IMG/VR virus record: IMGVR_UViG_3300027971_000050
Direction: 5' to 3' (one strand)
Source: an uncultured virus (IMG/VR IMGVR_UViG_3300027971_000050)
Lineage: Duplodnaviria; Heunggongvirae; Uroviricota; Caudoviricetes
Length of the DNA: 64,000 bases
The notes beneath the pieces were generated by a model, which saw only the letters and a program-made list of their open reading frames with translations, was not told the DNA's origin and made no database searches. Both the position numbers and the translations under genes were made by a program. This document shows, piece by piece, positions 1 to 64,000 of the stretch. Numbering within the stretch: position 1 is the stretch's first letter; every line of letters starts with the position of its first letter.

Positions 1-1214
1 GTAACTCCAGCAATTACTTCACCTGTAAAAAAGTAAGCTGAATTTATAGGTAAAGCTATTTGATTTGTGGCGGCGGCGGATAAATTATTTGAAGTAATAA
101 CTGTGGCAGTAGCATCTGTTGTTTCTCTACCAAGAACTAGTAATGCGGCTTGAGAATTTCCTTGTACAGCCGCAATTTGTGAGTTGCCACCAGCAGTAAC
201 AGTGTTTCCTACTATACTTCTTGTTGTTGCATATGTACCACCATAAACAGAAGTACTATTATTATTTGATAAATTATTAGACCCAGCTAAAACTGATGCA
301 TACAACCCACTTGCAAAATTAACAACTCCTGCACCTACAAATGAACCAATTCCACTTGCAGTATTGCCAAAAACGGTAGTTGATGAATTAAAACCACCAC
401 CCACAACAACAGAACCAATTCCACTGGCTGTATTTTTAGAACCACCACCCACAAAACTCCAATCGCCCGATGCTACGTTTCTATTGGTTGAAGTACCAGC
501 ATCTCCACCATTACCGATAAAACTATATGAACCTGTGGCTTGGTTGTTACCGCCACCGACTACTATGCCGTGAGGAGTATAGAAACTGAGTGTGCTAGTA
601 GATGAACCCGATGCAGCTTGGCTTAATGTGAGTGCTGTACCTGATATAGCGGAAACGTAGGTACTTGCGGCAATGCTTGTGCCTGTAATGTATTGACCAA
701 CTTTAATGGAAGCATTACTGCCTGACAAAGTGACAGCGGTTGTGCTGTTCATTGTTCCTGATTGTGTGGTTACTGCGGAATTGGATGTTCCAGAGTTTGT
801 ATAACCACCACCGATGATGTTGTAATAACCAGCACCCGTATTTGCTTGGCCGCCAAGAATTGTAGAAATAAATCCGCTGGCAGTATTGTTTGTGCCGCCT
901 AAAACAACCCCATAAACTCCAGTTGCAAGGTTTCCGTTGCCTCCAGCAACTACAGAAATAAAGCCGCTGGCTTGATTTGCTTGGCCCCCGCCAATAACAG
1001 AAGACTGATTGCTTGCCACGTTTGCGGCACTTGGACGAGAAGTCTGCCAATCAACAGCATTAGTACCTCTAGCATTACCGCCAGCAGTAGTAGAGTCTGT
1101 CAATTGCGCTTGTAGCGCACCTGTGCCTTGTGGTTGCAATACCAAAGGAGCGTTTGCTGTTACTGTATCGGACACATACAGTTGGTTGTTGTAATTGTCT
1201 TGTCTGATAGCCAT
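1..1214 (-). CDS. Tail fibre-like protein, 3'-truncated at the window edge; paralog of the 1214-3667 protein
   Basis: ATG at 1214 overlaps the upstream TAA. Reads MAIRQDNYNNQLYVSDTVTANAPLVLQPQGTGALQAQLTDSTTAGGNARGTNAVDWQTSR..., then G/N/A/S-rich GGxxNxA repeats. Missing from the ORF track, presumably because it runs off the window. Confidence 0.75.
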   Translation of the reverse strand, partial: MAIRQDNYNNQLYVSDTVTANAPLVLQPQGTGALQAQLTDSTTAGGNARGTNAVDWQTSRPSAANVASNQSSVIGGGQANQASGFISVVAGGNGNLATGVYGVVLGGTNNTASGFISTILGGQANTGAGYYNIIGGGYTNSGTSNSAVTTQSGTMNSTTAVTLSGSNASIKVGQYITGTSIAASTYVSAISGTALTLSQAASGSSTSTLSFYTPHGIVVGGGNNQATGSYSFIGNGGDAGTSTNRNVASGDWSFVGGGSKNTASGIGSVVVGGGFNSSTTVFGNTASGIGSFVGAGVVNFASGLYASVLAGSNNLSNNNSTSVYGGTYATTRSIVGNTVTAGGNSQIAAVQGNSQAALLVLGRETTDATATVITSNNLSAAATNQIALPINSAYFFTGEVIAGV

Positions 1215-3667
1215 TAGAAAGTTACCTCAGTGGTTTCAACTTTTGCAACCCAACGTATTGTAGTAGACGCTACGCCTGTAACAGTTATAGCCAACGCACC
1301 GTTGGTTGTATCAGTAGTTAAAGTAAAACTCCATGCAGTTGCACCTGATGAAGATGCTATTCTGTTTATTACAGGGGTACCAATAAGTACAGTTGATCCC
1401 GCATTCGCGCCTCGCATGATTGCGCCTTCAAATGACCATGCCGCACCGTTAGCCGCACCAGTCACGTTGGCAATTAAAGAGCCTTTGAAATAATATGCTG
1501 AGTTGTTTGGTAGGGTTACTTGATTTGTTCCTGATGCGGCATTTGCGTCTGATGCAATGACTGTGGCAGTTGCATCTGTAGTTTGCCTACCAAGAACAAG
1601 TAATGCGCCTTGAGAAAAACCAGCACCCGTTGCTACCGGTGTTGAACAAGCAGGAGAAACCATATTTCCAACTATTGCCCTAGTTGTTCCTCTTTGACCA
1701 CCTAAAACAGAAGAAACAAGTGCTGATGCAGTATTTAAATTTCCGCCAATGATTGACGCAAGTTGTCCTGTAATATTATTACCTGACCCACCTGAAATAG
1801 TAGCTTGACCAGCACTTGCTGAATTTGAATTGCCCGCACCAACAAAAGCCTGATTTCCTGCGGCAGTATTGCTATAACCTCCAACAATTGTTGCCCAATC
1901 TCCACTAGCCGCATTTCTATTAGCCGCAGTACCAGCATCACCGCCCCCACCAATAAAACTATATGAACCTGTGGCTTGGTTGTTGCCGCCACCCACCACA
2001 ATTCCATGTGGAGTAAAGAAACTGAGTGTGCTTGTAGATGAGCCTGATGCGACTTGACTTAATGTGAGTGATGTTCCTGATATAGCGGCAACATAAGTTG
2101 CTGGAAATGTTGTAATGCTTGTGCCAGTAATTAATTGACCAACTTTAATGCTTGCATTGCTTGCAGACAAAGTAACAGCAGTTGTGCTGTTCATAGTGCC
2201 TGATTGCGTAGTTACTGCCGCAGTTGCAGTTCCACTATTTGTGTATCCAGTGCCAATAAAAGAAAAATATCCCGATGCTTGATTTGTATACCCTCCACAA
2301 ACTACACCACCATAACCAGCCGCACCATTAGATATTCCTCCTAAAATTGAAGCATAAGCCTGAGTTGCCGCATTACCAGTTCCTCCAGCAACAGTAGCAA
2401 CAGTTCCACTTGCAGTATTATTTATACCCCCACCAATAGTAGTTTGAGTGCCGCTGGCTACTTGTGCCGCAGTATTTCTTGAAGTCTGCCAATCGGTTGC
2501 ATTAGCACCCCTAGCATTACCACCAGTAGTAGTAGATGTTGTAGCTTGTGCTTGTAGCGCACCAGTACCAGCAGGACTTACATACAGACTACCATCTGAT
2601 TGCAGTCCTAGACCAGCTACTCCACTAAACGATAGGCTAGGAGTTCCATAGACAACAGCAGAAGTAGTGGCAATGTATGTGCCAACAATAGTAGAAAGTT
2701 CTAGTTGAGAACCCCAAACATAAATTGTTTGACCATTGGTATTAGCTCTTGTATTATCAGCGTTAGAAACCGCCACATCAACAAAAGAAGCTGTATTTGT
2801 AGCAATAGTTGAGCCAACTAAAGCACACCTATACCAACCATTGCCAACAGAAGTAATTGTGGCAGTAACTGATGCTTGGACTGTTCCCAATGCGCCAGTT
2901 GATAAGTTAAACCATGCCTCATCAGTTGTGTTGTTATTAATAAATAAAGCACGAAGTCTTAACCAACTTCCTGTGCCAGCTTTTGCGTAAACGCTATATC
3001 CATAAGAGGTTGATAAAACTGGTGTAACAGTTTGTCTGCAATAAGCATCAGTTGTGCCATTAGGAGTAAGAATATCGGCAGTTAAACCGCCCAATGGGTC
3101 TGTGGTTGCAGAAGTAATAGCCGCAGTTAAATTGCTCTTAGTCCAAGTTGCAGAAGTGAAATCTTGGCTTTGTAACAGTAAATTCTGCCCAGTTCCATTT
3201 AATCGTTCTGTCTGAGCAGTAAGCGTAGTAAACGTACCAGCCGCTGGCGTAGTTCCACCAATGGAGGTGTTGTTGATCGTGCCGCCAGTGATGGCGACGT
3301 TTGTTGGATCGTATGAATCGGTGTTGTCTACTTTCTGCCAGACAGAGCCATTGAAAATAGCCCAGTCTCCAACTTGCCAGTCAGTGATGCCGTTCAAGTT
3401 GGTCGATCCCGCAATACTCACCACATAGTAATAGCCCTGCGTACCAACACTGGATGTCAGAGTGGGTGAATTGGTTGATGCGTTCCATGTACCTTGATAG
3501 CCAACAAGCCCAACAGAACCCGCAGAAGTCCAACCAGTGGCTGTTAATACATACCCACCCTGCCCAGCCAAAGGCCGTGGAACCTCACCCTGAATCCCGT
3601 CAACCAAAGCCGTGGGAGAGGTAAAGGTTCCAAAATCTACTATACCCGTATGGGGCGCAATAGACAT
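1214..3667 (-). CDS. Tail fibre/adhesin-like virion protein (817 aa)
   Basis: T/S/G/A-rich. N-terminal YQGTWNASTNSPTL...WQKVDN module, an NLLLQSQDF...GNGWYRC carbohydrate-binding-like segment, and GGxxNxA beta-helix-like repeats. Confidence 0.75.
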   Translation of the reverse strand: MSIAPHTGIVDFGTFTSPTALVDGIQGEVPRPLAGQGGYVLTATGWTSAGSVGLVGYQGTWNASTNSPTLTSSVGTQGYYYVVSIAGSTNLNGITDWQVGDWAIFNGSVWQKVDNTDSYDPTNVAITGGTINNTSIGGTTPAAGTFTTLTAQTERLNGTGQNLLLQSQDFTSATWTKSNLTAAITSATTDPLGGLTADILTPNGTTDAYCRQTVTPVLSTSYGYSVYAKAGTGSWLRLRALFINNNTTDEAWFNLSTGALGTVQASVTATITSVGNGWYRCALVGSTIATNTASFVDVAVSNADNTRANTNGQTIYVWGSQLELSTIVGTYIATTSAVVYGTPSLSFSGVAGLGLQSDGSLYVSPAGTGALQAQATTSTTTGGNARGANATDWQTSRNTAAQVASGTQTTIGGGINNTASGTVATVAGGTGNAATQAYASILGGISNGAAGYGGVVCGGYTNQASGYFSFIGTGYTNSGTATAAVTTQSGTMNSTTAVTLSASNASIKVGQLITGTSITTFPATYVAAISGTSLTLSQVASGSSTSTLSFFTPHGIVVGGGNNQATGSYSFIGGGGDAGTAANRNAASGDWATIVGGYSNTAAGNQAFVGAGNSNSASAGQATISGGSGNNITGQLASIIGGNLNTASALVSSVLGGQRGTTRAIVGNMVSPACSTPVATGAGFSQGALLVLGRQTTDATATVIASDANAASGTNQVTLPNNSAYYFKGSLIANVTGAANGAAWSFEGAIMRGANAGSTVLIGTPVINRIASSSGATAWSFTLTTDTTNGALAITVTGVASTTIRWVAKVETTEVTF

Positions 3668-4233
3668 TACAAACTCTCAATAAAAGCTTGGTGTTTAGCC
3701 AACAAAGTTGCTTTGAGTTTTACTGTTTCCGCAGTAGCTATTTCCAATTTTGCTTGCTCTGCATCCAAAGCCTGCATCTTGGAAAAATACTCTTGCGCTT
3801 GTTTATCTACAGCTTCTTGCTGACTTTGAGCATTTGATGCAGCTAAGGCGGCTTGAGCAAGTTTTGTTTTGGCTTCATCAACAGTGGCTTGCGCCGCTGC
3901 AATTAACGTATCAGCCTTTTCTTGCGCTGCTTTGGTTATTTTCTTGGCTTCAGCTTTTGCATCAGCAACAACAGCAACTGCATTTTGCTGGGCCTTATCC
4001 AAAGTGGTTTGGGAGGCTGCTGCGTCTTGGGCTATTTTTTCTCGCAACGCAATGATTTCGTTAGCTGGCGCTACCAAAGCAATGAATTTCTTGTTTTCTT
4101 CCGTAGCTTTATCCAAAGCATCTATTTTTTCTTTATAGGCGCTTGGATTAGCCACAACAGTGAGCAAGTCAATCAATTGGTTAGAGCCGCCGGAGCCGCC
4201 CATTAGGGTTCCATCTTGGTTATACGTTGTCAT
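3667..4233 (-). CDS. Ala/Lys-rich coiled-coil protein
   Basis: Probable start MTTYNQDG at 4233, overlapping the upstream stop; heptad-like A/K/Q composition. Confidence 0.65.
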   Translation of the reverse strand: MTTYNQDGTLMGGSGGSNQLIDLLTVVANPSAYKEKIDALDKATEENKKFIALVAPANEIIALREKIAQDAAASQTTLDKAQQNAVAVVADAKAEAKKITKAAQEKADTLIAAAQATVDEAKTKLAQAALAASNAQSQQEAVDKQAQEYFSKMQALDAEQAKLEIATAETVKLKATLLAKHQAFIESL

Positions 4234-4571
4234 GCTAATCCTCCGCCACCGGCTTGGATGATTGTCAATATTGCAGAACCCGTAGTTCCAGTATCTAAAA
4301 CCAAACGAATGCCCGTGCAAGGATATGCTACGTTACCGTTAAAGTTTGCCGTTGCTGGTGTTCCAGAAGGTGTTGATGGGTGGTAATACCATGTCGCTGA
4401 AGAAGGGGTAAACCCCGCAGCAAACACATCGTCAAATGTGTATTGGACATACGCATTCACCGTTCCAGTGACAGCCAATGCAAGCCCCCAGTTTGCGGGG
4501 GATACATAGGTGTCTACTGGATAGACGTTGGAGTTATTAACCCCACGTACGGTTAGTCTGACTGGACGCAT
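4230..4571 (-). CDS. Small virion structural protein (putative)
   Basis: AGGAG RBS, beta-rich composition, operon context. Confidence 0.6.
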   Translation of the reverse strand: MRPVRLTVRGVNNSNVYPVDTYVSPANWGLALAVTGTVNAYVQYTFDDVFAAGFTPSSATWYYHPSTPSGTPATANFNGNVAYPCTGIRLVLDTGTTGSAILTIIQAGGGGLA

Positions 4572-4583
4572 TGGGCGCTCCTA

Positions 4584-5282
4584 TCAATCAAAGTTGCCGT
4601 AAGGATAAGCTGTGGTGCTACCAATGTTGCTATCGGGTTGTATATAGCGAACAGCAAAATTAAATTTACCGCCAGTAGGTGCTGCCACAGTAGTACCGGT
4701 GATTGACAATGTAAACACCACTTGCGACAAATTGGGTTGCCCGTTTGCTTGAACAATATCCGTAGAGGTAGACAACATGTTAATCAAGTTGGTTGCAGTA
4801 TACGAAGTTGTCTTACGCCCAGCAGTACCAACAGTTGTGGTTCCTAATTGCGTAGAAGCATAAGTAGGGGTTCCAGCGGTAGCGGTAGTTGCGTTAGACA
4901 CATAAATGCTCACATCAGACAGTGTAGCGCCACCCTCTCCAGTGATTGCGCTCAAGTAATCAATAGTGATATCTTGAATTGTGCAACCTGTGGGCAAGTA
5001 CATAATTACGCCACGATATACCTGTGTACTTAAATCCGTTGGGGGTGTTGTGGTGGTAGCGGGAAATGCGCTAGATGGGGTATACAGTTGACCCGCCACG
5101 TTAGGAATGCCGTTAGCAAAAGCATACTGCCCAGAAGTGCCGGAATATCCATTTGTACCGGGAGTGGTAATGGATAGATCAATGTAGGCATCTTGAACCA
5201 ACCCAGTGTAACCAACGTTACGCAAAGGGCCAAAACGGTTGTCGCCAGCTAAAACTGGGCCTTCAAATGTACTACGTCCCAT
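4584..5282 (-). CDS. Putative virion structural/head decoration protein
   Basis: MGRSTFEGPV start with AAGGA RBS; T/G/S-rich; downstream of the capsid genes. Confidence 0.6.
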   Translation of the reverse strand: MGRSTFEGPVLAGDNRFGPLRNVGYTGLVQDAYIDLSITTPGTNGYSGTSGQYAFANGIPNVAGQLYTPSSAFPATTTTPPTDLSTQVYRGVIMYLPTGCTIQDITIDYLSAITGEGGATLSDVSIYVSNATTATAGTPTYASTQLGTTTVGTAGRKTTSYTATNLINMLSTSTDIVQANGQPNLSQVVFTLSITGTTVAAPTGGKFNFAVRYIQPDSNIGSTTAYPYGNFD

Positions 5283-5371
5283 GATAAAAATCCTTATGCA
5301 AAAGAGCTTTTACCAATCGTTGCATCGTCTGCTGGGGCAGTGGCGGTAAAAGCAATCACCCAGATGTCGGC

Positions 5372-5399
5372 AATATACATGATTTGTGTAGAATGTCAA
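5372..5399 (-). promoter_or_regulatory. Sigma70-like promoter TTGACA-N16-TATATT for the 5282 operon; overlaps a divergent TAGAAT -10 for the HNH gene
   Basis: Minus strand reads TTGACA ttctacacaaatcatg TATATT. Plus strand has TAGAAT at 5389-5394, 6 nt before ATG 5401. Confidence 0.55.
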
Positions 5400-5400
5400 T

Positions 5401-5772
5401 ATGCCGTACAAAGATCCCGTAAAAAAGAAAAATAAACAGAAAGGGTATTCCAAAAAGCATTACGAAAGTAACGCAGACAAAGTTAAAGCTGCAACCAAAA
5501 AACGCAGTAAAGCGTTAAAAGAAGACTGGAAAGAATTTAAATCCACTTTGTCCTGCCTTGAGTGTGGTGTTTACCACCCAGCTATTTTAGATTTTCACCA
5601 CATTGATCCTGAAATGAAAAACGACAGTGTGCACAAAATGATACAAGCGGGTAGCTATAAAAAAGCAATAGAAGAAGTTCAACAGTGCGTGGTGCTGTGT
5701 TCAAACTGCCATAGGGTTTACCACTACAACGAACGCAAAAGAGAAAAAGAAAAAGGGGCCGAAGCCCCCTAG
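5401..5772 (+). CDS. HNH endonuclease
   Basis: CxxC...LDFHH...C..LCSNCH motifs; inserted opposite to the flanking late genes. Confidence 0.85.
   Translation: MPYKDPVKKKNKQKGYSKKHYESNADKVKAATKKRSKALKEDWKEFKSTLSCLECGVYHPAILDFHHIDPEMKNDSVHKMIQAGSYKKAIEEVQQCVVLCSNCHRVYHYNERKREKEKGAEAP
5750..5769 (-). terminator. Intrinsic terminator with cUUCGg tetraloop
   Basis: Minus strand GGGGC-TTCG-GCCCC followed by TTTTT, downstream of the acidic-protein gene. Confidence 0.8.
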
Positions 5773-5795
5773 TGTTCGCTATTTGCGAATAGCGA

Positions 5796-6179
5796 TTACT
5801 CGTCAATTTTAGTAATGACGTATGTGGTCACGGTAGAAGATTCGTCTTCTTCGGATTCATCTTCATCAGACTCTTCGTCTTCATCAGACTCTTCGTCTTC
5901 AACATACTCAATCCAGTCAGCAGACTCTTCGTCGTAGACATACCAAGTATCAATTTCTTCGTCGTACCAATACCAAGCATCGGTATCTTCATCATAAACG
6001 TAGTCATCATCTTCGTCTTCGTAAGACACTGCTTCGTAATCAGCAGCCCAACCATGTTCTTGCTGGAACGCAACGAACTCTTGAATGATTTGTGCTTTAT
6101 CAAAATCAGTGGTGTGGATGACTAATTTTTCGTCGTCTTCAAAACCCCAAACAGAAATATCAATTTCAACCTTGTACAT
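5796..6179 (-). CDS. Highly acidic protein with aromatic-acidic repeats (YVYDEDTDAWYWYDEE)
   Basis: Probable start MYKVEIDIS at 6179 after AAGGGG; the C-terminal half is D/E-rich. Confidence 0.75.
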   Translation of the reverse strand: MYKVEIDISVWGFEDDEKLVIHTTDFDKAQIIQEFVAFQQEHGWAADYEAVSYEDEDDDYVYDEDTDAWYWYDEEIDTWYVYDEESADWIEYVEDEESDEDEESDEDESEEDESSTVTTYVITKIDE

Positions 6180-6223
6180 TTTTAACCCCTTAAAAAATTG
6201 GTGCAGCCCAATGCCGCAAAACA

Positions 6224-6252
6224 ATCCTACGGAACCTCTATGACGTTTGCAA
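6224..6252 (-). promoter_or_regulatory. Sigma70-like promoter TTGCAA-N17-TAGGAT for the acidic-protein gene
   Basis: Minus strand TTGCAA acgtcatagaggttccg TAGGAT, directly after the capsid-gene terminator. Confidence 0.6.
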
Positions 6253-6259
6253 GGCTAAT

Positions 6260-6284
6260 AAAAAAGGGCCCCTTTTGGGGGCCC
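6260..6284 (-). terminator. Intrinsic terminator after the major capsid gene
   Basis: Minus strand GGGCCCC-caaaa-GGGGCCC followed by TTTTTT. Confidence 0.8.
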
Positions 6285-6310
6285 CCATTTGGTTATTTAA
6301 AACCAAATTA

Positions 6311-7222
6311 TCAGAACGAACCAGAGGAACCAAAAACACCCAATGGATCAGAGAACCCGAACGAATAACGTTCACGGGCTTTGTAACGCACGTTGCCGGT
6401 ATCAAAGTCGCCGTCCATGCTGTTAGCCAGCGGAGTACGAACGAACATTTTCAAACCGTTAGGTACGTCTGTCGTCAAGAACCAAGCATTGGTGTCTGTC
6501 AAGTAGTGGTTGACAGTGTAGCCTTCAGGGATTGAACCGTTATTCTTGATTGCGTTAATGTCGTTGTTGTTTGTACCAACGCGCAACTCAGTTTCGAGCA
6601 AGCGGGTAGCAACGAACATCAATGCAGGCGGAATAATCAGCTTGCGTGGTTTAGCGGCGATCAACAAGCCACGCTCATCAGTCCAAGCAGCAATACCAAT
6701 CACGGCGGCTTCCAAAGAAGTCTCGTTCAAGTCGGCTTGAGTAGCAGGAGTGTTGGCGTTGACGCCACCGTTAATCAACGGGTGAGAAGTGCTGAACAAA
6801 GGTACGCCATCACCACCAACGAATTGAGCGGAGAAGCCGTTGTTCAAAGTTGCTGCACCTTTGACCTGTTTGGTGTATGCCATTGCACGAGCCAGACCTT
6901 TGGTGTAGCGAGCAGACAAAGAGTCGTAGAGGTTATCTTCAACTGCTTCTTCTGTGATCGCAAAGCCCAAGGCAATGGTTTCGTGGTTGTAGCGTGCTGT
7001 AAAAGCTTCTTGTGCATTGTCATAAGCGATGGCTGAGCCCTCGTTCTTAACAGGTGCAGCAGAGAAACCTGAAAGTTTCGTTTCTTCTTCAAAAGAACGC
7101 TCAGAGGTTTCGATTTCATAAATTTCTTTATGTTCTTCACCGTAGCGAGCGTACTCCAAACCAAACAATGCGTTCAGTCCGGGAAGGAGTTCCTTCAATA
7201 GTTGTGCGCGTGAAATAGCCAT
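6311..7222 (-). CDS. Major capsid protein
   Basis: MAISRAQLLKELLPGLNALFGLEY...GDFDTGNVRYKARERYSFG, recognised as a capsid family; strong RBS; followed by a terminator. Confidence 0.9.
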   Translation of the reverse strand: MAISRAQLLKELLPGLNALFGLEYARYGEEHKEIYEIETSERSFEEETKLSGFSAAPVKNEGSAIAYDNAQEAFTARYNHETIALGFAITEEAVEDNLYDSLSARYTKGLARAMAYTKQVKGAATLNNGFSAQFVGGDGVPLFSTSHPLINGGVNANTPATQADLNETSLEAAVIGIAAWTDERGLLIAAKPRKLIIPPALMFVATRLLETELRVGTNNNDINAIKNNGSIPEGYTVNHYLTDTNAWFLTTDVPNGLKMFVRTPLANSMDGDFDTGNVRYKARERYSFGFSDPLGVFGSSGSF

Positions 7223-7234
7223 TTAAGTTACTCC

Positions 7235-8077
7235 TTAGACTGCTGTGGCAGCGTAATACTCATGGATACCAAAGTTGATCTTGACGAGCATCTCTGGAAT
7301 TTGAGTAAACACAATAGTTGAACTGGAAGGGATAGTTGTTGCTGTCAATCCCAATGAAGTTGTTGCCACGTTGATAGTGATAGAGGTTGTACCTGCTGCA
7401 TAGCCTGAAGTCACAAACGAGCCCGTACGGACGATCTGACCGTTGGAAGCCACATAAGAAACATCGGAACCTTGCAGAATAGCACTTGGCAAACCAGAAC
7501 CGGTGAGGGTAATGGTAGTGCTTGAAGAACTACCTGTTGCAGACACAGGAGATGCTGTATCAGGCACAACACCAACAACGCGCATTGGGAAGGTGCTTGT
7601 AGTCAATGTAGCTGAATACAACAATGCGTTTGAGGAGTTACCTGTCGCAGTGCTACCAGCAGTGTTAATCATTTGGTAGTTCTGACCGACCATGGCGTAG
7701 CTGCCAGATGCGACTGTTGTACCAGATGAGCAAACGACTGCTTTGAACACAGTGTCAGGATCGTCACAAACAATAGCGACAGCGTCACCAGCCAGCGTAC
7801 CGCCGGGCCAGTATTGAGCAAATTGCTTTTGCTTGGTCAATGGGTTTGTGTAAGAACAACCCAAAAAGACACCAACCATTCCGGATGAGCCACCGCCGGT
7901 GGAAACAGCCAAACGTTGAGCAAAGCCTTGAGCCACTTTGACGAAATCGCCATAGTAAATGGTTGTTGCTTCACCATACTGAATAGGTACTTCTCGGGTA
8001 GAACCCGCGAATACCTGACCTCCGATCAGATTGATCGGTTTTAGACCGTAGGGGGCCGAAACCGTGGGATAAGCCAT
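7235..8077 (-). CDS. Capsid-associated/decoration protein (putative)
   Basis: Immediately upstream of the capsid gene; APYGLKPI...GVFLGCSYT motif. Confidence 0.6.
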   Translation of the reverse strand: MAYPTVSAPYGLKPINLIGGQVFAGSTREVPIQYGEATTIYYGDFVKVAQGFAQRLAVSTGGGSSGMVGVFLGCSYTNPLTKQKQFAQYWPGGTLAGDAVAIVCDDPDTVFKAVVCSSGTTVASGSYAMVGQNYQMINTAGSTATGNSSNALLYSATLTTSTFPMRVVGVVPDTASPVSATGSSSSTTITLTGSGLPSAILQGSDVSYVASNGQIVRTGSFVTSGYAAGTTSITINVATTSLGLTATTIPSSSTIVFTQIPEMLVKINFGIHEYYAATAV

Positions 8078-8088
8078 TTAAGACTCCT

Positions 8089-8538
8089 TTATTTTGAACC
8101 AGAACCAAATCCGCTTCCTCTGCTGACTGTCGATTGTCTTTCGGCAAACAGCGGCATACGCGGGTCATTTTGTCGCATGAAATTATTGTCCACAGATTGA
8201 ATCTGGGCTTTATTCTGCTCTTCAAAGTACTCTTTGATGGAAGCGAGTCTGTCGGTTGGCATCTTGCAAAGCATGAGTCCACCAATTTCCACGTTGCCAT
8301 TAGCAGCACCTTCAAGCATAAGCTCAGGGTGATCTGTTGCCTTAACCGGTTCCCAGCCATCGCGCATCTTGCGAGATACGTTGGTCGGGTCTGAAGCACC
8401 GAGAATGTGTGTCGCTATCCAGCGATACGACCATCCGGGTTCAGGTGTTGGATCGGGCAGAGTGCTCGATGGCTTATAGACATAACGAGCAGTTTTTTCG
8501 CGTGACACTACATCACGAGGGGTACGGTTTTCAGCCAT
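8089..8538 (-). CDS. Conserved head-module protein of unknown function
   Basis: YRWI...GWEPV...IGGLMLCK motif; head operon context. Confidence 0.65.
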   Translation of the reverse strand: MAENRTPRDVVSREKTARYVYKPSSTLPDPTPEPGWSYRWIATHILGASDPTNVSRKMRDGWEPVKATDHPELMLEGAANGNVEIGGLMLCKMPTDRLASIKEYFEEQNKAQIQSVDNNFMRQNDPRMPLFAERQSTVSRGSGFGSGSK

Positions 8539-9490
8539 TTGAATTCTCCAATTTTAAAACTTCAGCAACATATTTCTTAGGGTCAAGGTTGTACTTTTTA
8601 ATTAACGCCGCTTGAGTCGGAGTTAACTGTATCTTCCTTGTTCCAGTCGAACGAGTTGCCGGAGCAACTACTGCTGCCGGTTTTCTACTGGAAGTATCAA
8701 CCGACCTCGGCCTGTCTTCAGCACCACCGAAAACTTCGGGGAACTTTGACTTCACGCGAGCATCTATTTGCTCGAAATAATCATCACTGCGAGGATCGAC
8801 CCCGTTGTTGACTAGTTTTTGATGCAGCCCTAGTGCAAAGCTGGTAACTTCTTCGAACCCGTCTGAGCCAAACCACTGGTTTTTTGCTTGCCAGCGCAAG
8901 GTTTTTTCGTCAGCTCGCACCGGTTCGGATGCTTGTTGTCGCGGTTGTACCTCATAATTTTCGTTTTGTAAAGCGGGTGGACGAAAATTTTGTGCATTTT
9001 GCAACTTTAATTTAGCTTCAAATAGACTTTCCTGTGCGGCAAGGATGGCATCAGTGTCAAAAGACTCCTGTGCCGCCTTGTATTCCCGCCGAGCTTTGTC
9101 CAGTTCCGCTTCGGCTGCGTTCTTGGCCATGACTCCGTACTGTTCTGTACCAGTACTGACGTACTGTTTGAGCTTTTTATTTTCTTCAGACATGTGTTGC
9201 GCAATGCGCTCAAGCTCTTGTTTCTCACGTAACAAGGCTTCTTTGGCACGGCGCTCGTCATGACGTGCGTGTGTAAGTTCTTTGATTCGGTCTTGAACTT
9301 TTTTGCCGTACGAATCAATTTCTTCTTCGGTCGGGTCTTCTACTTCTTTATCAAGCTTGGGACTGAACCGATCATTTGGGGGTGTATCGTCAACGATTTC
9401 AATCTCAACATCGCCCTCTTCGTCTTGCAGAGCTACTTGATTTTTCTTTTCGTCTTCGATCTCGTCTGGGAATTTATATGCTTCTGGCAT
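8531..9490 (-). CDS. Putative scaffolding protein
   Basis: Acidic N-terminus, long coiled coil, position between portal and capsid genes. Confidence 0.65.
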   Translation of the reverse strand: MPEAYKFPDEIEDEKKNQVALQDEEGDVEIEIVDDTPPNDRFSPKLDKEVEDPTEEEIDSYGKKVQDRIKELTHARHDERRAKEALLREKQELERIAQHMSEENKKLKQYVSTGTEQYGVMAKNAAEAELDKARREYKAAQESFDTDAILAAQESLFEAKLKLQNAQNFRPPALQNENYEVQPRQQASEPVRADEKTLRWQAKNQWFGSDGFEEVTSFALGLHQKLVNNGVDPRSDDYFEQIDARVKSKFPEVFGGAEDRPRSVDTSSRKPAAVVAPATRSTGTRKIQLTPTQAALIKKYNLDPKKYVAEVLKLENSNG

Positions 9491-9501
9491 GTCGTCTCCT
9501 G

Positions 9502-9939
9502 TTAAGCGCGGGTTAAGCCACGGGGATCATCCACAACAGCATCCACTTGGTCATCATTGATGAGGCGGAACTCTTTGCCGTAAATCTTGAATCGCGTACC
9601 AGAATAGGTACGTACGAGTATGAAGTCACCTTCCTTGCACCACGCACCTGCGGGGAACTTGGTGGAGTCTTTATACGCGTCGGGGCCAACTTTCAATACA
9701 AACAACACCGTGGTGGCGTGCTCTTCTTGACGCATGGTGGCTGTGTCGCGCACAAGGTCTAGCTCCGTACCAGCAATCTTTTCAGACACTGGGGGAACTG
9801 CGCACAATATTTTCCATCCCGTAGGAGTAGGAAGCAGTGTGGCTTTTTCATTGTCCGTTGCGTCTTTGGGAGGCGCGTCTAGTTGTATAACTGCATCAGG
9901 CAGGGCGTACTGCCCCGGTTCAAGAAGTATTTCACTCAT
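9502..9939 (-). CDS. groES: Phage GroES/Cpn10-like co-chaperonin
   Basis: PTGWKIL...VLKVGPDAY...CKEGDFIL..YSGTRF...EFRLINDDQVDAVV fits Cpn10; probable start MSEILLEPG at 9939. Confidence 0.8.
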   Translation of the reverse strand: MSEILLEPGQYALPDAVIQLDAPPKDATDNEKATLLPTPTGWKILCAVPPVSEKIAGTELDLVRDTATMRQEEHATTVLFVLKVGPDAYKDSTKFPAGAWCKEGDFILVRTYSGTRFKIYGKEFRLINDDQVDAVVDDPRGLTRA

Positions 9940-10126
9940 TGGATTTTTCCACTTTCTCAGCAAGGTCAAGGAGATGGCGCTCTGCGATGGCTAGACCCTG
10001 AATAGTCCCGCAAAGTTTTTGATACTCTTCAAAAGTGCGACATGCCCCACCAGCGCAATCATCTGCATAATTGTTCATGTCGGTGCGTAATTTTTCGCGC
10101 AATACGCGTGCGAAGTCTTGGATCAT
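9932..10126 (-). CDS. Small conserved head-module protein
   Basis: FEEYQKLCGTIQGL motif; overlaps both neighbours. Confidence 0.65.
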   Translation of the reverse strand: MIQDFARVLREKLRTDMNNYADDCAGGACRTFEEYQKLCGTIQGLAIAERHLLDLAEKVEKSNE

Positions 10127-12576
10127 TTAGTTGGTTTCTCCCTTTGTTGGTCGTTCTTGTGTTGCACAGCTTGTTTAATCAAGTCCATGCCCATTTGCTG
10201 ACGCTGGCGCTTGAGCGAACCAGCTTCAGACATTGCACTGTTTTGTTCCGCGTGCTTTTGCGACTTAAGTTGACCAGCCTTGGCCATTGCATCAACTTGA
10301 AGTTTTTTGTTCTCTATGCTGAGCTTGCCTTCGATTTCTTGTTTCTTAAGCGCCAGCTCTTGCATTCTGATTTGCAAGTCTTGCTGTTGCATTTGAAGCA
10401 CAGGGTCTTGAGCTTGTTGTTGAGCTTGTTGTTGAGCCGCTTGCTGTTGGTTTTGCTGAAGCACTTGCTGAGCGGCTTGCGCCATCATTGCTGACAACTG
10501 AATTTCTATCTCTGGTGGCAACTTCTCATCTTCAGGCGGCAGCGGCATACCCATCTGTTGTTCAATCTTCTGGCGATAGGCAAAGCCTACGTGCTCTGCA
10601 ACGTGAGCCATCATTGCCGCTTGGATCTGCGGAGCTTTAGGGTTCTGGCCAACCAACTGCATGACTATCGGGTCTTGCATTGCCATCATGTGCACTTGTA
10701 TATGTGACTGGTGGTCTTGGTAGAAGAACGCTTTGAGTGGCTCCAAGCGCAGGGCCGCCATGTTCTCAGACACAGGATCTTTTGGTTTCTGGTCATCCGG
10801 CAAAGGCACAAGCTTGTCAGCATCCTTGATACCCAACACCGCCAACATTTGCCTGTGAAGCTGTGGCAAGTCGTAAATATCTGGAGCCATCTGCGCCATC
10901 TGGATCACAGCTTGGTACTGCACAACGCGTTGACTCATAGTCGCTGCGTTTGGATCGCTCACAGGGATGATGTCTACGTGGTCGTAGTCTTCTTTCTTGG
11001 CCTTGCGGGTGGCTTCAACCGGATCGTAGTCATAGTCAGGGTCGGTGTAGTCGCGGATGATCGCGGCCAACAGACGCAGTTCTTGTTTGAATGTGTAGTG
11101 CAGACGGGCTTGTACCGCTGACATAACTTTTAGCTGGCGCTCCAAGAGAGCGAGTGTCGTACCCACAGGGGCTTGGGCAGACATGTCTGACACCTTCATG
11201 TCAGCAGTGGCGGCAAACCTACGGCCTTCATCCACGATCTTGTCCATCAACCCAGACAAGACAAGGCTTGGTTCTTTATATGGCAGTGGCAGGATGCTGT
11301 CGCGCAACGCACCAGAGCCAATATCTACATCGCGCCATTCTCCGGGTGCAATCGGTGTGTCGTCTCCCTTGATGCGCATGCCACGGGATTTGAGTCCCCC
11401 GGGAAGATTTGAGAGCGTACCCGCGTCGATAAGCTGGCGCATGAGGCTGGTAGCAGATTTGGCATACCCCCCAATGAGATGGAAAAGGCCAAAGCCGTAC
11501 GCTCCAAAACCCGGGATGTATTGATAGTGAACAAAGTGTTGTCGTTTAAGCTCAAGTGGATCGTCCTGTTCCCAGTTTCTACGGATGGCCAGAACAGCGT
11601 CCGTGCCTTTTATTAGGGTAACTACGTATGGCCTTGTGATTCCTGTTGGCTCTCCGTCGTCACCTTTGTCTTCATCGCCCTTTAGCACCAAGTCAACATG
11701 GCACTCATACAGCGTGTATCTGTCGTCGTTCAGATCAGAAAAACCTGTTTCTTTGTCTTTGGCTTTCTTGATGTTGTCTTGTTCTTTGGTCGGGTCAGGC
11801 AACTCAATGTCACGATAGAAACCTGCTTGTTGTAGCTTGACAATCTCGTTTTTTGTCTTGCGCATGACGTGCGTCAGGCGGTAGCAGGTATCTAAATCAG
11901 ACGTGCCATATGGCAGGAGGATGTCCTCTGCCGGTACAAATATTGAAATCTGACGGCCAATGTTGGGGTCGTAGTATACCTTCTTGAACGCTGAACCTGT
12001 AGCCGGGAGGCTCCACAACATGCGCTCATGCTCAGGGCGGAACTCGCGCATGACTTCTGTCAGCTCGTAGTTCATGTCTTCTTCAACACGCCCAGCAGCT
12101 TCTTGTTTCTCAAGGGTTTCTTTACCCAGAATTTTTGTACGTACAGGCCCTTGCGCTGGGAATGTCTCGGTGATTGTCTCTGACTGGAAGCGCACCACAG
12201 CCTCGGTAATCATAGGGTGGAACACGCCCGACGCACCGTTCCACGGTTCAGTGCGCTCCTCATACTGGAGGCCAAGGAGTTTGAGTCCTTCCGTGTACGC
12301 CTTCTCCCAGTCCTTGCGTGATTGCTTGTCTTGGTCAATGTCGCCTTCTAGTTCAGATGCCATTGACATGATGTCATCTTCTTCCAGTGTCTCGGCTAAG
12401 TTCTCGTCAAAGGTGTCGTCCTTACCTTTACCAATACTGATCTCCAAGTCGCCTGCGTGGATGTTTACCGCTTCAGGATCAACAATTTCAATCTCAATGG
12501 GTTCCTCATCCTGCGCCATTGACTCCATACCTTGTGGTTGTTGGAACAGAGCTTTGTCTATATTGGTGGCCATCAT
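10123..12576 (-). CDS. Portal protein (P22-like, with Q-rich C-terminal barrel)
   Basis: 817 aa directly after the terminase; GSAFKKVYYD and PGFGAYGFGL motifs; helical Q-rich tail. Confidence 0.85.
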   Translation of the reverse strand: MMATNIDKALFQQPQGMESMAQDEEPIEIEIVDPEAVNIHAGDLEISIGKGKDDTFDENLAETLEEDDIMSMASELEGDIDQDKQSRKDWEKAYTEGLKLLGLQYEERTEPWNGASGVFHPMITEAVVRFQSETITETFPAQGPVRTKILGKETLEKQEAAGRVEEDMNYELTEVMREFRPEHERMLWSLPATGSAFKKVYYDPNIGRQISIFVPAEDILLPYGTSDLDTCYRLTHVMRKTKNEIVKLQQAGFYRDIELPDPTKEQDNIKKAKDKETGFSDLNDDRYTLYECHVDLVLKGDEDKGDDGEPTGITRPYVVTLIKGTDAVLAIRRNWEQDDPLELKRQHFVHYQYIPGFGAYGFGLFHLIGGYAKSATSLMRQLIDAGTLSNLPGGLKSRGMRIKGDDTPIAPGEWRDVDIGSGALRDSILPLPYKEPSLVLSGLMDKIVDEGRRFAATADMKVSDMSAQAPVGTTLALLERQLKVMSAVQARLHYTFKQELRLLAAIIRDYTDPDYDYDPVEATRKAKKEDYDHVDIIPVSDPNAATMSQRVVQYQAVIQMAQMAPDIYDLPQLHRQMLAVLGIKDADKLVPLPDDQKPKDPVSENMAALRLEPLKAFFYQDHQSHIQVHMMAMQDPIVMQLVGQNPKAPQIQAAMMAHVAEHVGFAYRQKIEQQMGMPLPPEDEKLPPEIEIQLSAMMAQAAQQVLQQNQQQAAQQQAQQQAQDPVLQMQQQDLQIRMQELALKKQEIEGKLSIENKKLQVDAMAKAGQLKSQKHAEQNSAMSEAGSLKRQRQQMGMDLIKQAVQHKNDQQREKPTK

Positions 12577-12582
12577 TTATCC

Positions 12583-14121
12583 TTAGTAGTACGCCGCAGA
12601 CCGGCGTTTGAAAAATCGGGGTTCATCTGGTTCATCCGTGTCAATACGGATAAAACCACCTTGTCTGACTCGCAGCAGTGCTTGGGTGGTCGTGTCAACA
12701 TAGTCATCGTTCTCTCCCACAGGGAAAGACGCAACCTCTTCTATCACTTCGCGTGCCCAGCGTGTGTCAGGTGCCCACACCAGACCAGATGTAAACATGT
12801 CGGCTACGGCGTTGACACGCACCATCTTATCGTTTCCACGGCTCGGTGTAAATTCCTGCACGGGGATGCCCATGTTGCGTAACTCTTGGATCAGTGGCCC
12901 ACCAGCGGCTTTCTTCTCCACAATGAACGCATCAGGCTCCCACTCTTTGTAATGTTTCAAAGCAATAGTTTTAAGTTCTGGAAATGGCATCCTGTCTTTA
13001 AAACCATCCAACAAGATTACTTGCGCCGCGTTGTTCTCTTCCTCGTTGTAGAACACACCCCACGTTGTGCACGCGCTGTAGTCAGATGTGCTCTTGGTCT
13101 CGTGCGCCGTATCCCAGCTCTGGATTATGTACTCACAGTCTGGTGGTGTATCGCTTGGCCAGATGCGCCAGTGCTTTCTGGCAATGATTGCTGAGTTGTC
13201 CGAGGTAGGCTGCTGCATGTACTGGGCGTTCCAGTACTTGGGATCCATTGCAGACTTGGCACTTAGTAAAGACTCCAGCGGCCACTGCTCTGGCCAGAGC
13301 GACTTCTCGTTGTCCGTTCCTTCATGCAGGATGGCTGGTAGCTCTACGATCTCCCATGTGGGGGAGTCTGGGTTCTTTACTTGGTAGTCGATCAAACGTC
13401 CGGTCAAGTCCAGCTTACCCCAACGCGTCATGATGACAATGATCGCACCGCCCGGCATCAAACGCTGGAGTGGGCCTGTTTGAAACCAACTCCACGCTGT
13501 ATCAAACGCCAGTCGGCTGTTTGCCTTTACGTCTTGTTCTGAGTGTGGGTCGTCGATAACGAATAAATCAGCGCCGCGACCGGCAAGAGCACCACCAACA
13601 CCAGCAGCGTAATACTGGCCCCCAGCAGCAGTACTCCACTTTCCAGCAGCCTTCTGGTCATCTGCAATAAGAGTTTGAGGAAATAGTTCATGGTATTGTT
13701 CATCATCCAGTAAGTTACGAACCCGACGACCAAAGTCTTCGGACAGGGAAGCTGTGTGCGTTCCCATGATGATCTTCTTATTAGGGAAATTACCTAGAAA
13801 ATATGCGGGGAACAGATAGCTGGAAAACTCAGACTTACCCATACGCGGCGCAATATTGATAATTACTCTCTTCTTTTCTCCTCTGATTACCGCATCGAAG
13901 ATGCGTGCCAGCTTCCTATGATGCGGCCCAACTTTGAATCCGGGGTATACATGCTTGGCAAACTCCAGCATGTTGGTGCGTCCAGACACCAGCTTATATC
14001 TCTTCTCCCGTTCTTCTAACATATCCATGAGTTCAATCTTTTCCTTGAGACTCATAGTGGGGAGGGCACGTTGAATTGCCTGTATTTCCCCAGTGTTTAA
14101 CGTTAGACTTTCAAGATTCAT
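12583..14121 (-). CDS. terL: Terminase large subunit
   Basis: Walker A-like APRMGKS, Walker B FVIDD, MTRW, nuclease SWDTA and DDYVD motifs. Confidence 0.95.
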   Translation of the reverse strand: MNLESLTLNTGEIQAIQRALPTMSLKEKIELMDMLEEREKRYKLVSGRTNMLEFAKHVYPGFKVGPHHRKLARIFDAVIRGEKKRVIINIAPRMGKSEFSSYLFPAYFLGNFPNKKIIMGTHTASLSEDFGRRVRNLLDDEQYHELFPQTLIADDQKAAGKWSTAAGGQYYAAGVGGALAGRGADLFVIDDPHSEQDVKANSRLAFDTAWSWFQTGPLQRLMPGGAIIVIMTRWGKLDLTGRLIDYQVKNPDSPTWEIVELPAILHEGTDNEKSLWPEQWPLESLLSAKSAMDPKYWNAQYMQQPTSDNSAIIARKHWRIWPSDTPPDCEYIIQSWDTAHETKSTSDYSACTTWGVFYNEEENNAAQVILLDGFKDRMPFPELKTIALKHYKEWEPDAFIVEKKAAGGPLIQELRNMGIPVQEFTPSRGNDKMVRVNAVADMFTSGLVWAPDTRWAREVIEEVASFPVGENDDYVDTTTQALLRVRQGGFIRIDTDEPDEPRFFKRRSAAYY

Positions 14122-14710
14122 CTGGGGTAGCCGGTAAGGGGTTGCTTACTTCTATGTCTTCAATTGGTTCAGCGTCGGTCACGTTCATGAACTTGGCGAG
14201 CTTGTCCTTGAGCTTCTTGTCGATTTCTTCGTCGGTCAGGTCTGTTTTTTTGACTTCAATCTTGTCGGTGAACAATCCAACTTCCGTGACCTTGCCCAAC
14301 AATCCCAACGCTTTTAGTCGGATATTGGCGTTGGGGTTTTCGCATTCTTCCAACAGTTTGGCCACTGTGTAGCCACGTAGCTCTCTAGCCTGATGCACAA
14401 ATTCCCAGTCATACGCTGTCAGCATACCCACCAGATGTTGCACTGCAACAGGCGTTTTGATCTGGGTTAGATGTTCGTGCGTGATTTCTGCTGGCGCGGA
14501 AGAGATGAGGTTTGTAAAAGATGCGCGTGCCGCTTGGACTTCTGCTTGAGTGACCACTGTATCTGTGTCAGCCGCACCCAACCCTTTCAGCCACTCGGTT
14601 GTATTAACCTTGGCGTCGATCACATCCGCCGGATGTTCTTTTTCAAGCGGCGTAGGTTTACCGGAGTAATCAATTACTTCGGGTTCAAATTCAATTAAGT
14701 GTTCTAGCAT
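14111..14710 (-). CDS. Putative terminase small subunit
   Basis: First gene of the late operon, overlapping terL; RLKALGLLGK..VGLF helical motif. Confidence 0.6.
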   Translation of the reverse strand: MLEHLIEFEPEVIDYSGKPTPLEKEHPADVIDAKVNTTEWLKGLGAADTDTVVTQAEVQAARASFTNLISSAPAEITHEHLTQIKTPVAVQHLVGMLTAYDWEFVHQARELRGYTVAKLLEECENPNANIRLKALGLLGKVTEVGLFTDKIEVKKTDLTDEEIDKKLKDKLAKFMNVTDAEPIEDIEVSNPLPATPDES

Positions 14711-14725
14711 CAGCGCATAAGTCCC

Positions 14726-14754
14726 TTGTACCTGCGATGCGCGGAGTGTATACT
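14726..14754 (+). promoter_or_regulatory. Sigma70-like promoter TTGTAC-N17-TATACT driving the putative sRNA
   Basis: TTGTAC at 14726-14731, 17-nt spacer, TATACT at 14749-14754. Confidence 0.7.
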
Positions 14755-14760
14755 ACTTTT

Positions 14761-14879
14761 AAGTGATGCGGCAAGTTGCGAATTGGCCTTTGGCCAACCG
14801 CAACAGCAGTTGCCGGTTGCTTCTCCTCGGTTGTTGGTTCGACCGTTCAGCCCCTGTCAGAAATGCCGGGGGTTTTTTT
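14761..14879 (+). ncRNA. Putative anti-Shine-Dalgarno small RNA with three hairpins and an exposed seed GUUGCUUCUCCU
   Basis: Upstream promoter; hairpin 1 at 14769-14815; unpaired 14816-14827; hairpin 2 at 14828-14845; GAAA-loop terminator hairpin plus T7 at 14849-14879; no credible ORF. Confidence 0.7.
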
Positions 14880-14887
14880 ATGGATTG

Positions 14888-14905
14888 TTGTCCAGTGTTG
14901 GACAA
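14888..14905. promoter_or_regulatory. Operator-like palindrome TTGTCCA-GTGT-TGGACAA
   Basis: 7-bp inverted arms; related sites at 23299 and 31930. Confidence 0.55.
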
Positions 14906-15102
14906 GAGATTTTATAATTTTTTATAAAAATTTATGGGGGTGGTATTAAGTATTACAAAAGTGCTGAGAATGGGTGGGGAATAGTGTTCACACAACTAGC
15001 TACCCGTTAACACATATATGGGTGATGCCCCCATGGTGGGGTCGAAAGTTCTCGGATATTCACGCTTCGAGACAGCTATGCGAACCATCTGCTTACCCCT
15101 CA

Positions 15103-15111
15103 TGGTAAAAT
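15103..15111 (+). promoter_or_regulatory. Extended -10 promoter (TG-G-TAAAAT) for the first early gene
   Basis: TGGTAAAAT followed by a 10-bp 5' hairpin (15120-15142) and the RBS at 15174. Confidence 0.45.
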
Positions 15112-15185
15112 AGCATCAGCGGTTGGGAAAGGTTCTCAGCCGTACAACCCAGAGAGAATTTCTCTCTCACACTAGGAGAAGCAAC

Positions 15186-15644
15186 ATGAACGTGAAAGCA
15201 AACACAACCCTGTCATTCGATGAGTTCGCTAAGTCAGTTGGTAAGTTCGGCAAAGAATTGCAACAGTCAGCTAAGCCATTGGCTGACGCATACGCAAAGG
15301 CTACGCCTGAGCAACAGAAAGACCTTCGTGCTCGTTGGATGCTCAATCACCTTATCGGGCAAGGCTACACCAATGCCAAAGCCATCATCGAGACGGGCAA
15401 AGGCAAAGGCGCTAAGCCTGACCATGTCAAAGCCATTGACAGAGCATCATCTGACTTTACCTACAACATCAAGCAAGGCAAGTCAAAGCCACTGCCTGAG
15501 TCTGATGCTCGCAAGGTTCGCATACCTACTGACCGCAAGGATTACCTGTTCGCTGTGCTTGATGAGTGCTATGACGCTAAGTCACGCAAGCAACAGATTG
15601 ACATGGCTATCGCTGACTTGCGTGCTCTCAAAGCTCGCCTGTAA
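15186..15644 (+). CDS. First early gene; basic protein of unknown function
   Basis: Start MNVKANTT after RBS AGGAGAAGCAAC; flanked by palindrome copies 1 and 2. Confidence 0.8.
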   Translation: MNVKANTTLSFDEFAKSVGKFGKELQQSAKPLADAYAKATPEQQKDLRARWMLNHLIGQGYTNAKAIIETGKGKGAKPDHVKAIDRASSDFTYNIKQGKSKPLPESDARKVRIPTDRKDYLFAVLDECYDAKSRKQQIDMAIADLRALKARL

Positions 15645-15671
15645 CCCAGAGAGAATTTCTCTCTCGAATCT

Positions 15672-15700
15672 GACAGCGCCCTTGTGGCGCTGTTTCTTTT
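15672..15700 (+). terminator. Putative intrinsic terminator
   Basis: ACAGCGCC-cttgt-GGCGCTGT followed by TTCTTTT. Confidence 0.55.
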
Positions 15701-15733
15701 CCTGTCCAACCAAAACCAAACGGAGATTTATCC

Positions 15734-15934
15734 ATGAAATTCGCATTCATTCCAAAAGGCATTTACAAAATCGGGCAAATCATTGAAGTGCATGGTAAGC
15801 CCATGCGTGTTGAAAGCTATAGCCACACTGGCAAAAACGTAACTGTTACCACTTGTGATTGGGCAACAACCCGAGACTTCCCGCAAAAGTTTGAACGCAT
15901 CCTATGTATCTGTACTGATGCACCATCAATCTAA
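15734..15934 (+). CDS. Hypothetical early protein
   Basis: GGAG RBS; 66 aa. Confidence 0.65.
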   Translation: MKFAFIPKGIYKIGQIIEVHGKPMRVESYSHTGKNVTVTTCDWATTRDFPQKFERILCICTDAPSI

Positions 15935-16000
15935 GGAAACTCTGCAAGCTCATGCACTGCGTGGGTTTGCGGGGCAATCCTGCCCGTAAGGAGAATAATC

Positions 16001-16237
16001 ATGCGTAACAACAAGTATCGTGCCTTTTTCACAGTCGCCCAAGTCACAACACCCAAAGGCTTGCTCGTGGTTCAAGACTACTACCCAACCAAAGGCAGTA
16101 GCAAAAGATGGCGTGAATACGTCATCCATCTCGCAGGTATCATCGGCGGTGAAAGCTATGCGTTCACTACACCTGAAGCTCGTAACACATGGGTTCAAGC
16201 TCAAGGCGCACCAGTGCAACAAGCCTTGCCGTTCTGA
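16001..16237 (+). CDS. Hypothetical early protein
   Basis: AGGAGAATAATC-ATG RBS; 78 aa. Confidence 0.7.
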   Translation: MRNNKYRAFFTVAQVTTPKGLLVVQDYYPTKGSSKRWREYVIHLAGIIGGESYAFTTPEARNTWVQAQGAPVQQALPF

Positions 16238-16258
16238 CTCAGAGAGAATTTCTCTCTC

Positions 16259-16634
16259 AGTGGGTAAAATGATGCAAAAAAGTGTTGGAATCTTAGCTTC
16301 CGTGATTTATCCCAGTGTGTTGAATCTGGTACAGCGTTTCAACCAGCAACGGCGGGGATTTTGGCTAGCACTGTCCTATCTATCTATCTTTATAAATATA
16401 TATTTATATATAGAAGGCTTTTATTTTATGTGCGTGTCTTGTCCCCGCCCTTCCCGTCTGTTTTGTTTTGGTTTGTTTGGCTTAGGCTATTGAAGACTTT
16501 ATTTTTGATAGATAGTTGGACATTCACAAACAAAACTCAACAACCATGCGGGCTAGCGACTGTCCCAAATTCTGCACACCCTGTTATAATGCTGGACACT
16601 ATCCACTTTTTTCATTTCGAAAGGACATAATCAC
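16259..16634. other. Non-coding AT-rich region, candidate replication origin; extended -10 TGTTATAAT at 16582-16590
   Basis: AT palindrome TATAAATATATATTTATA, inverted TGTCC..TATCTATC / GATAGATAG..GGACA arms, several TGTCC boxes. Confidence 0.4.
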
Positions 16635-17348
16635 ATGGGTTACAAGTACGAACACCTCATGCGGCTCACATCAAACGAGCTTCACAACCACTGCGAACGG
16701 CTACTAAAGAAGGGCATCAACCCCCTGCTTGTGGCTGACATCAAGAGCACAGTGCTCGAAAACAAAGCGCATCGCAAGTCCATGCGAGCACATGGCAAAC
16801 AGCTACGCAATCAGTGGCGTGTCATTATGTCCCCTTTGATGGCGGAGAAGAAAGCCGTGCGGTCTCTGTTGCTGTACAAAAACTCGCTGTCACATGAGGA
16901 ACGCAAGACAGCACTTGAGGGCTACATGGTTGTGATTGAAAAAGTAGAAGCAAAACTCAGGGAGATTATGACAACATCTCCTGCACCGAAAACACCGCCA
17001 CTGACACCGATGCAATACGACAGCACAAAGAAGCACTGGACTGACTATGTGCCACAGCACATCAAGGACAGGGTGTGTAGTTTGTTTGATGCGATACCGC
17101 ATCACCCACGTCAGAAGGTCAAGCATCCATTCCCTCGCACCATGCCAGAGGAACAACACGCCAAGCTCAAGGCGCGACTCATACAGCGTACTGAGAAAGA
17201 CCTACGCCGAGCCAAGCAGGATGCACTACTCAACCCAGAGAACGAGGAGATACAAGCCCTTGTCAAACGAATTACAGATGCGCTTGTCTTTATCGACAAG
17301 CTCGAACCGAACGAACCTGTGCCGACAACGTGGCACGGACTACTATAA
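16635..17348 (+). CDS. Hypothetical basic helical protein (237 aa)
   Basis: AAGGA RBS and an upstream extended -10. Confidence 0.75.
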   Translation: MGYKYEHLMRLTSNELHNHCERLLKKGINPLLVADIKSTVLENKAHRKSMRAHGKQLRNQWRVIMSPLMAEKKAVRSLLLYKNSLSHEERKTALEGYMVVIEKVEAKLREIMTTSPAPKTPPLTPMQYDSTKKHWTDYVPQHIKDRVCSLFDAIPHHPRQKVKHPFPRTMPEEQHAKLKARLIQRTEKDLRRAKQDALLNPENEEIQALVKRITDALVFIDKLEPNEPVPTTWHGLL

Positions 17349-17449
17349 ACATTTCTTTTTTTCGAGAGAGAAATTCTCTCTCACTGGTCTGCGGAGATTG
17401 GGCTATGCCGCTGACCATCCCGATAGTAGCCTGAACAAAGGAGAGCAAC

Positions 17450-19864
17450 ATGATTTGGAATTACAGAATGGTGAACTGCCCATCAACCAATGGCGGGCAA
17501 GACTGGGTTCAATTAAAGGAGGTGTATTACGAAGGCGAGGTGCTAACGCCTGTGGCGTATTGCGACCCGCCCATGCTTGGCAGTGAGACTGTCAAAGGTT
17601 TAGAAGAGACGATGAAGATGTTGAACAGCGCATTGAATCGCCCCGTGTTACATGAGAACGATTTCAAAGAAGGAGAAACAAAATGAAAGTGCAAGTAATC
17701 CGTATCTATGGATACACAAAGAATCCGTTCGCACCACACGGACACAACCCTGAACCTCTTGATGAGGATGCGCTCATCCTGCCCAAGGGCTTGTCCGACT
17801 CTATGCGTGACGAGGTACTTGCCGAGATGTATGAACGCAAGCAGACGATAGGCTACATCTTCAACGAAGGGGAACGCATCGTTGGCGAGCATCGAGCCAT
17901 GACTGTGGTCTCGTACCGCACCCTTGAAGAGTTTGAGATGGGAGAAGTGCAATGACAAACGAGCAGTACAAATTTCCGTGCGAAGACCTAGCACACGCCA
18001 CATACAAGTGGGGCATTGAGTATTCCAACGATGAGGATGGTGATGAGGTTGTCCATGTCGAGTGGTTCACAACCGAAGAAGAACGCAACCAAGCATTAAA
18101 AGGAGAGGTGCAAACACCCGATTACACATTCAACGATTTATTCAAAGGAGAAGTGAAATGAGAGTAAGTACTGTGATGAAAGAAACGCTTAGCTACTTCG
18201 AAGAGGAGTTGATAGGCGTTGTGGAACGACTGCGCTTTGTCGCTAACAACATGGACGACATACGGGAACGCGACAACTGTTGCAAACAAGTCGAAGTGTG
18301 CATCAGCAAACTGCGTGATTTGATTAGAGAGACTGACTTGAAAGGAGAAGCATCATGAAAGCAAACCAAGTATTGAGCCATATCTTTTTGGCAATCTGTT
18401 CGTACAACCTAGTCGCATTTGGGTTCATTCAAATCGACATATGGGGCACAACGCCGCTGTGGTGTATGTGTGTAGTCATCGGCACGTTCATGCTTGGGTT
18501 CCAAGTGCGTAGCGTGTTGGCTAGAGGAGAGAGCAAATGAAAAGAGAAGAACTAATCAACGAGGTGTTAAACCAAATACTTCAAGACGTAAAGGACTTTG
18601 ACCTGACGGCTATCGAGGAACTCATCAAGGACATACCCGATACAACGCTGATGGCATACCTGCCCGAAGAAAAACAAGGAGAAAGCAAATGAGAGTACAT
18701 GAACTGATAGCGCTATTGAAAACAGTAGACCCCGAGTCCGAGGTGTTTGTGTGGGTAGACGGAGAACGACACCCCGTGACAGATATTGACCCAATCGACT
18801 GGTACGTAGACATCAACGCTGATACGAAAGAGAGGATGGAATGAAGTTAGTACACATACAACAAGCGTTGTTTGCAGCGTATGACATACGCAATGCAATG
18901 ACAACCGATGACATGTACAGACCAACTGAGGGAGAGAGCATAGGTGAGTGCTTAGCTGAAATCATCAACACACTGGAGAACATCGAAGCAGAGATAGAAA
19001 AAGAAGTTAACGAGTACTGCGAAATCTTTGACACCAACCACGGAGAACTTAAATGACCAAACTACCAAACATACATCAACACTTCTTTGCCTCTAGTGCG
19101 TTTGACTGGTGTGCATCGACACCAACACGAGACCTGCGTGAGGTCATCTACATCATGGAGAAGTACAACCACTCTTACAACCTGTACCTAGTACCTGTCT
19201 CGCACGACACACCATACGAGATTAACTTCTATCAACCCCAAGTTGAGGGCACGCAGTGGCTTGGGTTTTTTGAGGTGAACAAGGGAGAAGTGAAATGAAA
19301 CACGCACAAGCAATAAAGGACTACGAACAAGCAATCAAGAACATTAAGTTTCCAACAGTGGAGATAACGATAGGAAGATTCACTGTGCCCTATACATGGC
19401 TACCTTGGATGGGGGCTTTTAACTTAGGCGCTTGGTGTGAAGACGAGCCAGACGGGTTCGATGACGCACCCGAACATAAGCACTTAGAGAAAGTGAGTGA
19501 CGCACTCATAGCGGGGCATAGCGATGAGGAATACATGGATGAGTTGATCGCTGCACTTGCAAGCAACCCATTCACAACAGAGGAGGACTAAATGAAATTT
19601 AGAGATGTACCCGATGCGGCATGGGATGCCGAGCCTACGCCGATACCAACCAAGACAGTGGTGTCGTATGACTGGGATGCACTGCGCTTAGTCCTTGAGA
19701 CTCAAGGCTTTGTTGTCATCGAGTCCGAAGTAACACGCCGCTTGAGCACAGGCGCAGAGGAATCCGTACTGGTCAAAATGTTCAACAGTTACATGAGGAC
19801 TACTAAGAAAACAAAACTGTTCACTCGCAGACTCAGCAAGACACGCTGGCTATGCACAACCTAA
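17450..19864 (+). CDS. Cluster of 11 small, mostly translationally coupled hypothetical ORFs: 17450-17686, 17683-17955, 17952-18161, 18158-18358, 18355-18540, 18537-18692, 18689-18844, 18841-19056, 19053-19298, 19295-19591, 19592-19864
   Basis: ATGA overlaps and purine-rich RBSs, mostly GGAGA(A)-type; 18537 and 18689 (51 aa each) were read by eye. Confidence 0.7.
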
Positions 19865-19971
19865 CAACGCAGGACTAATCATCCTGTCAACAAGTGAGAG
19901 AGAAATTCTCTCTCGCTGTATCGGCGTGTGTCTCACACACAAAACAAAACTAAATCAACTGGAGAAGCATC

Positions 19972-21798
19972 ATGAAAATTTACATGGTTTCAATCAACAA
20001 CGTAGACAATTCACGTTCGGTCAAGTATGTGTATATCAACGCACTCAACCGCTTTGCGGGTATGCGTATCACCAATCATTGTTATGGCAAGCTCGGTGTT
20101 GATCGTGCTCGTGTTAGTTACGATGACTGGGATCCACTGCCCAGACAACTGCGTGAGATAACTGTTAACAACTTACTAGACCTGCACACCATAGCTAACG
20201 AGTACGCACAGCATCTGACAGATTATTTCTCCGAGGGTACGCTTACGTACACGCTTGAGGAAGTGACTGGCGACTTGCGTCATTGGTTCAATACGTGGGG
20301 CTTGCCGTTTACCTTTCGCATATGTAGCTCAATCAGCGATAGTTTGGATACGGTGAGAAAGCGCAACAAGCTCAGGGTTATCGTGCGTGACATGGAAGAC
20401 CGATACAACAAGTTGTGGGGTAGCCGCCCTAACTGGCGTATCAACTACAGGGGTTCAACCTACCACAACGAGTGCGGGTTCAAGTCAGACAAAGTGTTCT
20501 GTGCAGATATGGGCAGGCTCATCGCTGAATCTATCAGGGATGGTGTGGACTCGTTCAGTCAGCCGTTCATGGAGGACTACGACACTGCCTCAAACCTACA
20601 TAACCGCATAGCCCAAGCCGCAAACGATGCGTTTGCTGGCAAGGTTGAGTTCGATCTCACTAATTATTACTGCGATCACTGGGACTTTCATAACAATGGT
20701 AGTGAGGTGCGTATCAGTAGAGGTAGCTATCGTACCTACTGCGATTGTTGTGTTCAGGACAACGATGTTGTCGTTGAGACCTATGACACTGGCATCTTGA
20801 TGGAACGTGAAGCGGCTTACTTTTGCGACAACAACGAGGAGTGGTACGAGCACGAGCCAGATGACCCCGAGTACGATGATGATAATGACAACGATGGGGA
20901 CAGCGAACCCGATGCTAGTTGCCTCATGTCTTACAGCGCCAACGTGCTTGACGTGCTTAGCAAGGACGAGTCGTTCGTAACGTCTCCGTTCGGTGAGTTC
21001 CATATGGGTGTCGAGCTTGAGCTTGTGACCAACGGGTTTGTCAGCGAGGCGGTCGATGATCTGCGTAGCCAGCTTGGTGAGGACTACATCATCTGTAAGT
21101 CGGATGGTTCGTTGCCTTCGGGCGGTGTCGAGATCGTCACTTCGCCTCGTGGTCTAGCCGAGCATATCAAACGCTTCAGTGACTGGAACATTCACAGCAA
21201 CTATCTTGCGTGGAACACAGGCAAGTGCGGTATGCACGTGCACATTGACTCTCGTGCGTTCACTCGGTTGACGCTGGGTAAGTTCATCGTGTTCATCAAT
21301 GACGCTAAGAACGCTGAGTTCATCCGCAAGATCGCAGGTCGTCATCCACACATCGACACTCAAGCTCAGACCTACTGTGCCGCCGAGGGGCAGGAAGTTA
21401 TCAAGAATCCATCCAAGGCACTCAAGGGCAAGAGCGGCAACCGCTACTACATGGTCAACACAACTTGCTTGCGTAGACCAGAGGCTGATCGCTTGGGTGT
21501 GCGGTATGTCGGTGAACGCAACTTCAACACCATCGAGCTTCGTGTGTTTCGTGCAACCCTCAAGCAAGAACGACTGCTTGCACAGATCGAGTTTACTCAT
21601 GCGGTTGTCATGTTCTGCCGTGTCGCCAGTATGCGTGACTTGGATGGCGTGTCGTTCATCAAGTGGCTCAAGACTATCGACAACCGCTACCCGCATCTGT
21701 CTGACTGGTATGGCATACGCCGCCGTGTCGGTGCTAAGAACTCAGCCCCTGCTGAGATCACCTGCGCTGACGTTACGCCTGCCCCTGTCTCTGCTTAA
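19972..21798 (+). CDS. Putative amidoligase (COOH-NH2 ligase superfamily)
   Basis: GVELEL, SDGSL, GVEIVTSP, CGMHVHI and TIELRVFRAT motifs; Cys-rich segment and acidic linker upstream. Confidence 0.85.
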   Translation: MKIYMVSINNVDNSRSVKYVYINALNRFAGMRITNHCYGKLGVDRARVSYDDWDPLPRQLREITVNNLLDLHTIANEYAQHLTDYFSEGTLTYTLEEVTGDLRHWFNTWGLPFTFRICSSISDSLDTVRKRNKLRVIVRDMEDRYNKLWGSRPNWRINYRGSTYHNECGFKSDKVFCADMGRLIAESIRDGVDSFSQPFMEDYDTASNLHNRIAQAANDAFAGKVEFDLTNYYCDHWDFHNNGSEVRISRGSYRTYCDCCVQDNDVVVETYDTGILMEREAAYFCDNNEEWYEHEPDDPEYDDDNDNDGDSEPDASCLMSYSANVLDVLSKDESFVTSPFGEFHMGVELELVTNGFVSEAVDDLRSQLGEDYIICKSDGSLPSGGVEIVTSPRGLAEHIKRFSDWNIHSNYLAWNTGKCGMHVHIDSRAFTRLTLGKFIVFINDAKNAEFIRKIAGRHPHIDTQAQTYCAAEGQEVIKNPSKALKGKSGNRYYMVNTTCLRRPEADRLGVRYVGERNFNTIELRVFRATLKQERLLAQIEFTHAVVMFCRVASMRDLDGVSFIKWLKTIDNRYPHLSDWYGIRRRVGAKNSAPAEITCADVTPAPVSA

Positions 21799-21826
21799 TC
21801 AACAATCAATATAAAGGAATCTCATC

Positions 21827-22948
21827 ATGTGTTTAATCATCACTGGCACTTCTGCCAAAATCCGCTCGACTCTTCTCGACACACACGCACTCATCAGCGA
21901 CATCTACACCAGTAATCCTGACGGCATCGGCATCATGTATGCAACGACCAAGGGCTTGAAGGTTGTCAAGGTATTGCCTAAGTCTCTCGCTGACGCAACG
22001 CAGTTCATTACCAAGTTACCCAACGATGATCGTGAGCTTGCGATTCACTTCCGCTGGACTACGCATGGTCATACCGATATGACTAACTGCCATCCATACG
22101 ATGTAGTCAATGGCTATATTGCAATGATGCACAACGGCGTGTTGCACACTGGCAATGCTGCCGACAAGTCTAAGTCCGACACATGGCATTTCATCCGTGA
22201 CTATCTTGCCAGTCCTGTTGCCGAGCATCCTGCTCTCGTGCACAACGAGAAGTTCCGAGATTTGCTTGCCGAGTTCATCGGTGACAACCGCTTCGTGTTC
22301 ATGGATGGTGACGGCAAGATGAGCCATGTCAACTATGACCAAGGTGTTGAGCACGATGGCTTGTGGTTCAGCAACACGTATGCGTGGAGACCTAGCCGAT
22401 TGATCCCGTCGTATCAGTACTCGACTAAGTATTCCCCACGCTACTACGACAGTATGTATGAGGACTACAAGTATGACAACTCATACGGCGGTTACAAGTC
22501 CCTGCCTTCCAACTCATGGAAGGATGAGGACAGTGCGTATGAGATCAAACCACGCAAGGTGTCAGCGCATGATCTTGAGTGGGATGAGGATGACTACGAG
22601 TTTGCTGATGACAACATTGACGGGTTTGTGATTGACTCTACTGACCTGATTGATATTGTCATGGGTGCAGATGTTGAAGCAGTGTCCGACTTACTAGAGC
22701 AGGCACCAGAGACTACTATAAACATCTTCTGCAATGTGCTGGCGTGTGAGCCAACCCAATGGATTAGGGCTGACAGTATGTCAGTGCTTGAGAACACCAT
22801 CTACCAAGCGTTCCTTGCGGGGGATATGGTTGCATTGCTCGATGCTGTCGATGCGGGGTTGCATGGCAACGTAGCTGACGTTGCTTGCTATTACCTGAAC
22901 TGGTCACACAAGGTGGGCGCTAGACCGATCCTGCCTGCAATGATCTGA
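21827..22948 (+). CDS. Class II (Ntn) glutamine amidotransferase
   Basis: N-terminal M-C, NPDGIG, HFRWTTHG, NCHPY, MHNG and SDT motifs. Confidence 0.9.
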   Translation: MCLIITGTSAKIRSTLLDTHALISDIYTSNPDGIGIMYATTKGLKVVKVLPKSLADATQFITKLPNDDRELAIHFRWTTHGHTDMTNCHPYDVVNGYIAMMHNGVLHTGNAADKSKSDTWHFIRDYLASPVAEHPALVHNEKFRDLLAEFIGDNRFVFMDGDGKMSHVNYDQGVEHDGLWFSNTYAWRPSRLIPSYQYSTKYSPRYYDSMYEDYKYDNSYGGYKSLPSNSWKDEDSAYEIKPRKVSAHDLEWDEDDYEFADDNIDGFVIDSTDLIDIVMGADVEAVSDLLEQAPETTINIFCNVLACEPTQWIRADSMSVLENTIYQAFLAGDMVALLDAVDAGLHGNVADVACYYLNWSHKVGARPILPAMI

Positions 22949-23008
22949 CGGGTGTCATGGCGAGAGAGAATTTCTCTCTCGCATTTTTTAAACTAAAGGA
23001 GAAATGAA

Positions 23009-23290
23009 ATGACTGACAAGACATACAACGGCTGGACTAACTACGCCACATGGCGTGTGAACCTTGAGATATTCGATGGAAATGAGTTGGATGAACTGTT
23101 CGACTTGACTCTGCCCGTTGAACAACTGCGCCATGTGTTGCAGGATTATGTGGAGGGGCACATCTACGAGAGTGGCGGGGGCAATGGCAACATTGCTGTG
23201 GACTATGCGCTAGCATTTTTGTCCGATGTGAATTGGTACGAGATAGCAAAGCACATGATTGAAGATTACAAAGAAGAGATTGAAGAGTAG
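23009..23290 (+). CDS. Conserved phage protein (YNGWTNYATW family)
   Basis: N-terminal YNGWTNYATW and C-terminal VNWYEIA motifs; acidic. Confidence 0.75.
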   Translation: MTDKTYNGWTNYATWRVNLEIFDGNELDELFDLTLPVEQLRHVLQDYVEGHIYESGGGNGNIAVDYALAFLSDVNWYEIAKHMIEDYKEEIEE

Positions 23291-23298
23291 CCACTAAC

Positions 23299-23338
23299 TT
23301 GTCAAACAGTTGACAACCTCGGGAAACCAAGGTACATT
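23299..23338 (+). promoter_or_regulatory. Sigma70 promoter TTGACA-N17-TACATT overlapped by palindrome TTGTCAA-ACAG-TTGACAA
   Basis: -35 at 23310-23315, -10 at 23333-23338, palindrome at 23299-23316. Confidence 0.75.
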
Positions 23339-23359
23339 TTTTATTCAAGGAGGAGCATC

Positions 23360-23887
23360 ATGCCAGACTTAAAAAGCGAGATGAGTAAGGTTCTCAACGA
23401 GTGGGAACAAGACGCACAACAAACACAGGAGAAGCAAGTGCCAAAACAAATATTCACACCAACCAACAACGTAACGCAAGAGACGTTTATCTACGTGCGA
23501 GACAACCCAAACAAAACAAGCAGTGAGGTATGCGATGCGCTTGAGGTGAGGGGATTCAAGCGGTCATCTGTTGGGTCATTGCTCACGCAGTTTGTGAAGC
23601 AGAATCAAATGACAAGAGACCATAACAGCAGGCTTAGAACCTCTGTGCCTAAGTACGTACCGCTGAAGTCCACAAGACAATTCAAAGCAGAAGGCAAGCG
23701 AACAAACAAGATTGTACAAATTAAGAGCAAGCAACCTAGCGCAGGCATAGCCGCACTCAAGGTCGATACTACGCCAGTGCGTTTGTCGGTGTCGTGGGCA
23801 AGAAGAGAGACAGAAATCATAAACAGTTTAAGTGTGATGCAGGCACGGGCTTTGTATGATTCTCTGAAGAAAATCTTTGGAGGTTGA
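23360..23887 (+). CDS. Putative winged-HTH DNA-binding protein
   Basis: TFIYVRDNPNKTSSEVCDAL...SSVGSLLTQF resembles a winged HTH. Confidence 0.55.
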   Translation: MPDLKSEMSKVLNEWEQDAQQTQEKQVPKQIFTPTNNVTQETFIYVRDNPNKTSSEVCDALEVRGFKRSSVGSLLTQFVKQNQMTRDHNSRLRTSVPKYVPLKSTRQFKAEGKRTNKIVQIKSKQPSAGIAALKVDTTPVRLSVSWARRETEIINSLSVMQARALYDSLKKIFGG

Positions 23888-23888
23888 T

Positions 23889-26390
23889 ATGAAAACAATG
23901 ATCCACGTAAACCAGCACGTCATCAAAGCCAACGCAAAGAATGGCACGAACGACCCTGTGCTGACTGTCAAGACGTACAAAGAAAACAGGTACGCACACG
24001 CAGTGGAGATACGAGGCCCAAGCACTGTGCTGTATAGCCCTGACAAACCGCTGTCTTGTGGTGCAAAGGTATGGATTGAAACGTATGCAGAAGTGGAGGT
24101 GATGTGATGTGGGATGTACTTATAACTGTGACCATCATGGGGTTTGGTGCCGTAGCTGTGATTGCCATCTGCGGCTTGATTGGTTGGGCGATATTTTTTA
24201 TTCAGAATGGAGGACGAGATGAGTGAACAATTAAAAATAACGGAGAAGACAAGTGCAGGACTGTGTGATGCGTTGTTTGATGAGTTTGATTTGCTACGCA
24301 ACGGCTTGAGCGATGCGCATAGGGCATCTGCTGTGGCTAAACTGGCAGTGCAGATTATCAACACCAAGAAGCTGGAGATTGAAGCGGCGGCTTTCCACAA
24401 GGCAGGATTACGCTTCGTACCACTTGCACTTAGCGCCAGCGGTATACCCATCGGCAAGAAAGAAGAGCATGCTGAAGCAGGTGTTTGACTTCATGCACCA
24501 GACCGACAGGCCGCACGTACACGGCGAGACTAGAGCAAAGATACTTGCTCTGGTCAAGGAGATTGATGCCGTGTACAAGCAGCACGTACGTGCACCAACA
24601 GGCATGGTGTGTGACATATGTGGCAAGGGCGATACCGACTCCATCCATAAAGTCAAGGATGTTGTCAATGGGTTTGAGCACCGCGAACATATGTCACCAC
24701 GCCTGTGCTACGGCCACGCTTGTGGTTGGAACACGTCGTACACAAAGCTTGAACATCAAAGGAAGTATCAACTACTTGGACTGAACAAACGCGTGTTCAG
24801 TGATGTTATTGAAATGGCAAGAACTGTGTTCGATGAATCTGTGTTGTTAGACGAGGAGATTGATTTGCACTTTGCACAATATCTTGCCAAGCAACTACAA
24901 AAAACATTAAGGGAGAAAGCATGACTGAATTCAACGACACTGAACGAGAGAGCAAGGTTAAACAAGAAAATGTAAAGGCACAAATGAGTAACTTCAACAA
25001 ACCAACAAACCCGCCAGCATTTCCAAATGATGCAATAAAAGATCCTTTCGATAAATCGGGCATGACCTTGCGTGATTACTTTGCGGCAAAGGCTTTGCAA
25101 GGATTGATGAGTCGAGTTTGGGGTGATATGCCAGCAGAAGAACTTTTTAATATTTGGGCAACTTCATCATATGCGTTGGCAGACGCAATGCTGAAAGCGA
25201 GGGAAGCATGAAACAAGATGAAATCATTAAGATGGCTTGGGATTCTGGGGCGTATACACATAGATTAACTATGTGGGGTTTTAGTTTAGAAGACCTTGAA
25301 GCCTTTGCCAAACTGGTAGCCGCCAAAGCAATTGCAGAGTTGGAAAACCAAGAGCCTGTCAAGTATGAGCATAAGACATATACGATGCCAGTTTGCCCTA
25401 AATGCCGTTCATTCTTTTGTGACCATACTTGCAAAGCAATTGTTGATGCAAGATTGAAAGCGAGGAACACATGACGCTTAGAGTTCCTTACGTGATACCG
25501 TTTTTTCGGGCGTTTTTTGATGACACAACCATAGAAGAGGAAGAAGCGCTTGACCGATCAGCGCCGCCCGAGTTTTGGGAGTGCGCTCTCACCAAGAATG
25601 ATTTGCGTACATACCATGAGGGTAAGTTGGCAGATGAATTACCGTGGTTAAAGGAGGAGAAATTATGAAAACCAAACCCATCAACCCCATTACACCACCC
25701 ATCACAGAACTGAACATGGAAGAAGATGGCGTGTTAACAGAAGGAACTGGAAGCGATTACGCATGGTATCAAGCCAAAGTTTTGGCTAATAAAATAAGCT
25801 CATTAAATTTTGCGGTGCAACAAGTAATAACCGCACTAGAGGCCAGACGCAAAGACAATTTACGTGTGATTGAAGAATTGTTGCGCCAGAACGCAGAGTT
25901 AAAAGCCAAACTCAAGGAGAAGAACGATGCTTGAAGCAATCAGAACATTCTTTGGTAAATTACGCAAACGGGGCAATGTGGTAGTCGAGCAAGGGACGCT
26001 TTGGCGATGCACCAAATGTCATTTAATTTTTTTAACCAAACTAACAGGAGAAAAGCATGATTGTCAAAACAGTTACGGAAAATGAAGATGGGACAGCAAC
26101 AATAATTTGCGAGTTCACGCAGGCAGAAATACGTGCGTGTGTTGAAGTTGGGTTTTTAAGGTTGCTTGAAGAGTATTTGAAAAAGAACGCACCATTCCAT
26201 GAAGGAACTATCGATGCCAAGACCGCAGAGTGAGTTAACAGGAGACAGCAAACACATAGGTGCTCGGCTAACTAAATCACATTTTGAAGAATGGAAACGC
26301 TTGGGCGGTGCCAAGTGGTTACGTCAAGAGCTATCAAACAAAATAAAGGAGAGAAGAGATGGACAACCACTTCAACGGAACACGGGCTGA
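23889..26390 (+). CDS. Cluster of small hypothetical ORFs: 23889-24107, 24107-24226 (membrane), 24219-24488, 24469-24924, 24921-25211 (GMTLRDYFAAKA family), 25208-25474, 25471-25668, 25665-25934, 25927-26085 (CxxC), 26057-26233, 26214-26390 (possible RHH)
   Basis: Overlapping start/stop codons and RBSs; several below the ORF-track size cutoff were read by eye. Confidence 0.65.
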
Positions 26391-26622
26391 CGACTTGCAG
26401 ATCAGCGGCAACCATTACAAAGAGATGGCAGTACAGCCGTGGGAACTGATGGAGTCAGTGCTGACGCATGAAGAATTCGTTGGATACCTCAAGGGCAACG
26501 TTATCAAGTACGCACTGCGTGCTGGCCGCAAGGATGGTAGCGATGACTTGGGCAAGTGCAGACACTACATGATGAAACTGGCGGAGGTACAAGATGGCGT
26601 TAACACCGGAAGCGAAAGTTAA
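26359..26622 (+). CDS. DUF3310/SaV-like protein
   Basis: GNHY...QPWE...GYLKGNVIKYALRAGRK...DLGKCRHY motif. Confidence 0.8.
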   Translation: MDNHFNGTRADDLQISGNHYKEMAVQPWELMESVLTHEEFVGYLKGNVIKYALRAGRKDGSDDLGKCRHYMMKLAEVQDGVNTGSES

Positions 26623-26896
26623 AAAGAAGGTCAAGGAGATACTTGACCAGATGGGGGTGTATCACTTCTCACCTATGCAAAACGGCATGGGCAGGGCTGG
26701 CATACCTGACATCATCGGCTGCCTTGAGGGGCAGTTCCTTGGTATTGAATGCAAGGCAGGAAAGGGGACAACAACAGCTTTGCAAGAACGTGAGTTGACC
26801 AGAATACAAAACGCTGGGGGCTACGCCCTTGTCGTGAACGAAGAAAACATTAACCAACTGTGGGAGATTAAAGAATGGCTGACGAACAAACAATAG
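26594..26896 (+). CDS. VRR-NUC domain nuclease
   Basis: TPEAKVK, GIPDII, IECKA, TALQ and GGYALVV motifs. Confidence 0.85.
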   Translation: MALTPEAKVKKKVKEILDQMGVYHFSPMQNGMGRAGIPDIIGCLEGQFLGIECKAGKGTTTALQERELTRIQNAGGYALVVNEENINQLWEIKEWLTNKQ

Positions 26897-27144
26897 AAGC
26901 GCGGCTGGCGCTGATGGACGACGACGAGAAGCAACACTTCAAGATGGTGGTGCTGGCGCTAATCTCATGCTATGGCCCCGATGCAAACAAAGCTGTGCTG
27001 ATGATTAAGATTGGAGAAGAACTGTCAGGACTTACAACGCTGAACTGTGATGAGATGGAGGCCTCAGATATGCTGATGGAAGTCAACAGTTTTTTCGGAT
27101 TCTTAAACACTATGGACGCTCCCCCCAAGGAGGCATTTAATTGA
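26875..27144 (+). CDS. Hypothetical protein
   Basis: 89-aa ORF coupled to the polymerase gene. Confidence 0.65.
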   Translation: MADEQTIEARLALMDDDEKQHFKMVVLALISCYGPDANKAVLMIKIGEELSGLTTLNCDEMEASDMLMEVNSFFGFLNTMDAPPKEAFN

Positions 27145-29108
27145 CTAAACCATTTGACCGCATCATCACCATTGACTTTGAAACTCGGTGGGACAGCAAA
27201 GACTACACACTATCAAAGATGACAACAGAGGAGTACATACGTGATAAAAGATTCATATCTTTCGGTGCTTGTGTCCATGAGTTCGGAAGCACAGAGGACA
27301 CTAGATGGGTTAGAGGAGCAGACCTACCTGAATACTTTTCTGGAGTCGATTGGGGACGAACCGCAGTGCTTGCGCACAACGCACAGTTCGATGTATCCAT
27401 TATGGAGTGGGTATATAACGCCAGACCAGCCTTCATCTTTGACACACTATCAATGGCACGCGCTTTACGCGGCGTGGAAGTTGGTAATTCCCTTGCGAAG
27501 CTGGCGTCCGACTTTGGTCTCCCCGCCAAAGGACAAGCTGTTCACTCCACTAATGGACTGGCTGTTATTACAGAAGATATTGAAGCAGCGCTTGCGGATT
27601 ACTGTGCGCATGATGTATACCTGTGTGAAGAAATCTTCAAGCGCTTCAGTGAAGGCTACCCTACGTCGGAACTACGGCTCATCGACATGACGCTCAAGAT
27701 GTACACACGACCACAGCTTGAGCTTGACCAACAGATGCTTATCAAAGCACTCACAGAAGAAGGAGAACTGCGTGAAGGACTACTACAAAGGCTTGGCATA
27801 CAAGAGAGTGAGCTTGCGTCGAACCCTAAGTTTGCTGACATACTTCAAAGCCTCGGGGTTACTCCCCCGACTAAGGTCAGTAAAACTACCGGCAAAGAAA
27901 CACTTGCACTGGCAAAGAATGATGCCCTTTTCCAAGCGTTACTTAACGGTGAACGTGAGGACGTTGCCCTCCTTTGTGAGGCACGCCTTAAAGTTAAATC
28001 AACAACCGAACGTACGCGTGCTCAAAGGTTCCTTGACATCAGTCAGCGCGGAAAACTACCAGTTCCGCTATCGTATTACGGCGCTCTCTCGGGTCGTTGG
28101 ACAGCGGCAAAGGGCAGCGCAATCAACATGCAAAACCTCAAGCGCGGAAGTTTCTTACGCAAAGCAATTATGGCTCCCGAGGGCTACCAACTTGTCGTCG
28201 GTGATCTCTCACAGATTGAGCCGCGAGTTCTCGCGTGGCTTTCGGATTACCATGAGATGCTTGACATCTTCAGGTCAGGTGGTGACCCTTACGCGGCGTT
28301 CGGAGCGCAGATGTTTAACATACCCGGACTTAGTAAAGAGTCGCATCCCGATCTGCGGCAGTCTGCGAAAAGTGCACTCTTGGGCTGCGGGTATGGACTC
28401 GGGTGGGCATCGTTCGCGGCCCAGCTTCTTGTGGGGTTCCTTGGTGCGCCCCCTGTACGATATGAGAAAACCTTTGCGAAGACGCTCGGGGTCGATCAGG
28501 AGTACGCGCAGCGGTTCATTGACTGGGAGGACAACGTAACCAAGATGCTGGAGATTCCCCACACCTGCACCGACCAAGAGCTACTGACGCACTGCCTTGC
28601 CGCCAAGAAGATCATTGACATCTACCGCGCCACTGCCCACCCCGTTGCTACCTTCTGGGACATGTGCTCACAGCTTATCGAGGACAGTTTGTTTGGGGGT
28701 AGGGTATACCAGCATAAGTGTTTGACATTCAGCAAAGAGCGTATAGAATTGCCAAACGGGATGAGCTTGCTCTACCCCAATCTCAGACGCACGAAAGATG
28801 ACAAAGGTAGGAGCCAGTGGGTATACGGGCCAAATGCTACCAAGCTGTATGCAGGGAAGGTTACCAATAACGTTACGCAGGCCGTAGCGCGTATTGTCAT
28901 GACCGATGGAATGTTGAGGGTGACGAAGAAGTACCCCGTGGTTGGCACAGTACACGATGAACAGATTGTGTTGGTGCCTGATGAGGAAGTCGCTGACGCT
29001 AAGACTTGGGTCTTGGAGCAGATGACGTTGGAGCCGAAGTACATGCCGGGGATACCTCTGGCCGCTGACGGTGGTGCACACCGTAGATATGGAGAAGCAA
29101 AACAATGA
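27141..29108 (+). CDS. DNA polymerase, family A, with 3'-5' exonuclease (TTG start)
   Basis: IDFET, AHNAQFD and YCAHD exonuclease motifs; motif A GDLSQIEPR, motif B RQSAKSALLGCGYG, motif C VHDE. Confidence 0.95.
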   Translation: MTKPFDRIITIDFETRWDSKDYTLSKMTTEEYIRDKRFISFGACVHEFGSTEDTRWVRGADLPEYFSGVDWGRTAVLAHNAQFDVSIMEWVYNARPAFIFDTLSMARALRGVEVGNSLAKLASDFGLPAKGQAVHSTNGLAVITEDIEAALADYCAHDVYLCEEIFKRFSEGYPTSELRLIDMTLKMYTRPQLELDQQMLIKALTEEGELREGLLQRLGIQESELASNPKFADILQSLGVTPPTKVSKTTGKETLALAKNDALFQALLNGEREDVALLCEARLKVKSTTERTRAQRFLDISQRGKLPVPLSYYGALSGRWTAAKGSAINMQNLKRGSFLRKAIMAPEGYQLVVGDLSQIEPRVLAWLSDYHEMLDIFRSGGDPYAAFGAQMFNIPGLSKESHPDLRQSAKSALLGCGYGLGWASFAAQLLVGFLGAPPVRYEKTFAKTLGVDQEYAQRFIDWEDNVTKMLEIPHTCTDQELLTHCLAAKKIIDIYRATAHPVATFWDMCSQLIEDSLFGGRVYQHKCLTFSKERIELPNGMSLLYPNLRRTKDDKGRSQWVYGPNATKLYAGKVTNNVTQAVARIVMTDGMLRVTKKYPVVGTVHDEQIVLVPDEEVADAKTWVLEQMTLEPKYMPGIPLAADGGAHRRYGEAKQ

Positions 29109-29416
29109 CAGAGTTAACACTGCCAAAGAAAATAAGAATTGGGGAGAAGTGGTACTCAGTCGAGGTTGTCGAGGCTATGCAAGACAAACTTGACATGGGG
29201 CGTGTGATGTATCTTGAACAGAAGATCAAATTGGGCTTACGCAACGGCACGACTGGGCGCAAGTTCAACCTTGATGATGTACGAGAAACATTCTGGCACG
29301 AACTGGTACACGCTATCCTACGGGACATGGAAGAACACAAGCTCAACAAGCGTGAGGAGTTTGTTGAAGGGTTTGCCAAACGATTAAACATTGCAATCAA
29401 CTCAGCGAGGTTTTAA
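29105..29416 (+). CDS. Small HExxH (metallopeptidase-like) protein
   Basis: ETFWHELVHAIL...EEFVE. Confidence 0.6.
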   Translation: MTELTLPKKIRIGEKWYSVEVVEAMQDKLDMGRVMYLEQKIKLGLRNGTTGRKFNLDDVRETFWHELVHAILRDMEEHKLNKREEFVEGFAKRLNIAINSARF

Positions 29417-30081
29417 TGAAACAAGTAACGTGGAGCCACAGTGCCCTGAAAGATTTTGAAGGATGCCCCCGCCGGTATCACGAAGTCAAAGTTCTTAACA
29501 ACTATGCTTTTCAGGAAACTGAGGCTACATATTACGGAAAAGAGTTTCACATTGCCGCTGAAGTTTATATACGGGATGGCGTACCGCTACCACCACAATT
29601 TTCTTACGCACAAGAAGTTCTGGATGCGTTGCTGGCCAAGCCGGGCAGGAAGCTGTGCGAGTACGAGATGGGTATCACGCCTGACCTCCAGCCGTGTAGT
29701 TTCAACGACAAGGGCAGATGGGTACGAGGCATCGCTGACTTACTAATAATCGATGATGAGAACCTGACCGCCACTGTCGTGGACTACAAAACAGGCAACA
29801 ACCGCTACCCAGATATTGACCAGCTAAAGCTGATGTCGATGATGGTGTTCAAACACTTCCCGCACATACGCCGAGTCAAGTCAGCATTGCTGTTCGTGGT
29901 CAAGAATGATATGGTTAAGCACAGCATGGCGCTCGACAATGCCGATGCTGAGTGGTGGAAGTATCGTGAGCGTGTAGCTAAATTAGAGCAGTGCCATAAC
30001 ACAGGTGTGTGGAACCCAAAGTCCTCCGCGTTGTGCCCGTGGTGTCCAGTTAAATCGTGTGAATACAACCCGAAACATTAG
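29416..30081 (+). CDS. PD-(D/E)XK Cas4/RecB-like exonuclease
   Basis: WSHS...CPRRY, GIADL, VVDYKTG, C-terminal CPWCPVKSC. Confidence 0.85.
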   Translation: MKQVTWSHSALKDFEGCPRRYHEVKVLNNYAFQETEATYYGKEFHIAAEVYIRDGVPLPPQFSYAQEVLDALLAKPGRKLCEYEMGITPDLQPCSFNDKGRWVRGIADLLIIDDENLTATVVDYKTGNNRYPDIDQLKLMSMMVFKHFPHIRRVKSALLFVVKNDMVKHSMALDNADAEWWKYRERVAKLEQCHNTGVWNPKSSALCPWCPVKSCEYNPKH

Positions 30082-30090
30082 GAGTGGGTC

Positions 30091-30321
30091 ATGGCAAGAA
30101 ACTATGCAAAAGAGTACGAGAACTATCAAGGCAAGCCTGAGCAAATCAAGAAGACAGGCGAGCGCGTCAAAGCAAGGCGCATGATGGTCAAGGCAGGCAA
30201 GGCAACAAAGGGGGACGGCAAAGACGTGGATCACGTCAAGCCCATCCGTAGCGGAGGGACAACTACTATAAACAATCTTCGCATGCGCAGTCGCAGTTCA
30301 AACCGAAGCGACAACAAATAA
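30091..30321 (+). CDS. Small HNH protein
   Basis: KDVDHVKPIRSGG...NLR...SSNRS. Confidence 0.8.
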   Translation: MARNYAKEYENYQGKPEQIKKTGERVKARRMMVKAGKATKGDGKDVDHVKPIRSGGTTTINNLRMRSRSSNRSDNK

Positions 30322-30336
30322 AACAACGGAGAAGCA

Positions 30337-31896
30337 ATGGAAATCCTTGAAGACAAGGCACTAGTATTCAGAACCAGAAACCCAGATAAGTACAGCATCA
30401 TCCCAAAGCACAAAGTCATGGAACGCGATGACGGTGGGTTTGATGTTGCTGTCTACTGGGGACTCGATGAATGTAGGGTGCTACGCAACCTCGGGGTGAA
30501 GGACGTTCCCTCACCTATCACACGCAAATACAAATGGCCGGGCAGGTATAAGCCCATGCAACATCAGATTGAGACGGCAGCGTTTCTGACGATGCACCGC
30601 AAAGCGTTTGTGTTCTCCGAACCCGGCACTGGCAAGACACTTGCCGCGCTGTGGGCGGCTGACTACTTGATGCAGATCAAGCATGTACGCAGAGTTTTAA
30701 TTCTGTGCCCACTATCCATCATGCAATCTGCATGGTTGGCTGACCTGAGTAACAGCATCATCCATCGCTCTGCCATCGTTGCGCACCACACCCAAGCTAG
30801 TCGGCGTATAGAGATGATTCAACAAGACTACGAGTTCGTTATCGCTAACTACGAAGGACTGAACTTGATAGCCGATGAGATCAACGCTGATGGTCGCTTT
30901 GATCTGGTGATTGTGGATGAGGCCAACGCATACAAGACAGTGACGACTAAACGTTGGAAGTCATTGAAGGCGATCATCAAACCCAACACACACGTATGGA
31001 TGATGACTGGTACTCCAGCATCGCAGTCACCAGCAGATGCGTATGGCTTGGCCAAGATCGTGAACCCCGAAGGCGTACCAAACTTCTACACATCATGGCG
31101 CGACAAAGTGATGAACAAAATCACGCTGTACAAATGGGCACCAAAACATAACGCCGCCGAGTTGGTACACGAGGCACTGCAACCCGCAATCAGATTTACC
31201 AAAGCGCAATGCCTTGACTTGCCACCAGTGCTGACCACAACACGCGAAGTACCACTGACACCACAGCAAGCCAAGTACTACAACCTACTGAAAGATCGCA
31301 TGCTGGTGCAAGCCGCAGGCGAGACGATCAGCGCAGTCAATGCTGCCGCTGGTGTATCCAAGTTGTTGCAAATCAGTTGCGGCGCTGTCTACACAGATGA
31401 CAAGGAGGTTATTGAGTTCGATGCCGCCCCACGCTTGGGTGTGCTGGAAGAGATACTGGATGAGACAGACCGCAAGGTCATCATCTTTGCGTTGTTCCGT
31501 TCAAGCATCGACAGCATCCAGACACATCTGACAAAGAAGAACATTCCCAACGAGTGCATACACGGTGGAGTCACACCAAACAAACGTGCCGACATCATCC
31601 ACAGATTTCAGCACGACAAAGAACCAAGGGTGTTGGTAATGCAGCCACAAGCTACGGCACACGGGATTACCCTGACTGCCGCTGACACCGTGGTATTTTT
31701 TGGGCCATTGATGAGCGTGGAGCAGTACATCCAGTGCATTGCACGGGCTGACCGCAAGGGACAGAACTCAGACAAAGTTACTGTTATCCACATCCAAGGC
31801 TCACCGATTGAAAAGAAAATGTTCAAAGCATTGGAGGCTAAGGTAAGTGATAACTCACTTCTTACCCAGATGTTTGAGATAGAAATAAATTCTTGA
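30337..31896 (+). CDS. SNF2-family helicase
   Basis: PGTGKT, VDEA, MTGTP, HGITL and QCIARADRKGQ motifs. Confidence 0.92.
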   Translation: MEILEDKALVFRTRNPDKYSIIPKHKVMERDDGGFDVAVYWGLDECRVLRNLGVKDVPSPITRKYKWPGRYKPMQHQIETAAFLTMHRKAFVFSEPGTGKTLAALWAADYLMQIKHVRRVLILCPLSIMQSAWLADLSNSIIHRSAIVAHHTQASRRIEMIQQDYEFVIANYEGLNLIADEINADGRFDLVIVDEANAYKTVTTKRWKSLKAIIKPNTHVWMMTGTPASQSPADAYGLAKIVNPEGVPNFYTSWRDKVMNKITLYKWAPKHNAAELVHEALQPAIRFTKAQCLDLPPVLTTTREVPLTPQQAKYYNLLKDRMLVQAAGETISAVNAAAGVSKLLQISCGAVYTDDKEVIEFDAAPRLGVLEEILDETDRKVIIFALFRSSIDSIQTHLTKKNIPNECIHGGVTPNKRADIIHRFQHDKEPRVLVMQPQATAHGITLTAADTVVFFGPLMSVEQYIQCIARADRKGQNSDKVTVIHIQGSPIEKKMFKALEAKVSDNSLLTQMFEIEINS

Positions 31897-31902
31897 AAGG
31901 AG

Positions 31903-31945
31903 TTGCAAACTTAAATTTATTGTGTACACTGTCCAACCTTAGACA
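31903..31945 (+). promoter_or_regulatory. Promoter TTGCAA-N16-TACACT with TGTCCA-ACCT-TAGACA operator-like site over the start
   Basis: -35 at 31903-31908, -10 at 31925-31930, imperfect palindrome at 31930-31945. Confidence 0.55.
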
Positions 31946-31964
31946 AACAAAACAGGAGAAGTAA

Positions 31965-32369
31965 ATGGACGAACAACAAGTCCCGTTCGATAAATTGGTG
32001 AAGGTCTATCGCAAAATCAAAGCGGAGATCGACACACTGACACAAGAGTACGACACCAAGGTGGAGTTACTTAAAGCGCAACAAGATGAAATCAAGTTCG
32101 CTATCAAAGACCAGATGAAGGCACTTGGTGTCTCATCTGTCAAAAGTCCTTTTGGGACTGTATCCATGCGTACCTCGACTACGTACACAACAAACGACTG
32201 GTCATCGTTCAAGGACTTTGTTCTTGAGCATGGCGCTGTTGACTTGCTGTTCAAACGTATTGCGCAGGCAAACATGGCACAGTTTCTAGAAGAAAACCCG
32301 GGGGTTGTACCTCCGGGGCTGAACTCGACAACGGAATACACCGTAGTCGTATCCAAACCAACCAAGTGA
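31965..32369 (+). CDS. Conserved replication-module coiled-coil protein
   Basis: Coiled N-terminus, then SVKSPFGT...DW..F..F...PPGL. Confidence 0.65.
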   Translation: MDEQQVPFDKLVKVYRKIKAEIDTLTQEYDTKVELLKAQQDEIKFAIKDQMKALGVSSVKSPFGTVSMRTSTTYTTNDWSSFKDFVLEHGAVDLLFKRIAQANMAQFLEENPGVVPPGLNSTTEYTVVVSKPTK

Positions 32370-32376
32370 GTTTTAT

Positions 32377-33345
32377 ATGTCAAACATAACGCTTTTTTCC
32401 CCCGCAAACGTACCTGCATTCGCTCGTAACAACGAACTGTCCGACACAGCCAAAGCCCTCACAGGCGGCAGTGTTTCCAACACCAAGCGCATCTCTATCA
32501 AAGGCGGCGTGTTCCGTCTGGTAGCTGGTGGCAAGGAAGTCGCCGCGATTGATGATCGCCATTTGGAAGTCATCATTGTGAAAGCTGCCCCCAAGGTCAG
32601 CCGCATCTTCTACGCTGCCCAGTACGATGCCGACAACATCACTGGCCCTGACTGCTGGAGCAATGACGGTGAGCGTCCTGACGCTTCTGCTCAGAACAAG
32701 CAAGCTGAAACCTGCATGAGTTGCCCGAAGAACATCGCGGGTTCTGGTCAGAACAACAGCCGTGCTTGCCGCTACCAACAGCGTCTTGCTGTGGTGTTGG
32801 CCAATAACCCATCAGGGGATGTGATGCAGTTGACTTTGCCAGCCACTTCGGTGTTTGGTAAAGAAGAAGGTGACAAGCGTCCGTTACAAGCCTATGCACG
32901 CTACTTGGCGGTGCAGAACCCTCCTGTTAATCCTGAGCAGATCGTCACCGAGATGCGCTTCGATACTAAGGCCGAGTCCCCCAAGCTGCATTTCAAACCC
33001 GTACGCTGGTTGACTGACGACGAGTACGAGATCATCAAGGAGCAAGCTGAGAGTGCTGACGCACAACGTGCCGTGGTCATGACTGTGGCTCAGAGCGATG
33101 GTGTCAAGCCCAACGCTCCGAAGATGGTAATGGCTGGCGCACGCCCTATGGGTGAGTTGACCAAGGAAGAAGACGCTCCCGCGTATGAGCCAATTGCCGC
33201 TAAAGCCAAAGCGAAAGCCAAGGCTGAACCCGTTGCCGATACTGAGGACGAACCTGAAGTTCGCAAAGAAGTTTCCAAGGGTTCTGCCGTGCCTGCCAAG
33301 AAGGGCAAGCTGGCTGATCTGGTGTCCGATTGGGACGATGAATAA
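32377..33345 (+). CDS. Putative ssDNA-binding/recombination protein with Zn-binding cysteines
   Basis: RISIKGGVF, CWSNDG, CMSCP, SRACR motifs; acidic-aromatic C-terminus DWDDE typical of SSBs. Confidence 0.6.
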   Translation: MSNITLFSPANVPAFARNNELSDTAKALTGGSVSNTKRISIKGGVFRLVAGGKEVAAIDDRHLEVIIVKAAPKVSRIFYAAQYDADNITGPDCWSNDGERPDASAQNKQAETCMSCPKNIAGSGQNNSRACRYQQRLAVVLANNPSGDVMQLTLPATSVFGKEEGDKRPLQAYARYLAVQNPPVNPEQIVTEMRFDTKAESPKLHFKPVRWLTDDEYEIIKEQAESADAQRAVVMTVAQSDGVKPNAPKMVMAGARPMGELTKEEDAPAYEPIAAKAKAKAKAEPVADTEDEPEVRKEVSKGSAVPAKKGKLADLVSDWDDE

Positions 33346-33355
33346 CTAGGAGTTT

Positions 33356-33463
33356 CGCTAGGCCGCAGTCGGCGGTCGCATTGCGTTGGGCGGGAGTAGT
33401 CCCTCTCGTTATACAAATACACACACCCCAACGACTGCGTTTCCCGATCTGCGTGTCCTAGCG
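33356..33463 (+). ncRNA. Long nested stem-loop (structured RNA element) upstream of the HTH gene
   Basis: Nested pairings CGCTAGG/CCTAGCG, CGCAG/CTGCG, TCGG/CCGA, CGCA/TGCG, CGTTGGG/CCCAACG, plus an inner CGGGAG/CTCTCG hairpin. Confidence 0.6.
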
Positions 33464-33473
33464 CTCAAACAAC

Positions 33474-33752
33474 ATGGCCTACTCACAAAAAACAATTGAC
33501 GCAATCATGCGTGCCCAAAAGACTAAAGGCAATCAGCTTGGGCGCTGGGCAGTGCATCTCAACTTTTCAGTTGTGCGTATTGCCAAAGCACTGGGCGTGT
33601 CACGCCAGACTGTTTACAACTGGTTTGAAGGTGGTGAAATTTTTGTTGCCTACGAACATCGAGTTGAAACAATGCTTACTTTTTTAAAGAATTCCAAAAC
33701 AGCAGATGAAGCATGGAGAAAAATATGTCAGCACTACAACCTCGCACTTTAA
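33474..33752 (+). CDS. Cro/XRE-like HTH protein
   Basis: SVVRIAKALGVSRQTVYNWFEG. Confidence 0.85.
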   Translation: MAYSQKTIDAIMRAQKTKGNQLGRWAVHLNFSVVRIAKALGVSRQTVYNWFEGGEIFVAYEHRVETMLTFLKNSKTADEAWRKICQHYNLAL

Positions 33753-33913
33753 GTAACTCAGAGTTTATTAAGTACTTTGCAATGTATATGAATGACACAC
33801 CAATGGGCGCACCATTGACGTGGCAGATGGAGTTGTTACGCCGCTTTGCAGCAGTCGCAACAGAACACGCATATCCTATACACGACGACACACAGCTCGA
33901 CCTGTTCAAATAA
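33725..33913 (+). CDS. Hypothetical protein
   Basis: Start MSALQPR after GGAGAAAAAT; ends QLDLFK, resembling a beta-clamp-binding motif. Confidence 0.6.
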   Translation: MSALQPRTLSNSEFIKYFAMYMNDTPMGAPLTWQMELLRRFAAVATEHAYPIHDDTQLDLFK

Positions 33914-33928
33914 ACCCGAAGGACTCTC

Positions 33929-36817
33929 ATGACCCCGCTTGAATTTCTAGCGGTTGTTTTGCCGTCCCCGGATAACGGGTTGTACTGTGCGGCAGAGCTA
34001 ACTACAAAAAAGAAGGAGCACAATTTTGTTGAACATCTGGAGGAACTCCCTGCCACCATAACCAAATGGGGTGACAACAAAGACATCTACTTTGCGCTGT
34101 CTACATTCCAAAACAAAGGCAAGCGCACAGCAGAGAACGCAAGGTTCATTCGGTCGCTGTTCATTGACATGGATGGCTACGACACCAAAAAGGCAGCGGC
34201 CATGTCGCTCAATGAGTTCATGGTCAAGACTGGTCTGGACTTACTTGGCACACCATACATCGTGGACTCAGGCGGTGGTTTGCACTGTTACTGGCCGTTT
34301 ACGAATGTCATAGCCGTTGAAGAATGGAAGCCTGTTGCTGAGAACTTAAAGCGCCTGTGCAAACAAGAAGGCTTGAGCATCGACATGACGGTGACCGCCG
34401 ACTCTGCCCGAGTACTGCGTTTCCCCGGCACGTACAACAACAAGGCCAAGTACGCTAAACCGCGCCCAGTGCGCATACTAGCCGAGGGCGATACGTTTGA
34501 TTTTGAAGACTTGGCCAACCACATTGAGAGCCAACTCAGATCATTACCCGCATTACCACGTCATCAACCCACGCTGGCTCTGCCCGGCCAACGCCCTGAC
34601 GCAACGCATACGCCCACCACAGTTAAGTTGTTTGAGAACAGCATCACGCTATTCAAGAACATTTACAAGAAGACAAAGAACGGCGGGGGCTGTGAACAGC
34701 TTCGGCACTACGTTGAGAACGCAACCGAAGATGGTATGGAACCGCAGTGGCGTGGGTGGTTGAGCATTGCACAGAAGTGCAACGATGGCGAGAAGGCGGC
34801 GATCTGGTTGTCTGACCTGCACCCATACCCACATGATCGTATGAACCAGAAGCTGGCTGAGATCAAAGGGCCATACCCGTGCATTAAGTTTGACTCAGAG
34901 AATCCGGGCGTTTGTGACGGGTGTCAGTATCGCGGCAAGATTACAAACCCGCTGGCACTTGGACGTGAGACCGCCGTGGTCACCACCGAAACTACGCTGG
35001 AGTTACCAGCAAGGGAAGGTGAAGTAACAAAAAAAGTAGTCCGCCCTGAACCACCCAAGGGTTATGCGTACGGTGTTCGGGGCGGCGTATTTATGGAGAA
35101 GGAAGATACAGACGCTAACGGTCAAGTAACCAAGCGGCAGATCATGCTGTTGCCTTATGACGTGTTCCCTGTGGACATCTTGAGTCATAATGGTGAACAT
35201 CTTGTGCATATGCTCGCGGTGCGTGACTACAAAGTACAAGCGGTGTCGTTCCCGCAGAAAGCCATTGTCAGCAAGGACGAGACAGTTAAGGCGCTGGCAC
35301 AACAAAACGTCATGGCCGCATTCGGCTCTGGCAACGACAAAAACTTATATGACTATGTGAGGGCATGTGTGGAAAAAATGAGCAGCGAAAAGAAACCAAT
35401 CGAAGTACCAGACCACTGCGGCTGGCAACCAAACGACACCTTTGTGTGGGGCGGCAAGATTTACTCTCCGAATAAAGAGTCCATCGAAGTGCCGATGCCC
35501 GGGCTTGAGAACATCACAATGAACTCCAAGCCTGCCGGAACACTGGAGAACTGGCGCAGGTTCATTGACCTGCTGGTGCGCAGGAAACTGTGGGATCACT
35601 TAGCCATCATCCTTGTGGGCGCCGGCTCACCGCTGATGCGTTTCACAAAGCTACACGGCCTGACTGTTCACTGTGCCTCGACCGACTCAGGTACTGGCAA
35701 GTCACTGGCGCTGGAAGGTGCGGCATCTATATGGGGCCACCCTACCCACTACCGTACAGGCGCAGGCACTTCTCCTGTTGCGATGCAACAAAGGCTTGGT
35801 CTCTTGCACAGCAACCCACTTATCACGGACGAGATCACCAGCAAGAACCGAGATGAGTTTGAGTGGTTCCCTGCGTTCTTGCTTAGTATGACCGAGGGGC
35901 GCGGCAAAGAGCGCATGGAGTCTGGAGCCAACAAAGAACGCTTGAACCTGTCTACATGGGCAGCGATGGCGATCATGTCATCAAACACCCACGCCGTGGA
36001 CTACCTGACAGGCACACGCAAGCACGCTTCTGAGGGAGAGCTTCGCCGCTTGATCGAGTACATCATGGACGAGAAGCTGGAGTGGAGTGCAGACGAGATC
36101 GAGATTATCAAGTCTTTAAGTAGCAACTATGCCGTGGCTGGTGTTGTCCTAGCGCAGTACATGGTTGACAACATTGAGATGGTTGATACGCTAGTGCTTC
36201 AGACTGTGCGCCAGATGTACACCGAGTACAAGGCTCCTAACGATGAGCGATTCTGGATGGCAGGTGTTGGCTGTGCCATAGCCGCCGGTATATTGATGAA
36301 CAGCGAACACGCAGGCATTGCCGAGTTCCCCTTGGTGGAGATCATCGAGAGTTTCCGCAAGCGTATCAACCACCAACGCGGTAGTATCAAAGGCAGTTAC
36401 CGCACAGCAGAGGACGTGCTCAACGCGTTTGTGCAGGAGTACCAAGGCAAGTTTGTGGTTGTGCGCTACGGCGAGAAGGCTGGCCCACTGGCGCATTTGG
36501 GGGATGGCTCGATGGTAGACAAGAACACCACACGCGCAGAAGTTATGGGGCGGGTCGAGCACGGCGTAACCGCAGGGCATGTGGACTTTTTCATTGAAGA
36601 GCGTATGCTCAAGTCATTCTGTTCCAACATGAGCTTTGGTTATGCCAACTTCAAGCGGTATCTTGAAGCGCAGTTTACGGTGTCGTATGTAGCTAAGAAA
36701 GATATGATGGCTAAGACCAGCGCACCACCCATGCGTGTGTCCGCCATGAAGATCAGCCGCGCTGTGACGGAAGTCGATGAAACGCTTATCAATCAAATAT
36801 CCTTGGCAAAAGACTGA
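33929..36817 (+). CDS. Primase-helicase (AEP/RepB-like primase plus DUF927-type helicase)
   Basis: FIDMD, SGGGLHCYW and RVLRFPGT primase motifs; C..F...CDGC zinc motif; SGTGKS Walker A and ITDE Walker B. Confidence 0.88.
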   Translation: MTPLEFLAVVLPSPDNGLYCAAELTTKKKEHNFVEHLEELPATITKWGDNKDIYFALSTFQNKGKRTAENARFIRSLFIDMDGYDTKKAAAMSLNEFMVKTGLDLLGTPYIVDSGGGLHCYWPFTNVIAVEEWKPVAENLKRLCKQEGLSIDMTVTADSARVLRFPGTYNNKAKYAKPRPVRILAEGDTFDFEDLANHIESQLRSLPALPRHQPTLALPGQRPDATHTPTTVKLFENSITLFKNIYKKTKNGGGCEQLRHYVENATEDGMEPQWRGWLSIAQKCNDGEKAAIWLSDLHPYPHDRMNQKLAEIKGPYPCIKFDSENPGVCDGCQYRGKITNPLALGRETAVVTTETTLELPAREGEVTKKVVRPEPPKGYAYGVRGGVFMEKEDTDANGQVTKRQIMLLPYDVFPVDILSHNGEHLVHMLAVRDYKVQAVSFPQKAIVSKDETVKALAQQNVMAAFGSGNDKNLYDYVRACVEKMSSEKKPIEVPDHCGWQPNDTFVWGGKIYSPNKESIEVPMPGLENITMNSKPAGTLENWRRFIDLLVRRKLWDHLAIILVGAGSPLMRFTKLHGLTVHCASTDSGTGKSLALEGAASIWGHPTHYRTGAGTSPVAMQQRLGLLHSNPLITDEITSKNRDEFEWFPAFLLSMTEGRGKERMESGANKERLNLSTWAAMAIMSSNTHAVDYLTGTRKHASEGELRRLIEYIMDEKLEWSADEIEIIKSLSSNYAVAGVVLAQYMVDNIEMVDTLVLQTVRQMYTEYKAPNDERFWMAGVGCAIAAGILMNSEHAGIAEFPLVEIIESFRKRINHQRGSIKGSYRTAEDVLNAFVQEYQGKFVVVRYGEKAGPLAHLGDGSMVDKNTTRAEVMGRVEHGVTAGHVDFFIEERMLKSFCSNMSFGYANFKRYLEAQFTVSYVAKKDMMAKTSAPPMRVSAMKISRAVTEVDETLINQISLAKD

Positions 36818-36977
36818 GCCGGGGCAGGGGTTCTTTATTCCCTGCCTCGACACCGCTGCCGTCCGCACCGAAGGCTTAAACCAAGCCCTGAAGTTCAGGG
36901 TGTTTAATGCTAAGGCTACCCCTTGTATTCGGGGTGGCCTTATTGGGGTGCTGTTTTATCGAGCACCCCCCGCATAG
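36777..36977 (+). CDS. Small conserved phage protein
   Basis: KYPW...PGQGFFIPC motif; last plus-strand gene, overlapping the giant gene's 3' end. Confidence 0.6.
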   Translation: MKRLSIKYPWQKTEPGQGFFIPCLDTAAVRTEGLNQALKFRVFNAKATPCIRGGLIGVLFYRAPPA

Positions 36978-39900
36978 TATCTGCAATCTTTATCCGTATC
37001 TTTTGCAGTCGGTCAAGCGTAGCTCGCTTCTCGTCTGGCGACATGTTGGACGCTTTAACGGCATTCATAGCTTGCGTTATTTTTGTCAGTTGTGTTCTGG
37101 CATTTCCCGCAACAGACGCAGAAGCTATCTCATTCACGTTCTCTTGTAAGAACGCTCTGGCTTCGGCTGTCTCACCTTTCTTAATCATGTCGTCGTATGT
37201 ACGCTTGACTTCCATGATGTGTTCCATGCGGTCGTAGGTTGCGTTGATAATGCCGCCAGCATCGTTGGGCTGGAACATGGAGCCGATCACAGGTGTGTCG
37301 GACAGACGCTTGGTGGCTTCTTGTGGCCCCAGTTTCTCAGGCATTGCAAAGCTCACCGCTTGAGCTGCTGCCAAGCCCATCGTGCCTGTGTACCCACGGA
37401 TCAGGTTGTCAATCTTGATTGGGGAATAGCCAGCCATTGCACCAAGTTCTTTGGCCAACTCAGATGTGTTGTCGCGGAAACGTTGTTGTGGCAGTAGTTT
37501 TTGTTCGCGTTGTGTTTCAAGCTCACGCTGGCCAAAGAACGAGTAATTTGTAGCGTTTTCAATCATGGGTTTAACCAGCGCAGGCATCAGCATGGATGAA
37601 CCGCCGGGTATTGTTTGAATGGCAATATGTTTAAACGCTTCCATTGCTTCTTCGCCGCCGTGCTTGGATACCATAGTGTTGACAATTGCTTCTGGAATAC
37701 CTTTGAGAATATAACCAATTTCAAACGGCACAGGGAATCTAATAGGCTCGTCCAATCCGGGGATGCGGATAAAGAAGTTGCCATACTTTTCATCAGGGCG
37801 TGCGTTCTTGTACGCGTCGTCGTCCTGCATCATCAGGGCGTAGGCAACGGCTGTTGCCATAACCAAAGAACCCCGGCGCAATAATTTGCCTTGAATATCC
37901 AGACGTTGACTCATTGGTAGTTGGCCGCTAGCTGCTCTCCACAACACATCCAAGCTCTGCAACTGAGAATTAAAGAACGGAATCATCGTAGCCGCTAAGT
38001 GCATGGAAGGAGACAACCCGCGCTTGTTAAAGTTCATAGACTCCAGCGCCATGACAGTGGCTTCCATCTGCGACAAACCTTGGCGAATGTATGAGTCATA
38101 CTGTGCCCGACGGGTCGCCGCATCTGCCTCCATTGCAATAGCTTCGGCCTTGGCCACAAACTGGGACAGCCCCATGCGCCCACCCATCAAGTCCTTGAGG
38201 ATGCGAGACAAGTCCTCGTTTGTGCCTGTATAGACTTGGCCACCGGTAATAGCGCGTGCTTCCAGTTTTTGTTTGGTTGCACTGTTACCCAAAGCCCTAA
38301 GCGCACCCAAAGGGCCAGCAAAGTCAGCGCCAGCCAATAACGGGGCAGCAACAGAGTCACGTAATATTTGCTTGACTGGGTACAGAGGATTCAACATAAC
38401 ACCCTTGCGTACAACGCCAGAGGCAAAACCCATTACCTTTACCAGCGCATTAGTGCTGACCGGGATACCTTCCATGCCCTTGACCAGTAAGTCAGCGGGG
38501 ATACCCACGGCATCAGTATCAACACGAACAAACTTTTCCTCGCCCTTGTCTTTAAACCTGACAACATTTGGCGCTGCTGTATCTTTACCCAAGAAGTGCG
38601 CTAAATCCAAGCCAACCAATTCAAACATAGCGTTTTTTGCAGCCAAGTTACGCAAGCCCACATCCATAATCATGGAGGTGTTTTGAACAGAGCTTGTAGC
38701 AAAGTCAAGAATCTTGTCTTCGCCGCCAATCAACTCACGCAACTGAGGCTGGTCTGCAAGGTTACCAATACGGTACACACCTTCTTTGCCGATCACCAAC
38801 TCGGCATTGCCGTTTTGCTCGCGGTAGTAGGGTATGTAATCGTTAGTAGCGGCAAGCTCATCGGCCACGCTGGGTGGCAGCACGCCTGTGTCTTTCAGGA
38901 AGTGCATCAAGTCTTTGTTGTACTTGTTGTATTCAGTACGCGCTTCTTCAAACACATCACGCAACTTGTCGTTGCTTTCAATGTTACGCACAGATTGTTT
39001 AATTAAATTTGCATCGACACTAAAATTAAGTTTGTCGTAACCTACACGATCAGCACGTTTGCCAAGCAAATACAGCGTAAACAACTGGTTAGCAGCTTCG
39101 CCGTTCATGCCCGGGGCTTTGGCCAGTGTGCGTACCACGTTGGCCAAGTTAGCGCCGCCCACGCTTTCAACAATGTATTCAGTGCGACCATCAGGGCGCT
39201 TATATGCGACACGTTGTGGAACGCCGTTGCCAACTGCTTGCTGAACGTAGGACATGCGCTGGTCAGAAGCCAACAGGTAGTGCATCATCTGCATACCCTT
39301 CAACGGCTCCAGCATATCCTTGGCCACTTGGTGCAGCGGTGCTAGTCTGTCCAAGTACTGTGTACGGAATCCCAAACCAAGGTTTGCTTTGATTTGTTGA
39401 CCAACAGTTTTAGGCTTGGCAATTACTTGGCTGGCCACGTTCAGTTCGTCTTCAAATCCTTTGGCTTGCGCACGAGCATAGCGCGGTTCTTCAGCATCGC
39501 GCTCAACCATTTCTTCAATTGGCGGTTTGTCAGCAACATGGTTGGGAGCGTAGATAACAAACCTGCCTTCTGCATCGTCCAAAGGCACATACTTGGTGTC
39601 AGGCAGTTTGAGATACAGTTTTTGGTCATGTGGGGATTCAACATCTTTAACAACAGTAGCATTTTTAATTGTTATGTGAGAATCACGCGTAATACCAGAA
39701 ACAAGATCAACAATTGCATTTGGGGCAAGCGTTATAGTTGAGTTGTCAACACCTTCACCAAAAGCTTTTATAAATTGAAGGTGCGTAACTTTTGGTAAAC
39801 GTACATCAAGTTTGTAAAAATCACTTCCATGAACACTTAAGGCTTCAACATTTTTTAAGTTTGGTAGTTCAACTGTTTCTGCAACGCCAGAAAAACTTAC

Positions 39901-42900
39901 TGATTTTGCAGTTTTAACTTCATCCAATTTAGGGGTGTATTCTGTGCCGTTTAATTTTATGGCACTAACACCGTTCTCATCAACAGTAAGCCTTGCCCCA
40001 ATAAAATGGCCATCTGCATATGCGTCTTCAATAACTTTTGTAATTTTGTTTTCAAAAAACTTTTTAACTTCTTCTGTAGGACTTCCACGAAGCCCTCCGT
40101 AACCGTCAATAAGATTAAAGTCCAACAAAGCGGCAACATTCACTTTGTTAAAACGCACAATGCCGCTGTTAATTAAATCTTCTGGCGTAAATTCAGCATT
40201 GCCTTTAGCAATCTCAACGGCTTTTTGTTTAATTTTAAATTGAGACAAGTATTTGTCGGAATCTGTAAAATTGTTTTTTGTTAAAAAAGTTTCTGCAATT
40301 TCTTGTTGTTCTTTGTTCAACGCTTGGTCTTGGGTATTTCCGCGTACTTCTTTAATTTCATTTTTACCAGCCATACGCACGGCAACTTCTGGACGACCTT
40401 GTTTATAGTAGACGTAGAAATCTCCACCAGCAATATGGTCACGGGCGTAATTCTCATCTCTGCCAGTACACCAAGACGTACCTGCACACGCTTTGTTAAG
40501 TTCAACAGCCGCTTTTTCAAAATCCGTATTTTTTACACGTCTGTCAGGTAGCAGCCCATCAGCAATAAGCATTTCAACTAATTCATCGGGGTCTGCAGTG
40601 TCATAACCGGTTTGTCCCCATGCTTCGTTAATTTCTTCATCCGTGTAAAGCGCCGTTAAACTTTGTGCTGTTTCTCCGCGTTCAGTTTGATTAAATTTTT
40701 GCCAACCTTCTTTGTGGGAGTTTTCTTTTATGGCGCGGTCAGCACTGGCTTGCATGCCGTCAAGGAATGCTTCTTTTAAATTCTTACCAGCACGCAGCTC
40801 CCGAATAACTGCATCAGCAGCATCGAGACTGACAACAGCAACACCATTGCGGTTATTGTTTGCAATAGACGCTACTTTTAAACGCCCCGACTTATCTGAA
40901 ACAACTGCAAACTTAGAAGCAGCTTTGGCCACCAAAGCATTTTCTGCCAAGGTATATGAAGGGTTGCTTGACAACAAATCTACAAGACCTATTAAATCTT
41001 GTTCGCGTTTGTCCCTAATAGCCCGAGCTTCTCTGTCACGAAGAAAACCGTCACTTTGCGCCTTCAAAGACGCAAACGTTTGCGCATCTGCTTCAACATA
41101 GTGAAGTGGGTTATTTTCATCGTACTGTTTGCCGTCTGACATTCTAGTATCTGATAAATAATCCAACGAACCCACTTTTGTTTCAAGGACATCTATTTCG
41201 AGTTGTTGTTTTTCAAGCTGTTTTGTTATTTCTTTGAAATGTTCAGAGTCTTCGTCATAAGGTTCACCGTCACGATATGCGGCTTCGTCTTTTGCAAGCT
41301 GGTTTCTAAGTTCTTTAATTTTATCAATTGCCGTTTCTTGTTCTTTAGTAAGCACCGCATTTTTACGCATCAAGTCGCGCAACGTATATGGCGCAGCAAC
41401 GTAGTTTTTAGTGTTGCGCAGCATGTCCAACAAATAGTCTTTTGCAATACGCTCAACATCTTCAGGCGTGCGGTCTTTTACTTTGATGTCTTGACCAAAC
41501 TGATCGGCAAACTGTTTCATGGAGTTACTACCGTCGTGCAATGCGGCAATGTCTTTCTGTGACAAGCGCCTATTTACTGCACGTTCTTTCACGTCCAACT
41601 TAACGTTAGACGGAACCATCAGCGCATCCACTGACTGGAGCGCCGCGCCCAGCATAGTTTCTGGATGGTCAATACCCAACAAACGCAAGACAATGCTCTT
41701 GAACCCCGCCCAAGCATTTGACAACTTCCACTTCTTTTCACGCAACTGCTCTTGCAAATTACGGTTGGACAGGACTTCAGCCGCAAACTCAGACAGGCTT
41801 TCTTTGGCGCTAACGCTGGTAATGCGTGAATCGTTCTGGATAGCCTTGTGCAATGCCATGAGTTCGCGTTTGGCAATCAACTGCGTGCGGGTGAGCTTGC
41901 TCTCATCCATCTGAAGCACGCGCTCAGTAGCGGCGTGAGTGCCTTCGTGCAGCAAAATTTCTTGTGTCAGACCACCATTGCGGTTCAAAATAATTTGTTT
42001 GTTGGTAGCAGAACCAAGAACTTCTTTGCCGTCCCGATCAACTACCTTGTCTTGAATGCGGATATTTGTGCCAGCCAACATCTCGGCCAAACGTTGTGCA
42101 ACAGCGCGGTTAACTTTGCTGGCGCTAACGTCGTTGGCAATGTCAGCGTAAGCTGCAACAGCATCATTGTTTTCAATAGACCGGCGTTGTGTGGCGGTCA
42201 GGTCAGGGCTTTCAACTTCCACGCCACGGGCAAAACGTTCAGATGCTTTTTCACTTGCTTTAGATTGGCTTAATGCTTGTTTCTGAGCTTCTTTGTTTGC
42301 CAGTGTTTCCGCAGTTTTTTCAACGCTGACAACTTTTCTTTGCGTAGCTTGAGTGCTTTTAAGCTTTTCTTTAAGTAGTGCTTCCTTACTTTGTAAGTCT
42401 TTAAACGTGTCAGTTAAACGCCCAGACACTTTATGCTTGTTGTTGTCCTTGAGGTATGCAATACGGCGCTGGAGTTCAGCCAACTCAGTTTTTTGTTTAA
42501 CAAGTCGGTCAGTTACTTTTTCTGCAACTTCAGCTATCCGCGCAGTTTTGTATGGTTGAATAACTTTTGAACCGCGAACTTCTTTGAGTAAAGCGGTTTG
42601 TTCTATTGGAACCAACTTGGGTGCGGCTTCGCCTTTACGTTTTCTGCTTTTGGCTGCGGCAGCGGCATCTTCGGCTGCAGCGCGGTCAGCGGCTGCAAGT
42701 CGATGTAAAAGTTCTTCTTCCGGAGTTAACAGTTCCTTAACGTTCAAAGGCGCATCCCGATACACAGAAGCCAACCGTGCTTCGGCATCAGCAATTTTTG
42801 TTTCTATTTCTTCAATGCGATCTGTATCGTTCTTTTTCTCAGCTTTGCTTAGTTCTTCGTTAAGGCTACCAATTTCACTGCGGATTTTGTGCATGTTTTC

Positions 42901-45900
42901 ACGCATGCGCATTGTGTCTTTTTCAGCACGGACACCGGGCAAACCCATACCTTCACGGCCACGTTGTGCCGCCGTTTCGTATTCAGCTCTTGGCGTTGCT
43001 TTCAATTCTTCGGGCGTTGTTTCCGCTTTAACTTTTTCTTCTCGTGCAACCCGCTCTTGTGCAACCTGACGTTTAAGCGCGTTGTATTTCTCCGTTAAAC
43101 GCTCAACTTGTTGAGTAGCTTTGTCTGCGGCGCGTTCAATTGAACCACGCATAACCGCACCTTTTTGGTATTTAACCATCAAGTTATCAAGTGCATTGCG
43201 TGCGTTATCAATAAGCCCCGCAGCGTTTTTAACTGCGTCATTCAGTGTTTTTATTTCAGCATTAAATGCTTCTGGAGATTGAAGTGCCTTAACTATTTCG
43301 TTAAATTCTTCAGCATCTTTTTTAGAAATGCCGGGAGTTGTTTTAGCTTCTTCCGTTAACTGCAACAAAGAAGCACGTTCTTCTGCGTTAAGTCCTTTGA
43401 TGGCTCGTTGAATACTACGCAAATACTCAAGGCGCGGGGGTATGGCTTGCAAAGCAGATTCAAGCTCAACAATTTTGCGAACAGCAGGTGCATACCATGT
43501 AGGTTCTTGTAGAGTTTCTGCGGCAGACTTTGTAAGCGTTTCTTTCTTTGCCAACGCATTGTTGAGCGCCGTAGTAGCGGATTGCAATTCCTTTTGTAAG
43601 GAAGGAATGTATTTTTTAATAAGTTCAAGCGCGGCAGTGTTCTCTTCTTTTTGTTTGGTCAGTACGTCCCGCATTCCTTGGATGTCTTTAGAGTCCAACA
43701 TCTTTTGAAAGTTTTGCGGTGTGGCACGTACCACTTGAACACCAGCTTCAGGGAACAACTCTTTTTGTGGTTGAGCTTCGTACTTTTTCTCACCACGGAC
43801 AACAGCGGCTGTATCTTCTGCGGATAACGGCGGAGCCGCACTGCGCCCCGATACTGCTCGACCCAACATCATTTCATTCAAATCACGTACAGCAAATGGG
43901 TTGGGTAAGTTGCCCTCCATAACTTGCTGAGCTTGCTCACGGGCAAGAGAAATAAATTCGGGGTCAGTTGAAGTTTCTAAGTGGTCACGCAATCGGTGCA
44001 GCAACTCAACAGTAGCAGGGTCAGTCTTTTCAGAAGCGCCGTTTGTTTTTTCTTTTTCAAACAGTTTGGCAATGTCGTCCATGCTGCCAACGCGTGTGGG
44101 AGCTTTTTCTCCAGAAACTGGCACGCCACGAATACGGCGTTCCACAGAACGCAGGACTGTTTCAATAAATTTAAGTGCCGCAGCTTTGTCGTCTGTTGGG
44201 ATGCGGGGAGTTCCTTTGAGTTTTAATTCTTTTGGTGCGGCAACTTGTGGGCCTTTTTCTTGCGGCACTTCAATAGTTTCACCTTTGTAACTGGTGTACT
44301 TTTGACCGGGTTTAGTTAACTTCTCTCTGTTTTCGGCTTGCTTTTCTGTATTAAACCGTTTGGCGGCATTGAGCAAATTCTCATTGGTAGCGTCGCGCAC
44401 TTGCTGTTGCAAAACTTGAATGGCTTCAACAGGAGCGCCAAAAGTATTCCAACGTTTTTCTAATTCATTCAAAGCTTCTAATGAACGGGCGCGTGCTTCT
44501 GCACGTTCCCAATTTGCCATAGGCGGCAAGCCAAAAACCGCACGGCGAGCCTCAATCTCATTGGTATGCGCTTCAACAAACGCTTCCTTGGCATCACTGA
44601 CACGCTTATCAAATACTCCGGGCAGGCTAAGCGTTGCGCTTCTGCGCGTCTGACTTGGGTTTAACGGATTGCGGGTATTAAGTGTTTTAACCAGCCCCAA
44701 CATAATTGAACGTTGTGCATCTGCAAACTTATCAGCTTCAACTTGTTTAGCGCCTGATTCTGGCGTTATGTTGGGAAGCCCTGCGGATTTTTCACCTGTT
44801 GCAGTTTTCTCAATCGGTTCTTTTAAACTTTTGCGCTGGTCATCCAGTTCTGCCTGTAACCGTTTAGCTGTTAGCGTGTTACTTGTCATGCGAGCAATTG
44901 CCAACTGCAACTGCAAATCTTTTAATTTTCCACGGGTAGCGCCCAACCCTTCATACACTTGCCCCGGCACTATGCGGCCTTGGTCTGTTGGCAAGGTTTT
45001 CATTAACTGAGCAATCAACGGATCGTTCTCATCCGTCAAAGCAGGCTCTTCACCTTCAGGCAACGTTTCTTGTTTTACTTGGCGGAGTTCAGCTTTGTAT
45101 TCTTCAGGAGTTAACTTAGCAATGCGGTTTTGCTCTGCTTGTTCTTTTGTGGCAACCCGTTCACGTTCAACACGTTCCCATTCTTTTGCTGGATAACCCG
45201 GCGCTTGTCTGGCTGCACTGAGCAAATCTTGGTTTGTTTGTGCGCCTTGCTGTTCTAACAAAGTTCGACCGCGCTCATAACCGGCTTGTTTAGCTTTTTC
45301 TGCTGCCGCAGCAGTTTCTCTATCTTGCTTTTCTAATTCAGTAAGCAGCGTGCTCTTTACGCTGTGGCCTTGTTTTACGGAAAGACCGGGTAAAGCCTGT
45401 TCAGACATGGCAATTTGCCGTGCCATACTGGGGTTAACCATAAGGTAAGAGACATACGTACCAATGTTTGGCGCAGCTTCTCTGTCTTTTGCAAGCGCCA
45501 GTTGCTGCCTTGTGTAATTTTCAACTTCGCCAGATACAAACGGTAGTTGGGTTTGGTAACCCAATGCTGCCAGTTCATCTTGGTCAACCGGTTTGACTTT
45601 GGGTTGTTTACCAATACCCTGCATCTGCTCCGCAGCAAATTCTTCTGGAGATAGCGCAGCAATGCGCTCACGTTCCGCTTGGTCAGCCTCACGCTGTGCC
45701 GCCAGTGTCTGATATTTCTTTAGATACTCTTGTTGTTCTTTGGCAAGTTGTTTGTCCATTGCCGCCTTCTTCTTGGGCGCAAGGGCTTCTTTTAGTATGG
45801 CGGCTTCTTCAGTACCCGCCGCTGTTTCTTCTGGCTGTTCACCACGCAAGGTAGGCTCGGGGACAGCAGCGGCTTCGGGGCCTTTTGGAGGGGGAGGTGG

Positions 45901-46716
45901 AGCGCCTCTGACCCTACGGCCTAAAGCCAAATCCATAAAACCTTGCACCATAGCGCCAACAGCGCCACCATAGGCCGCAGATTCACCAACTTGTGCTAAC
46001 AGTTCTTGGTCTGGTTTATAAACGCCTTTGGCAATTAAATTTTGTGCAATTTGTTGAGCCGCTTCTTGAGCCGCCTCTTCACCACCAGCAACAAGGGCGC
46101 GTTTAACCAAAGCCACAGCACCCGCTTTAATAGGTTCAGCTACACGGCCAAGGATTCTGGCAGGAGTAAATAAATCAAAAGCGCCGGGGATATTGCCCAA
46201 TAAGGTAGCTCTTGATATTTGTTCTGGGGTTGCACCTGCTTGTTCCGCGCCAATACGCGCTTCACCTGCACCCGCGCCTAAACTTAAAGCTCCTGCACCA
46301 GCTACGCCTAAAGGCCCTGCGGCCATCAAAGGTACAAGCGGTAAGAATGACCCCACCCCTTCGCCCAACTTACGCCCTATTGTGTCTTCGTAACCGGGCG
46401 TTGCTTCAAATGGTTTTCTAGCTGCCGTTGCATATTCTTGAATTGCACGTCGAGTGGCACGTTCTTGTTCTTCTGGCAACAGCGCAGATATACCTGTACC
46501 AGCAGTTTCTAATAATCCAACACCGCCGGGCACAACGCCTTTAAAAAACTCTTTGGCTTGCCCACCAATTGTTGGTTCTTTTTTTTCTTCTTTAGGCTTT
46601 TGTGGTTGAAAAGCTTCGGGGTATTCCCGTATAGCACGCGCCCATGTTTCTTCGGGCGTTTCGCCCTCCCTGATAGTTACCGATGTGCCGTCTGGTAATG
46701 GGAGACTTTGTGCCAT
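36940..46716 (-). CDS. Giant polyvalent internal-virion/ejection protein (3258 aa) with zincin HEGTH, WCT-motif domain and LPD38-like C-terminus
   Basis: LLHEGTHAAT...SEFAAE; CAGTSWCTG...AVRM...EVRG; DDDAYKN...RFPVPFEIG; long coiled-coil regions. Confidence 0.75.
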   Translation of the reverse strand: MAQSLPLPDGTSVTIREGETPEETWARAIREYPEAFQPQKPKEEKKEPTIGGQAKEFFKGVVPGGVGLLETAGTGISALLPEEQERATRRAIQEYATAARKPFEATPGYEDTIGRKLGEGVGSFLPLVPLMAAGPLGVAGAGALSLGAGAGEARIGAEQAGATPEQISRATLLGNIPGAFDLFTPARILGRVAEPIKAGAVALVKRALVAGGEEAAQEAAQQIAQNLIAKGVYKPDQELLAQVGESAAYGGAVGAMVQGFMDLALGRRVRGAPPPPPKGPEAAAVPEPTLRGEQPEETAAGTEEAAILKEALAPKKKAAMDKQLAKEQQEYLKKYQTLAAQREADQAERERIAALSPEEFAAEQMQGIGKQPKVKPVDQDELAALGYQTQLPFVSGEVENYTRQQLALAKDREAAPNIGTYVSYLMVNPSMARQIAMSEQALPGLSVKQGHSVKSTLLTELEKQDRETAAAAEKAKQAGYERGRTLLEQQGAQTNQDLLSAARQAPGYPAKEWERVERERVATKEQAEQNRIAKLTPEEYKAELRQVKQETLPEGEEPALTDENDPLIAQLMKTLPTDQGRIVPGQVYEGLGATRGKLKDLQLQLAIARMTSNTLTAKRLQAELDDQRKSLKEPIEKTATGEKSAGLPNITPESGAKQVEADKFADAQRSIMLGLVKTLNTRNPLNPSQTRRSATLSLPGVFDKRVSDAKEAFVEAHTNEIEARRAVFGLPPMANWERAEARARSLEALNELEKRWNTFGAPVEAIQVLQQQVRDATNENLLNAAKRFNTEKQAENREKLTKPGQKYTSYKGETIEVPQEKGPQVAAPKELKLKGTPRIPTDDKAAALKFIETVLRSVERRIRGVPVSGEKAPTRVGSMDDIAKLFEKEKTNGASEKTDPATVELLHRLRDHLETSTDPEFISLAREQAQQVMEGNLPNPFAVRDLNEMMLGRAVSGRSAAPPLSAEDTAAVVRGEKKYEAQPQKELFPEAGVQVVRATPQNFQKMLDSKDIQGMRDVLTKQKEENTAALELIKKYIPSLQKELQSATTALNNALAKKETLTKSAAETLQEPTWYAPAVRKIVELESALQAIPPRLEYLRSIQRAIKGLNAEERASLLQLTEEAKTTPGISKKDAEEFNEIVKALQSPEAFNAEIKTLNDAVKNAAGLIDNARNALDNLMVKYQKGAVMRGSIERAADKATQQVERLTEKYNALKRQVAQERVAREEKVKAETTPEELKATPRAEYETAAQRGREGMGLPGVRAEKDTMRMRENMHKIRSEIGSLNEELSKAEKKNDTDRIEEIETKIADAEARLASVYRDAPLNVKELLTPEEELLHRLAAADRAAAEDAAAAAKSRKRKGEAAPKLVPIEQTALLKEVRGSKVIQPYKTARIAEVAEKVTDRLVKQKTELAELQRRIAYLKDNNKHKVSGRLTDTFKDLQSKEALLKEKLKSTQATQRKVVSVEKTAETLANKEAQKQALSQSKASEKASERFARGVEVESPDLTATQRRSIENNDAVAAYADIANDVSASKVNRAVAQRLAEMLAGTNIRIQDKVVDRDGKEVLGSATNKQIILNRNGGLTQEILLHEGTHAATERVLQMDESKLTRTQLIAKRELMALHKAIQNDSRITSVSAKESLSEFAAEVLSNRNLQEQLREKKWKLSNAWAGFKSIVLRLLGIDHPETMLGAALQSVDALMVPSNVKLDVKERAVNRRLSQKDIAALHDGSNSMKQFADQFGQDIKVKDRTPEDVERIAKDYLLDMLRNTKNYVAAPYTLRDLMRKNAVLTKEQETAIDKIKELRNQLAKDEAAYRDGEPYDEDSEHFKEITKQLEKQQLEIDVLETKVGSLDYLSDTRMSDGKQYDENNPLHYVEADAQTFASLKAQSDGFLRDREARAIRDKREQDLIGLVDLLSSNPSYTLAENALVAKAASKFAVVSDKSGRLKVASIANNNRNGVAVVSLDAADAVIRELRAGKNLKEAFLDGMQASADRAIKENSHKEGWQKFNQTERGETAQSLTALYTDEEINEAWGQTGYDTADPDELVEMLIADGLLPDRRVKNTDFEKAAVELNKACAGTSWCTGRDENYARDHIAGGDFYVYYKQGRPEVAVRMAGKNEIKEVRGNTQDQALNKEQQEIAETFLTKNNFTDSDKYLSQFKIKQKAVEIAKGNAEFTPEDLINSGIVRFNKVNVAALLDFNLIDGYGGLRGSPTEEVKKFFENKITKVIEDAYADGHFIGARLTVDENGVSAIKLNGTEYTPKLDEVKTAKSVSFSGVAETVELPNLKNVEALSVHGSDFYKLDVRLPKVTHLQFIKAFGEGVDNSTITLAPNAIVDLVSGITRDSHITIKNATVVKDVESPHDQKLYLKLPDTKYVPLDDAEGRFVIYAPNHVADKPPIEEMVERDAEEPRYARAQAKGFEDELNVASQVIAKPKTVGQQIKANLGLGFRTQYLDRLAPLHQVAKDMLEPLKGMQMMHYLLASDQRMSYVQQAVGNGVPQRVAYKRPDGRTEYIVESVGGANLANVVRTLAKAPGMNGEAANQLFTLYLLGKRADRVGYDKLNFSVDANLIKQSVRNIESNDKLRDVFEEARTEYNKYNKDLMHFLKDTGVLPPSVADELAATNDYIPYYREQNGNAELVIGKEGVYRIGNLADQPQLRELIGGEDKILDFATSSVQNTSMIMDVGLRNLAAKNAMFELVGLDLAHFLGKDTAAPNVVRFKDKGEEKFVRVDTDAVGIPADLLVKGMEGIPVSTNALVKVMGFASGVVRKGVMLNPLYPVKQILRDSVAAPLLAGADFAGPLGALRALGNSATKQKLEARAITGGQVYTGTNEDLSRILKDLMGGRMGLSQFVAKAEAIAMEADAATRRAQYDSYIRQGLSQMEATVMALESMNFNKRGLSPSMHLAATMIPFFNSQLQSLDVLWRAASGQLPMSQRLDIQGKLLRRGSLVMATAVAYALMMQDDDAYKNARPDEKYGNFFIRIPGLDEPIRFPVPFEIGYILKGIPEAIVNTMVSKHGGEEAMEAFKHIAIQTIPGGSSMLMPALVKPMIENATNYSFFGQRELETQREQKLLPQQRFRDNTSELAKELGAMAGYSPIKIDNLIRGYTGTMGLAAAQAVSFAMPEKLGPQEATKRLSDTPVIGSMFQPNDAGGIINATYDRMEHIMEVKRTYDDMIKKGETAEARAFLQENVNEIASASVAGNARTQLTKITQAMNAVKASNMSPDEKRATLDRLQKIRIKIADTMRGVLDKTAPQ

Positions 46717-46781
46717 AGCTTTACTTTTAAAAGTTGAGAAACCTTGACGGGACTTTGCGCCAAGATGTTTTGATTATGCCA

Positions 46782-48809
46782 TTAACTGCGCGTTCCTGCA
46801 CCTTCTTGCATTTGTGGAATAGCACCGCCTAAAACTTTGTTGCGTAAGGCGTTATACAACACAGGATCTGTTTCTTTGAGCACCACTCCGGCCTCTTTCA
46901 AGAAAGCCAGTGCCTCTTGTGCGCTTGCTTTTGGATCGGCTTTTGCTTGCGCAATCTGTCTGAGCAACTTCATGTTGTTGGGGTCTCGCGCCCATTCCAA
47001 TGTTTGAATTTCAGAAGCTGGCATAGTGTAGTGCTTGCCCATTGCTTCGCGGTAAGCAGCTTCGGACTTGGCTTTTTCTTCCGCTTGCATCATTCCCAAC
47101 GTACCCAAACCTGCTTGACCAACACCAGAAATAGCGTTGGGGTCTTTGCTGGCCATCAAATTCAATCCCATCTTAATCATGAGATCGTTAAAATCTATGC
47201 CGCCCTTTTTAGGAGCTTCAGCTTTTGGCAACAAATTTTCTAACCCTGCTGTTTTGGTAGCTTCTACCGGTAAAGTGCCGCCGTAAGTTGGATCAAAAAC
47301 ACTTTCGCTTATTCTGTCGTTAGGTGTCAAAGCAGCTACTTGATTGGCAGTTAAGTTAGGAATACCACCTGTTTTATCTATGGCTTGCATACCTGCCAGA
47401 CCTTGAGCAGCACCGGTCATTTTAGATTGATTTAATATGGCAGCATCTTGGGCGGCAGCAATTTCTTTGGCTGTCTTGTCAGCAATATTGGTTGTTTTAG
47501 TAGCGGCTTCAACAGACTGTTGAGCGCCCACTGCGGCTTTGCGATCTTCTTCAAGTTGTCGCATCCGCCTTGCATTTTCAGCAGCAGCGCGGGTAGCCGC
47601 AGACGTTTCATCAAGCGCTTCTAGCCCGGCTTTAGCTGGCGGCAATAGTCGCGGTGTGGAGGCAACTTGCGCAGCTTGTTCGGCTTTTTGAATCATCTCT
47701 GCCGTAGGCTCAAGCCCTTTGGAAACAGTTGCAGCCGCACGGTTAACGCCGCCAATAGGTGCAGTAAACCCGCTTGTTGCGTTCAGTGTGTTGGAGATAT
47801 TGCGTTGAACTTCTTGGGGGATTTCCAATCTGTCAGCTAACCCACCAAAGTAAGTGTTTTCATCTTTGTATGTTGGCGCTTTAGCTGTTTGACCGGGAAT
47901 TTGGTTTAACAACGCTTGGCGCTTTTGCTCGTCCAATGTAGGCAAGCCTGCTTCAACAGCTTTTCCGGGCATAACATTTTTAGGCAAAAAACTTTTCATA
48001 CGGTTTGCTACATCGCTACCATACTGCAGTGTTGTTTGCCCCATGTCTTCAAGTGCTGCTACGCTTTGACCTTTTTTGGCTTTATTAAAACCATTCGGCC
48101 CACCATAATAGTAAGTGCTTGCCAACGCAGGGTCGCCCCCTGATTTTTCCCAACCAGTAGAAGCGTAGCGAATACCGGCACGCATGTTGTCATACGGATC
48201 ATTGCGGTCTTTTAATTCATCGCCTTTTTTGGAAACATCTTTCCACGCACCTTCAGTTACTTGCATAGGGCCAGATGCGCCCGAATCTTTACGGGTAGGT
48301 GCTTTGAGTGCTTGGTTTGATTCTTTATCGTGAATGGATTTTAAAAACGCACGTTGGCGGGGATCTTTAATACCTTCAGCATCAAGTGCTTTCTCAAACG
48401 TTTCAGGGCCACCTTCAAACTCGTATCCTCGTAGTTCTTTGTATTTTTTCTTTAATCCCGTAAATACACCTTCAGCGTAGCCCGGCACTTGACCACCATC
48501 ATCAAACGCAACGATACCGCCACCAGCCATGCCTTGCATGTTTTGGGCGGGGAGCTGACCAATACCACTGTCTTCCGGCAATGCTTGCTGTTGGGGTGCA
48601 AACATCTGTGCAATATCTTGGTCAACCACTTTAGGCTGCGGCATAGCGCCAGCACCCTGAGCACCCATGCGCATTTGCTTGCGGCGGTTAGCTTCGGACA
48701 AAGCCAATGTCACGGTATAAGGATCGTTTTTGTGCATTGCAGCATATTGTTGCAATGCGTGGTCTGGCATCTTGGCCAGTTCCGATGTGATCTGGTTGAC
48801 GTTAATCAT
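46782..48809 (-). CDS. Internal virion protein with lytic transglycosylase (SLT-like) domain
   Basis: KESN...GASGPMQV...W...NMRAGIRY...YYGG. Confidence 0.75.
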   Translation of the reverse strand: MINVNQITSELAKMPDHALQQYAAMHKNDPYTVTLALSEANRRKQMRMGAQGAGAMPQPKVVDQDIAQMFAPQQQALPEDSGIGQLPAQNMQGMAGGGIVAFDDGGQVPGYAEGVFTGLKKKYKELRGYEFEGGPETFEKALDAEGIKDPRQRAFLKSIHDKESNQALKAPTRKDSGASGPMQVTEGAWKDVSKKGDELKDRNDPYDNMRAGIRYASTGWEKSGGDPALASTYYYGGPNGFNKAKKGQSVAALEDMGQTTLQYGSDVANRMKSFLPKNVMPGKAVEAGLPTLDEQKRQALLNQIPGQTAKAPTYKDENTYFGGLADRLEIPQEVQRNISNTLNATSGFTAPIGGVNRAAATVSKGLEPTAEMIQKAEQAAQVASTPRLLPPAKAGLEALDETSAATRAAAENARRMRQLEEDRKAAVGAQQSVEAATKTTNIADKTAKEIAAAQDAAILNQSKMTGAAQGLAGMQAIDKTGGIPNLTANQVAALTPNDRISESVFDPTYGGTLPVEATKTAGLENLLPKAEAPKKGGIDFNDLMIKMGLNLMASKDPNAISGVGQAGLGTLGMMQAEEKAKSEAAYREAMGKHYTMPASEIQTLEWARDPNNMKLLRQIAQAKADPKASAQEALAFLKEAGVVLKETDPVLYNALRNKVLGGAIPQMQEGAGTRS

Positions 48810-48818
48810 GGATATTCC

Positions 48819-49784
48819 TTACTGCATTTTCATCAGTGCCAACTCAGCCAAACCTGCTGGGCGTTTTTCTTTTACTTGACCACCTTTTGCAGCGCCCAGC
48901 TTTCCAGCAATACCCGCCGTGGTCAAACCCAAACCGCCAAGCTGTGTCAGAGGGTTGGGAGCCGCTTGGTATCCTTGAACTGTGGTGGACTGCATTGGCA
49001 AGCCGCGCAGTAAGTTATTCATGTTGGCCAACTGCATCATCGGGTACTGCTGCTGCGTAGCATAGTTCTGAATCTGCTGGTTAATCTTTGACTGTTCAAG
49101 CTGTTGCTGTTGACCGCCCAGTTGATTTTGTAAACCAATCAAGCCTGTCTGTTGGCCAAACCCCGTGTTGTACTGGTTCTGGGCGCTGTTAAATGCGTTT
49201 TGCATACCTTGCGACACGATGTCGCCTTGCAGTTGGCCAAGGTTGCGCTCACGTTCCGCACGCATGATTGCGTCGCGTCCACCACCAAATGCCCCAGCTT
49301 GTGTTGCCTGTGCTTGCTGTTGTTGACCTTGAATGTCAGAACTCCGCGCTGCTTCACGCAACTGAGGTTGCAGTGCTTGCTGGATAAATGGCGACATGTA
49401 TGCGCCAACATCTTGTTGAAACCCTTGTGGCCCTGCTTGCATACCCTGCGCAGACTGCATAGCGTTTTGCTGCATAGGTGAAAACCCTGCTATATAAGCA
49501 TTTGGGTCTTGGCTATACGGCGTGTACGGCTTCATAGTCGTAGGTTCGCCTTGGTCGTTGTAGTTATATATTTGCTGCTGGGCAGTGCCCAACATAGTCT
49601 CTACATACGGCTGTGCATACTCAGGAATATTTGTTGAGTACGTTGTATTTTGTGTTGGTGCGGGTGATCCGCCGTCGCTTCCGCCTCCGCCATAGATTAC
49701 GCGACCGCCTTCTTTGCGTGTGACACTTTCGCCAAGGAATTCACCCAAAGCATAAAGCTCGCGGCGTGAGTATTGCGTTTTCAT
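48819..49784 (-). CDS. Q/G-rich internal virion (ejection/pilot) protein
   Basis: YMSPFIQQ, AGAFGGGR motifs; Q-rich helices. Confidence 0.65.
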   Translation of the reverse strand: MKTQYSRRELYALGEFLGESVTRKEGGRVIYGGGGSDGGSPAPTQNTTYSTNIPEYAQPYVETMLGTAQQQIYNYNDQGEPTTMKPYTPYSQDPNAYIAGFSPMQQNAMQSAQGMQAGPQGFQQDVGAYMSPFIQQALQPQLREAARSSDIQGQQQQAQATQAGAFGGGRDAIMRAERERNLGQLQGDIVSQGMQNAFNSAQNQYNTGFGQQTGLIGLQNQLGGQQQQLEQSKINQQIQNYATQQQYPMMQLANMNNLLRGLPMQSTTVQGYQAAPNPLTQLGGLGLTTAGIAGKLGAAKGGQVKEKRPAGLAELALMKMQ

Positions 49785-50188
49785 ATCTTCACCTCTACTA
49801 TTGCATAGCGTTCTACGAAGTCAAATTTCTTTGCAAACCTTGCCATAGCGGGTCGCACAGCGCCTTGGATCTTGGTAGCGCCAAAACCTTTTAGGACGGC
49901 TTTCAGTTTCTCCATCATGTCGTCACTGGTAATCAAGTTCCCACCCATCGTAGTAATAAACGCTATCCTATCGTTTGGGTAGTTCTGAAAAGTCACGGTT
50001 GCCGCGCCTTGGATTTTATTGTTCTCGTCCACTGCTACCAACAATGTCCACAAGTTCTTTGCCAAATAAACTTTTATCTGGTCTGTGTTGTAGTCCCCGC
50101 CCCCAAACTTTTCAGCCGAAGCTATATACGACTCCACCAACGGCCAAGTCTGCGCTACATACTCAACGGGGACGTGTTGAACAATCAT
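49781..50188 (-). CDS. GNAT-like virion-module protein (putative)
   Basis: 135 aa, alpha/beta pattern, position between tail and ejection genes. Confidence 0.45.
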   Translation of the reverse strand: MIVQHVPVEYVAQTWPLVESYIASAEKFGGGDYNTDQIKVYLAKNLWTLLVAVDENNKIQGAATVTFQNYPNDRIAFITTMGGNLITSDDMMEKLKAVLKGFGATKIQGAVRPAMARFAKKFDFVERYAIVEVKI

Positions 50189-51288
50189 ACGGGCATGTAC
50201 TTATCTGCTTTGATCTGCTTGCCTTGTTTCTTGTTGCCTGTTCGTGCTTGACGAACTCTGTCCATCATCTTGTACAACTGTTTGGCACCTGCTTCAGACG
50301 AGCCATTACCGAGGTGGGAAACCACGTCGGCAGGAACTACAAATTCTTCGTTGGCCAAACGTGCAGGTTGTTTATTAGCTATTGTCGCAGGAATATCGTC
50401 AGACATACCATCTCCGGGGCCTTTGAGCATGCGCCCACCATCAGAGTAACCGCCCAGATCAGCCAAACCGCCGTGCGCATAGCTTGTATATACAGGACGA
50501 TATGGGTTTGCTGGAGGCTGCGCTACGTAGGGCGTGTAAGAAGATGGGTTGTAATGGAACTTGCTCAGAGGGCCAGAGTATTTTTCTGCGGCTGGAACGC
50601 CTTGTTTTTTACCAAAAAGTGCGTTTGCACCAAGCAAACCAGCGCCGCCGTAAAGTGCTTGTTTTTCTACAGGCAGATCTGAGAATTTGCCAGCAGCCCC
50701 TTTAATCATATTAAAAAGATTACTTAAACCGCCGGTTGTGGGTGCAGTTGTTCCTGCGCCTTCCATTGTCATGGCCGATGGTAGATTGGGTGTTGGTGTT
50801 TGGGTCAGTTGATATGGCGCGTCGATGGCCGAGCCTGCTTGCACATTGGATGCAATCTCTCCTGCGGGTGGCATAACCGTACCACTAACATCGGCCACAG
50901 TGTTATGCAAAAAGTTGTATTGCGCTTCGGTCATTGGTTGCGCAAGCTGAGTTGCGCCGGGTTGCGCTGATAAAACGGCTTGTTGCGTTTGCGCCAAAGC
51001 TTCTGGAGCCGCTGTTGCCAAATTTTCAGCCAACGTAGGTACGGCGCTTTGTGCAGTTCCGGCCAACGAACCAAGCCCTTCACCTGTCAATCCAGTAAGC
51101 CCAGTCAAACCTTCCATACCGCCCAAACTGCCAAGGCCGGAAAAAGCAGCTTCTGTACCAAACTCAGAACCTAAAGTGCCAAGTAATTCAGGAGCCAGTA
51201 ATTCAGGAGCCAGTACTTCAGAAGCAAGCGCAGTAGTACCTACTTCAGCAGCACCAGCTTCAAGTAAAAGAGGTTCAAATCCAGACAT
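50185..51288 (-). CDS. Internal virion protein
   Basis: Low-complexity N-terminus; C-terminal GPGDGMSDDIPA...ARLANEEFVVPADVV motif. Confidence 0.6.
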   Translation of the reverse strand: MSGFEPLLLEAGAAEVGTTALASEVLAPELLAPELLGTLGSEFGTEAAFSGLGSLGGMEGLTGLTGLTGEGLGSLAGTAQSAVPTLAENLATAAPEALAQTQQAVLSAQPGATQLAQPMTEAQYNFLHNTVADVSGTVMPPAGEIASNVQAGSAIDAPYQLTQTPTPNLPSAMTMEGAGTTAPTTGGLSNLFNMIKGAAGKFSDLPVEKQALYGGAGLLGANALFGKKQGVPAAEKYSGPLSKFHYNPSSYTPYVAQPPANPYRPVYTSYAHGGLADLGGYSDGGRMLKGPGDGMSDDIPATIANKQPARLANEEFVVPADVVSHLGNGSSEAGAKQLYKMMDRVRQARTGNKKQGKQIKADKYMPV

Positions 51289-51315
51289 AATTACCTCGCA
51301 GTTTGGGGATAGTGG

Positions 51316-51344
51316 ACTTTATCATGTTGGAAGCCTTGAGACAA
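51316..51344 (-). promoter_or_regulatory. Internal promoter TTGTCT-N17-TAAAGT with extended -10, ahead of the ejection-protein genes
   Basis: Minus strand TTGTCT caaggcttccaacatga TAAAGT. Confidence 0.45.
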
Positions 51345-51978
51345 ATGAAAGTGTTGCTACGACAGACTGGGTGGCTGGTTTGGTTGGCGATGCAGACGCG
51401 GGATAATATTGAATAGAAACATTCGCGCTAGTAGTTGACCAGTAGATTTCTATGTATTGCCCAACCGTCATGCTTACAAAGTAGTTCCATCCATAAATAC
51501 CGTGAAACGGGTCGCCCGGGCTTTTTCTAGCAGGCATACCTATTTTACCTGTAGAGCCAGCAATGTCTACGCCGTTTTGTTTAAGCCAAATATAAACATC
51601 TTGGGATGCGCTATCTGCATTTTTTAATTGAACGCTAAATTGAAGGTTGTATATACCCGCGTTGGCTACAGTAATTTTGGATGAGGATATAGATACACCA
51701 TTAGAAAAATCTGTGGTATCCAACGTCATCAAGGTGGCTGTGTTGGCTGTTGTAGTTTGATCTACCCCGCTTGAAAAAGCACCATAAGGAAACTTTAAAT
51801 ACTTGCCGCCAGTTGTCCCAAGCAAAGAACCGAACGCATTGTCCAGTTGATTGAAGTACAAGCGCAAAATATTTTCAAACTGATCTTGGAACTGACGCTC
51901 ATACTCAGTCGGGGCAAGCGGCAAATTAGGCGCTACCGGATTGGTAAAGTCAAGTGTTTTTGGATCAAAGGCAGCCAT
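51322..51978 (-). CDS. Tail-associated structural protein with C1q-like C-terminus
   Basis: LRLYFNQLD; GAF...AGIYNLQFS...IWLKQNG. Confidence 0.6.
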   Translation of the reverse strand: MAAFDPKTLDFTNPVAPNLPLAPTEYERQFQDQFENILRLYFNQLDNAFGSLLGTTGGKYLKFPYGAFSSGVDQTTTANTATLMTLDTTDFSNGVSISSSKITVANAGIYNLQFSVQLKNADSASQDVYIWLKQNGVDIAGSTGKIGMPARKSPGDPFHGIYGWNYFVSMTVGQYIEIYWSTTSANVSIQYYPASASPTKPATQSVVATLSFVSRLPT

Positions 51979-54584
51979 CAGCGTCTTCCGTCTGGTCTGA
52001 TGTCAATGCGGGGAGCGCCAAGCTGCCATGTCGTACCAATTTGGTTGGATAAAATCTTCAGCGACATTTGACGACCACGAACCCTTGTGTAGATCTGCCC
52101 TGTGAACTGATCCACTGTGTATGTACCGACACGGTCTACGTTAGCGTAGCTAACACCGCCAACAGACTGATTACCTGATTCAACTGGATCGTTGTAACCA
52201 GAACCTGAGTTTTGAAGCGGCAGTAAGTACATTGTGACTTGCGGAGTCTCCCCTGTAGTAGACGACCCACGGAAGGTAAGGTCAGGCACGATACGCCAGA
52301 CAAACCCAAAGTTGTGTCCATCCCCAATGTCGTACTGCGATGAGGTGATGTATGCTTCAATTGGTAGCGTTGTGCTGGTGGTGTTGTCGTCAATACCGTA
52401 TTCATGGTAGACCAAGTTGTAGCTGTACGTGGCGGCAAGCGGGTAGTTAGTCAGCCCAAAATCCAGCCATGCAGTCCTGCCCATTGAGCCGTAGTACCAC
52501 ACATCTTCCACGTAGTTATACACAACGTAACGATCAAGCACTGCTGAATCAGCGGTACAGTAAAACCACCAAACCTCATTAAAGCCTTCGTTTGTTCCGG
52601 CAAAGAACTGCGCCTGTTGGTCAAGGTTGATATCGCTGTAAATGAACTGGCGCAAGTCACAGCGTAGCGTGGAAACTCGACCGTCATATTTATAAAACTT
52701 GTCTACGCCCATCCAGTAAACAATGCCAGACGCAATGATGGCAGTGTTATACCCCGCAATAGATACGTTATCTCCAAGAAGCTGAGTACCCCAGACATAG
52801 GGTGGGCCAAGGTACTGAAGTGAATAAAGTGATGTATCTGTAAAAACAACAATCTCTTGGCGCGTTTGCACAGCCGTCAAGATTTGAGAACCATGAGACA
52901 GACGCAAATAACCCGCTTGGTTGGTAACTGCCGGAGTCCAATTAACCACAGATTCCTGATCTGTCCACCGGATCAACATTGGATCTATCGTTGGATCTGT
53001 TGCTCCGTAAACCGAACACCCAAAGGCAATGGTGAAACGGCTGGCATCTGACACCATTACAAAATTAGCGTAGGTTGGCACATTGGATGCGCCGCCAAGA
53101 GCACTTACAGGTATTCCGTTTGGCGCAAGGTAATGTGTTCCAGACTGCGTCCCAGAAAGCGTAATTATCGTAGGAATGGCTGCTATTGCGTTAGCATATG
53201 TGGTGGCAAGTTTAAAAGTGCTTCCAGAAATGCTGGTTGCAAAATAAGTAGTGCCGATAGTTAAGCCTGTTGGTAAAGTTCCTGTGGATGTCAACACAAC
53301 GGCTGTTCCAACCACAAGTGTGCCGCTAACTAGCGTAAATGTGCTTGTGGCAATTGTTACGGTGAACTGAGAGGGCGTTACGCCAATTGCAGCGTTCCAG
53401 TAGTACAACGGGCCACCACGATAGCCGTATATCAAATCCTGTCCAAAGTTGTTTTGATACCAGAGCCGTAGTTTTCTTGTGCCCGATTGACCTGAACCCC
53501 AAGCGCCTTTGCCCCAACCACCAGCGCCCCATCCTGTAATAGGTTGTGCTGTTTCTGCGCCAACAGGGATTTGATACGCAGCATTCACATTACCGCCGTT
53601 ACCTGTGTCATAGGTTCCGGCAGTAACAGCTGTGTATATGAGGTAGTTATTTACGCCTGTTACAACTACTGGATAAGATGTGTTCAAAATATCCGCCGTC
53701 ATCCCGCTGTTTACATACAGCGAAAATGTGCCTGACCCAGCACTTGAAGTTACAACAGGTGCTCCGTTTGGAGATAGCGCAAAAGTGACTGTAGTGCCAG
53801 AAACAACGTTGATGTAATACATTGCGCCAGCAACTAAACCTGTTGGCAATGTTCCAGAAGAAGACAACACAACCGGTGTGTTGGCTGCTAAAGCTGTTGT
53901 AAGTATGAAGTTTGTTGTTGTCGAACGCGTAAACGTCTGTCTACTAAGCGCATACGATCCTGAAAAGTTAGCAAAATCTCCAGTGGTGCAGCCGTTACTT
54001 GCGCTGGTCACGTTAACCGTATTAGATGTTATGCTGTGTGTACCGCCCTGCGTACCACTGGTATTGATTGCTTGGCCGCCATAGGTTAAAGATAGCTTAC
54101 AAGTTAAGCCAGATGTGCCAATAACGTAGTATGTTTGCCCTGCCACCAAACCCGTGGGCAGTGTTCCAGTAGTTGATAAGACAACCTGCATGCCGTCAGT
54201 TACGGCTGAAGTAAATGTCAACACCGCAGGTGACGCAATTGTCACTGTAAAGTTTTGTGGGGGGTACGCTTTGAAAGGGCCAGAAAGCGCAGGCGAATAC
54301 AAACGTATGGGGGTCACGTCGTTATATGCCCCAGCCGCTTCAATGTAAAACTTTAAATGCGTACCAACGCCAACATACGTAATTCCAGCAAGAGATGCCC
54401 ATGACCACAATGAGCGGCAAGTGCCTTCATATGTGTAAGAAGAGATACGGCTCCAACCACCAATTTTCTCAGGCGTACCTTGGCGGAAACGAATTTTGTC
54501 ACAGTCATACCACCCACCCTCATTGGTATAACGAGTGTTTTCCTTGTTTACACCGGGTTTAAGCAGTATCTTTTGTAATGGCAT
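51978..54584 (-). CDS. Tail tube/nozzle (P22 gp10-like) protein with three inserted repeats
   Basis: KPGVNKENTRY...RFRQG.PEKIGGW; IRWTDQE; C-terminal RVRGRQ...DIRPDGRR. Confidence 0.7.
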   Translation of the reverse strand: MPLQKILLKPGVNKENTRYTNEGGWYDCDKIRFRQGTPEKIGGWSRISSYTYEGTCRSLWSWASLAGITYVGVGTHLKFYIEAAGAYNDVTPIRLYSPALSGPFKAYPPQNFTVTIASPAVLTFTSAVTDGMQVVLSTTGTLPTGLVAGQTYYVIGTSGLTCKLSLTYGGQAINTSGTQGGTHSITSNTVNVTSASNGCTTGDFANFSGSYALSRQTFTRSTTTNFILTTALAANTPVVLSSSGTLPTGLVAGAMYYINVVSGTTVTFALSPNGAPVVTSSAGSGTFSLYVNSGMTADILNTSYPVVVTGVNNYLIYTAVTAGTYDTGNGGNVNAAYQIPVGAETAQPITGWGAGGWGKGAWGSGQSGTRKLRLWYQNNFGQDLIYGYRGGPLYYWNAAIGVTPSQFTVTIATSTFTLVSGTLVVGTAVVLTSTGTLPTGLTIGTTYFATSISGSTFKLATTYANAIAAIPTIITLSGTQSGTHYLAPNGIPVSALGGASNVPTYANFVMVSDASRFTIAFGCSVYGATDPTIDPMLIRWTDQESVVNWTPAVTNQAGYLRLSHGSQILTAVQTRQEIVVFTDTSLYSLQYLGPPYVWGTQLLGDNVSIAGYNTAIIASGIVYWMGVDKFYKYDGRVSTLRCDLRQFIYSDINLDQQAQFFAGTNEGFNEVWWFYCTADSAVLDRYVVYNYVEDVWYYGSMGRTAWLDFGLTNYPLAATYSYNLVYHEYGIDDNTTSTTLPIEAYITSSQYDIGDGHNFGFVWRIVPDLTFRGSSTTGETPQVTMYLLPLQNSGSGYNDPVESGNQSVGGVSYANVDRVGTYTVDQFTGQIYTRVRGRQMSLKILSNQIGTTWQLGAPRIDIRPDGRR

Positions 54585-54586
54585 TT

Positions 54587-54928
54587 TTAACCCACGTTAC
54601 GTTCAAAGTGAGGGCAATCTACCAGATTGGAAAAGTTTCCGCCCCAGCGGTTCTTGGTGTGCAGTGACTCCCAATATACTCCCAGCGGCGCAATGGTTGC
54701 CTTATCCCAGATTATCTTCCCATCCTTAAAGAAGTTCAAGTCTATGGCGCAACGCTTTAGGTGTATAGAGTTCATGGTCTTGGAGCGACCTGTCTTGAAG
54801 TAAATGGCTTGCTGTTCAGGTGTACGGGCAAGTTCCCCGCCTGTGACAACGAAACCTTGCTCTGTGGCGTACTGAATCAGTTTACACATGTCCAACAGGA
54901 ATGCGGCTTGTTCTGTGTTTAAACTCAT
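54587..54928 (-). CDS. Endolysin, peptidase M15 family
   Basis: RTPEQQ, SIHLKRCAIDL, WGGNF...DCPHFE. Confidence 0.85.
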   Translation of the reverse strand: MSLNTEQAAFLLDMCKLIQYATEQGFVVTGGELARTPEQQAIYFKTGRSKTMNSIHLKRCAIDLNFFKDGKIIWDKATIAPLGVYWESLHTKNRWGGNFSNLVDCPHFERNVG

Positions 54929-55434
54929 TTCTTCCTCATTTCTGCCAGTTTCTCAACTGTGCGTCCACCAAAGTATGCGCCCATGATAAGCATTCCCCAG
55001 TTGCCGAGCAGTGTGACGTATGACTCATTAGCGTTATAGCCGAACGCAGACATCATGGCAAACAGGAAATATCCCAAAAAAATGGCAATTAAGCTCATGG
55101 GGCGGATGTTCTTGGACAGCCAGCTATCACTGCTCATGTCCGCTTCCCAGCGGTTTGTGATGTTGTCGGCGTCGTTTTGAGCGGCCTTTGCCAGAAGATC
55201 AAGTTCAGCCAATTCCATCTTGGCTTTCTCAATACCCAACTCAAGGAGCTTTTCCTCATGGGCAAACTGCAACTCCCGCAACTTGGCAACATCTTCTGCG
55301 CTGGGGTTATCAGGAATCTTCACGCCAAGCGTGTTCTCAACCACCTCTTTGCCTTTGGCTTGGATGGCGCTAGATAGTAACCCTAGTCCGTTTTGGGCAA
55401 GGCTACCGAGGAGGGTTGCGATTATTGGAATCAT
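54925..55434 (-). CDS. Holin (3TM-type)
   Basis: DSWLSKNIRP, hydrophobic helices, YFGGRTVEK; probable start MIPIIA at 55434. Confidence 0.75.
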   Translation of the reverse strand: MIPIIATLLGSLAQNGLGLLSSAIQAKGKEVVENTLGVKIPDNPSAEDVAKLRELQFAHEEKLLELGIEKAKMELAELDLLAKAAQNDADNITNRWEADMSSDSWLSKNIRPMSLIAIFLGYFLFAMMSAFGYNANESYVTLLGNWGMLIMGAYFGGRTVEKLAEMRKK

Positions 55435-55585
55435 CTCTTTCCTTTCTTTCAAGCTCTCGCCTGAGTTTCTCTACCTTTTCTACCTGCGCTTTGACCTCAT
55501 GCTTGGCTTCCAGAATATCCAGATACAGCATACCCAAAAGAGGTAGCATCAAACCCACCAAAATCAAAGCAGCTACCCAACCCAT
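55403..55585 (-). CDS. Small membrane-anchored lysis-module protein
   Basis: MGWVAALILVGLMLPLLGMLY transmembrane segment plus coiled coil; start overlaps the upstream TAA. Confidence 0.55.
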   Translation of the reverse strand: MGWVAALILVGLMLPLLGMLYLDILEAKHEVKAQVEKVEKLRRELERKERDDSNNRNPPR

Positions 55586-56265
55586 TACGTCTTCCCCCAT
55601 CGGTTTAAAAGAAGAAGCCACATCCAAACGTACAGGAGGAATATAGAAGTCACGATCAGGTACGCTGACTTTGCCCGAAGGTTTCGTTTTGCCTCCTGCC
55701 GTTGCCATTGCTTGTACCTCTGCTGTGCTTCTTGTTTCAACCTTGCCTGTTCCTGCTCCTGACCAATGATTTCCCGCATCTCAAACACTCTGCTGTACAG
55801 CGCCCCAAGCTCAGGCGGGGATTGGTACACCATCGTTTCTCTGACCGTTACTATCAGTTCTGCCATCTGCTGCTGCGCCATCACTCTTTGCAACGCAGCT
55901 TCCATCAAGTTGGCCTCTGGGTCATAGACGTTTCTGGACTTCTCTTCTGCCTCCCGAATGTGCGTTGCTAACTGCTCTTCAAGCCTGAACAGCTTTGTAA
56001 GCTGACTGACAATGTCTGCCATGACTTGGGTTTCGTCAACGGCAACGAACTTCTCCTTCTTTTTCTCCACAGGCTTGGACGGGGCTGGGTCTGTTCCAAA
56101 CAGCTTTTGCCAAAAACTCCGAACCTGCTTTGCATCTGAGACAATTTCATCGACAGTCTTCTTAACTTCCATGAAAGAAGTTTTAGCGTCCTTGTACAGC
56201 TTGCATCCTTGCTTAATAGCAGCAACACAAGCATTTGCGGCAAAGAGAATACTGATCGGATCAAT
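55585..56265 (-). CDS. Coiled-coil protein with C-terminal TM; probable ATT start
   Basis: Frame is open upstream of the called ATG (56172) as IDPISILFAANACVAAIKQGC; GAGGTG precedes ATT at 56265; in-frame TGA two codons upstream. Confidence 0.6.
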   Translation of the reverse strand: MDPISILFAANACVAAIKQGCKLYKDAKTSFMEVKKTVDEIVSDAKQVRSFWQKLFGTDPAPSKPVEKKKEKFVAVDETQVMADIVSQLTKLFRLEEQLATHIREAEEKSRNVYDPEANLMEAALQRVMAQQQMAELIVTVRETMVYQSPPELGALYSRVFEMREIIGQEQEQARLKQEAQQRYKQWQRQEAKRNLRAKSAYLIVTSIFLLYVWMWLLLLNRWGKT

Positions 56266-56273
56266 TTTTCACC

Positions 56274-56894
56274 TCATGTCCATGAAATGTAAACAACGCC
56301 ATTTGTACCGGCAACACCATTTGGACTGGCATAGTACCCTGGGCCACCATTACCACCAGTGCCATATGTATTGCCGTTTACAGAAACACCTGCGCCGCCA
56401 GCATAACTACTGCTGTTCCATGATCCTGCGTTTCCGCTTGGAGTGCCTGCTGCTCCGCGGCTTGTAACGTTGTTTGGGTTACCTCCACCACCGCCTTCAT
56501 TGTGATAAGTGCCGTTTTGTCCTCCGCCAGCACTAGCAGCGCCAAATGTTGTAGCCGATCCATCTTGTCCATTCCATCCACCAAACCCAACCCCTGAATT
56601 TGGGCCGCCAGCGCCTACAGAATATGCAATAACTTGGCCCGGAGTTACAGTAAGTGTTTGATTTAATAATTTGCCACCACTACCCGCGCCGCCGCCTGAG
56701 TATGGATATGCATATCCGTAATCTGTATTTCCAGCCGTGTATCCACCGCCACCACCGCCACCACCGCCAACAATACTGTATGTTATGGACACTATTCCTA
56801 CAGGAACTGTAAAATTGCCAGAACCGCTGGTGTACGTAACCGATCCGGGAGCTGCTCTTGCTACGGTAAAAAGACTGTTTATAGCGGCGAACAT
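56274..56894 (-). CDS. Glycine-rich tail fibre-like protein
   Basis: SGNFTVP.G...VGGGGGGG...VTPGQ...VGAGG; start MFAAINS overlaps the upstream TAA. Confidence 0.7.
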   Translation of the reverse strand: MFAAINSLFTVARAAPGSVTYTSGSGNFTVPVGIVSITYSIVGGGGGGGGGYTAGNTDYGYAYPYSGGGAGSGGKLLNQTLTVTPGQVIAYSVGAGGPNSGVGFGGWNGQDGSATTFGAASAGGGQNGTYHNEGGGGGNPNNVTSRGAAGTPSGNAGSWNSSSYAGGAGVSVNGNTYGTGGNGGPGYYASPNGVAGTNGVVYISWT

Positions 56895-57280
56895 TATGGT
56901 GTAAATCCTTGAGAATAAGAACCATACCAGTTTGTACCATCGCTCATAAATGTCAAAATATCCATCTTTCCAGCGGTGACTGTGATTGTGGGAGCGCCAA
57001 CAACCCCCCACTTAACGCTTGTAAATGTGGCTGATCCGTTTCCTGTCGCCGCCGCTTGTTTAAGCAAAAGCACGAAAGATGAACCCGCAACCGCAGTAGG
57101 CATTGTGAATACGCAGGCAGTTGAAGCTGTCAACGTTGCAGTTTGAAATGTCCCACTTGTCAATGAAAGTGTGCTGGAAGTTGTAACAGTGCCAAGTGGA
57201 ACAACACCCTCCGTATAAGGGCCACTCATTGCCAGCCCGGGGGTAGATGTTCCAGTTGTTCCGTTGAGTGTAATAGTCAT
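56894..57280 (-). CDS. Tail fibre-associated protein
   Basis: LLLKQ...VKW...APT...DILTF.SDGTNWYG. Confidence 0.65.
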   Translation of the reverse strand: MTITLNGTTGTSTPGLAMSGPYTEGVVPLGTVTTSSTLSLTSGTFQTATLTASTACVFTMPTAVAGSSFVLLLKQAAATGNGSATFTSVKWGVVGAPTITVTAGKMDILTFMSDGTNWYGSYSQGFTP

Positions 57281-57289
57281 TTTTTATCC

Positions 57290-58381
57290 TTAACGAAGTT
57301 CTGATATTGTTACATTGCCTATGTTGCCACTATAAGAATAACTGGCCCCGGGGGGAATAATGGCCGTAGAAGTAACTGCGTACTGTATACTGGCACCAGT
57401 CCAATACGGGGCGCAAGCAACAACACCGTTTACAGTTATAGAACAAGACGCAGTTGCGCCGCTCAAAGACCCGCTTGCTGTAAAAATAATTGGTTTACCG
57501 GTGGTGTTGTAGTAAGTTGTACTCGCTGTTCTAGAAGGATTTTGCCAAGTCTGTCCATAACCAATCGAACTTAAAGCAGTTAATGCTTGACCACCAACAC
57601 CTTGAATAGTTGAGGGCGCAGTAGCCCATGTGCCTGCCGAAGCTTGGGTGCTGTCAATAAAACCGATTACACGAAAAGCCACAGACGTTCTGGCAGATGT
57701 TGAATAAACGGTACTTGCTGATGTTGCGCCTGCGCTAATAGCGGTGGTTGTAAGAAGTGTTGTTTCATCAAGGTTTGTTCCACCTGATATATTGACAACC
57801 GCAAGTTCAATTGTTCCCGCGTTGTTTAAAGCGATCACGACCAATCTAGACTGAACTGCGTTAACTGTTCCCAGTGTGGCAGAAGTAGGCACAACCAAGT
57901 TGGTTGGTGTTCCTGTAACAGTTGTAACAGCGCCGCTACCTAAAGTAGTTGAACGAAAATCCAAAGACAGCGGGGAGGCGGATATGGTTAAAGCGTTGGT
58001 TGCTACCGATGCTGAAATGGGTTGTATTTGTGCTGGAGCACTTGAAAAACCTTTTGATTGCGTATACCAAGTACTATTCGCTGACCTGTATACAAAACTT
58101 GCGGTAGTTCCTGCTAACAATGTTGTCGGCGCACCAACAATACTTTGCCCAGTATTTGAACTAACTGTTACCGTGCTAATTGTTTGTGTTGAACTGAACG
58201 AGATGGTCATGCCATCAACCGGAGCCGCAGGCATTATGATTGTGCCTGATGCCAGCGAACCAGCCGGGTTTATCAAAAGAACAGTTATGCCAGCGGCAAA
58301 TGTATACGAAAAGCCCGTTATCAAGACTTGGTAGTCGTACTGCTGAAGCAGTCCGTTTGTGCCGTCAATTTTGGCTGTCAT
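57290..58381 (-). CDS. Tail fibre protein (paralog of 58670-59563)
   Basis: T/S/A-rich; shared QIQPISASVA...LDFRSTTLGSG module; ends YYNTTGKPI...ELR. Confidence 0.7.
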   Translation of the reverse strand: MTAKIDGTNGLLQQYDYQVLITGFSYTFAAGITVLLINPAGSLASGTIIMPAAPVDGMTISFSSTQTISTVTVSSNTGQSIVGAPTTLLAGTTASFVYRSANSTWYTQSKGFSSAPAQIQPISASVATNALTISASPLSLDFRSTTLGSGAVTTVTGTPTNLVVPTSATLGTVNAVQSRLVVIALNNAGTIELAVVNISGGTNLDETTLLTTTAISAGATSASTVYSTSARTSVAFRVIGFIDSTQASAGTWATAPSTIQGVGGQALTALSSIGYGQTWQNPSRTASTTYYNTTGKPIIFTASGSLSGATASCSITVNGVVACAPYWTGASIQYAVTSTAIIPPGASYSYSGNIGNVTISELR

Positions 58382-58384
58382 GGT

Positions 58385-58657
58385 TTACACCTTTGGGTAT
58401 TTAGCTTTGACCGCCAAGCAGTCGGCTATGTACTTGTCAATCTGCGCTTGATCGCCTTTGACTACACCATCAAGGTAGTCCGCCATAGGAGGATACTCAG
58501 CGGCGCGCTTTTCAGCGTAAGTTAACTCTGGTGGCTTTGGACGTAACTCTTCGGCTTCTTCATCCGTAATCTGAACTGATCCAGCAGGGAGTAGATACTC
58601 GTGGTCAGCTGAATCAAGAAAGTGAACTGTATTGTCTGGTGCTTTGTAGTGTGTCAT
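58385..58657 (-). CDS. Putative tail fibre assembly chaperone
   Basis: ITDEEAEELR...YAEKRAAEYP...CLAVKAKYPK; sits between two fibre genes. Confidence 0.6.
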   Translation of the reverse strand: MTHYKAPDNTVHFLDSADHEYLLPAGSVQITDEEAEELRPKPPELTYAEKRAAEYPPMADYLDGVVKGDQAQIDKYIADCLAVKAKYPKV

Positions 58658-58669
58658 GTTTTTTTCCTT

Positions 58670-59563
58670 TTAACGAAGTTCGTTCCACGATCCAAGTGCT
58701 ATATTATTTGCGGTTACTATATAAGACGCATTTGCTGGAACAATAAAAGTTCCCGAACAGGCAACAGTACCAGAACTATTTTGGCTTTGAGCAAATATAA
58801 ATGCAGTAGCTCCGTTAATTGAGACAGACAAAGACCCAAAATTTCCCACACCAGAACTACCCACAATAACGCAAGTAATTGGTTTACCCGTTGTATTGTA
58901 GTAGGTAGTTGTTAATGCCCTTGTAGGAGCAGAATAAGTCTGCCCATACCCCAAGCTACTCATTGCATTTAAAGCCTGACCACCATAGCCTTGGATAGTT
59001 GATGGCGCTGTAGCCCATGTTCCTGCTGTGGCTTGAGTAGACTCTATGTATCCAATTACACGATATGCAACACTTGTACGGGCAGTTGTAGAGTAAATAA
59101 CGTTTGCGCTATCAGCCGCACCAGCGCCGCCTTCAGCGGTTGTGCTGATAAGGTTTGTTTCATCAAGTTGGTTACCACCACTGATATTGACCGCAGCCAA
59201 TTCAATTGTTCCAGCGTTGTTTAGGGCTAGAACAACAATCCTAGACGCTGTTGCATTCACTGTTCCAAGTGTGGATCCACTTGAAATAACTAAGTTAGCA
59301 GGCGTACCTGAAACGGTCGTCACAGTGCCGCTACCAAGGGTAGTTGAGCGAAAGTCTAAGTTCAATGCCGATGCAGAGATAGTCAGCGCACTAGCCGCCA
59401 CCGATGCAGAAATAGGTTGGATTTGTGATGTTATGTTGTTGGCAAGAGCTATCGTTCCTGATGCTGTCGGCAACGTCAGTGTGTAGTTGCTGGATGTATT
59501 TGGGGATGTAATCGTGAGAATCCCCGTTCCTCCTGCGTTTCCTGATATGGCTACTGAACTCAT
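58670..59563 (-). CDS. Tail fibre protein
   Basis: TLTLPTASGT, the shared module, YYNTTGKPI...WNELR. Confidence 0.7.
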   Translation of the reverse strand: MSSVAISGNAGGTGILTITSPNTSSNYTLTLPTASGTIALANNITSQIQPISASVAASALTISASALNLDFRSTTLGSGTVTTVSGTPANLVISSGSTLGTVNATASRIVVLALNNAGTIELAAVNISGGNQLDETNLISTTAEGGAGAADSANVIYSTTARTSVAYRVIGYIESTQATAGTWATAPSTIQGYGGQALNAMSSLGYGQTYSAPTRALTTTYYNTTGKPITCVIVGSSGVGNFGSLSVSINGATAFIFAQSQNSSGTVACSGTFIVPANASYIVTANNIALGSWNELR

Positions 59564-59572
59564 AGGTATTCC

Positions 59573-60184
59573 TTAAACAATTGACCAGACAGAACCAGAA
59601 GGAACTGTAACTGTAATACCCGTGTTTATTGAAACAGGGCCAAACGTACCTGCGTTTTTGCCATTTGGGATTGTGTAGCTACCAGTAACTGTTAAATCAT
59701 TCTCAAAGAATATTTGGTTACCGGCTGTACCAGATGCGCCACCACCGCCACCTGCCACTTTTACAAAATCGCCAACTGTGTCGTCCCATGCAACCAACGC
59801 TGAACCAGCAGCCTCAATCTCAACACCTGTTGTGTATCCCGAAGAAGTAACAGCACGAACATAAATGCTTGATTGACCGCCGCAGTTATTTACCACAACG
59901 TAAAGCTTACTTCTATTTGGCGCATTGATATAGCGTGTGGTTCCGGCAGTAGGTGTGGTTGTTCCATAGGCAACCAAGATTGCCGACCGCGCTTCGTTAG
60001 AAACACCGCCAGCTGTATCAGTCAACGTCCAATCGGAAGCGGACACATCTTTTGACGAATACCCCGCAATTGCATCATCAAGAAGCTGCGTTAAGGAGGA
60101 ATTGATAATTCCGCCCCATATGTCTTGTAACTCCCCTGTTACGGGGAGTACAAACCCAAGTAGTGAGGTATACGATGAAGACAT
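59573..60184 (-). CDS. Tail/baseplate-like structural protein
   Basis: SYTSLLG..LP.TGE...WG; C-terminal FFEN...GPVSI...VPSGSVWSIV. Confidence 0.6.
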   Translation of the reverse strand: MSSSYTSLLGFVLPVTGELQDIWGGIINSSLTQLLDDAIAGYSSKDVSASDWTLTDTAGGVSNEARSAILVAYGTTTPTAGTTRYINAPNRSKLYVVVNNCGGQSSIYVRAVTSSGYTTGVEIEAAGSALVAWDDTVGDFVKVAGGGGGASGTAGNQIFFENDLTVTGSYTIPNGKNAGTFGPVSINTGITVTVPSGSVWSIV

Positions 60185-60196
60185 GCCGTCCCCCTA

Positions 60197-60889
60197 TTAA
60201 GACCAGTTACCGATTGTTACGTTGGTGGTGCTGTTGGATGCGTTTGTTGCATATACCCTGAAGTATGAACCAACACCAACAACCGCAGCGTTAGCTACAC
60301 CCAAAGACACTTGAGGAATTATTGTGCCAGCCACAGTGACGTTCAGTTGACCTTTGATGAGTGCAAAACCAACTGTATTAACTGAAGCCGTTGCCAGTGT
60401 GGTGTTTGCTGCCGTGTTAAATGTTGCTTGTGTAGCTGTTGCAGTAGCTAAGGTCGCTGTACCTTTTTGAGCTTCTGCCCACCAGCTTTGTGTGTATGTT
60501 GCCGTACCAGCAAAAGCAAAACCAAATGAACCAGAGGTTGAGCTCATGCTGGATAAGCTGAAGAAACACTCAAAGAAATAAGTGCCGACCGGCAAAGTAA
60601 CCTGTCCGTTGGTTGTGTTGTTAAACAGTTTTTGCGCAGCCGTTTGAGAAGTCAGTGTGTAGGCTGTGTTCAACACCACAATCTGCTGAGCAACAATTGT
60701 TCCACGGGTTGATCCAGCTACATCCCCATAAAAAGATGTGCCGTCATACTCAATTGCGCCAGCAACAGGAGTGGTTAAGTTAGTACCTGCCGTCAAGTTG
60801 ATTGGGGCAAGAGTAGCTGTACCCGCCACTATAGAAAGGTTGTTTACACCAGTGATGACGTTTGTTACGCCGTTTACTTGAATAGCCAT
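60197..60889 (-). CDS. Tail fibre-like structural protein
   Basis: GTNLTTPVAGAIEYDG motif; T/A-rich. Confidence 0.6.
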   Translation of the reverse strand: MAIQVNGVTNVITGVNNLSIVAGTATLAPINLTAGTNLTTPVAGAIEYDGTSFYGDVAGSTRGTIVAQQIVVLNTAYTLTSQTAAQKLFNNTTNGQVTLPVGTYFFECFFSLSSMSSTSGSFGFAFAGTATYTQSWWAEAQKGTATLATATATQATFNTAANTTLATASVNTVGFALIKGQLNVTVAGTIIPQVSLGVANAAVVGVGSYFRVYATNASNSTTNVTIGNWS

Positions 60890-60899
60890 GATTGTTCCT

Positions 60900-62339
60900 T
60901 TAGATCAGTGTCCAACTACTTGTGGAAGGGACGGTTACGATTGCAGAAATTGTCAGTGGTGTTACCCACTGTGCGTTGCTGTTGGCTGTGATTGTGTAGT
61001 TGCTTGATATTGTATTAGACTGCTCCAAACCGCCAGCCATATAGTTAGGGGCAGAACCGCCCATGTACAGGTTGTATCGGTTTGTGCCAACAGCTAAGTT
61101 GCCGTAAAAACCATACGCGTTGGTTATTGTGGTTGCGCCCTGTGTACCAATCGTACTTTCAGCGTAGAAACCGGATTGGTTGGTAACTGTTGAACCTGCT
61201 CCGCCTGCTGCCGGGTTTACATAGTTGTGGTGTAGGTTTGTGGCTGTAACAGACGCAGCCAAAGCAACTTGCGAAGTAAATGGGAGCGCTGTTGATGTTA
61301 CATCTGACTGAACAGCGCCATCATTACGCACGCCATAAGCTGTTGTTGCCCCTGTAATATTCTTAGAAACTCTTAAAGAGCTTGCTGTTAGGGTTGAAGC
61401 GCCAATACCAACGTTACTGTTGGTGTCAATAAGCATTGCATCCGTTGCGCTGCTGTTTATTACAAACCGAATGTTGTTTGACCCGATTGTTCCCACAACC
61501 ATGTCAGTGCTTGCGGTTACAAAAAATCCGTATCCGGCTGCGTTAAGAGAACCAGTGCCTGTGTAACCCGATGAGTTGATACCAAAAGCGGCATAGTTTG
61601 TCGATGCTGTTCCGTTATTGTTATAAACAATGAATTCCGCAGATGCCGCAGTACCATTGCTTGTGTTTTGAATAACGTTTTGAAAGTAGCTGTTTACGCT
61701 GGTTTGTGCAGACTGAACAACACCTGTGTCAGAAAAACCCAAAGTGCCGTAATTAAACGCTCCTTTGTTAGTCGATGTAGTGGTGTCTTGTGTTGTGTTA
61801 ACAGATGTGAAAGACGCTGTACCACCGCTAATTGTTGGGGTGTTTATAGTAGGGCTGTTTAATACTACGTTTGTAAATGTTCCATCAACTACTGATGGTG
61901 CAGCAATAGTCGGAGTAGTAAGCGTAGCATTAGTAAATGTGCCGCCACTCACCACAGGCGAACCTATTGTTGGTGAGTTTATGACCAACGCCCCGTTTGG
62001 AGATACAGCCCCGCCAGTTGTGTCTAAATAAACTGCCTTTTCAGATGGCTGCGTAATGATTACCGTTTTTGTACCGGAAGTGAAATTAACTAGCGCGTTT
62101 GCACTTGAAGAAGATAAGACAGTGGTTCTTGCAAGACTGTTTGTTGCAACAGTATATGTTCCAACCCCAACTTCCCACTGTCCGCCAGCTGTCGCAATCA
62201 TTGCGTAGTAGGTAGTGCTGCCGTCTGCTAAGACGGAACTAAAAGAAGAAAACCCAGTAGCAGCGCCACCAAAATAAATACTACCTGTACCTGAGGTAGT
62301 GGTTGTTTCTCTAACGCGGTCTGCAAGTATGAGTGCCAT
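60900..62339 (-). CDS. Tail fibre-like structural protein
   Basis: Start MALILADRVRETTTTSGTG at 62339 with AAGGA RBS; WEVGVGTY; LTTPTI-type repeats. Confidence 0.7.
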   Translation of the reverse strand: MALILADRVRETTTTSGTGSIYFGGAATGFSSFSSVLADGSTTYYAMIATAGGQWEVGVGTYTVATNSLARTTVLSSSSANALVNFTSGTKTVIITQPSEKAVYLDTTGGAVSPNGALVINSPTIGSPVVSGGTFTNATLTTPTIAAPSVVDGTFTNVVLNSPTINTPTISGGTASFTSVNTTQDTTTSTNKGAFNYGTLGFSDTGVVQSAQTSVNSYFQNVIQNTSNGTAASAEFIVYNNNGTASTNYAAFGINSSGYTGTGSLNAAGYGFFVTASTDMVVGTIGSNNIRFVINSSATDAMLIDTNSNVGIGASTLTASSLRVSKNITGATTAYGVRNDGAVQSDVTSTALPFTSQVALAASVTATNLHHNYVNPAAGGAGSTVTNQSGFYAESTIGTQGATTITNAYGFYGNLAVGTNRYNLYMGGSAPNYMAGGLEQSNTISSNYTITANSNAQWVTPLTISAIVTVPSTSSWTLI

Positions 62340-62350
62340 GTTTTTCCTTT

Positions 62351-62632
62351 TTAAACCGTGGGGACTAACGTCCACGGCTCATTGATTGCGCCATCAGCAA
62401 AAGTGCCTTCACAAAAAGAAAGCGTGCCGTACGTGTCAAAATCATAAGCAACACTGATAGCGCCGGTTGATACTTGTGTCCAGTTTGGGCTTTGTGTAGT
62501 GTTTATTAAATTCCACGCTTCGTTAACTGCGCCATCAGCAAAACAGTCTTCTGCAAAAGCAAACGAACCGTACGTACTGAAATCGTATGCGGCTGTAGTT
62601 GTTGCGGTGTTGATTTGCGTCCAAGTTGTCAT
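62351..62632 (-). CDS. Small structural protein with an internal duplication
   Basis: Two WTQ..T.....AYDF.TYG...F.E..FADGA.NE.W.L repeats. Confidence 0.6.
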   Translation of the reverse strand: MTTWTQINTATTTAAYDFSTYGSFAFAEDCFADGAVNEAWNLINTTQSPNWTQVSTGAISVAYDFDTYGTLSFCEGTFADGAINEPWTLVPTV

Positions 62633-62641
62633 GGCAACTCC

Positions 62642-63067
62642 TTACGCAAGCCTGATGATTGCGGACGTATTGGATGGGTCTGGGAACTGCACTGTGAACA
62701 CAGCAGTGGATGTCTTATCCGCCCCAAAATCCAAAACACAAACTGCCGGGTTGCCACCACCATTTTGGTAAATCAATGCGCCACGGGCTGTCAGAGCTGA
62801 AGTCCAAACGGCATTGTTGAATGAAATGTAGGCCGTATTGCCGGAGTTACCTACCGTAGGTGCCTGCGCAATCGTGAGAGCAAGACCGCCAGCCGTGTAC
62901 CCTGAAGCCACAACTTCACCCGTAGACGTATAAGCCGTGGTAGTGGCATCAAGCGTGGCTGCATTAGTGTACAGAGCCATATAGAACGTGCCGGACGTAA
63001 AGTTGAACGTCCCGTTCATCAGCCCTGTTTTGAACGAGTTGCAAGCCCAGTTGCCAGTAAAAGCCAT
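62642..63067 (-). CDS. Conserved virion structural protein
   Basis: CNSFK...ALYT...GYTAGG...ARGALIY...LDFGADK. Confidence 0.65.
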   Translation of the reverse strand: MAFTGNWACNSFKTGLMNGTFNFTSGTFYMALYTNAATLDATTTAYTSTGEVVASGYTAGGLALTIAQAPTVGNSGNTAYISFNNAVWTSALTARGALIYQNGGGNPAVCVLDFGADKTSTAVFTVQFPDPSNTSAIIRLA

Positions 63068-63735
63068 TATCTGACCCCATTATTCTGAGGTAAGGGCGCA
63101 GTCCGGTACTGGCCACTGCGGTACGCATCGCTGCGCTCCATGCCGTCGCCCAAACGTTTTGCCAACGCAAGTGCTTCTTTGTATTTGGCATCGTACCCAA
63201 GCATAATGTCTGGCTCACCTTTCATGTAAGTGTAAGCCTCTACCAAAGTGCCATACAGCAACACGCTGTCAAAGTTGTCGCCCAGCCATGAGGTTTGCGA
63301 AATGACAATTGAAGATGGGTAGTAGTAATAGTGCAACTCAATTGTGTAAGTTGCATCAGGGGTGGGGCCAACAATAAATGTCAATTCAGCCTCATCTGCG
63401 CTTGAGGGGCCAAACAAAGCATAGTACTTCGGCACACCGGTGTCGGTTGCCTTTGGATACGCCTGACGGATAAAGTTGACATCTTTATTGAGCAAGAACT
63501 CTTGCCCATCCGCAGTTGTAATTGCCATTGAATAAACAGCAAGAAAATCCAAAGGGCAGGTAACGTATTGGAAACTAGCTGTTGTAGATCCAGTAACGTT
63601 TCTACGCAAAGATGGAAACTGCACTGAGTTGTAAATGCGCTGCTCCGCCTGCTCTATGAAAAGATTCATGTCAGTCGTGGCAAAAGTATTCTCCGTGTAA
63701 TCGGAAACCGCAGTTACAAGCTCTGTGTAATTCAT
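63067..63735 (-). CDS. Head-tail adaptor/tail tubular protein A-like
   Basis: MNYTEL...FIEQAEQRI...GVPKYY...PTPD..Y...LLYGTLVEA. Confidence 0.7.
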   Translation of the reverse strand: MNYTELVTAVSDYTENTFATTDMNLFIEQAEQRIYNSVQFPSLRRNVTGSTTASFQYVTCPLDFLAVYSMAITTADGQEFLLNKDVNFIRQAYPKATDTGVPKYYALFGPSSADEAELTFIVGPTPDATYTIELHYYYYPSSIVISQTSWLGDNFDSVLLYGTLVEAYTYMKGEPDIMLGYDAKYKEALALAKRLGDGMERSDAYRSGQYRTAPLPQNNGVR

Positions 63736-64000
63736 GCCATTGGGCCTCTAGCCATTACGCCTTTGGTTGCCGCACCTGTGCCACGCATTTTGATACCGTC
63801 AGTTTTGATAGGCTCATCACCAGCAGACTTACTGATGTTGCCAACAGTCACGTCATAGGTTTCAGCCTTGCTGCGGTTAGGAGGAAAGCCGGGGTTTGTA
63901 CCAAACTCATCAGGCGCTTTGGTCATTTTTTTACCAGACATATCATGCGGTTGTGCGTAGACGCTGGCTGGGCCAACTTCTTTGCCGCCTTTTTTCATGC
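63732..64000 (-). CDS. Small virion-module protein, probably 5'-truncated
   Basis: MKKGG...RGTGAATKG..ARGPMA; runs to the window edge. Confidence 0.55.
   Translation of the reverse strand, partial: MKKGGKEVGPASVYAQPHDMSGKKMTKAPDEFGTNPGFPPNRSKAETYDVTVGNISKSAGDEPIKTDGIKMRGTGAATKGVMARGPMA

Follow-up and report, generated by a model that had tools for sequence, protein, structure and literature searches.

Does the divergent region between the late and the early genes of this uncultured phage harbour a gene for a small RNA (sRNA) and, if it does, on what could such an RNA act? A first reading, made from the letters of the DNA and hereafter called the sequence-only reading, had proposed a discrete transcript whose unpaired linker could mask ribosome-binding sites (RBSs) and so silence the early and replication genes as a group. 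The timing of gene expression in lytic phages is commonly attributed to transcription, exerted through sigma factors, activators and phage polymerases, together with a few protein regulators that act on mRNA, RegA and RegB of T4 among them.

Genome setting of the locus

The window, by which we mean the whole 64,000-nt stretch of DNA analysed here, is a segment of a phage genome in which minus-strand structural genes span positions 3 to 14710, early and replication genes occupy the plus strand from 15186 to 36817, and further minus-strand genes lie beyond 36817, one of them encoding a 3258-aa LPD38 polyvalent protein. The products of the early region include a DNA polymerase, a primase/helicase, an SNF2 helicase and a PD-(D/E)XK nuclease. 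The sRNA locus sits in the 475-nt divergent region that parts the first late gene from the first early gene, and is bordered on the late side by the following genes:

10123-12576, minus strand: portal gene
12583-14121, minus strand: large terminase gene
14111-14710, minus strand: terS-like gene, 199 aa, the first late gene

The 199-aa product of 14111-14710 has no family match, and the name "terS-like" is taken from the position of the gene only. Searches by megablast and blastn revealed no DNA similarity between the window and named phages, and the nearest virus record, G001, is without the sRNA region. The closest named large terminases, about 53% identical, are those of the Pelagibacter phages HTVC027P and HTVC023P and of the lake phage DSL-LC04. 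IMG/VR holds 390 relatives of the 199-aa terS-like protein and 302 of a second query that is 60% identical to it. Contig pieces from two sequencing runs span 14602-14752, 14852-14991 and 15168-15500 and miss 14772-14839.

The sequence-only reading had considered, besides an early-to-late switch, that the RNA might serve a carrier state or dormancy, or superinfection immunity. Nothing pointed to either of these or to lysogeny: neither an integrase nor a repressor came up in the 37 plus-strand proteins scanned, and, apart from one weak partial match in a MAG, bacterial genomes contained no relatives and zero prophage copies. Among the same 37 early proteins there was no recognisable RNA polymerase or sigma factor either.

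Predicted transcription signals and transcript

The locus can be divided into the following parts, all on the plus strand:

14726-14754, plus strand: promoter-like region (sequence reading), made up of TTGTAC at 14726-14731, a 17-nt spacer with a conserved CGATG, and TATACT at 14749-14754
14760-14879, plus strand: predicted sRNA transcript of about 119 nt (RNAfold; covariance model R1)
14761-14822, plus strand: hairpin 1, with a basal stem that pairs 14761-14767 with 14816-14822, middle stems and an optional tip (RNAfold, covariance model)
14818-14827, plus strand: seed block UGCUUCUCCU, of which CUCCU at 14823-14827 is the predicted single-stranded toehold
14828-14845, plus strand: hairpin 2, CGGUUG at 14828-14833 with CGACCG at 14840-14845 (RNAfold)
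14849-14879, plus strand: Rho-independent terminator, a GC-rich hairpin with a GAAA loop followed by U7 (sequence, RNAfold)

We infer that the transcript starts 6-8 nt past the -10 box and ends in the U tract. The promoter TTGTAC-N17-TATACT and the GAAA-loop terminator with T7, by which the sequence-only reading had delimited the transcript, lie exactly where it had placed them and are kept across the family described below. Promoter boxes of the form TTGnnn-N16-18-T(A/G)(T/C)A(C/T)(T/A) are present in 98 of 98 full-length variants, all of which also carry a run of at least five T residues after the terminator. By reading of the sequence, the terminator hairpin of the window occupies 14849-14874 and the T7 run 14873-14879, and family-wide the terminators consist of 8-11 GC-rich pairs plus U5-U16. 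A sigma-70 scan did not call the sRNA promoter, the -35 box of which matches 3 of 6 positions, and a terminator scan did not list the hairpin at 14849-14879. That the promoter motif might be one shared with other genes was considered and rejected, the motif being unique within the window.

The promoter region of the sRNA overlaps the translation-start region of the terS-like gene, and this arrangement invites the main rival reading of the locus, namely that the sRNA, or convergent transcription, controls late-gene expression as a cis-antisense regulator of the late operon. Antisense RNAs that control their targets are well known, P22 sar and lambda OOP being examples. The ATG of the terS-like gene is only 16 nt away from the -35 box of the sRNA, which leaves room for a late promoter only inside the sRNA gene or past it; the leader of the late mRNA would then be fully complementary to the sRNA. 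Moreover, in every locus the sRNA gene is the immediate upstream neighbour of the terS-like gene, and on the minus strand no T run follows the terminator hairpin, so that minus-strand transcripts could read through it. Against these points stands the promoter scan, which located neither a late promoter nor a late transcript start. Some overlap in cis with the late-operon leader is almost unavoidable, at least as a side effect, and control of this kind could coexist with an action in trans. As the main function of the sRNA we nevertheless consider it unlikely, on account of two further observations that are given in their place below.

Distribution and conservation of the family

We fetched 170 IMG/VR loci, some of which overlap on the same contigs, and searched them with a regular expression composed of the promoter, the seed motif and the T run. 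It matched in 161 of the 170 loci and in the window, with a single occurrence each time, and this occurrence invariably lay directly upstream of the terS-like gene. In eight of the nine loci that it missed, the upstream flank is shorter than 200 nt; a covariance model recovered the remaining one, L125, at 54.2 bits. Counted as distinct sequences, there are 98 full-length variants and 95 RNAs, the latter 78-142 nt long. The covariance model, R1, was trained on 34 short variants and gave 95 matches in 95 sources over 889 kb, one in each and all on the expected strand; its sole match in the window is 14760-14879 on the plus strand, with 67.4 bits and an E value of 7.5e-12. At E <= 0.01, R1 found nothing in DSL-LC04, HTVC027P or the MAG locus, the best E values in the two phages being 0.12 and 0.56. 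The sRNA family is shared among uncultured phages of about 60-67 kb that form a large clade, and it does not seem to extend beyond the clade that carries the 199-aa terS-like gene.

Several observations made on these variants speak for a conserved fold, for which the sequence-only reading had suggested a test of covariation in related phages. In the model alignment, which is fitted to R1 and hence favours structure, 86.1% of the cells are paired versus 72.0% in shuffles, none of 500 of which reached the observed value; single-sequence folds, which agree independently, give three hairpins in 90 of 95 variants. Changes on both sides of a pair occur in 20 of 29 pairs, including all 6 of hairpin 2 and 7 of the 9 of the terminator, where 96.5% of the cells are paired in the same alignment. 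The covariation score is 0.407, compared with at most 0.141 when the partners are slid by 1-3 columns. RNAalifold, applied to a plain MAFFT alignment of the 95 variants, returned no structure, because insertions misalign the helices in such an alignment. A GGCC-type tip hairpin is present in 26 of the 95 variants and is the source of the length variation.

Hairpin 1 deserves separate comment. It is rich in G-U cells (at one pair 49 G-U are found versus 45 A-U), and since a transcript of the opposite strand would have A-C mismatches in their place, the functional molecule is the plus-strand RNA. The pairs of its basal stem form in 80-94 of the 95 variants, and the variation within them affects the 5' partner only (G-U to A-U, U-G to C-G), the 3' UUGCU being constant. 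Judged by this one-sided pattern of substitution, the 3' strand of the basal stem is under constraint beyond pairing. The constraint continues into the linker: the seed columns GCUU(U)CUCCU are invariant in 95 of 95 variants, and the U that precedes them is conserved in at least 90%. An RNA that acted purely as a cis-antisense regulator would have no need of an invariant block, since every sequence complements its opposite strand, and yet UGCUU(U)CUCCU stays constant while the rest varies; this is the first of the two observations that the cis-antisense reading leaves without explanation.

Neither strand lends itself to a coding interpretation. A small protein-coding gene was rejected in the absence of a conserved reading frame on either strand, and a minus-strand leader peptide or RBS was rejected likewise: a start codon 4-10 nt past the minus-strand motif is lacking in 58 of 98 variants, and in the others the ORFs run erratically from 4 to 31 codons. 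The sequence-only reading had stated that the transcript holds no credible ORF, and with RNA lengths of 78-142 nt, substitutions that track base pairing and erratic minus-strand ORFs we arrive at the same view. Its companion statement, that no ATG follows the motif on the minus strand, is correct for the window and fails in 34 of 98 relatives, where an ATG is present with no conserved ORF behind it. Taken together, the comparative data identify the element as a real, discrete, single-copy, non-coding structured RNA gene on the plus strand.

Fold and accessibility of the seed block

Folding of 14760-14879 with RNAfold gives -50.1 kcal/mol (z = -3.39), a stability that none of 200 shuffles attained, and reproduces every helix of the sequence-only reading, namely hairpin 1 including its tip (TTGGCC-TTT-GGCCAA at 14783-14797), hairpin 2 and the terminator. 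The sequence-only reading had further supposed that all 12 nt between hairpins 1 and 2 are unpaired, and here only a part of the claim survives. CUCCU (14823-14827) is unpaired with a predicted probability of at least 0.98 and is the only part of the seed predicted to be single-stranded in the window, whereas GUUGCUU (14816-14822) is paired, both in the minimum free energy (MFE) structure and in the ensemble, with AAGUGAU (14761-14767) in the weak, G-U-rich basal stem of hairpin 1. To open all 12 nt of the seed would cost 4.5 kcal/mol, as compared with -19.3 kcal/mol for a 12-bp duplex with the tag of gene 1. The MFE folds of the relatives follow the same division, with CUCCU unpaired in 90 of 95 (median probability 0.99) and UGCU helical in 93 of 95. 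A conserved and accessible seed, which is one feature of the class of trans-acting sRNAs, is therefore predicted to be present (CUCCU unpaired in 90 of 95).

Complementarity to early-gene translation starts

The 12 nt GTTGCTTCTCCT at 14816-14827 are the exact reverse complement of 15174-15185, which adjoin the ATG at 15186, just as the sequence-only reading had pointed out for the RBS of the first early gene. When up to two mismatches are allowed, the 12-mer has 18 matches in the window versus 5.67 expected (sd 2.29), a number reached in none of 100 shuffles, and most of these matches lie on the plus strand directly 5' of an ATG. The candidate targets are:

15174-15185, plus strand: candidate target 1, AGGAGAAGCAAC, first early gene, ATG 15186, 12-nt exact complement
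18343-18352, plus strand: candidate target AGGAGAAGCA, ATG 18355
19961-19969, plus strand: candidate target GGAGAAGCA, ATG 19972, amidoligase-like gene
29091-29100, plus strand: candidate target GGAGAAGCAA, ATG 29105
30328-30337, plus strand: candidate target GGAGAAGCAA, overlapping ATG 30337, SNF2-type helicase

Window matches of at least 9 nt begin at 15174, 18343, 19961, 23427, 26926, 29091 and 30328, and five of them are clear RBSs; expressed per gene, 5-6 of the 39 called plus-strand genes of the window carry an exact complement of at least 9 nt at their start. The 22 kb downstream of the sRNA contain 10 GGAGAAG-ATG sites. Insofar as the crude gene calls allow, the early and middle genes of the window mostly use sites of the type aaGGAGAAG(c/t)a-N-ATG and the late genes sites of the tAAGGA type.

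The same bias is seen across the family when each phage is searched with its own seed. In 80 non-redundant loci (435 kb), exact complements of at least 9 nt number 295 on the early sense strand versus 2 on the antisense strand; an ATG directly follows most of them, and some are as long as 13-17 nt. For complements of at least 11 nt the comparison covered those loci whose early region extends over 4.5 kb or more (n=31), and gave 105 in early sense (287 kb), 0 in late sense (207 kb) and 0 in early antisense. Complements at initiation regions beyond chance (105 versus 0 versus 0) are a second feature of the trans-acting sRNA class, and they are also the second observation that the cis-antisense reading does not explain. 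Predicted duplex energies are less telling: the medians are -15.4 kcal/mol for early and -12.8 kcal/mol for late leaders (p 2.4e-4), but a generic anti-Shine-Dalgarno tail produces the same early/late contrast (p 7e-5), such that the energy test is not specific. We conclude that, as far as complementarity goes, the seed block mirrors an AGGAGAA(A)GCA tag that is found on a subset of the early and replication genes and on none of the late genes. The proposed silencing of the early genes as a group should accordingly be narrowed, for the complements do fall in the early class, but only a subset of that class is tagged.

The perfect 12-nt complement to the first RBS could conceivably have another origin, if the conserved promoter were the main early promoter and the element a terminated leader or attenuator of the early operon, such that in read-through transcripts the block folds in cis onto the RBS of gene 1, 350 nt downstream. 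The element does lie upstream of the early genes and in the same orientation, and the sigma-70 scan called no canonical promoter in the stretch from the terminator to gene 1. Such a leader would, however, have to cross a strong terminator for which no alternative antiterminator fold is conserved, and past the terminator lie a perfect TATAAT (14913-14918), a conserved palindrome and an A+T-rich tract, which suggest a separate early promoter. Furthermore, gene 1 (ATG 15186) is variable among the relatives, with 14 related loci only, and in many phages the best own-seed matches are found 2-5 kb downstream. We therefore regard the leader reading as the least probable of those considered here.

Co-variation of seed and tag

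If the seed reads the tag, the two should change in concert, and the sequence-only reading had suggested following changes of the seed against changes of the RBS consensus in related phages. The seed occurs in two forms, CUUCUCCU and CUUUCUCCU. In loci with CUUCUCCU (n=56), GGAGAAG-ATG and GGAGAAAG-ATG sites occur at 0.28 versus 0.17 per kb, and in loci with CUUUCUCCU (n=24) at 0.10 versus 0.60 per kb. We also contrasted sister clades by counting distinct GGAGAAG and GGAGAAAG RBS sites in those with CUUCUCCU and those with CUUUCUCCU. The GGAGAAG:GGAGAAAG ratios were 22:5 (CUUCUCCU) versus 5:17 (CUUUCUCCU) in the first contrast (p 5e-5), 3:2 versus 3:33 in the second (p 0.017) and 24:23 versus 2:9 in the third (p 0.09), meaning that the U insertion in the seed accompanies the A insertion in the RBS tag in all three.

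Finer tracking is patchy. When mapped on a phylogeny of the neighbouring gene from 31 loci, the seed state changes about 5 times, with 2 of the changes on well-supported branches, and an independent-pairs test is unable to reach significance because the supported changes are too few. There is also a counter-case, one CUUCUCCU sub-clade that still favours GGAGAAAG sites. When seeds were swapped among 17 seed classes, the own seed came first in 5 (4 tied), and in the largest class, made up of 7 loci, it was only 12th. In two classes the first 3 nt of the hairpin-2 arm vary in step with the 5' context of the RBS (50% versus 0.7%, and 26% versus 5.6%), a behavior not seen in most other classes. 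It should be added that repeated cassettes could evolve in concert and so give the appearance of co-variation between seed and tag. The multi-target repressor acting in trans that the sequence-only reading had envisaged is supported in part, by the complements at several early genes and by the seed-tag contrasts, and not by the energy test. Seed-tag tracking, like the early-class complements, is left unexplained by cis-antisense control.

The repetition of the RBS cassette across the early region allows yet another explanation, in which the block is of importance as DNA or on the minus strand, as a cassette copy in inverted orientation, be it a decoy or docking site for a RegA/RegB-like protein that reads the cassette or a relic kept uniform by recombination; the plus-strand RNA would then be incidental or have some other role, for example on host mRNAs. 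The ATG that follows the minus-strand motif in a third or so of the variants (34 of 98) would fit with such a copy, and phage T4 uses proteins to read an extended GGAG site (PMC1702504). This explanation does not account for the plus-strand promoter, the terminator and the G-U-containing covarying helices; there is no conserved minus-strand ORF, and the block straddles a plus-strand helix (93 of 95) and a linker (90 of 95). Nor could a candidate for such a protein, RNA-binding or nuclease, be recognised in the 37 early proteins scanned, most of which are without a family. We hold this explanation to be very unlikely. Some other reader of the RBS tag, such as a RegB-like nuclease, could exist. 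None of these rivals accounts for both the invariant block and the 105-to-0 specificity for strand and class.

Relation to known RNAs and regulators

The sequence-only reading did not recognise the RNA as a member of a described family, and a search of the whole window against Rfam, with 0 matches at gathering thresholds, bears this out. Within 14700-15200, relaxing the cutoff to E <= 10 gave sub-threshold matches only, the best of which, to RF02278 (16.5 bits, E 0.95, 14820-14880), covers hairpin 2 and the terminator. Membership in this family, the Betaproteobacteria toxic sRNAs, was rejected, given that 50 bits are needed for gathering. Cloning of these RNAs in E. coli is reported to be toxic, and their function to be unknown (PMC4603805). 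Membership in the c4 antisense RNA family (RF01695) or in IsrK was rejected as well, since neither appears at E <= 10 in 14700-15200. Searches of PubMed Central and bioRxiv full texts yielded no description of an RNA such as the one proposed here.

Two groups of RNAs come close in their way of working. The c4 RNA of P1 and P7 base-pairs with the phage's own mRNAs and covers the ribosome-binding region; it is processed from the transcript of its target and has two single-stranded segments that complement two target sites. The candidate described here is likewise, as are c4 and the P4 CI RNA, a phage small RNA that would base-pair with the phage's own mRNAs. It differs from c4 in that it has its own promoter-like region and terminator instead of being processed from the target operon, and in that it has one seed block where c4 has two. 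In comparison with both c4 and P4 CI, its candidate targets are many and belong to different transcription units, and no context of immunity or lysogeny was found. The second group comprises bacterial RNAs such as RsaE/RoxS, the CcsR or 'cuckoo' RNAs and AbcR, which act in trans on multiple targets, end in a terminator and pair with the Shine-Dalgarno sequence via a pyrimidine-rich motif. An exposed C/U-rich anti-Shine-Dalgarno motif and an end in a terminator are shared features, but the motif is a single linker block here and one of repeated loops there; the block also extends into the spacer (GCA), so that it would read a private tag and not Shine-Dalgarno sequences generally; and both the RNA and its candidate targets are encoded by a phage. 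In its proposed working the sRNA resembles P1 c4 and the bacterial anti-Shine-Dalgarno sRNAs, and it is a member of neither, because it matches no model, has its own predicted transcription signals and carries a single seed that reads the Shine-Dalgarno core together with the spacer. We consider it a new RNA family for whose putative class-specific anti-RBS role there is good comparative support.

A functional parallel is provided by phage T4, where two proteins, the endoribonuclease RegB (with S1) and the translational repressor RegA, inactivate early mRNAs via an extended site made of GGAG plus an A-rich stretch. The RegB/S1 site on T4 early mRNAs is 11 nt long and consists of GGA plus an A-rich stretch (PMC1702504). 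What these systems and our proposal have in common is class-wide post-transcriptional inactivation of early mRNAs via an extended RBS signature. The likeness is a functional one only and implies no homology: the T4 effectors are proteins, in contrast to the candidate effector here, an RNA that would read GGAGAA(A)GCA by Watson-Crick pairing.

Discussion

On balance, we think it moderately probable that the sRNA is a trans-acting anti-RBS RNA that represses a subset of the early and replication genes. Its mode of action can be envisaged as follows. Host RNA polymerase would transcribe the sRNA, the CUCCU toehold of which would nucleate on the Shine-Dalgarno core of a tagged mRNA. The duplex would then extend through the GCA spacer, opening the weak, G-U-rich basal stem in the process, until it comprised 10-14 bp. 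A duplex of 10-14 bp would be expected to outcompete the contact of about 6 bp that is made with 16S rRNA, and thus to block binding of the 30S subunit; the paired mRNA would perhaps also be exposed to RNases and decay. As the sRNA accumulates, expression of the tagged early and replication genes would be damped or shut off, while late genes with untagged sites of the AAGGA type would escape.

A more far-reaching version of this model, which we put forward tentatively and as possible rather than probable, is that one sRNA constitutes the master off-switch of a lytic phage for a whole temporal class, with a private tag that co-evolves with the seed. The sole purpose of the AGGAGAA(A)GCA tag beyond ribosome binding would in that case be to be read by the sRNA.

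The sRNA family is abundant in environmental viromes, and its natural variants suffice for a rigorous study of co-variation. Should the model prove true, the different Shine-Dalgarno dialects that early and late genes use within one phage would find an explanation, and synthetic biology would gain a compact, orthogonal pair of tag and sRNA. Above all, it would mean that phages can encode a post-transcriptional timing circuit wholly in RNA.

Other elements of the control region and of the window

The two temporal gene classes of the window differ in their Shine-Dalgarno dialect. The early and middle genes (15186-36817) carry sites centred on GGAGAA(A)G, whereas those of the late genes (3-14710 and 36940-63735) are centred on (T)AAGGA, with GGAG being absent from about half of them.

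Immediately 3' of the terminator of the predicted small RNA (sRNA) lies a palindrome, TTGTCCA-N4-TGGACAA (14888-14905), which relatives keep in the form TTGTCCAACGATTGACA. Beyond it lie an exact TATAAT hexamer (14913-14918), a tract rich in A+T and a TATGGGGGTGG box that is conserved as well, and the stretch 14888-14944 is probably the early promoter together with its operator region. A second palindromic element, (C/G)AGAGAGAA(T/A)TTCTCTCTC, is repeated six times in the early region, mostly 3' of gene ends.

Copies of the palindromic element in the early region
15150-15170, ending 3 nt upstream of the 12-nt RBS tag of the first early gene
15647-15667
16240-16260
17364-17384
19896-19916
22962-22982

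With up to 3 mismatches allowed, this element yielded 9 strand-matches where 0 were expected; it may serve as a processing site of the RNase III type, as an operator or as a promoter element.

The predicted promoter of the sRNA is itself conserved in its spacer (14735-14754 and the homologous stretch of relatives), where a CGATG box is retained in nearly all clades and replaced in a few cases by CGTTG, CGGTG or CGAATG. Such conservation is more than a sigma-70 promoter requires, and the box may be the site of a regulator or, alternatively, may be under constraint from the terS-like gene, whose start region overlaps it.

Within the sRNA, the tip of hairpin 1 bears a small hairpin whose presence varies among relatives.

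GGCC-N3-4-GGCC tip hairpin
14783-14797 in the window; homologous positions in the related loci L010 (two copies), L015, L024, L037, L056-L070, L146 and L161/L162

Because 26 of the 95 distinct sRNA variants possess it, this tip hairpin resembles in its behaviour an insert that is optional or mobile.

Two further gene assignments concern the early/middle block and the late genes, respectively.

19972-22948, plus strand: adjacent amidoligase-like and weakly GATase-like genes, early/middle block
36940-46716, minus strand: 3258-aa ORF with an LPD38 domain at its C-terminal end (large polyvalent protein)

The product of the latter is presumably a multi-domain protein carried in the virion.

Follow-up and report, generated by a model that had tools for sequence, protein, structure and literature searches.

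The systems described so far that come closest to the locus analyzed here are of two kinds. CU-rich anti-Shine-Dalgarno small RNAs of Betaproteobacteria are the closest known kind of RNA and a precedent for the mechanism considered below: in PMC5688073, the Burkholderia double-hairpin sRNAs and the Neisseria NmsRs are described as carrying unpaired CU-rich stretches complementary to the ribosome-binding sites of their targets. The other is the address of phage T4 early mRNAs where, according to PMC1702504, early genes carry GGAG followed by an A-rich run; this 11-nt element, located mostly at Shine-Dalgarno sequences, is cleaved by RegB acting with ribosomal protein S1.

The window (the whole 64,000-nt stretch of DNA that was analyzed) covers the greater part of a tailed-phage genome, from an uncultured freshwater virus. 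It contains a candidate small RNA gene with a core similar to, but longer than, the anti-Shine-Dalgarno sequence, and a subset of early genes with ribosome-binding sites complementary to this core. Judging from sequence comparison, the RNA probably represses the tagged early genes by pairing with these sites.

Candidate small RNA gene

The element immediately precedes the early operon, has the same orientation, and includes the following features:

14726-14731 and 14749-14754, plus strand: promoter-like element read from the sequence, TTGTAC and TATACT separated by a 17-nt spacer
14760..14879, plus strand: candidate small RNA of ~120 nt, with the 5' end deduced from the -10 box and the 3' end placed at the U-run of the terminator
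14818..14827, plus strand: invariant core (seed) TGCTTCTCCT, the complement of AGGAGAAGCA
14828..14845, plus strand: second hairpin, CGGTTG / loop TTGGTT / CGACCG
14850..14879, plus strand: predicted terminator hairpin followed by T7

All three clades of relatives share the promoter-like layout TTGnnn-N17-TA(T/C)ACT; in a consensus promoter scan, the element at 14726..14754 scores under the threshold. The RNA is conserved in 61 of the 81 related loci, that is, in every locus that reaches this position; the other 20 stop short of it, two of these beginning inside its terminator. Seven of the 14 pairs in the consensus fold are maintained by changes on both sides. The second hairpin shows compensatory changes among relatives (for example, CAGTTG..CAACTG, GATGG..CCATC, and GAGG..CCTC), and the terminator stem also co-varies and is always followed by 6-9 T. 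With a promoter-like element, two compensating helices, and a terminator, the small RNA gene looks real. No Rfam family matched it at the gathering score, the best sub-threshold matches being the Burkholderia double-hairpin sRNA and Neisseria NmsR families, and none of three public RNA-type runs (contigs only) covers positions 14768-14834.

Conservation was the only criterion used to define the seed UGCUUCUCCU: across 35 distinct versions of the RNA from related viral contigs, none of its 10 columns varies, at a mean column identity of 38% for the RNA. The consensus fold leaves CUUCUCCU of the seed unpaired; in this fold, as in the single-sequence fold, the first UUG pairs at the base of the 5' helix, so that the end of this helix must open for the G(C/U)A part of a site.

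Tagged ribosome-binding sites of early genes

For the window, we curated 42 plus-strand gene starts (15186-36817) and 37 minus-strand starts ourselves, and motif counts at the two sets were compared by Fisher tests. A motif-blind automatic caller, which recovered 30 of the 42 curated plus-strand starts, was used for all relatives. The initial annotation had proposed that an extended Shine-Dalgarno signature, GGAGAAG(C/T)A, marks plus-strand genes. The sites and the signature are confirmed as observations; the marking, however, extends to a subset of these genes only. Upstream of starts, GGAG is found at 31/42 plus-strand versus 8/37 minus-strand genes (p=4.5e-6), GGAGA at 24/42 versus 3/37, GGAGAA at 19/42 versus 2/37, GGAGAAG at 10/42 versus 0/37 (p=0.0013), and GGAGAAG[CT] at 9/42 versus 0/37, with no such difference for AAGGA (15/42 versus 14/37). 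The motif is position-specific: within the plus block, GGAGAAG[CT] occurs 12 times on the plus strand, 9 times at a ribosome-binding site, and once on the antisense strand; the ~42 kb late coding strand has one occurrence, outside ribosome-binding sites. In the window, GGAGAAG is followed by C or T at 9 of 10 sites (binomial p=3e-4); in relatives, this holds for 47 of 55 distinct sites (34 gene families), and G never follows. With either C or U, pairing with the seed G is kept.

Starts called in the relatives show the same asymmetry, with GGAG at 374/503 early versus 26/134 late sites and GGAGAAG at 60/503 versus 0/134. Shine-Dalgarno spacers are mostly 6-7 nt long (262/367). At the fourth spacer position, C has a frequency of 0.38 in the window's clade, whereas it is nearly excluded from T4 RegB sites as described in PMC1702504.

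The tag is present on about a third of the plus-strand genes, and strong targets number only ~15-18 of the 42. Most tagged genes are small and of unassigned function; the others include an amidoligase-like gene, an SNF2 helicase gene, and a Gam-like gene, and the genes for DNA polymerase, primase, and exonuclease lack the tag. The late-gene ribosome-binding sites quoted in the initial annotation (AAGGAGTAAC, AAGGAGTCTT, AAGGATAAA, AAGGAATA, AAGGAAAAA, and AAGGAGTTG) are all present in the window. So are the 15 early strings it listed, each at the position given there and 3-8 nt 5' of an ATG that opens an ORF; that list missed one site, at 18525. The sites are given below with the energies (kcal/mol) of their duplexes with the core; in a positive co-fold, obtained for 18 of the 42 plus-strand genes, the minimum-energy structure joins seed and ribosome-binding site by a helix of at least 7 bp.

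15174..15185, plus strand: AGGAGAAGCAAC, precedes gene 15186-15644 (the first of the early genes, without a known family); 12/12 complementary to 14817-14828; duplex -16.7, net co-fold gain -16.5
17439..17449, plus strand: AGGAGAGCAAC, precedes gene 17450-17686; duplex -12.1, seed helix in co-fold
17941..17951, plus strand: GGAGAAGTGCA, precedes gene 17952-18161; duplex -13.7, co-fold positive
18146..18157, plus strand: AGGAGAAGTGAA, precedes gene 18158-18358; duplex -13.8, co-fold positive
18343..18354, plus strand: AGGAGAAGCATC, precedes gene 18355-18540; duplex -16.6, co-fold gain -11.0
18525..18536, plus strand: AGGAGAGAGCAA, precedes gene 18537-18692; duplex -13.1, co-fold gain -12.1; the site missed previously
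18677..18688, plus strand: AGGAGAAAGCAA, precedes gene 18689-18844; duplex -13.0, co-fold positive
19283..19294, plus strand: GGGAGAAGTGAA, precedes gene 19295-19591; duplex -13.8, co-fold positive
19961..19971, plus strand: GGAGAAGCATC, precedes gene 19972-21798 (amidoligase-like, PF12224); duplex -15.9
23348..23359, plus strand: AGGAGGAGCATC, precedes gene 23360-23887; duplex -16.1 with one G-U pair, co-fold gain -11.4
24911..24920, plus strand: GGGAGAAAGC, precedes gene 24921-25211; duplex -12.8 including the start codon, no seed helix in co-fold minimum
25915..25926, plus strand: AGGAGAAGAACG, precedes gene 25927-26085; duplex -12.3, co-fold positive
26047..26056, plus strand: GGAGAAAAGC, precedes gene 26057-26233; duplex -11.9, weaker match
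29091..29104, plus strand: GGAGAAGCAAAACA, precedes gene 29105-29416; duplex -16.1, co-fold gain -12.8
30328..30336, plus strand: GGAGAAGCA, abuts gene 30337-31896 (SNF2-type helicase); duplex -16.3, no seed helix in co-fold minimum
31954..31964, plus strand: AGGAGAAGTAA, precedes gene 31965-32369 (Mu Gam-like); duplex -14.8, co-fold positive

Fit of the seed and co-variation of its flanks

Core duplexes at -12 kcal/mol or better are predicted for 15/42 plus-strand versus 0/37 minus-strand genes (p=2e-5), and co-folds of the full RNA with the start regions yield seed helices of at least 7 bp in the minimum for 18/42 versus 3/37 (p=7e-4). When all 1024 seeds of the form N5+CUCCU were ranked, the core came first on the early sites of the window, or second with the start codon left out, and 415th on the late sites; by gene family, it ranked 2, 1, and 2 in the three clades of relatives (56, 38, and 85 families, respectively). 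Shuffling the spacers, a control suggested in the initial annotation, abolished the fit (observed -11.48 versus -9.42 +/- 0.30 in the window, with 0/2000 shuffles as good, and -10.27 versus -8.94 +/- 0.13 in relatives, with 0/500 as good). Deviations of the sites are biased to bases that keep G-C, G-U, or A-U pairs, which bears out the earlier reading of the C>T and A>G changes. These comparisons support the seed core as the optimal complement of the early ribosome-binding sites.

If only the 10-nt core is considered, pairing is often weak for orthologues from other clades, and they remain targets only when the flank of the respective clade's seed is included. With the own-clade seed, the amidoligase orthologues reach -12 kcal/mol or lower at 3/3 distinct sites in clade C, 14/14 in clade T, and 1/2 in clade G. 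Where the seed flank is CUCCUUGA, TCAAGGAG is found in 62/330 distinct early sites (18/85 families) and TCAGGAG in one; where it is CUCCUGAU, TCAGGAG is found in 6/47 (4/38 families) and TCAAGGAG in three. Fisher tests for this swap give p=3.6e-6 by sites and 0.0055 by families, and the clade-by-seed interaction in duplex energy has a trace of -0.915 kcal/mol, reached by 4/5000 label permutations. The Fisher and permutation tests assume independence of related phages and of related genes, which holds only in part. Orthologues of three genes (gene 1, the amidoligase gene, and the gene at 21827) show the same one-base flank difference. In the window's own clade, the flank CUCCUCGG is inside hairpin 2 and the seed pairs further toward its 5' end; 17/91 sites of this clade have GGAGAAG[CT]A, versus 18/330 and 3/47 in the others. 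None of TCAAGGAG, TCAGGAG, and GGAGAAG[CT]A occurs in 128 late sites of relatives. This co-variation is the strongest evidence for a link between the RNA and the sites and, like the ranks, counts in favor of the earlier reading of these sites. Conservation of the RNA gene, true complementarity, and joint evolution of the two sides are evident at the level of sequence.

Proposed mechanism

Since the early-gene tags mirror the unchanging core of the small RNA, and RNA and tags changed in step in relatives, these genes are most likely shut down by the RNA, which would cover their ribosome-binding sites. The ~120-nt RNA (14760-14879, plus strand), encoded beside the early operon, would be transcribed by the host RNA polymerase up to the intrinsic terminator. 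Between its two helices, it would expose a pyrimidine-rich stretch with the invariant core UGCUUCUCCU, the mirror image of which, AGGAGAAG(C/U)A, spans the Shine-Dalgarno sequence and spacer of ~15-18 of the 42 early/middle genes. Pairing over 9-12 bp would mask the Shine-Dalgarno sequence and keep 30S subunits off, so that translation of the tagged gene set would be reduced or ended. Late genes, with AAGGA-type sites lacking GGAG, would escape, and so would the polymerase, primase, and exonuclease genes. We infer that the RNA is transcribed, that it represses by pairing, and when during infection it acts. Points against this mechanism are that the end of the 5' helix must open, that orthologues often pair weakly with the bare core, and that, with a host-type promoter beside the early promoters, the RNA would coexist with its targets; the interpretation given in the initial annotation is, as a whole, partly supported.

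Specificity of the tag and alternative explanations

In the outgroup phage DSL-LC04, pattern searches detected no such RNA. GGAGA is nevertheless found there at 18/42 non-structural versus 4/40 structural genes and GGAGAA at 13/42 versus 2/40, so the GGAGA(A) part of the tag is not RNA-specific. The bias expected to be missing from phages lacking the RNA is thus partly present in this phage, but the longer GGAGAAG sets the window (10/42) apart from two outgroups (2/70; p=9e-4). Specificity for the RNA seems limited to the G(C/U)A extension and to the 5' flanks typical of each clade. On the early sites of DSL-LC04, the seed ranks 17 of 1024, with a mean fit of -7.99 versus -9.78 in the window and 5 versus 14 strong sites.

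The early bias and the seed rank in DSL-LC04 would also fit generic strong early sites, an unlikely alternative that deserves attention: GGAG with an A-rich spacer would help early genes compete with host mRNAs for ribosomes, which is not required of late genes, and the small RNA would have another job, such as silencing of host mRNAs, fitting these sites only as any anti-Shine-Dalgarno-like pyrimidine stretch would. T4 early genes have the same GGAG and A-rich run (PMC1702504). When the seed 18-mer was compared with bacterial genomes, at least 7 of 24 chance matches corresponded, in reverse complement, to gene starts of the form AAGGAGAAGCA+ATG, which makes this string an ordinary ribosome-binding site in several phyla. 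Left unaccounted for are the GGAGAAG excess over the outgroups, the C/U that follows it in 47/55 sites, where G is never found, the rank of 1-2 of 1024 for the exact core in four gene sets and, above all, the swap of TCAAGGAG and TCAGGAG when the seed flank differs by a single base. Pairing with the 16S tail does not set positions 5' of AAGGAG, and an RNA aimed at the host should entail selection against, not for, complementarity in the phage's own genes. The same co-variation is not predicted if the tag is an address through which a phage-encoded nuclease or RNA-binding protein inactivates early mRNAs, the match to the RNA being secondary. The T4 RegB/S1 site is a parallel for such an address (PMC1702504), and an unrecognized RNA-binding protein is conceivable because most small early proteins have no known family. 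We regard this as very unlikely: neither RegB nor a fitting RNA-binding or nuclease family was detected among 47 proteins, including all 42 from the plus strand, searched against Pfam, or among 18 proteins scanned against PHROGs, and the C common at the fourth spacer position is nearly excluded from RegB sites (same source).

Two further explanations dispense with action on the whole set of sites. The location of the element, its terminator, and its best match (12/12) to the first gene, 350 nt downstream, would suit an attenuator or antitermination leader of the early operon acting only in cis; promoter, boxA-like single strand, hairpin, and terminator would form the leader, and read-through might pair with the ribosome-binding site of the first gene. 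Phage nut sites presumably have a similar layout, a single strand followed by a hairpin. We give this explanation very little weight, since the rank, shuffle, and co-variation results rest on dozens of downstream gene families and since the core is invariant even in several relatives where the first gene does not match the seed (GAAAGGAACACACC in L015/16/21/24/28, AAAGGAAATAAATC in L018). In addition, a conserved promoter-like TGGTAAAAT (15103-15111) lies between the terminator and gene 1, so early transcripts could start elsewhere than at the promoter of the RNA. Least probable of all is that the 10-12-nt strings are recombination linkers, homology patches for the exchange of early cassettes between phages that are kept through descent and shuffling, without an RNA or protein reader. 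The early region is indeed mosaic, with near-identical RNA and leader next to different first genes among phages, and the 144 early gene families are unevenly spread over the clades. Linkers, however, would have no reason to track the seed flank of the RNA gene; the strings include the Shine-Dalgarno sequence and keep a constant spacing to the start codon, as in the predominant 6-7 nt spacers, and their deviations favor pair-preserving bases.

Genome organization and setting of the phage

The window carries the genome of a tailed phage, in which the ORF layout and family searches delineate three gene blocks.

Gene blocks of the window and the LPD38 ORF
1-14710, minus strand: structural and packaging block, including portal and large terminase
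15186-36817, plus strand: early block, many small genes without a known family, along with named enzymes
36940-64000, minus strand: second minus-strand block, virion and lysis genes and the 3258-aa LPD38 protein
36940-46716, minus strand: 3258-aa ORF with a C-terminal LPD38 'large polyvalent protein' domain

The named products of the plus-strand block are an amidoligase-like protein, family A DNA polymerase, PD-(D/E)XK nuclease, SNF2 helicase, Gam-like protein, and a DUF927 primase/helicase. The DNA polymerase ORF at 27141 (+) has an apparent TTG start behind AAGGAGGCATTTAA; its first ATG lies 78 nt further in and lacks a ribosome site. No phage RNA polymerase was found among the genes of the window, so that the host enzyme presumably transcribes the phage. 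The 3258-aa LPD38 ORF is probably an injected DNA-transfer protein; its identification as an N4-type virion RNA polymerase was considered and dropped, given the presence of the LPD38 domain and the absence of a polymerase match. No tRNA was detected by ARAGORN.

In the large terminase, identity to the nearest cultured phages is only about 53%. A megablast search with 15000-32000 against 50,697 phage records yielded no match, a sensitive blastn search with 14690-15190 yielded a single 38-nt chance match, and the nearest record, G001 (34.7 kb), is without the region. Among the matches listed, part of 14500-16500 is present in 20 public runs, most of them labelled as freshwater or lake-water metagenomes; the three RNA-type runs consist of contigs only, leave 14768-14834 uncovered, and cannot show a transcript.

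Early and late ribosome sites

Gene starts were the curated first-ATG positions from ORF tables for 42 plus-strand (early) and 37 minus-strand (late) genes. A motif-blind caller, which gave the same start as curation in 30 of the 42 plus-strand genes, was the sole caller for the relatives. The initial annotation had read an extended Shine-Dalgarno word, GGAGAAG(C/T)A, as marking the plus-strand genes that are likely targets of a small RNA, and all 15 strings that it listed are indeed in place, each just 5' of an ATG. GGAG was found at 31 of the 42 plus-strand starts versus 8 of the 37 minus-strand starts, and the corresponding counts were 24 versus 3 for GGAGA, 19 versus 2 for GGAGAA, 10 versus 0 for GGAGAAG, and 9 versus 0 for GGAGAAG[CT]; AAGGA showed no contrast (15/42 versus 14/37).

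Nine of the 12 plus-strand copies of GGAGAAG[CT] in the plus block stand at a gene start and the word is nearly absent elsewhere, which ties it to ribosome sites. The spacer has A at frequencies of 0.87 and 0.73 at positions 1 and 2 and, in the window's clade, C at 0.38 at position 4; the base following GGAGAAG is C in 30 of 55 sites. In the window and its relatives alike, the tag is found on early mRNAs and is rare on late ones. At 23428-23440 (+), within the gene 23360-23887, there is also an exact GGAGAAGCA with an in-frame GTG (23438) one base beyond it, which may be the internal start of a shorter product of this gene.

A candidate small RNA gene between the divergent blocks

The reverse complement of AGGAGAAGCAAC is located at 14817-14828, within the gap between two divergent blocks, inside a candidate RNA gene of about 120 nt (14760-14879, plus strand) that is present in the window in a single copy. 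The locus comprises TTGTAC-N17-TATACT, a long 5' helix, a small hairpin (hairpin 2), and a GC-rich hairpin followed by T7. The promoter looks host-type and adjoins the early promoters. We collected 81 related loci from viral contigs using the first early protein, the amidoligase, and a 16-nt string as queries. The RNA element is present in 61 of these loci and the other 20 end short of the site, two of them beginning inside its terminator and one in the leader; none of the 81 loci represents a relative that has lost the RNA.

Across 35 distinct versions of the RNA, the 10-nt core TGCTTCTCCT (the seed, 14818-14827) is invariant, against a mean column identity of 38%. The consensus fold of the 35 RNAs retains the 5' helix, hairpin 2, and the terminator, with 7 of 14 pairs maintained by double changes; CUUCUCCU is unpaired between the helices, with hairpin 2 and the terminator 3' of it, and the initial UUG of the core is at the foot of the 5' helix. 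A predicted promoter of its own, a conserved single-stranded seed within a variable body, and a terminator with a long U tail together give the element the architecture of a trans-acting, base-pairing small RNA of the Hfq type, and neither the Hfq nor the ProQ family was detected among the 47 phage proteins scanned. No match in the window attained the gathering score of its Rfam family; the best sub-threshold matches are CU-rich anti-Shine-Dalgarno small RNAs, namely, RF02278, NmsRb, and mmgR. A search for exact matches of the 18-nt seed string in 185,579 species genomes returned 24 matches, approximately the chance number by a rough estimate, none with the architecture of the RNA and none providing a clue to the host.

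Two features of this locus are recorded separately. The 5' helix contains an insertion of about 30 nt at 14775-14804 (+), with the hairpin GGCCTTTGGCC, which is present in some and absent in others of otherwise near-identical RNAs, occurs at other positions in the loci L005, L034, and L053, and looks like a small mobile palindrome. Furthermore, the window's clade strictly conserves an inverted repeat, GCGCAT...ATGCGC (14713-14742). This repeat extends over both the -35 box of the RNA promoter and the untranslated leader of a minus-strand gene that begins at 14710 and has no recognisable Shine-Dalgarno sequence.

Predicted pairing of the seed with early start regions

Duplex energies were calculated for the 10-nt core against 25-nt start regions. 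The mean was -10.0 kcal/mol for the plus-strand genes, 15 of 42 reaching -12 or better, and -5.8 kcal/mol for the minus-strand genes, none of which reached that value. Among the 1024 seeds of the form N5+CUCCU, the real one ranked first on the early sites (second when the start codon was removed) and 415th on the late sites; in three clades of relatives, comprising 144 early gene families, it ranked 2, 1, and 2. The control suggested in the initial annotation, in which each spacer is shuffled, gave z values near -7 for the window and near -10 for the relatives, and no shuffle matched the real order.

Full-length duplexes computed without intramolecular structure were discarded because they were long and spurious throughout, with the core engaged in 270 of 300 random windows, and co-folding was adopted instead. 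In co-folds of the whole RNA with each start region, the minimum-energy structure contained the seed helix in 18 of the 42 plus-strand genes versus 3 of the 37 minus-strand genes. The duplex and co-fold calculations together yield the following assignment.

Predicted targets and non-targets of the RNA
15186 to 31965, plus strand: predicted targets, 15-18 of the 42 plus-strand genes
27141 (polymerase), 33929 (primase), 29416 (exonuclease), 32377, 21827, and all late genes: predicted non-targets

With the 10-nt core alone, target status is poorly kept between clades, and this is resolved only when each clade is given its own flank.

Co-variation of the seed flank and the sites

By the base following the core, the RNAs fall into three groups, CUCCU-CGG (that of the window), CUCCU-GAUGG, and CUCCU-UGA(U/G)G. 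Among phages with the UGA flank, TCAAGGAG was detected in 62 of 330 distinct early sites (18 of 85 families) and TCAGGAG once, whereas among those with the GAU flank, TCAGGAG was detected in 6 of 47 sites (4 of 38 families) and TCAAGGAG in 3 (Fisher p 3.6e-6 by sites and 0.0055 by families). Three sets of orthologues, those of the amidoligase, the 21827 gene, and gene 1, all carry the one-base difference. For RNAs of the window's group, hairpin 2 takes up the 3' flank, which has no match to AAGGAG, and here the extension is at the opposite end of the sites: GGAGAAG[CT]A, the motif of the initial annotation, occurs in 17 of 91 sites in this group versus 18 of 330 (UGA) and 3 of 47 (GAU). The co-variation words are found in 0 of 128 late sites.

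A clade-by-seed interaction test agreed in direction, and a value as extreme was reached in 4 of 5000 permutations. Applied to their own gene sets, the 3' flanks ranked 8, 11, and 3 of 64; on the sets of other clades, the ranks were 27-33 for CGG, 18-50 for GAT, and 3 for TGA, the last being no different. Because these tests make no correction for shared ancestry, their p-values err on the optimistic side; what is robust in the co-variation is the family-level counts together with the recurrence of the one-base change in three genes unrelated to one another.

Outgroups and the layer specific to the RNA

Two annotated outgroups were compared. Methylophilales phage MEP401, which has a comparable layout in two blocks and encodes a distant amidoligase, showed no early/late contrast (GGAG in 11/28 versus 12/39, with no GGAGAAG), and the seed ranked 223 on it. 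In the freshwater phage DSL-LC04 (L086), non-structural genes differ from structural ones in GGAGA (18/42 versus 4/40) and GGAGAA (13/42 versus 2/40), and GGAGAAG is without contrast (2/42 versus 1/40). Because DSL-LC04 shares the GGAGA(A) contrast, GGAG followed by AA appears to be a more widespread trait of early genes, one also seen in T4, and an early/late difference in the type of Shine-Dalgarno sequence may be common in such phages. On the non-structural genes of DSL-LC04, the seed ranked 17 of 1024, but the mean was weaker and the strong sites numbered 5; no comparable RNA was found in this phage by pattern or terminator scans. GGAGAAG itself is present at 10 of 42 early starts in the window versus 2 of 70 in the two outgroups together (p=9e-4). 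By these counts, what appears specific to the RNA is the G(C/U)A extension together with the clade-specific 5' flank.

Relationship to known regulators and proposed mechanism

In the double-hairpin RNAs of Burkholderia and the NmsRs of Neisseria, a CU-rich stretch is left unpaired, and ribosome sites in several target mRNAs are complementary to it (PMC5688073). Like RF02278 (the betaproteobacterial 'double-hairpin' or 'toxic' small RNAs; Burkholderia ncS03/05/27/62) and NmsRa/b, the phage RNA is short, with an unpaired CU-rich stretch, a small hairpin, and a terminator; the consensus of RF02278 opens with UGUCUCCUCC and aligns across the seed, hairpin 2, and terminator of the phage RNA. The combination of CU-rich unpaired stretch, hairpin, and terminator is thus present in the phage RNA, but the scores stay below the RF02278 gathering score of 50 bits, at 16.5 for 14820-14880 of the window and 26.4, 26.0, and 22.2 for the related loci L047, L037, and L053, respectively. 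Moreover, RF02278 occurs in several copies on Burkholderia-type chromosomes, whereas the phage RNA is single, phage-encoded, and equipped with an extra 5' helix, and, unlike RF02278, it fits best with early genes of the very phage that encodes it, in which the matching extension is present.

In phage T4, the RegB/S1 target is GGAGAAUAAAA, and GGAG with an A-rich run marks early mRNAs, many late mRNAs being without it; the run comprises 7 nt after GGAG, with C nearly excluded (PMC1702504). Early mRNAs of T4 and of the present phage alike carry, in the Shine-Dalgarno region, an extension on the 3' side of GGAG that marks them for post-transcriptional inactivation, which in our case is a proposal. 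The reader in T4, however, is a protein nuclease with S1, whereas the reader proposed here is an RNA, and, whereas RegB sites nearly exclude C, the tag of the present phage includes C or U as its fourth spacer base, so that the phage sites do not conform to the RegB-type A-rich run without C. Pfam detected no RegB family member in 47 proteins (all 42 plus-strand ones and 5 of the 37 minus-strand ones).

The c4 (immI) RNA of P1/P7 is a phage small RNA that pairs around the ribosome site of a phage mRNA and blocks translation (PMC12197685). It acts on a single operon (icd-ant) in the immunity of temperate phages, whereas in the present, apparently lytic, phage one seed fits dozens of unrelated early genes. 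Rfam C4 had no match at the gathering score in the window and is absent from the sub-threshold list. In the literature outside most subscription journals, we found no phage small RNA described as repressing its own early-gene set via Shine-Dalgarno regions; the part available of a 2025 review of phage small RNAs covers single-target cases only (PMC12197685).

A duplex of 9-12 bp spanning the Shine-Dalgarno sequence and the spacer would block binding of 30S, an action that is established for CU-rich small RNAs (PMC5688073) and for P1/P7 c4 (PMC12197685). From the sequence evidence, we infer both transcription of the small RNA and repression, and we consider it fairly probable that it represses the tagged early genes by pairing with their ribosome sites. 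Complementarity, seed rank, shuffling, and co-variation give good support to the target-set reading in the initial annotation for the extended tag and approximately one-third of the early genes; the remainder of the tag and of the genes falls outside it. The broader proposition, that in a large uncultured freshwater phage family one RNA with a fixed 10-nt anti-Shine-Dalgarno-like seed and a lineage-specific flank addresses the phage's own early-gene regulon by way of a private ribosome-site extension, with seed and addresses co-evolving, appears to us evenly balanced.

The timing of gene expression in lytic phages is usually ascribed to promoters, sigma factors, antiterminators, and a handful of mRNA-acting proteins, such as RegA and RegB of T4. 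If the proposed mechanism is true, a regulon-wide RNA programme would be the RNA counterpart of RegB/RegA, and annotators could predict early regulons in metagenomic phages. The argument here, made at the level of sequence, is for a phage small RNA reading a short code in the ribosome sites of the phage's own early genes. This putative code would separate targets (small early genes, amidoligase, SNF2 helicase, and Gam-like protein) from the spared replication enzymes and all late genes, and appears to have moved in step with the RNA across three lineages. The idea is testable by reporter fusions and compensatory mutations despite the uncultured host.

Other elements around the early genes

Additional elements of the early region
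15156, 15653, 16246, 17370, 19902, and 22968, plus strand: near-perfect palindrome of 19-21 nt in six copies, (C/G)AGAGAGAA(A/T)TTCTCTCT(C/G)
14890-15150, plus strand: conserved leader from the RNA terminator to gene 1, with the G-rich blocks GGGTGGGGAATAGTGTTCA and TATATGGGTGATG..GGTGGGGTC
15103-15111, plus strand: likely extended -10 box, TGGTAAAAT; TATAAT in the related locus L007

All six copies of the palindrome are located in gaps between early genes, and the palindrome or a differently spelled hairpin occurs at like places in relatives (GGGGAGGTTTCTCCCC in L007, GGGGAGACTTTCTCCCC in L039 and L057); it could be an RNA-processing or stabilising hairpin, or an operator. The leader is probably the early promoter region. 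Among the window (first early gene at 15186) and the related loci L015-L028, there are phages in which RNA and leader are almost the same, yet the first early genes are unrelated and have different ribosome sites; the apparent mosaic exchange point is directly 3' of the leader.
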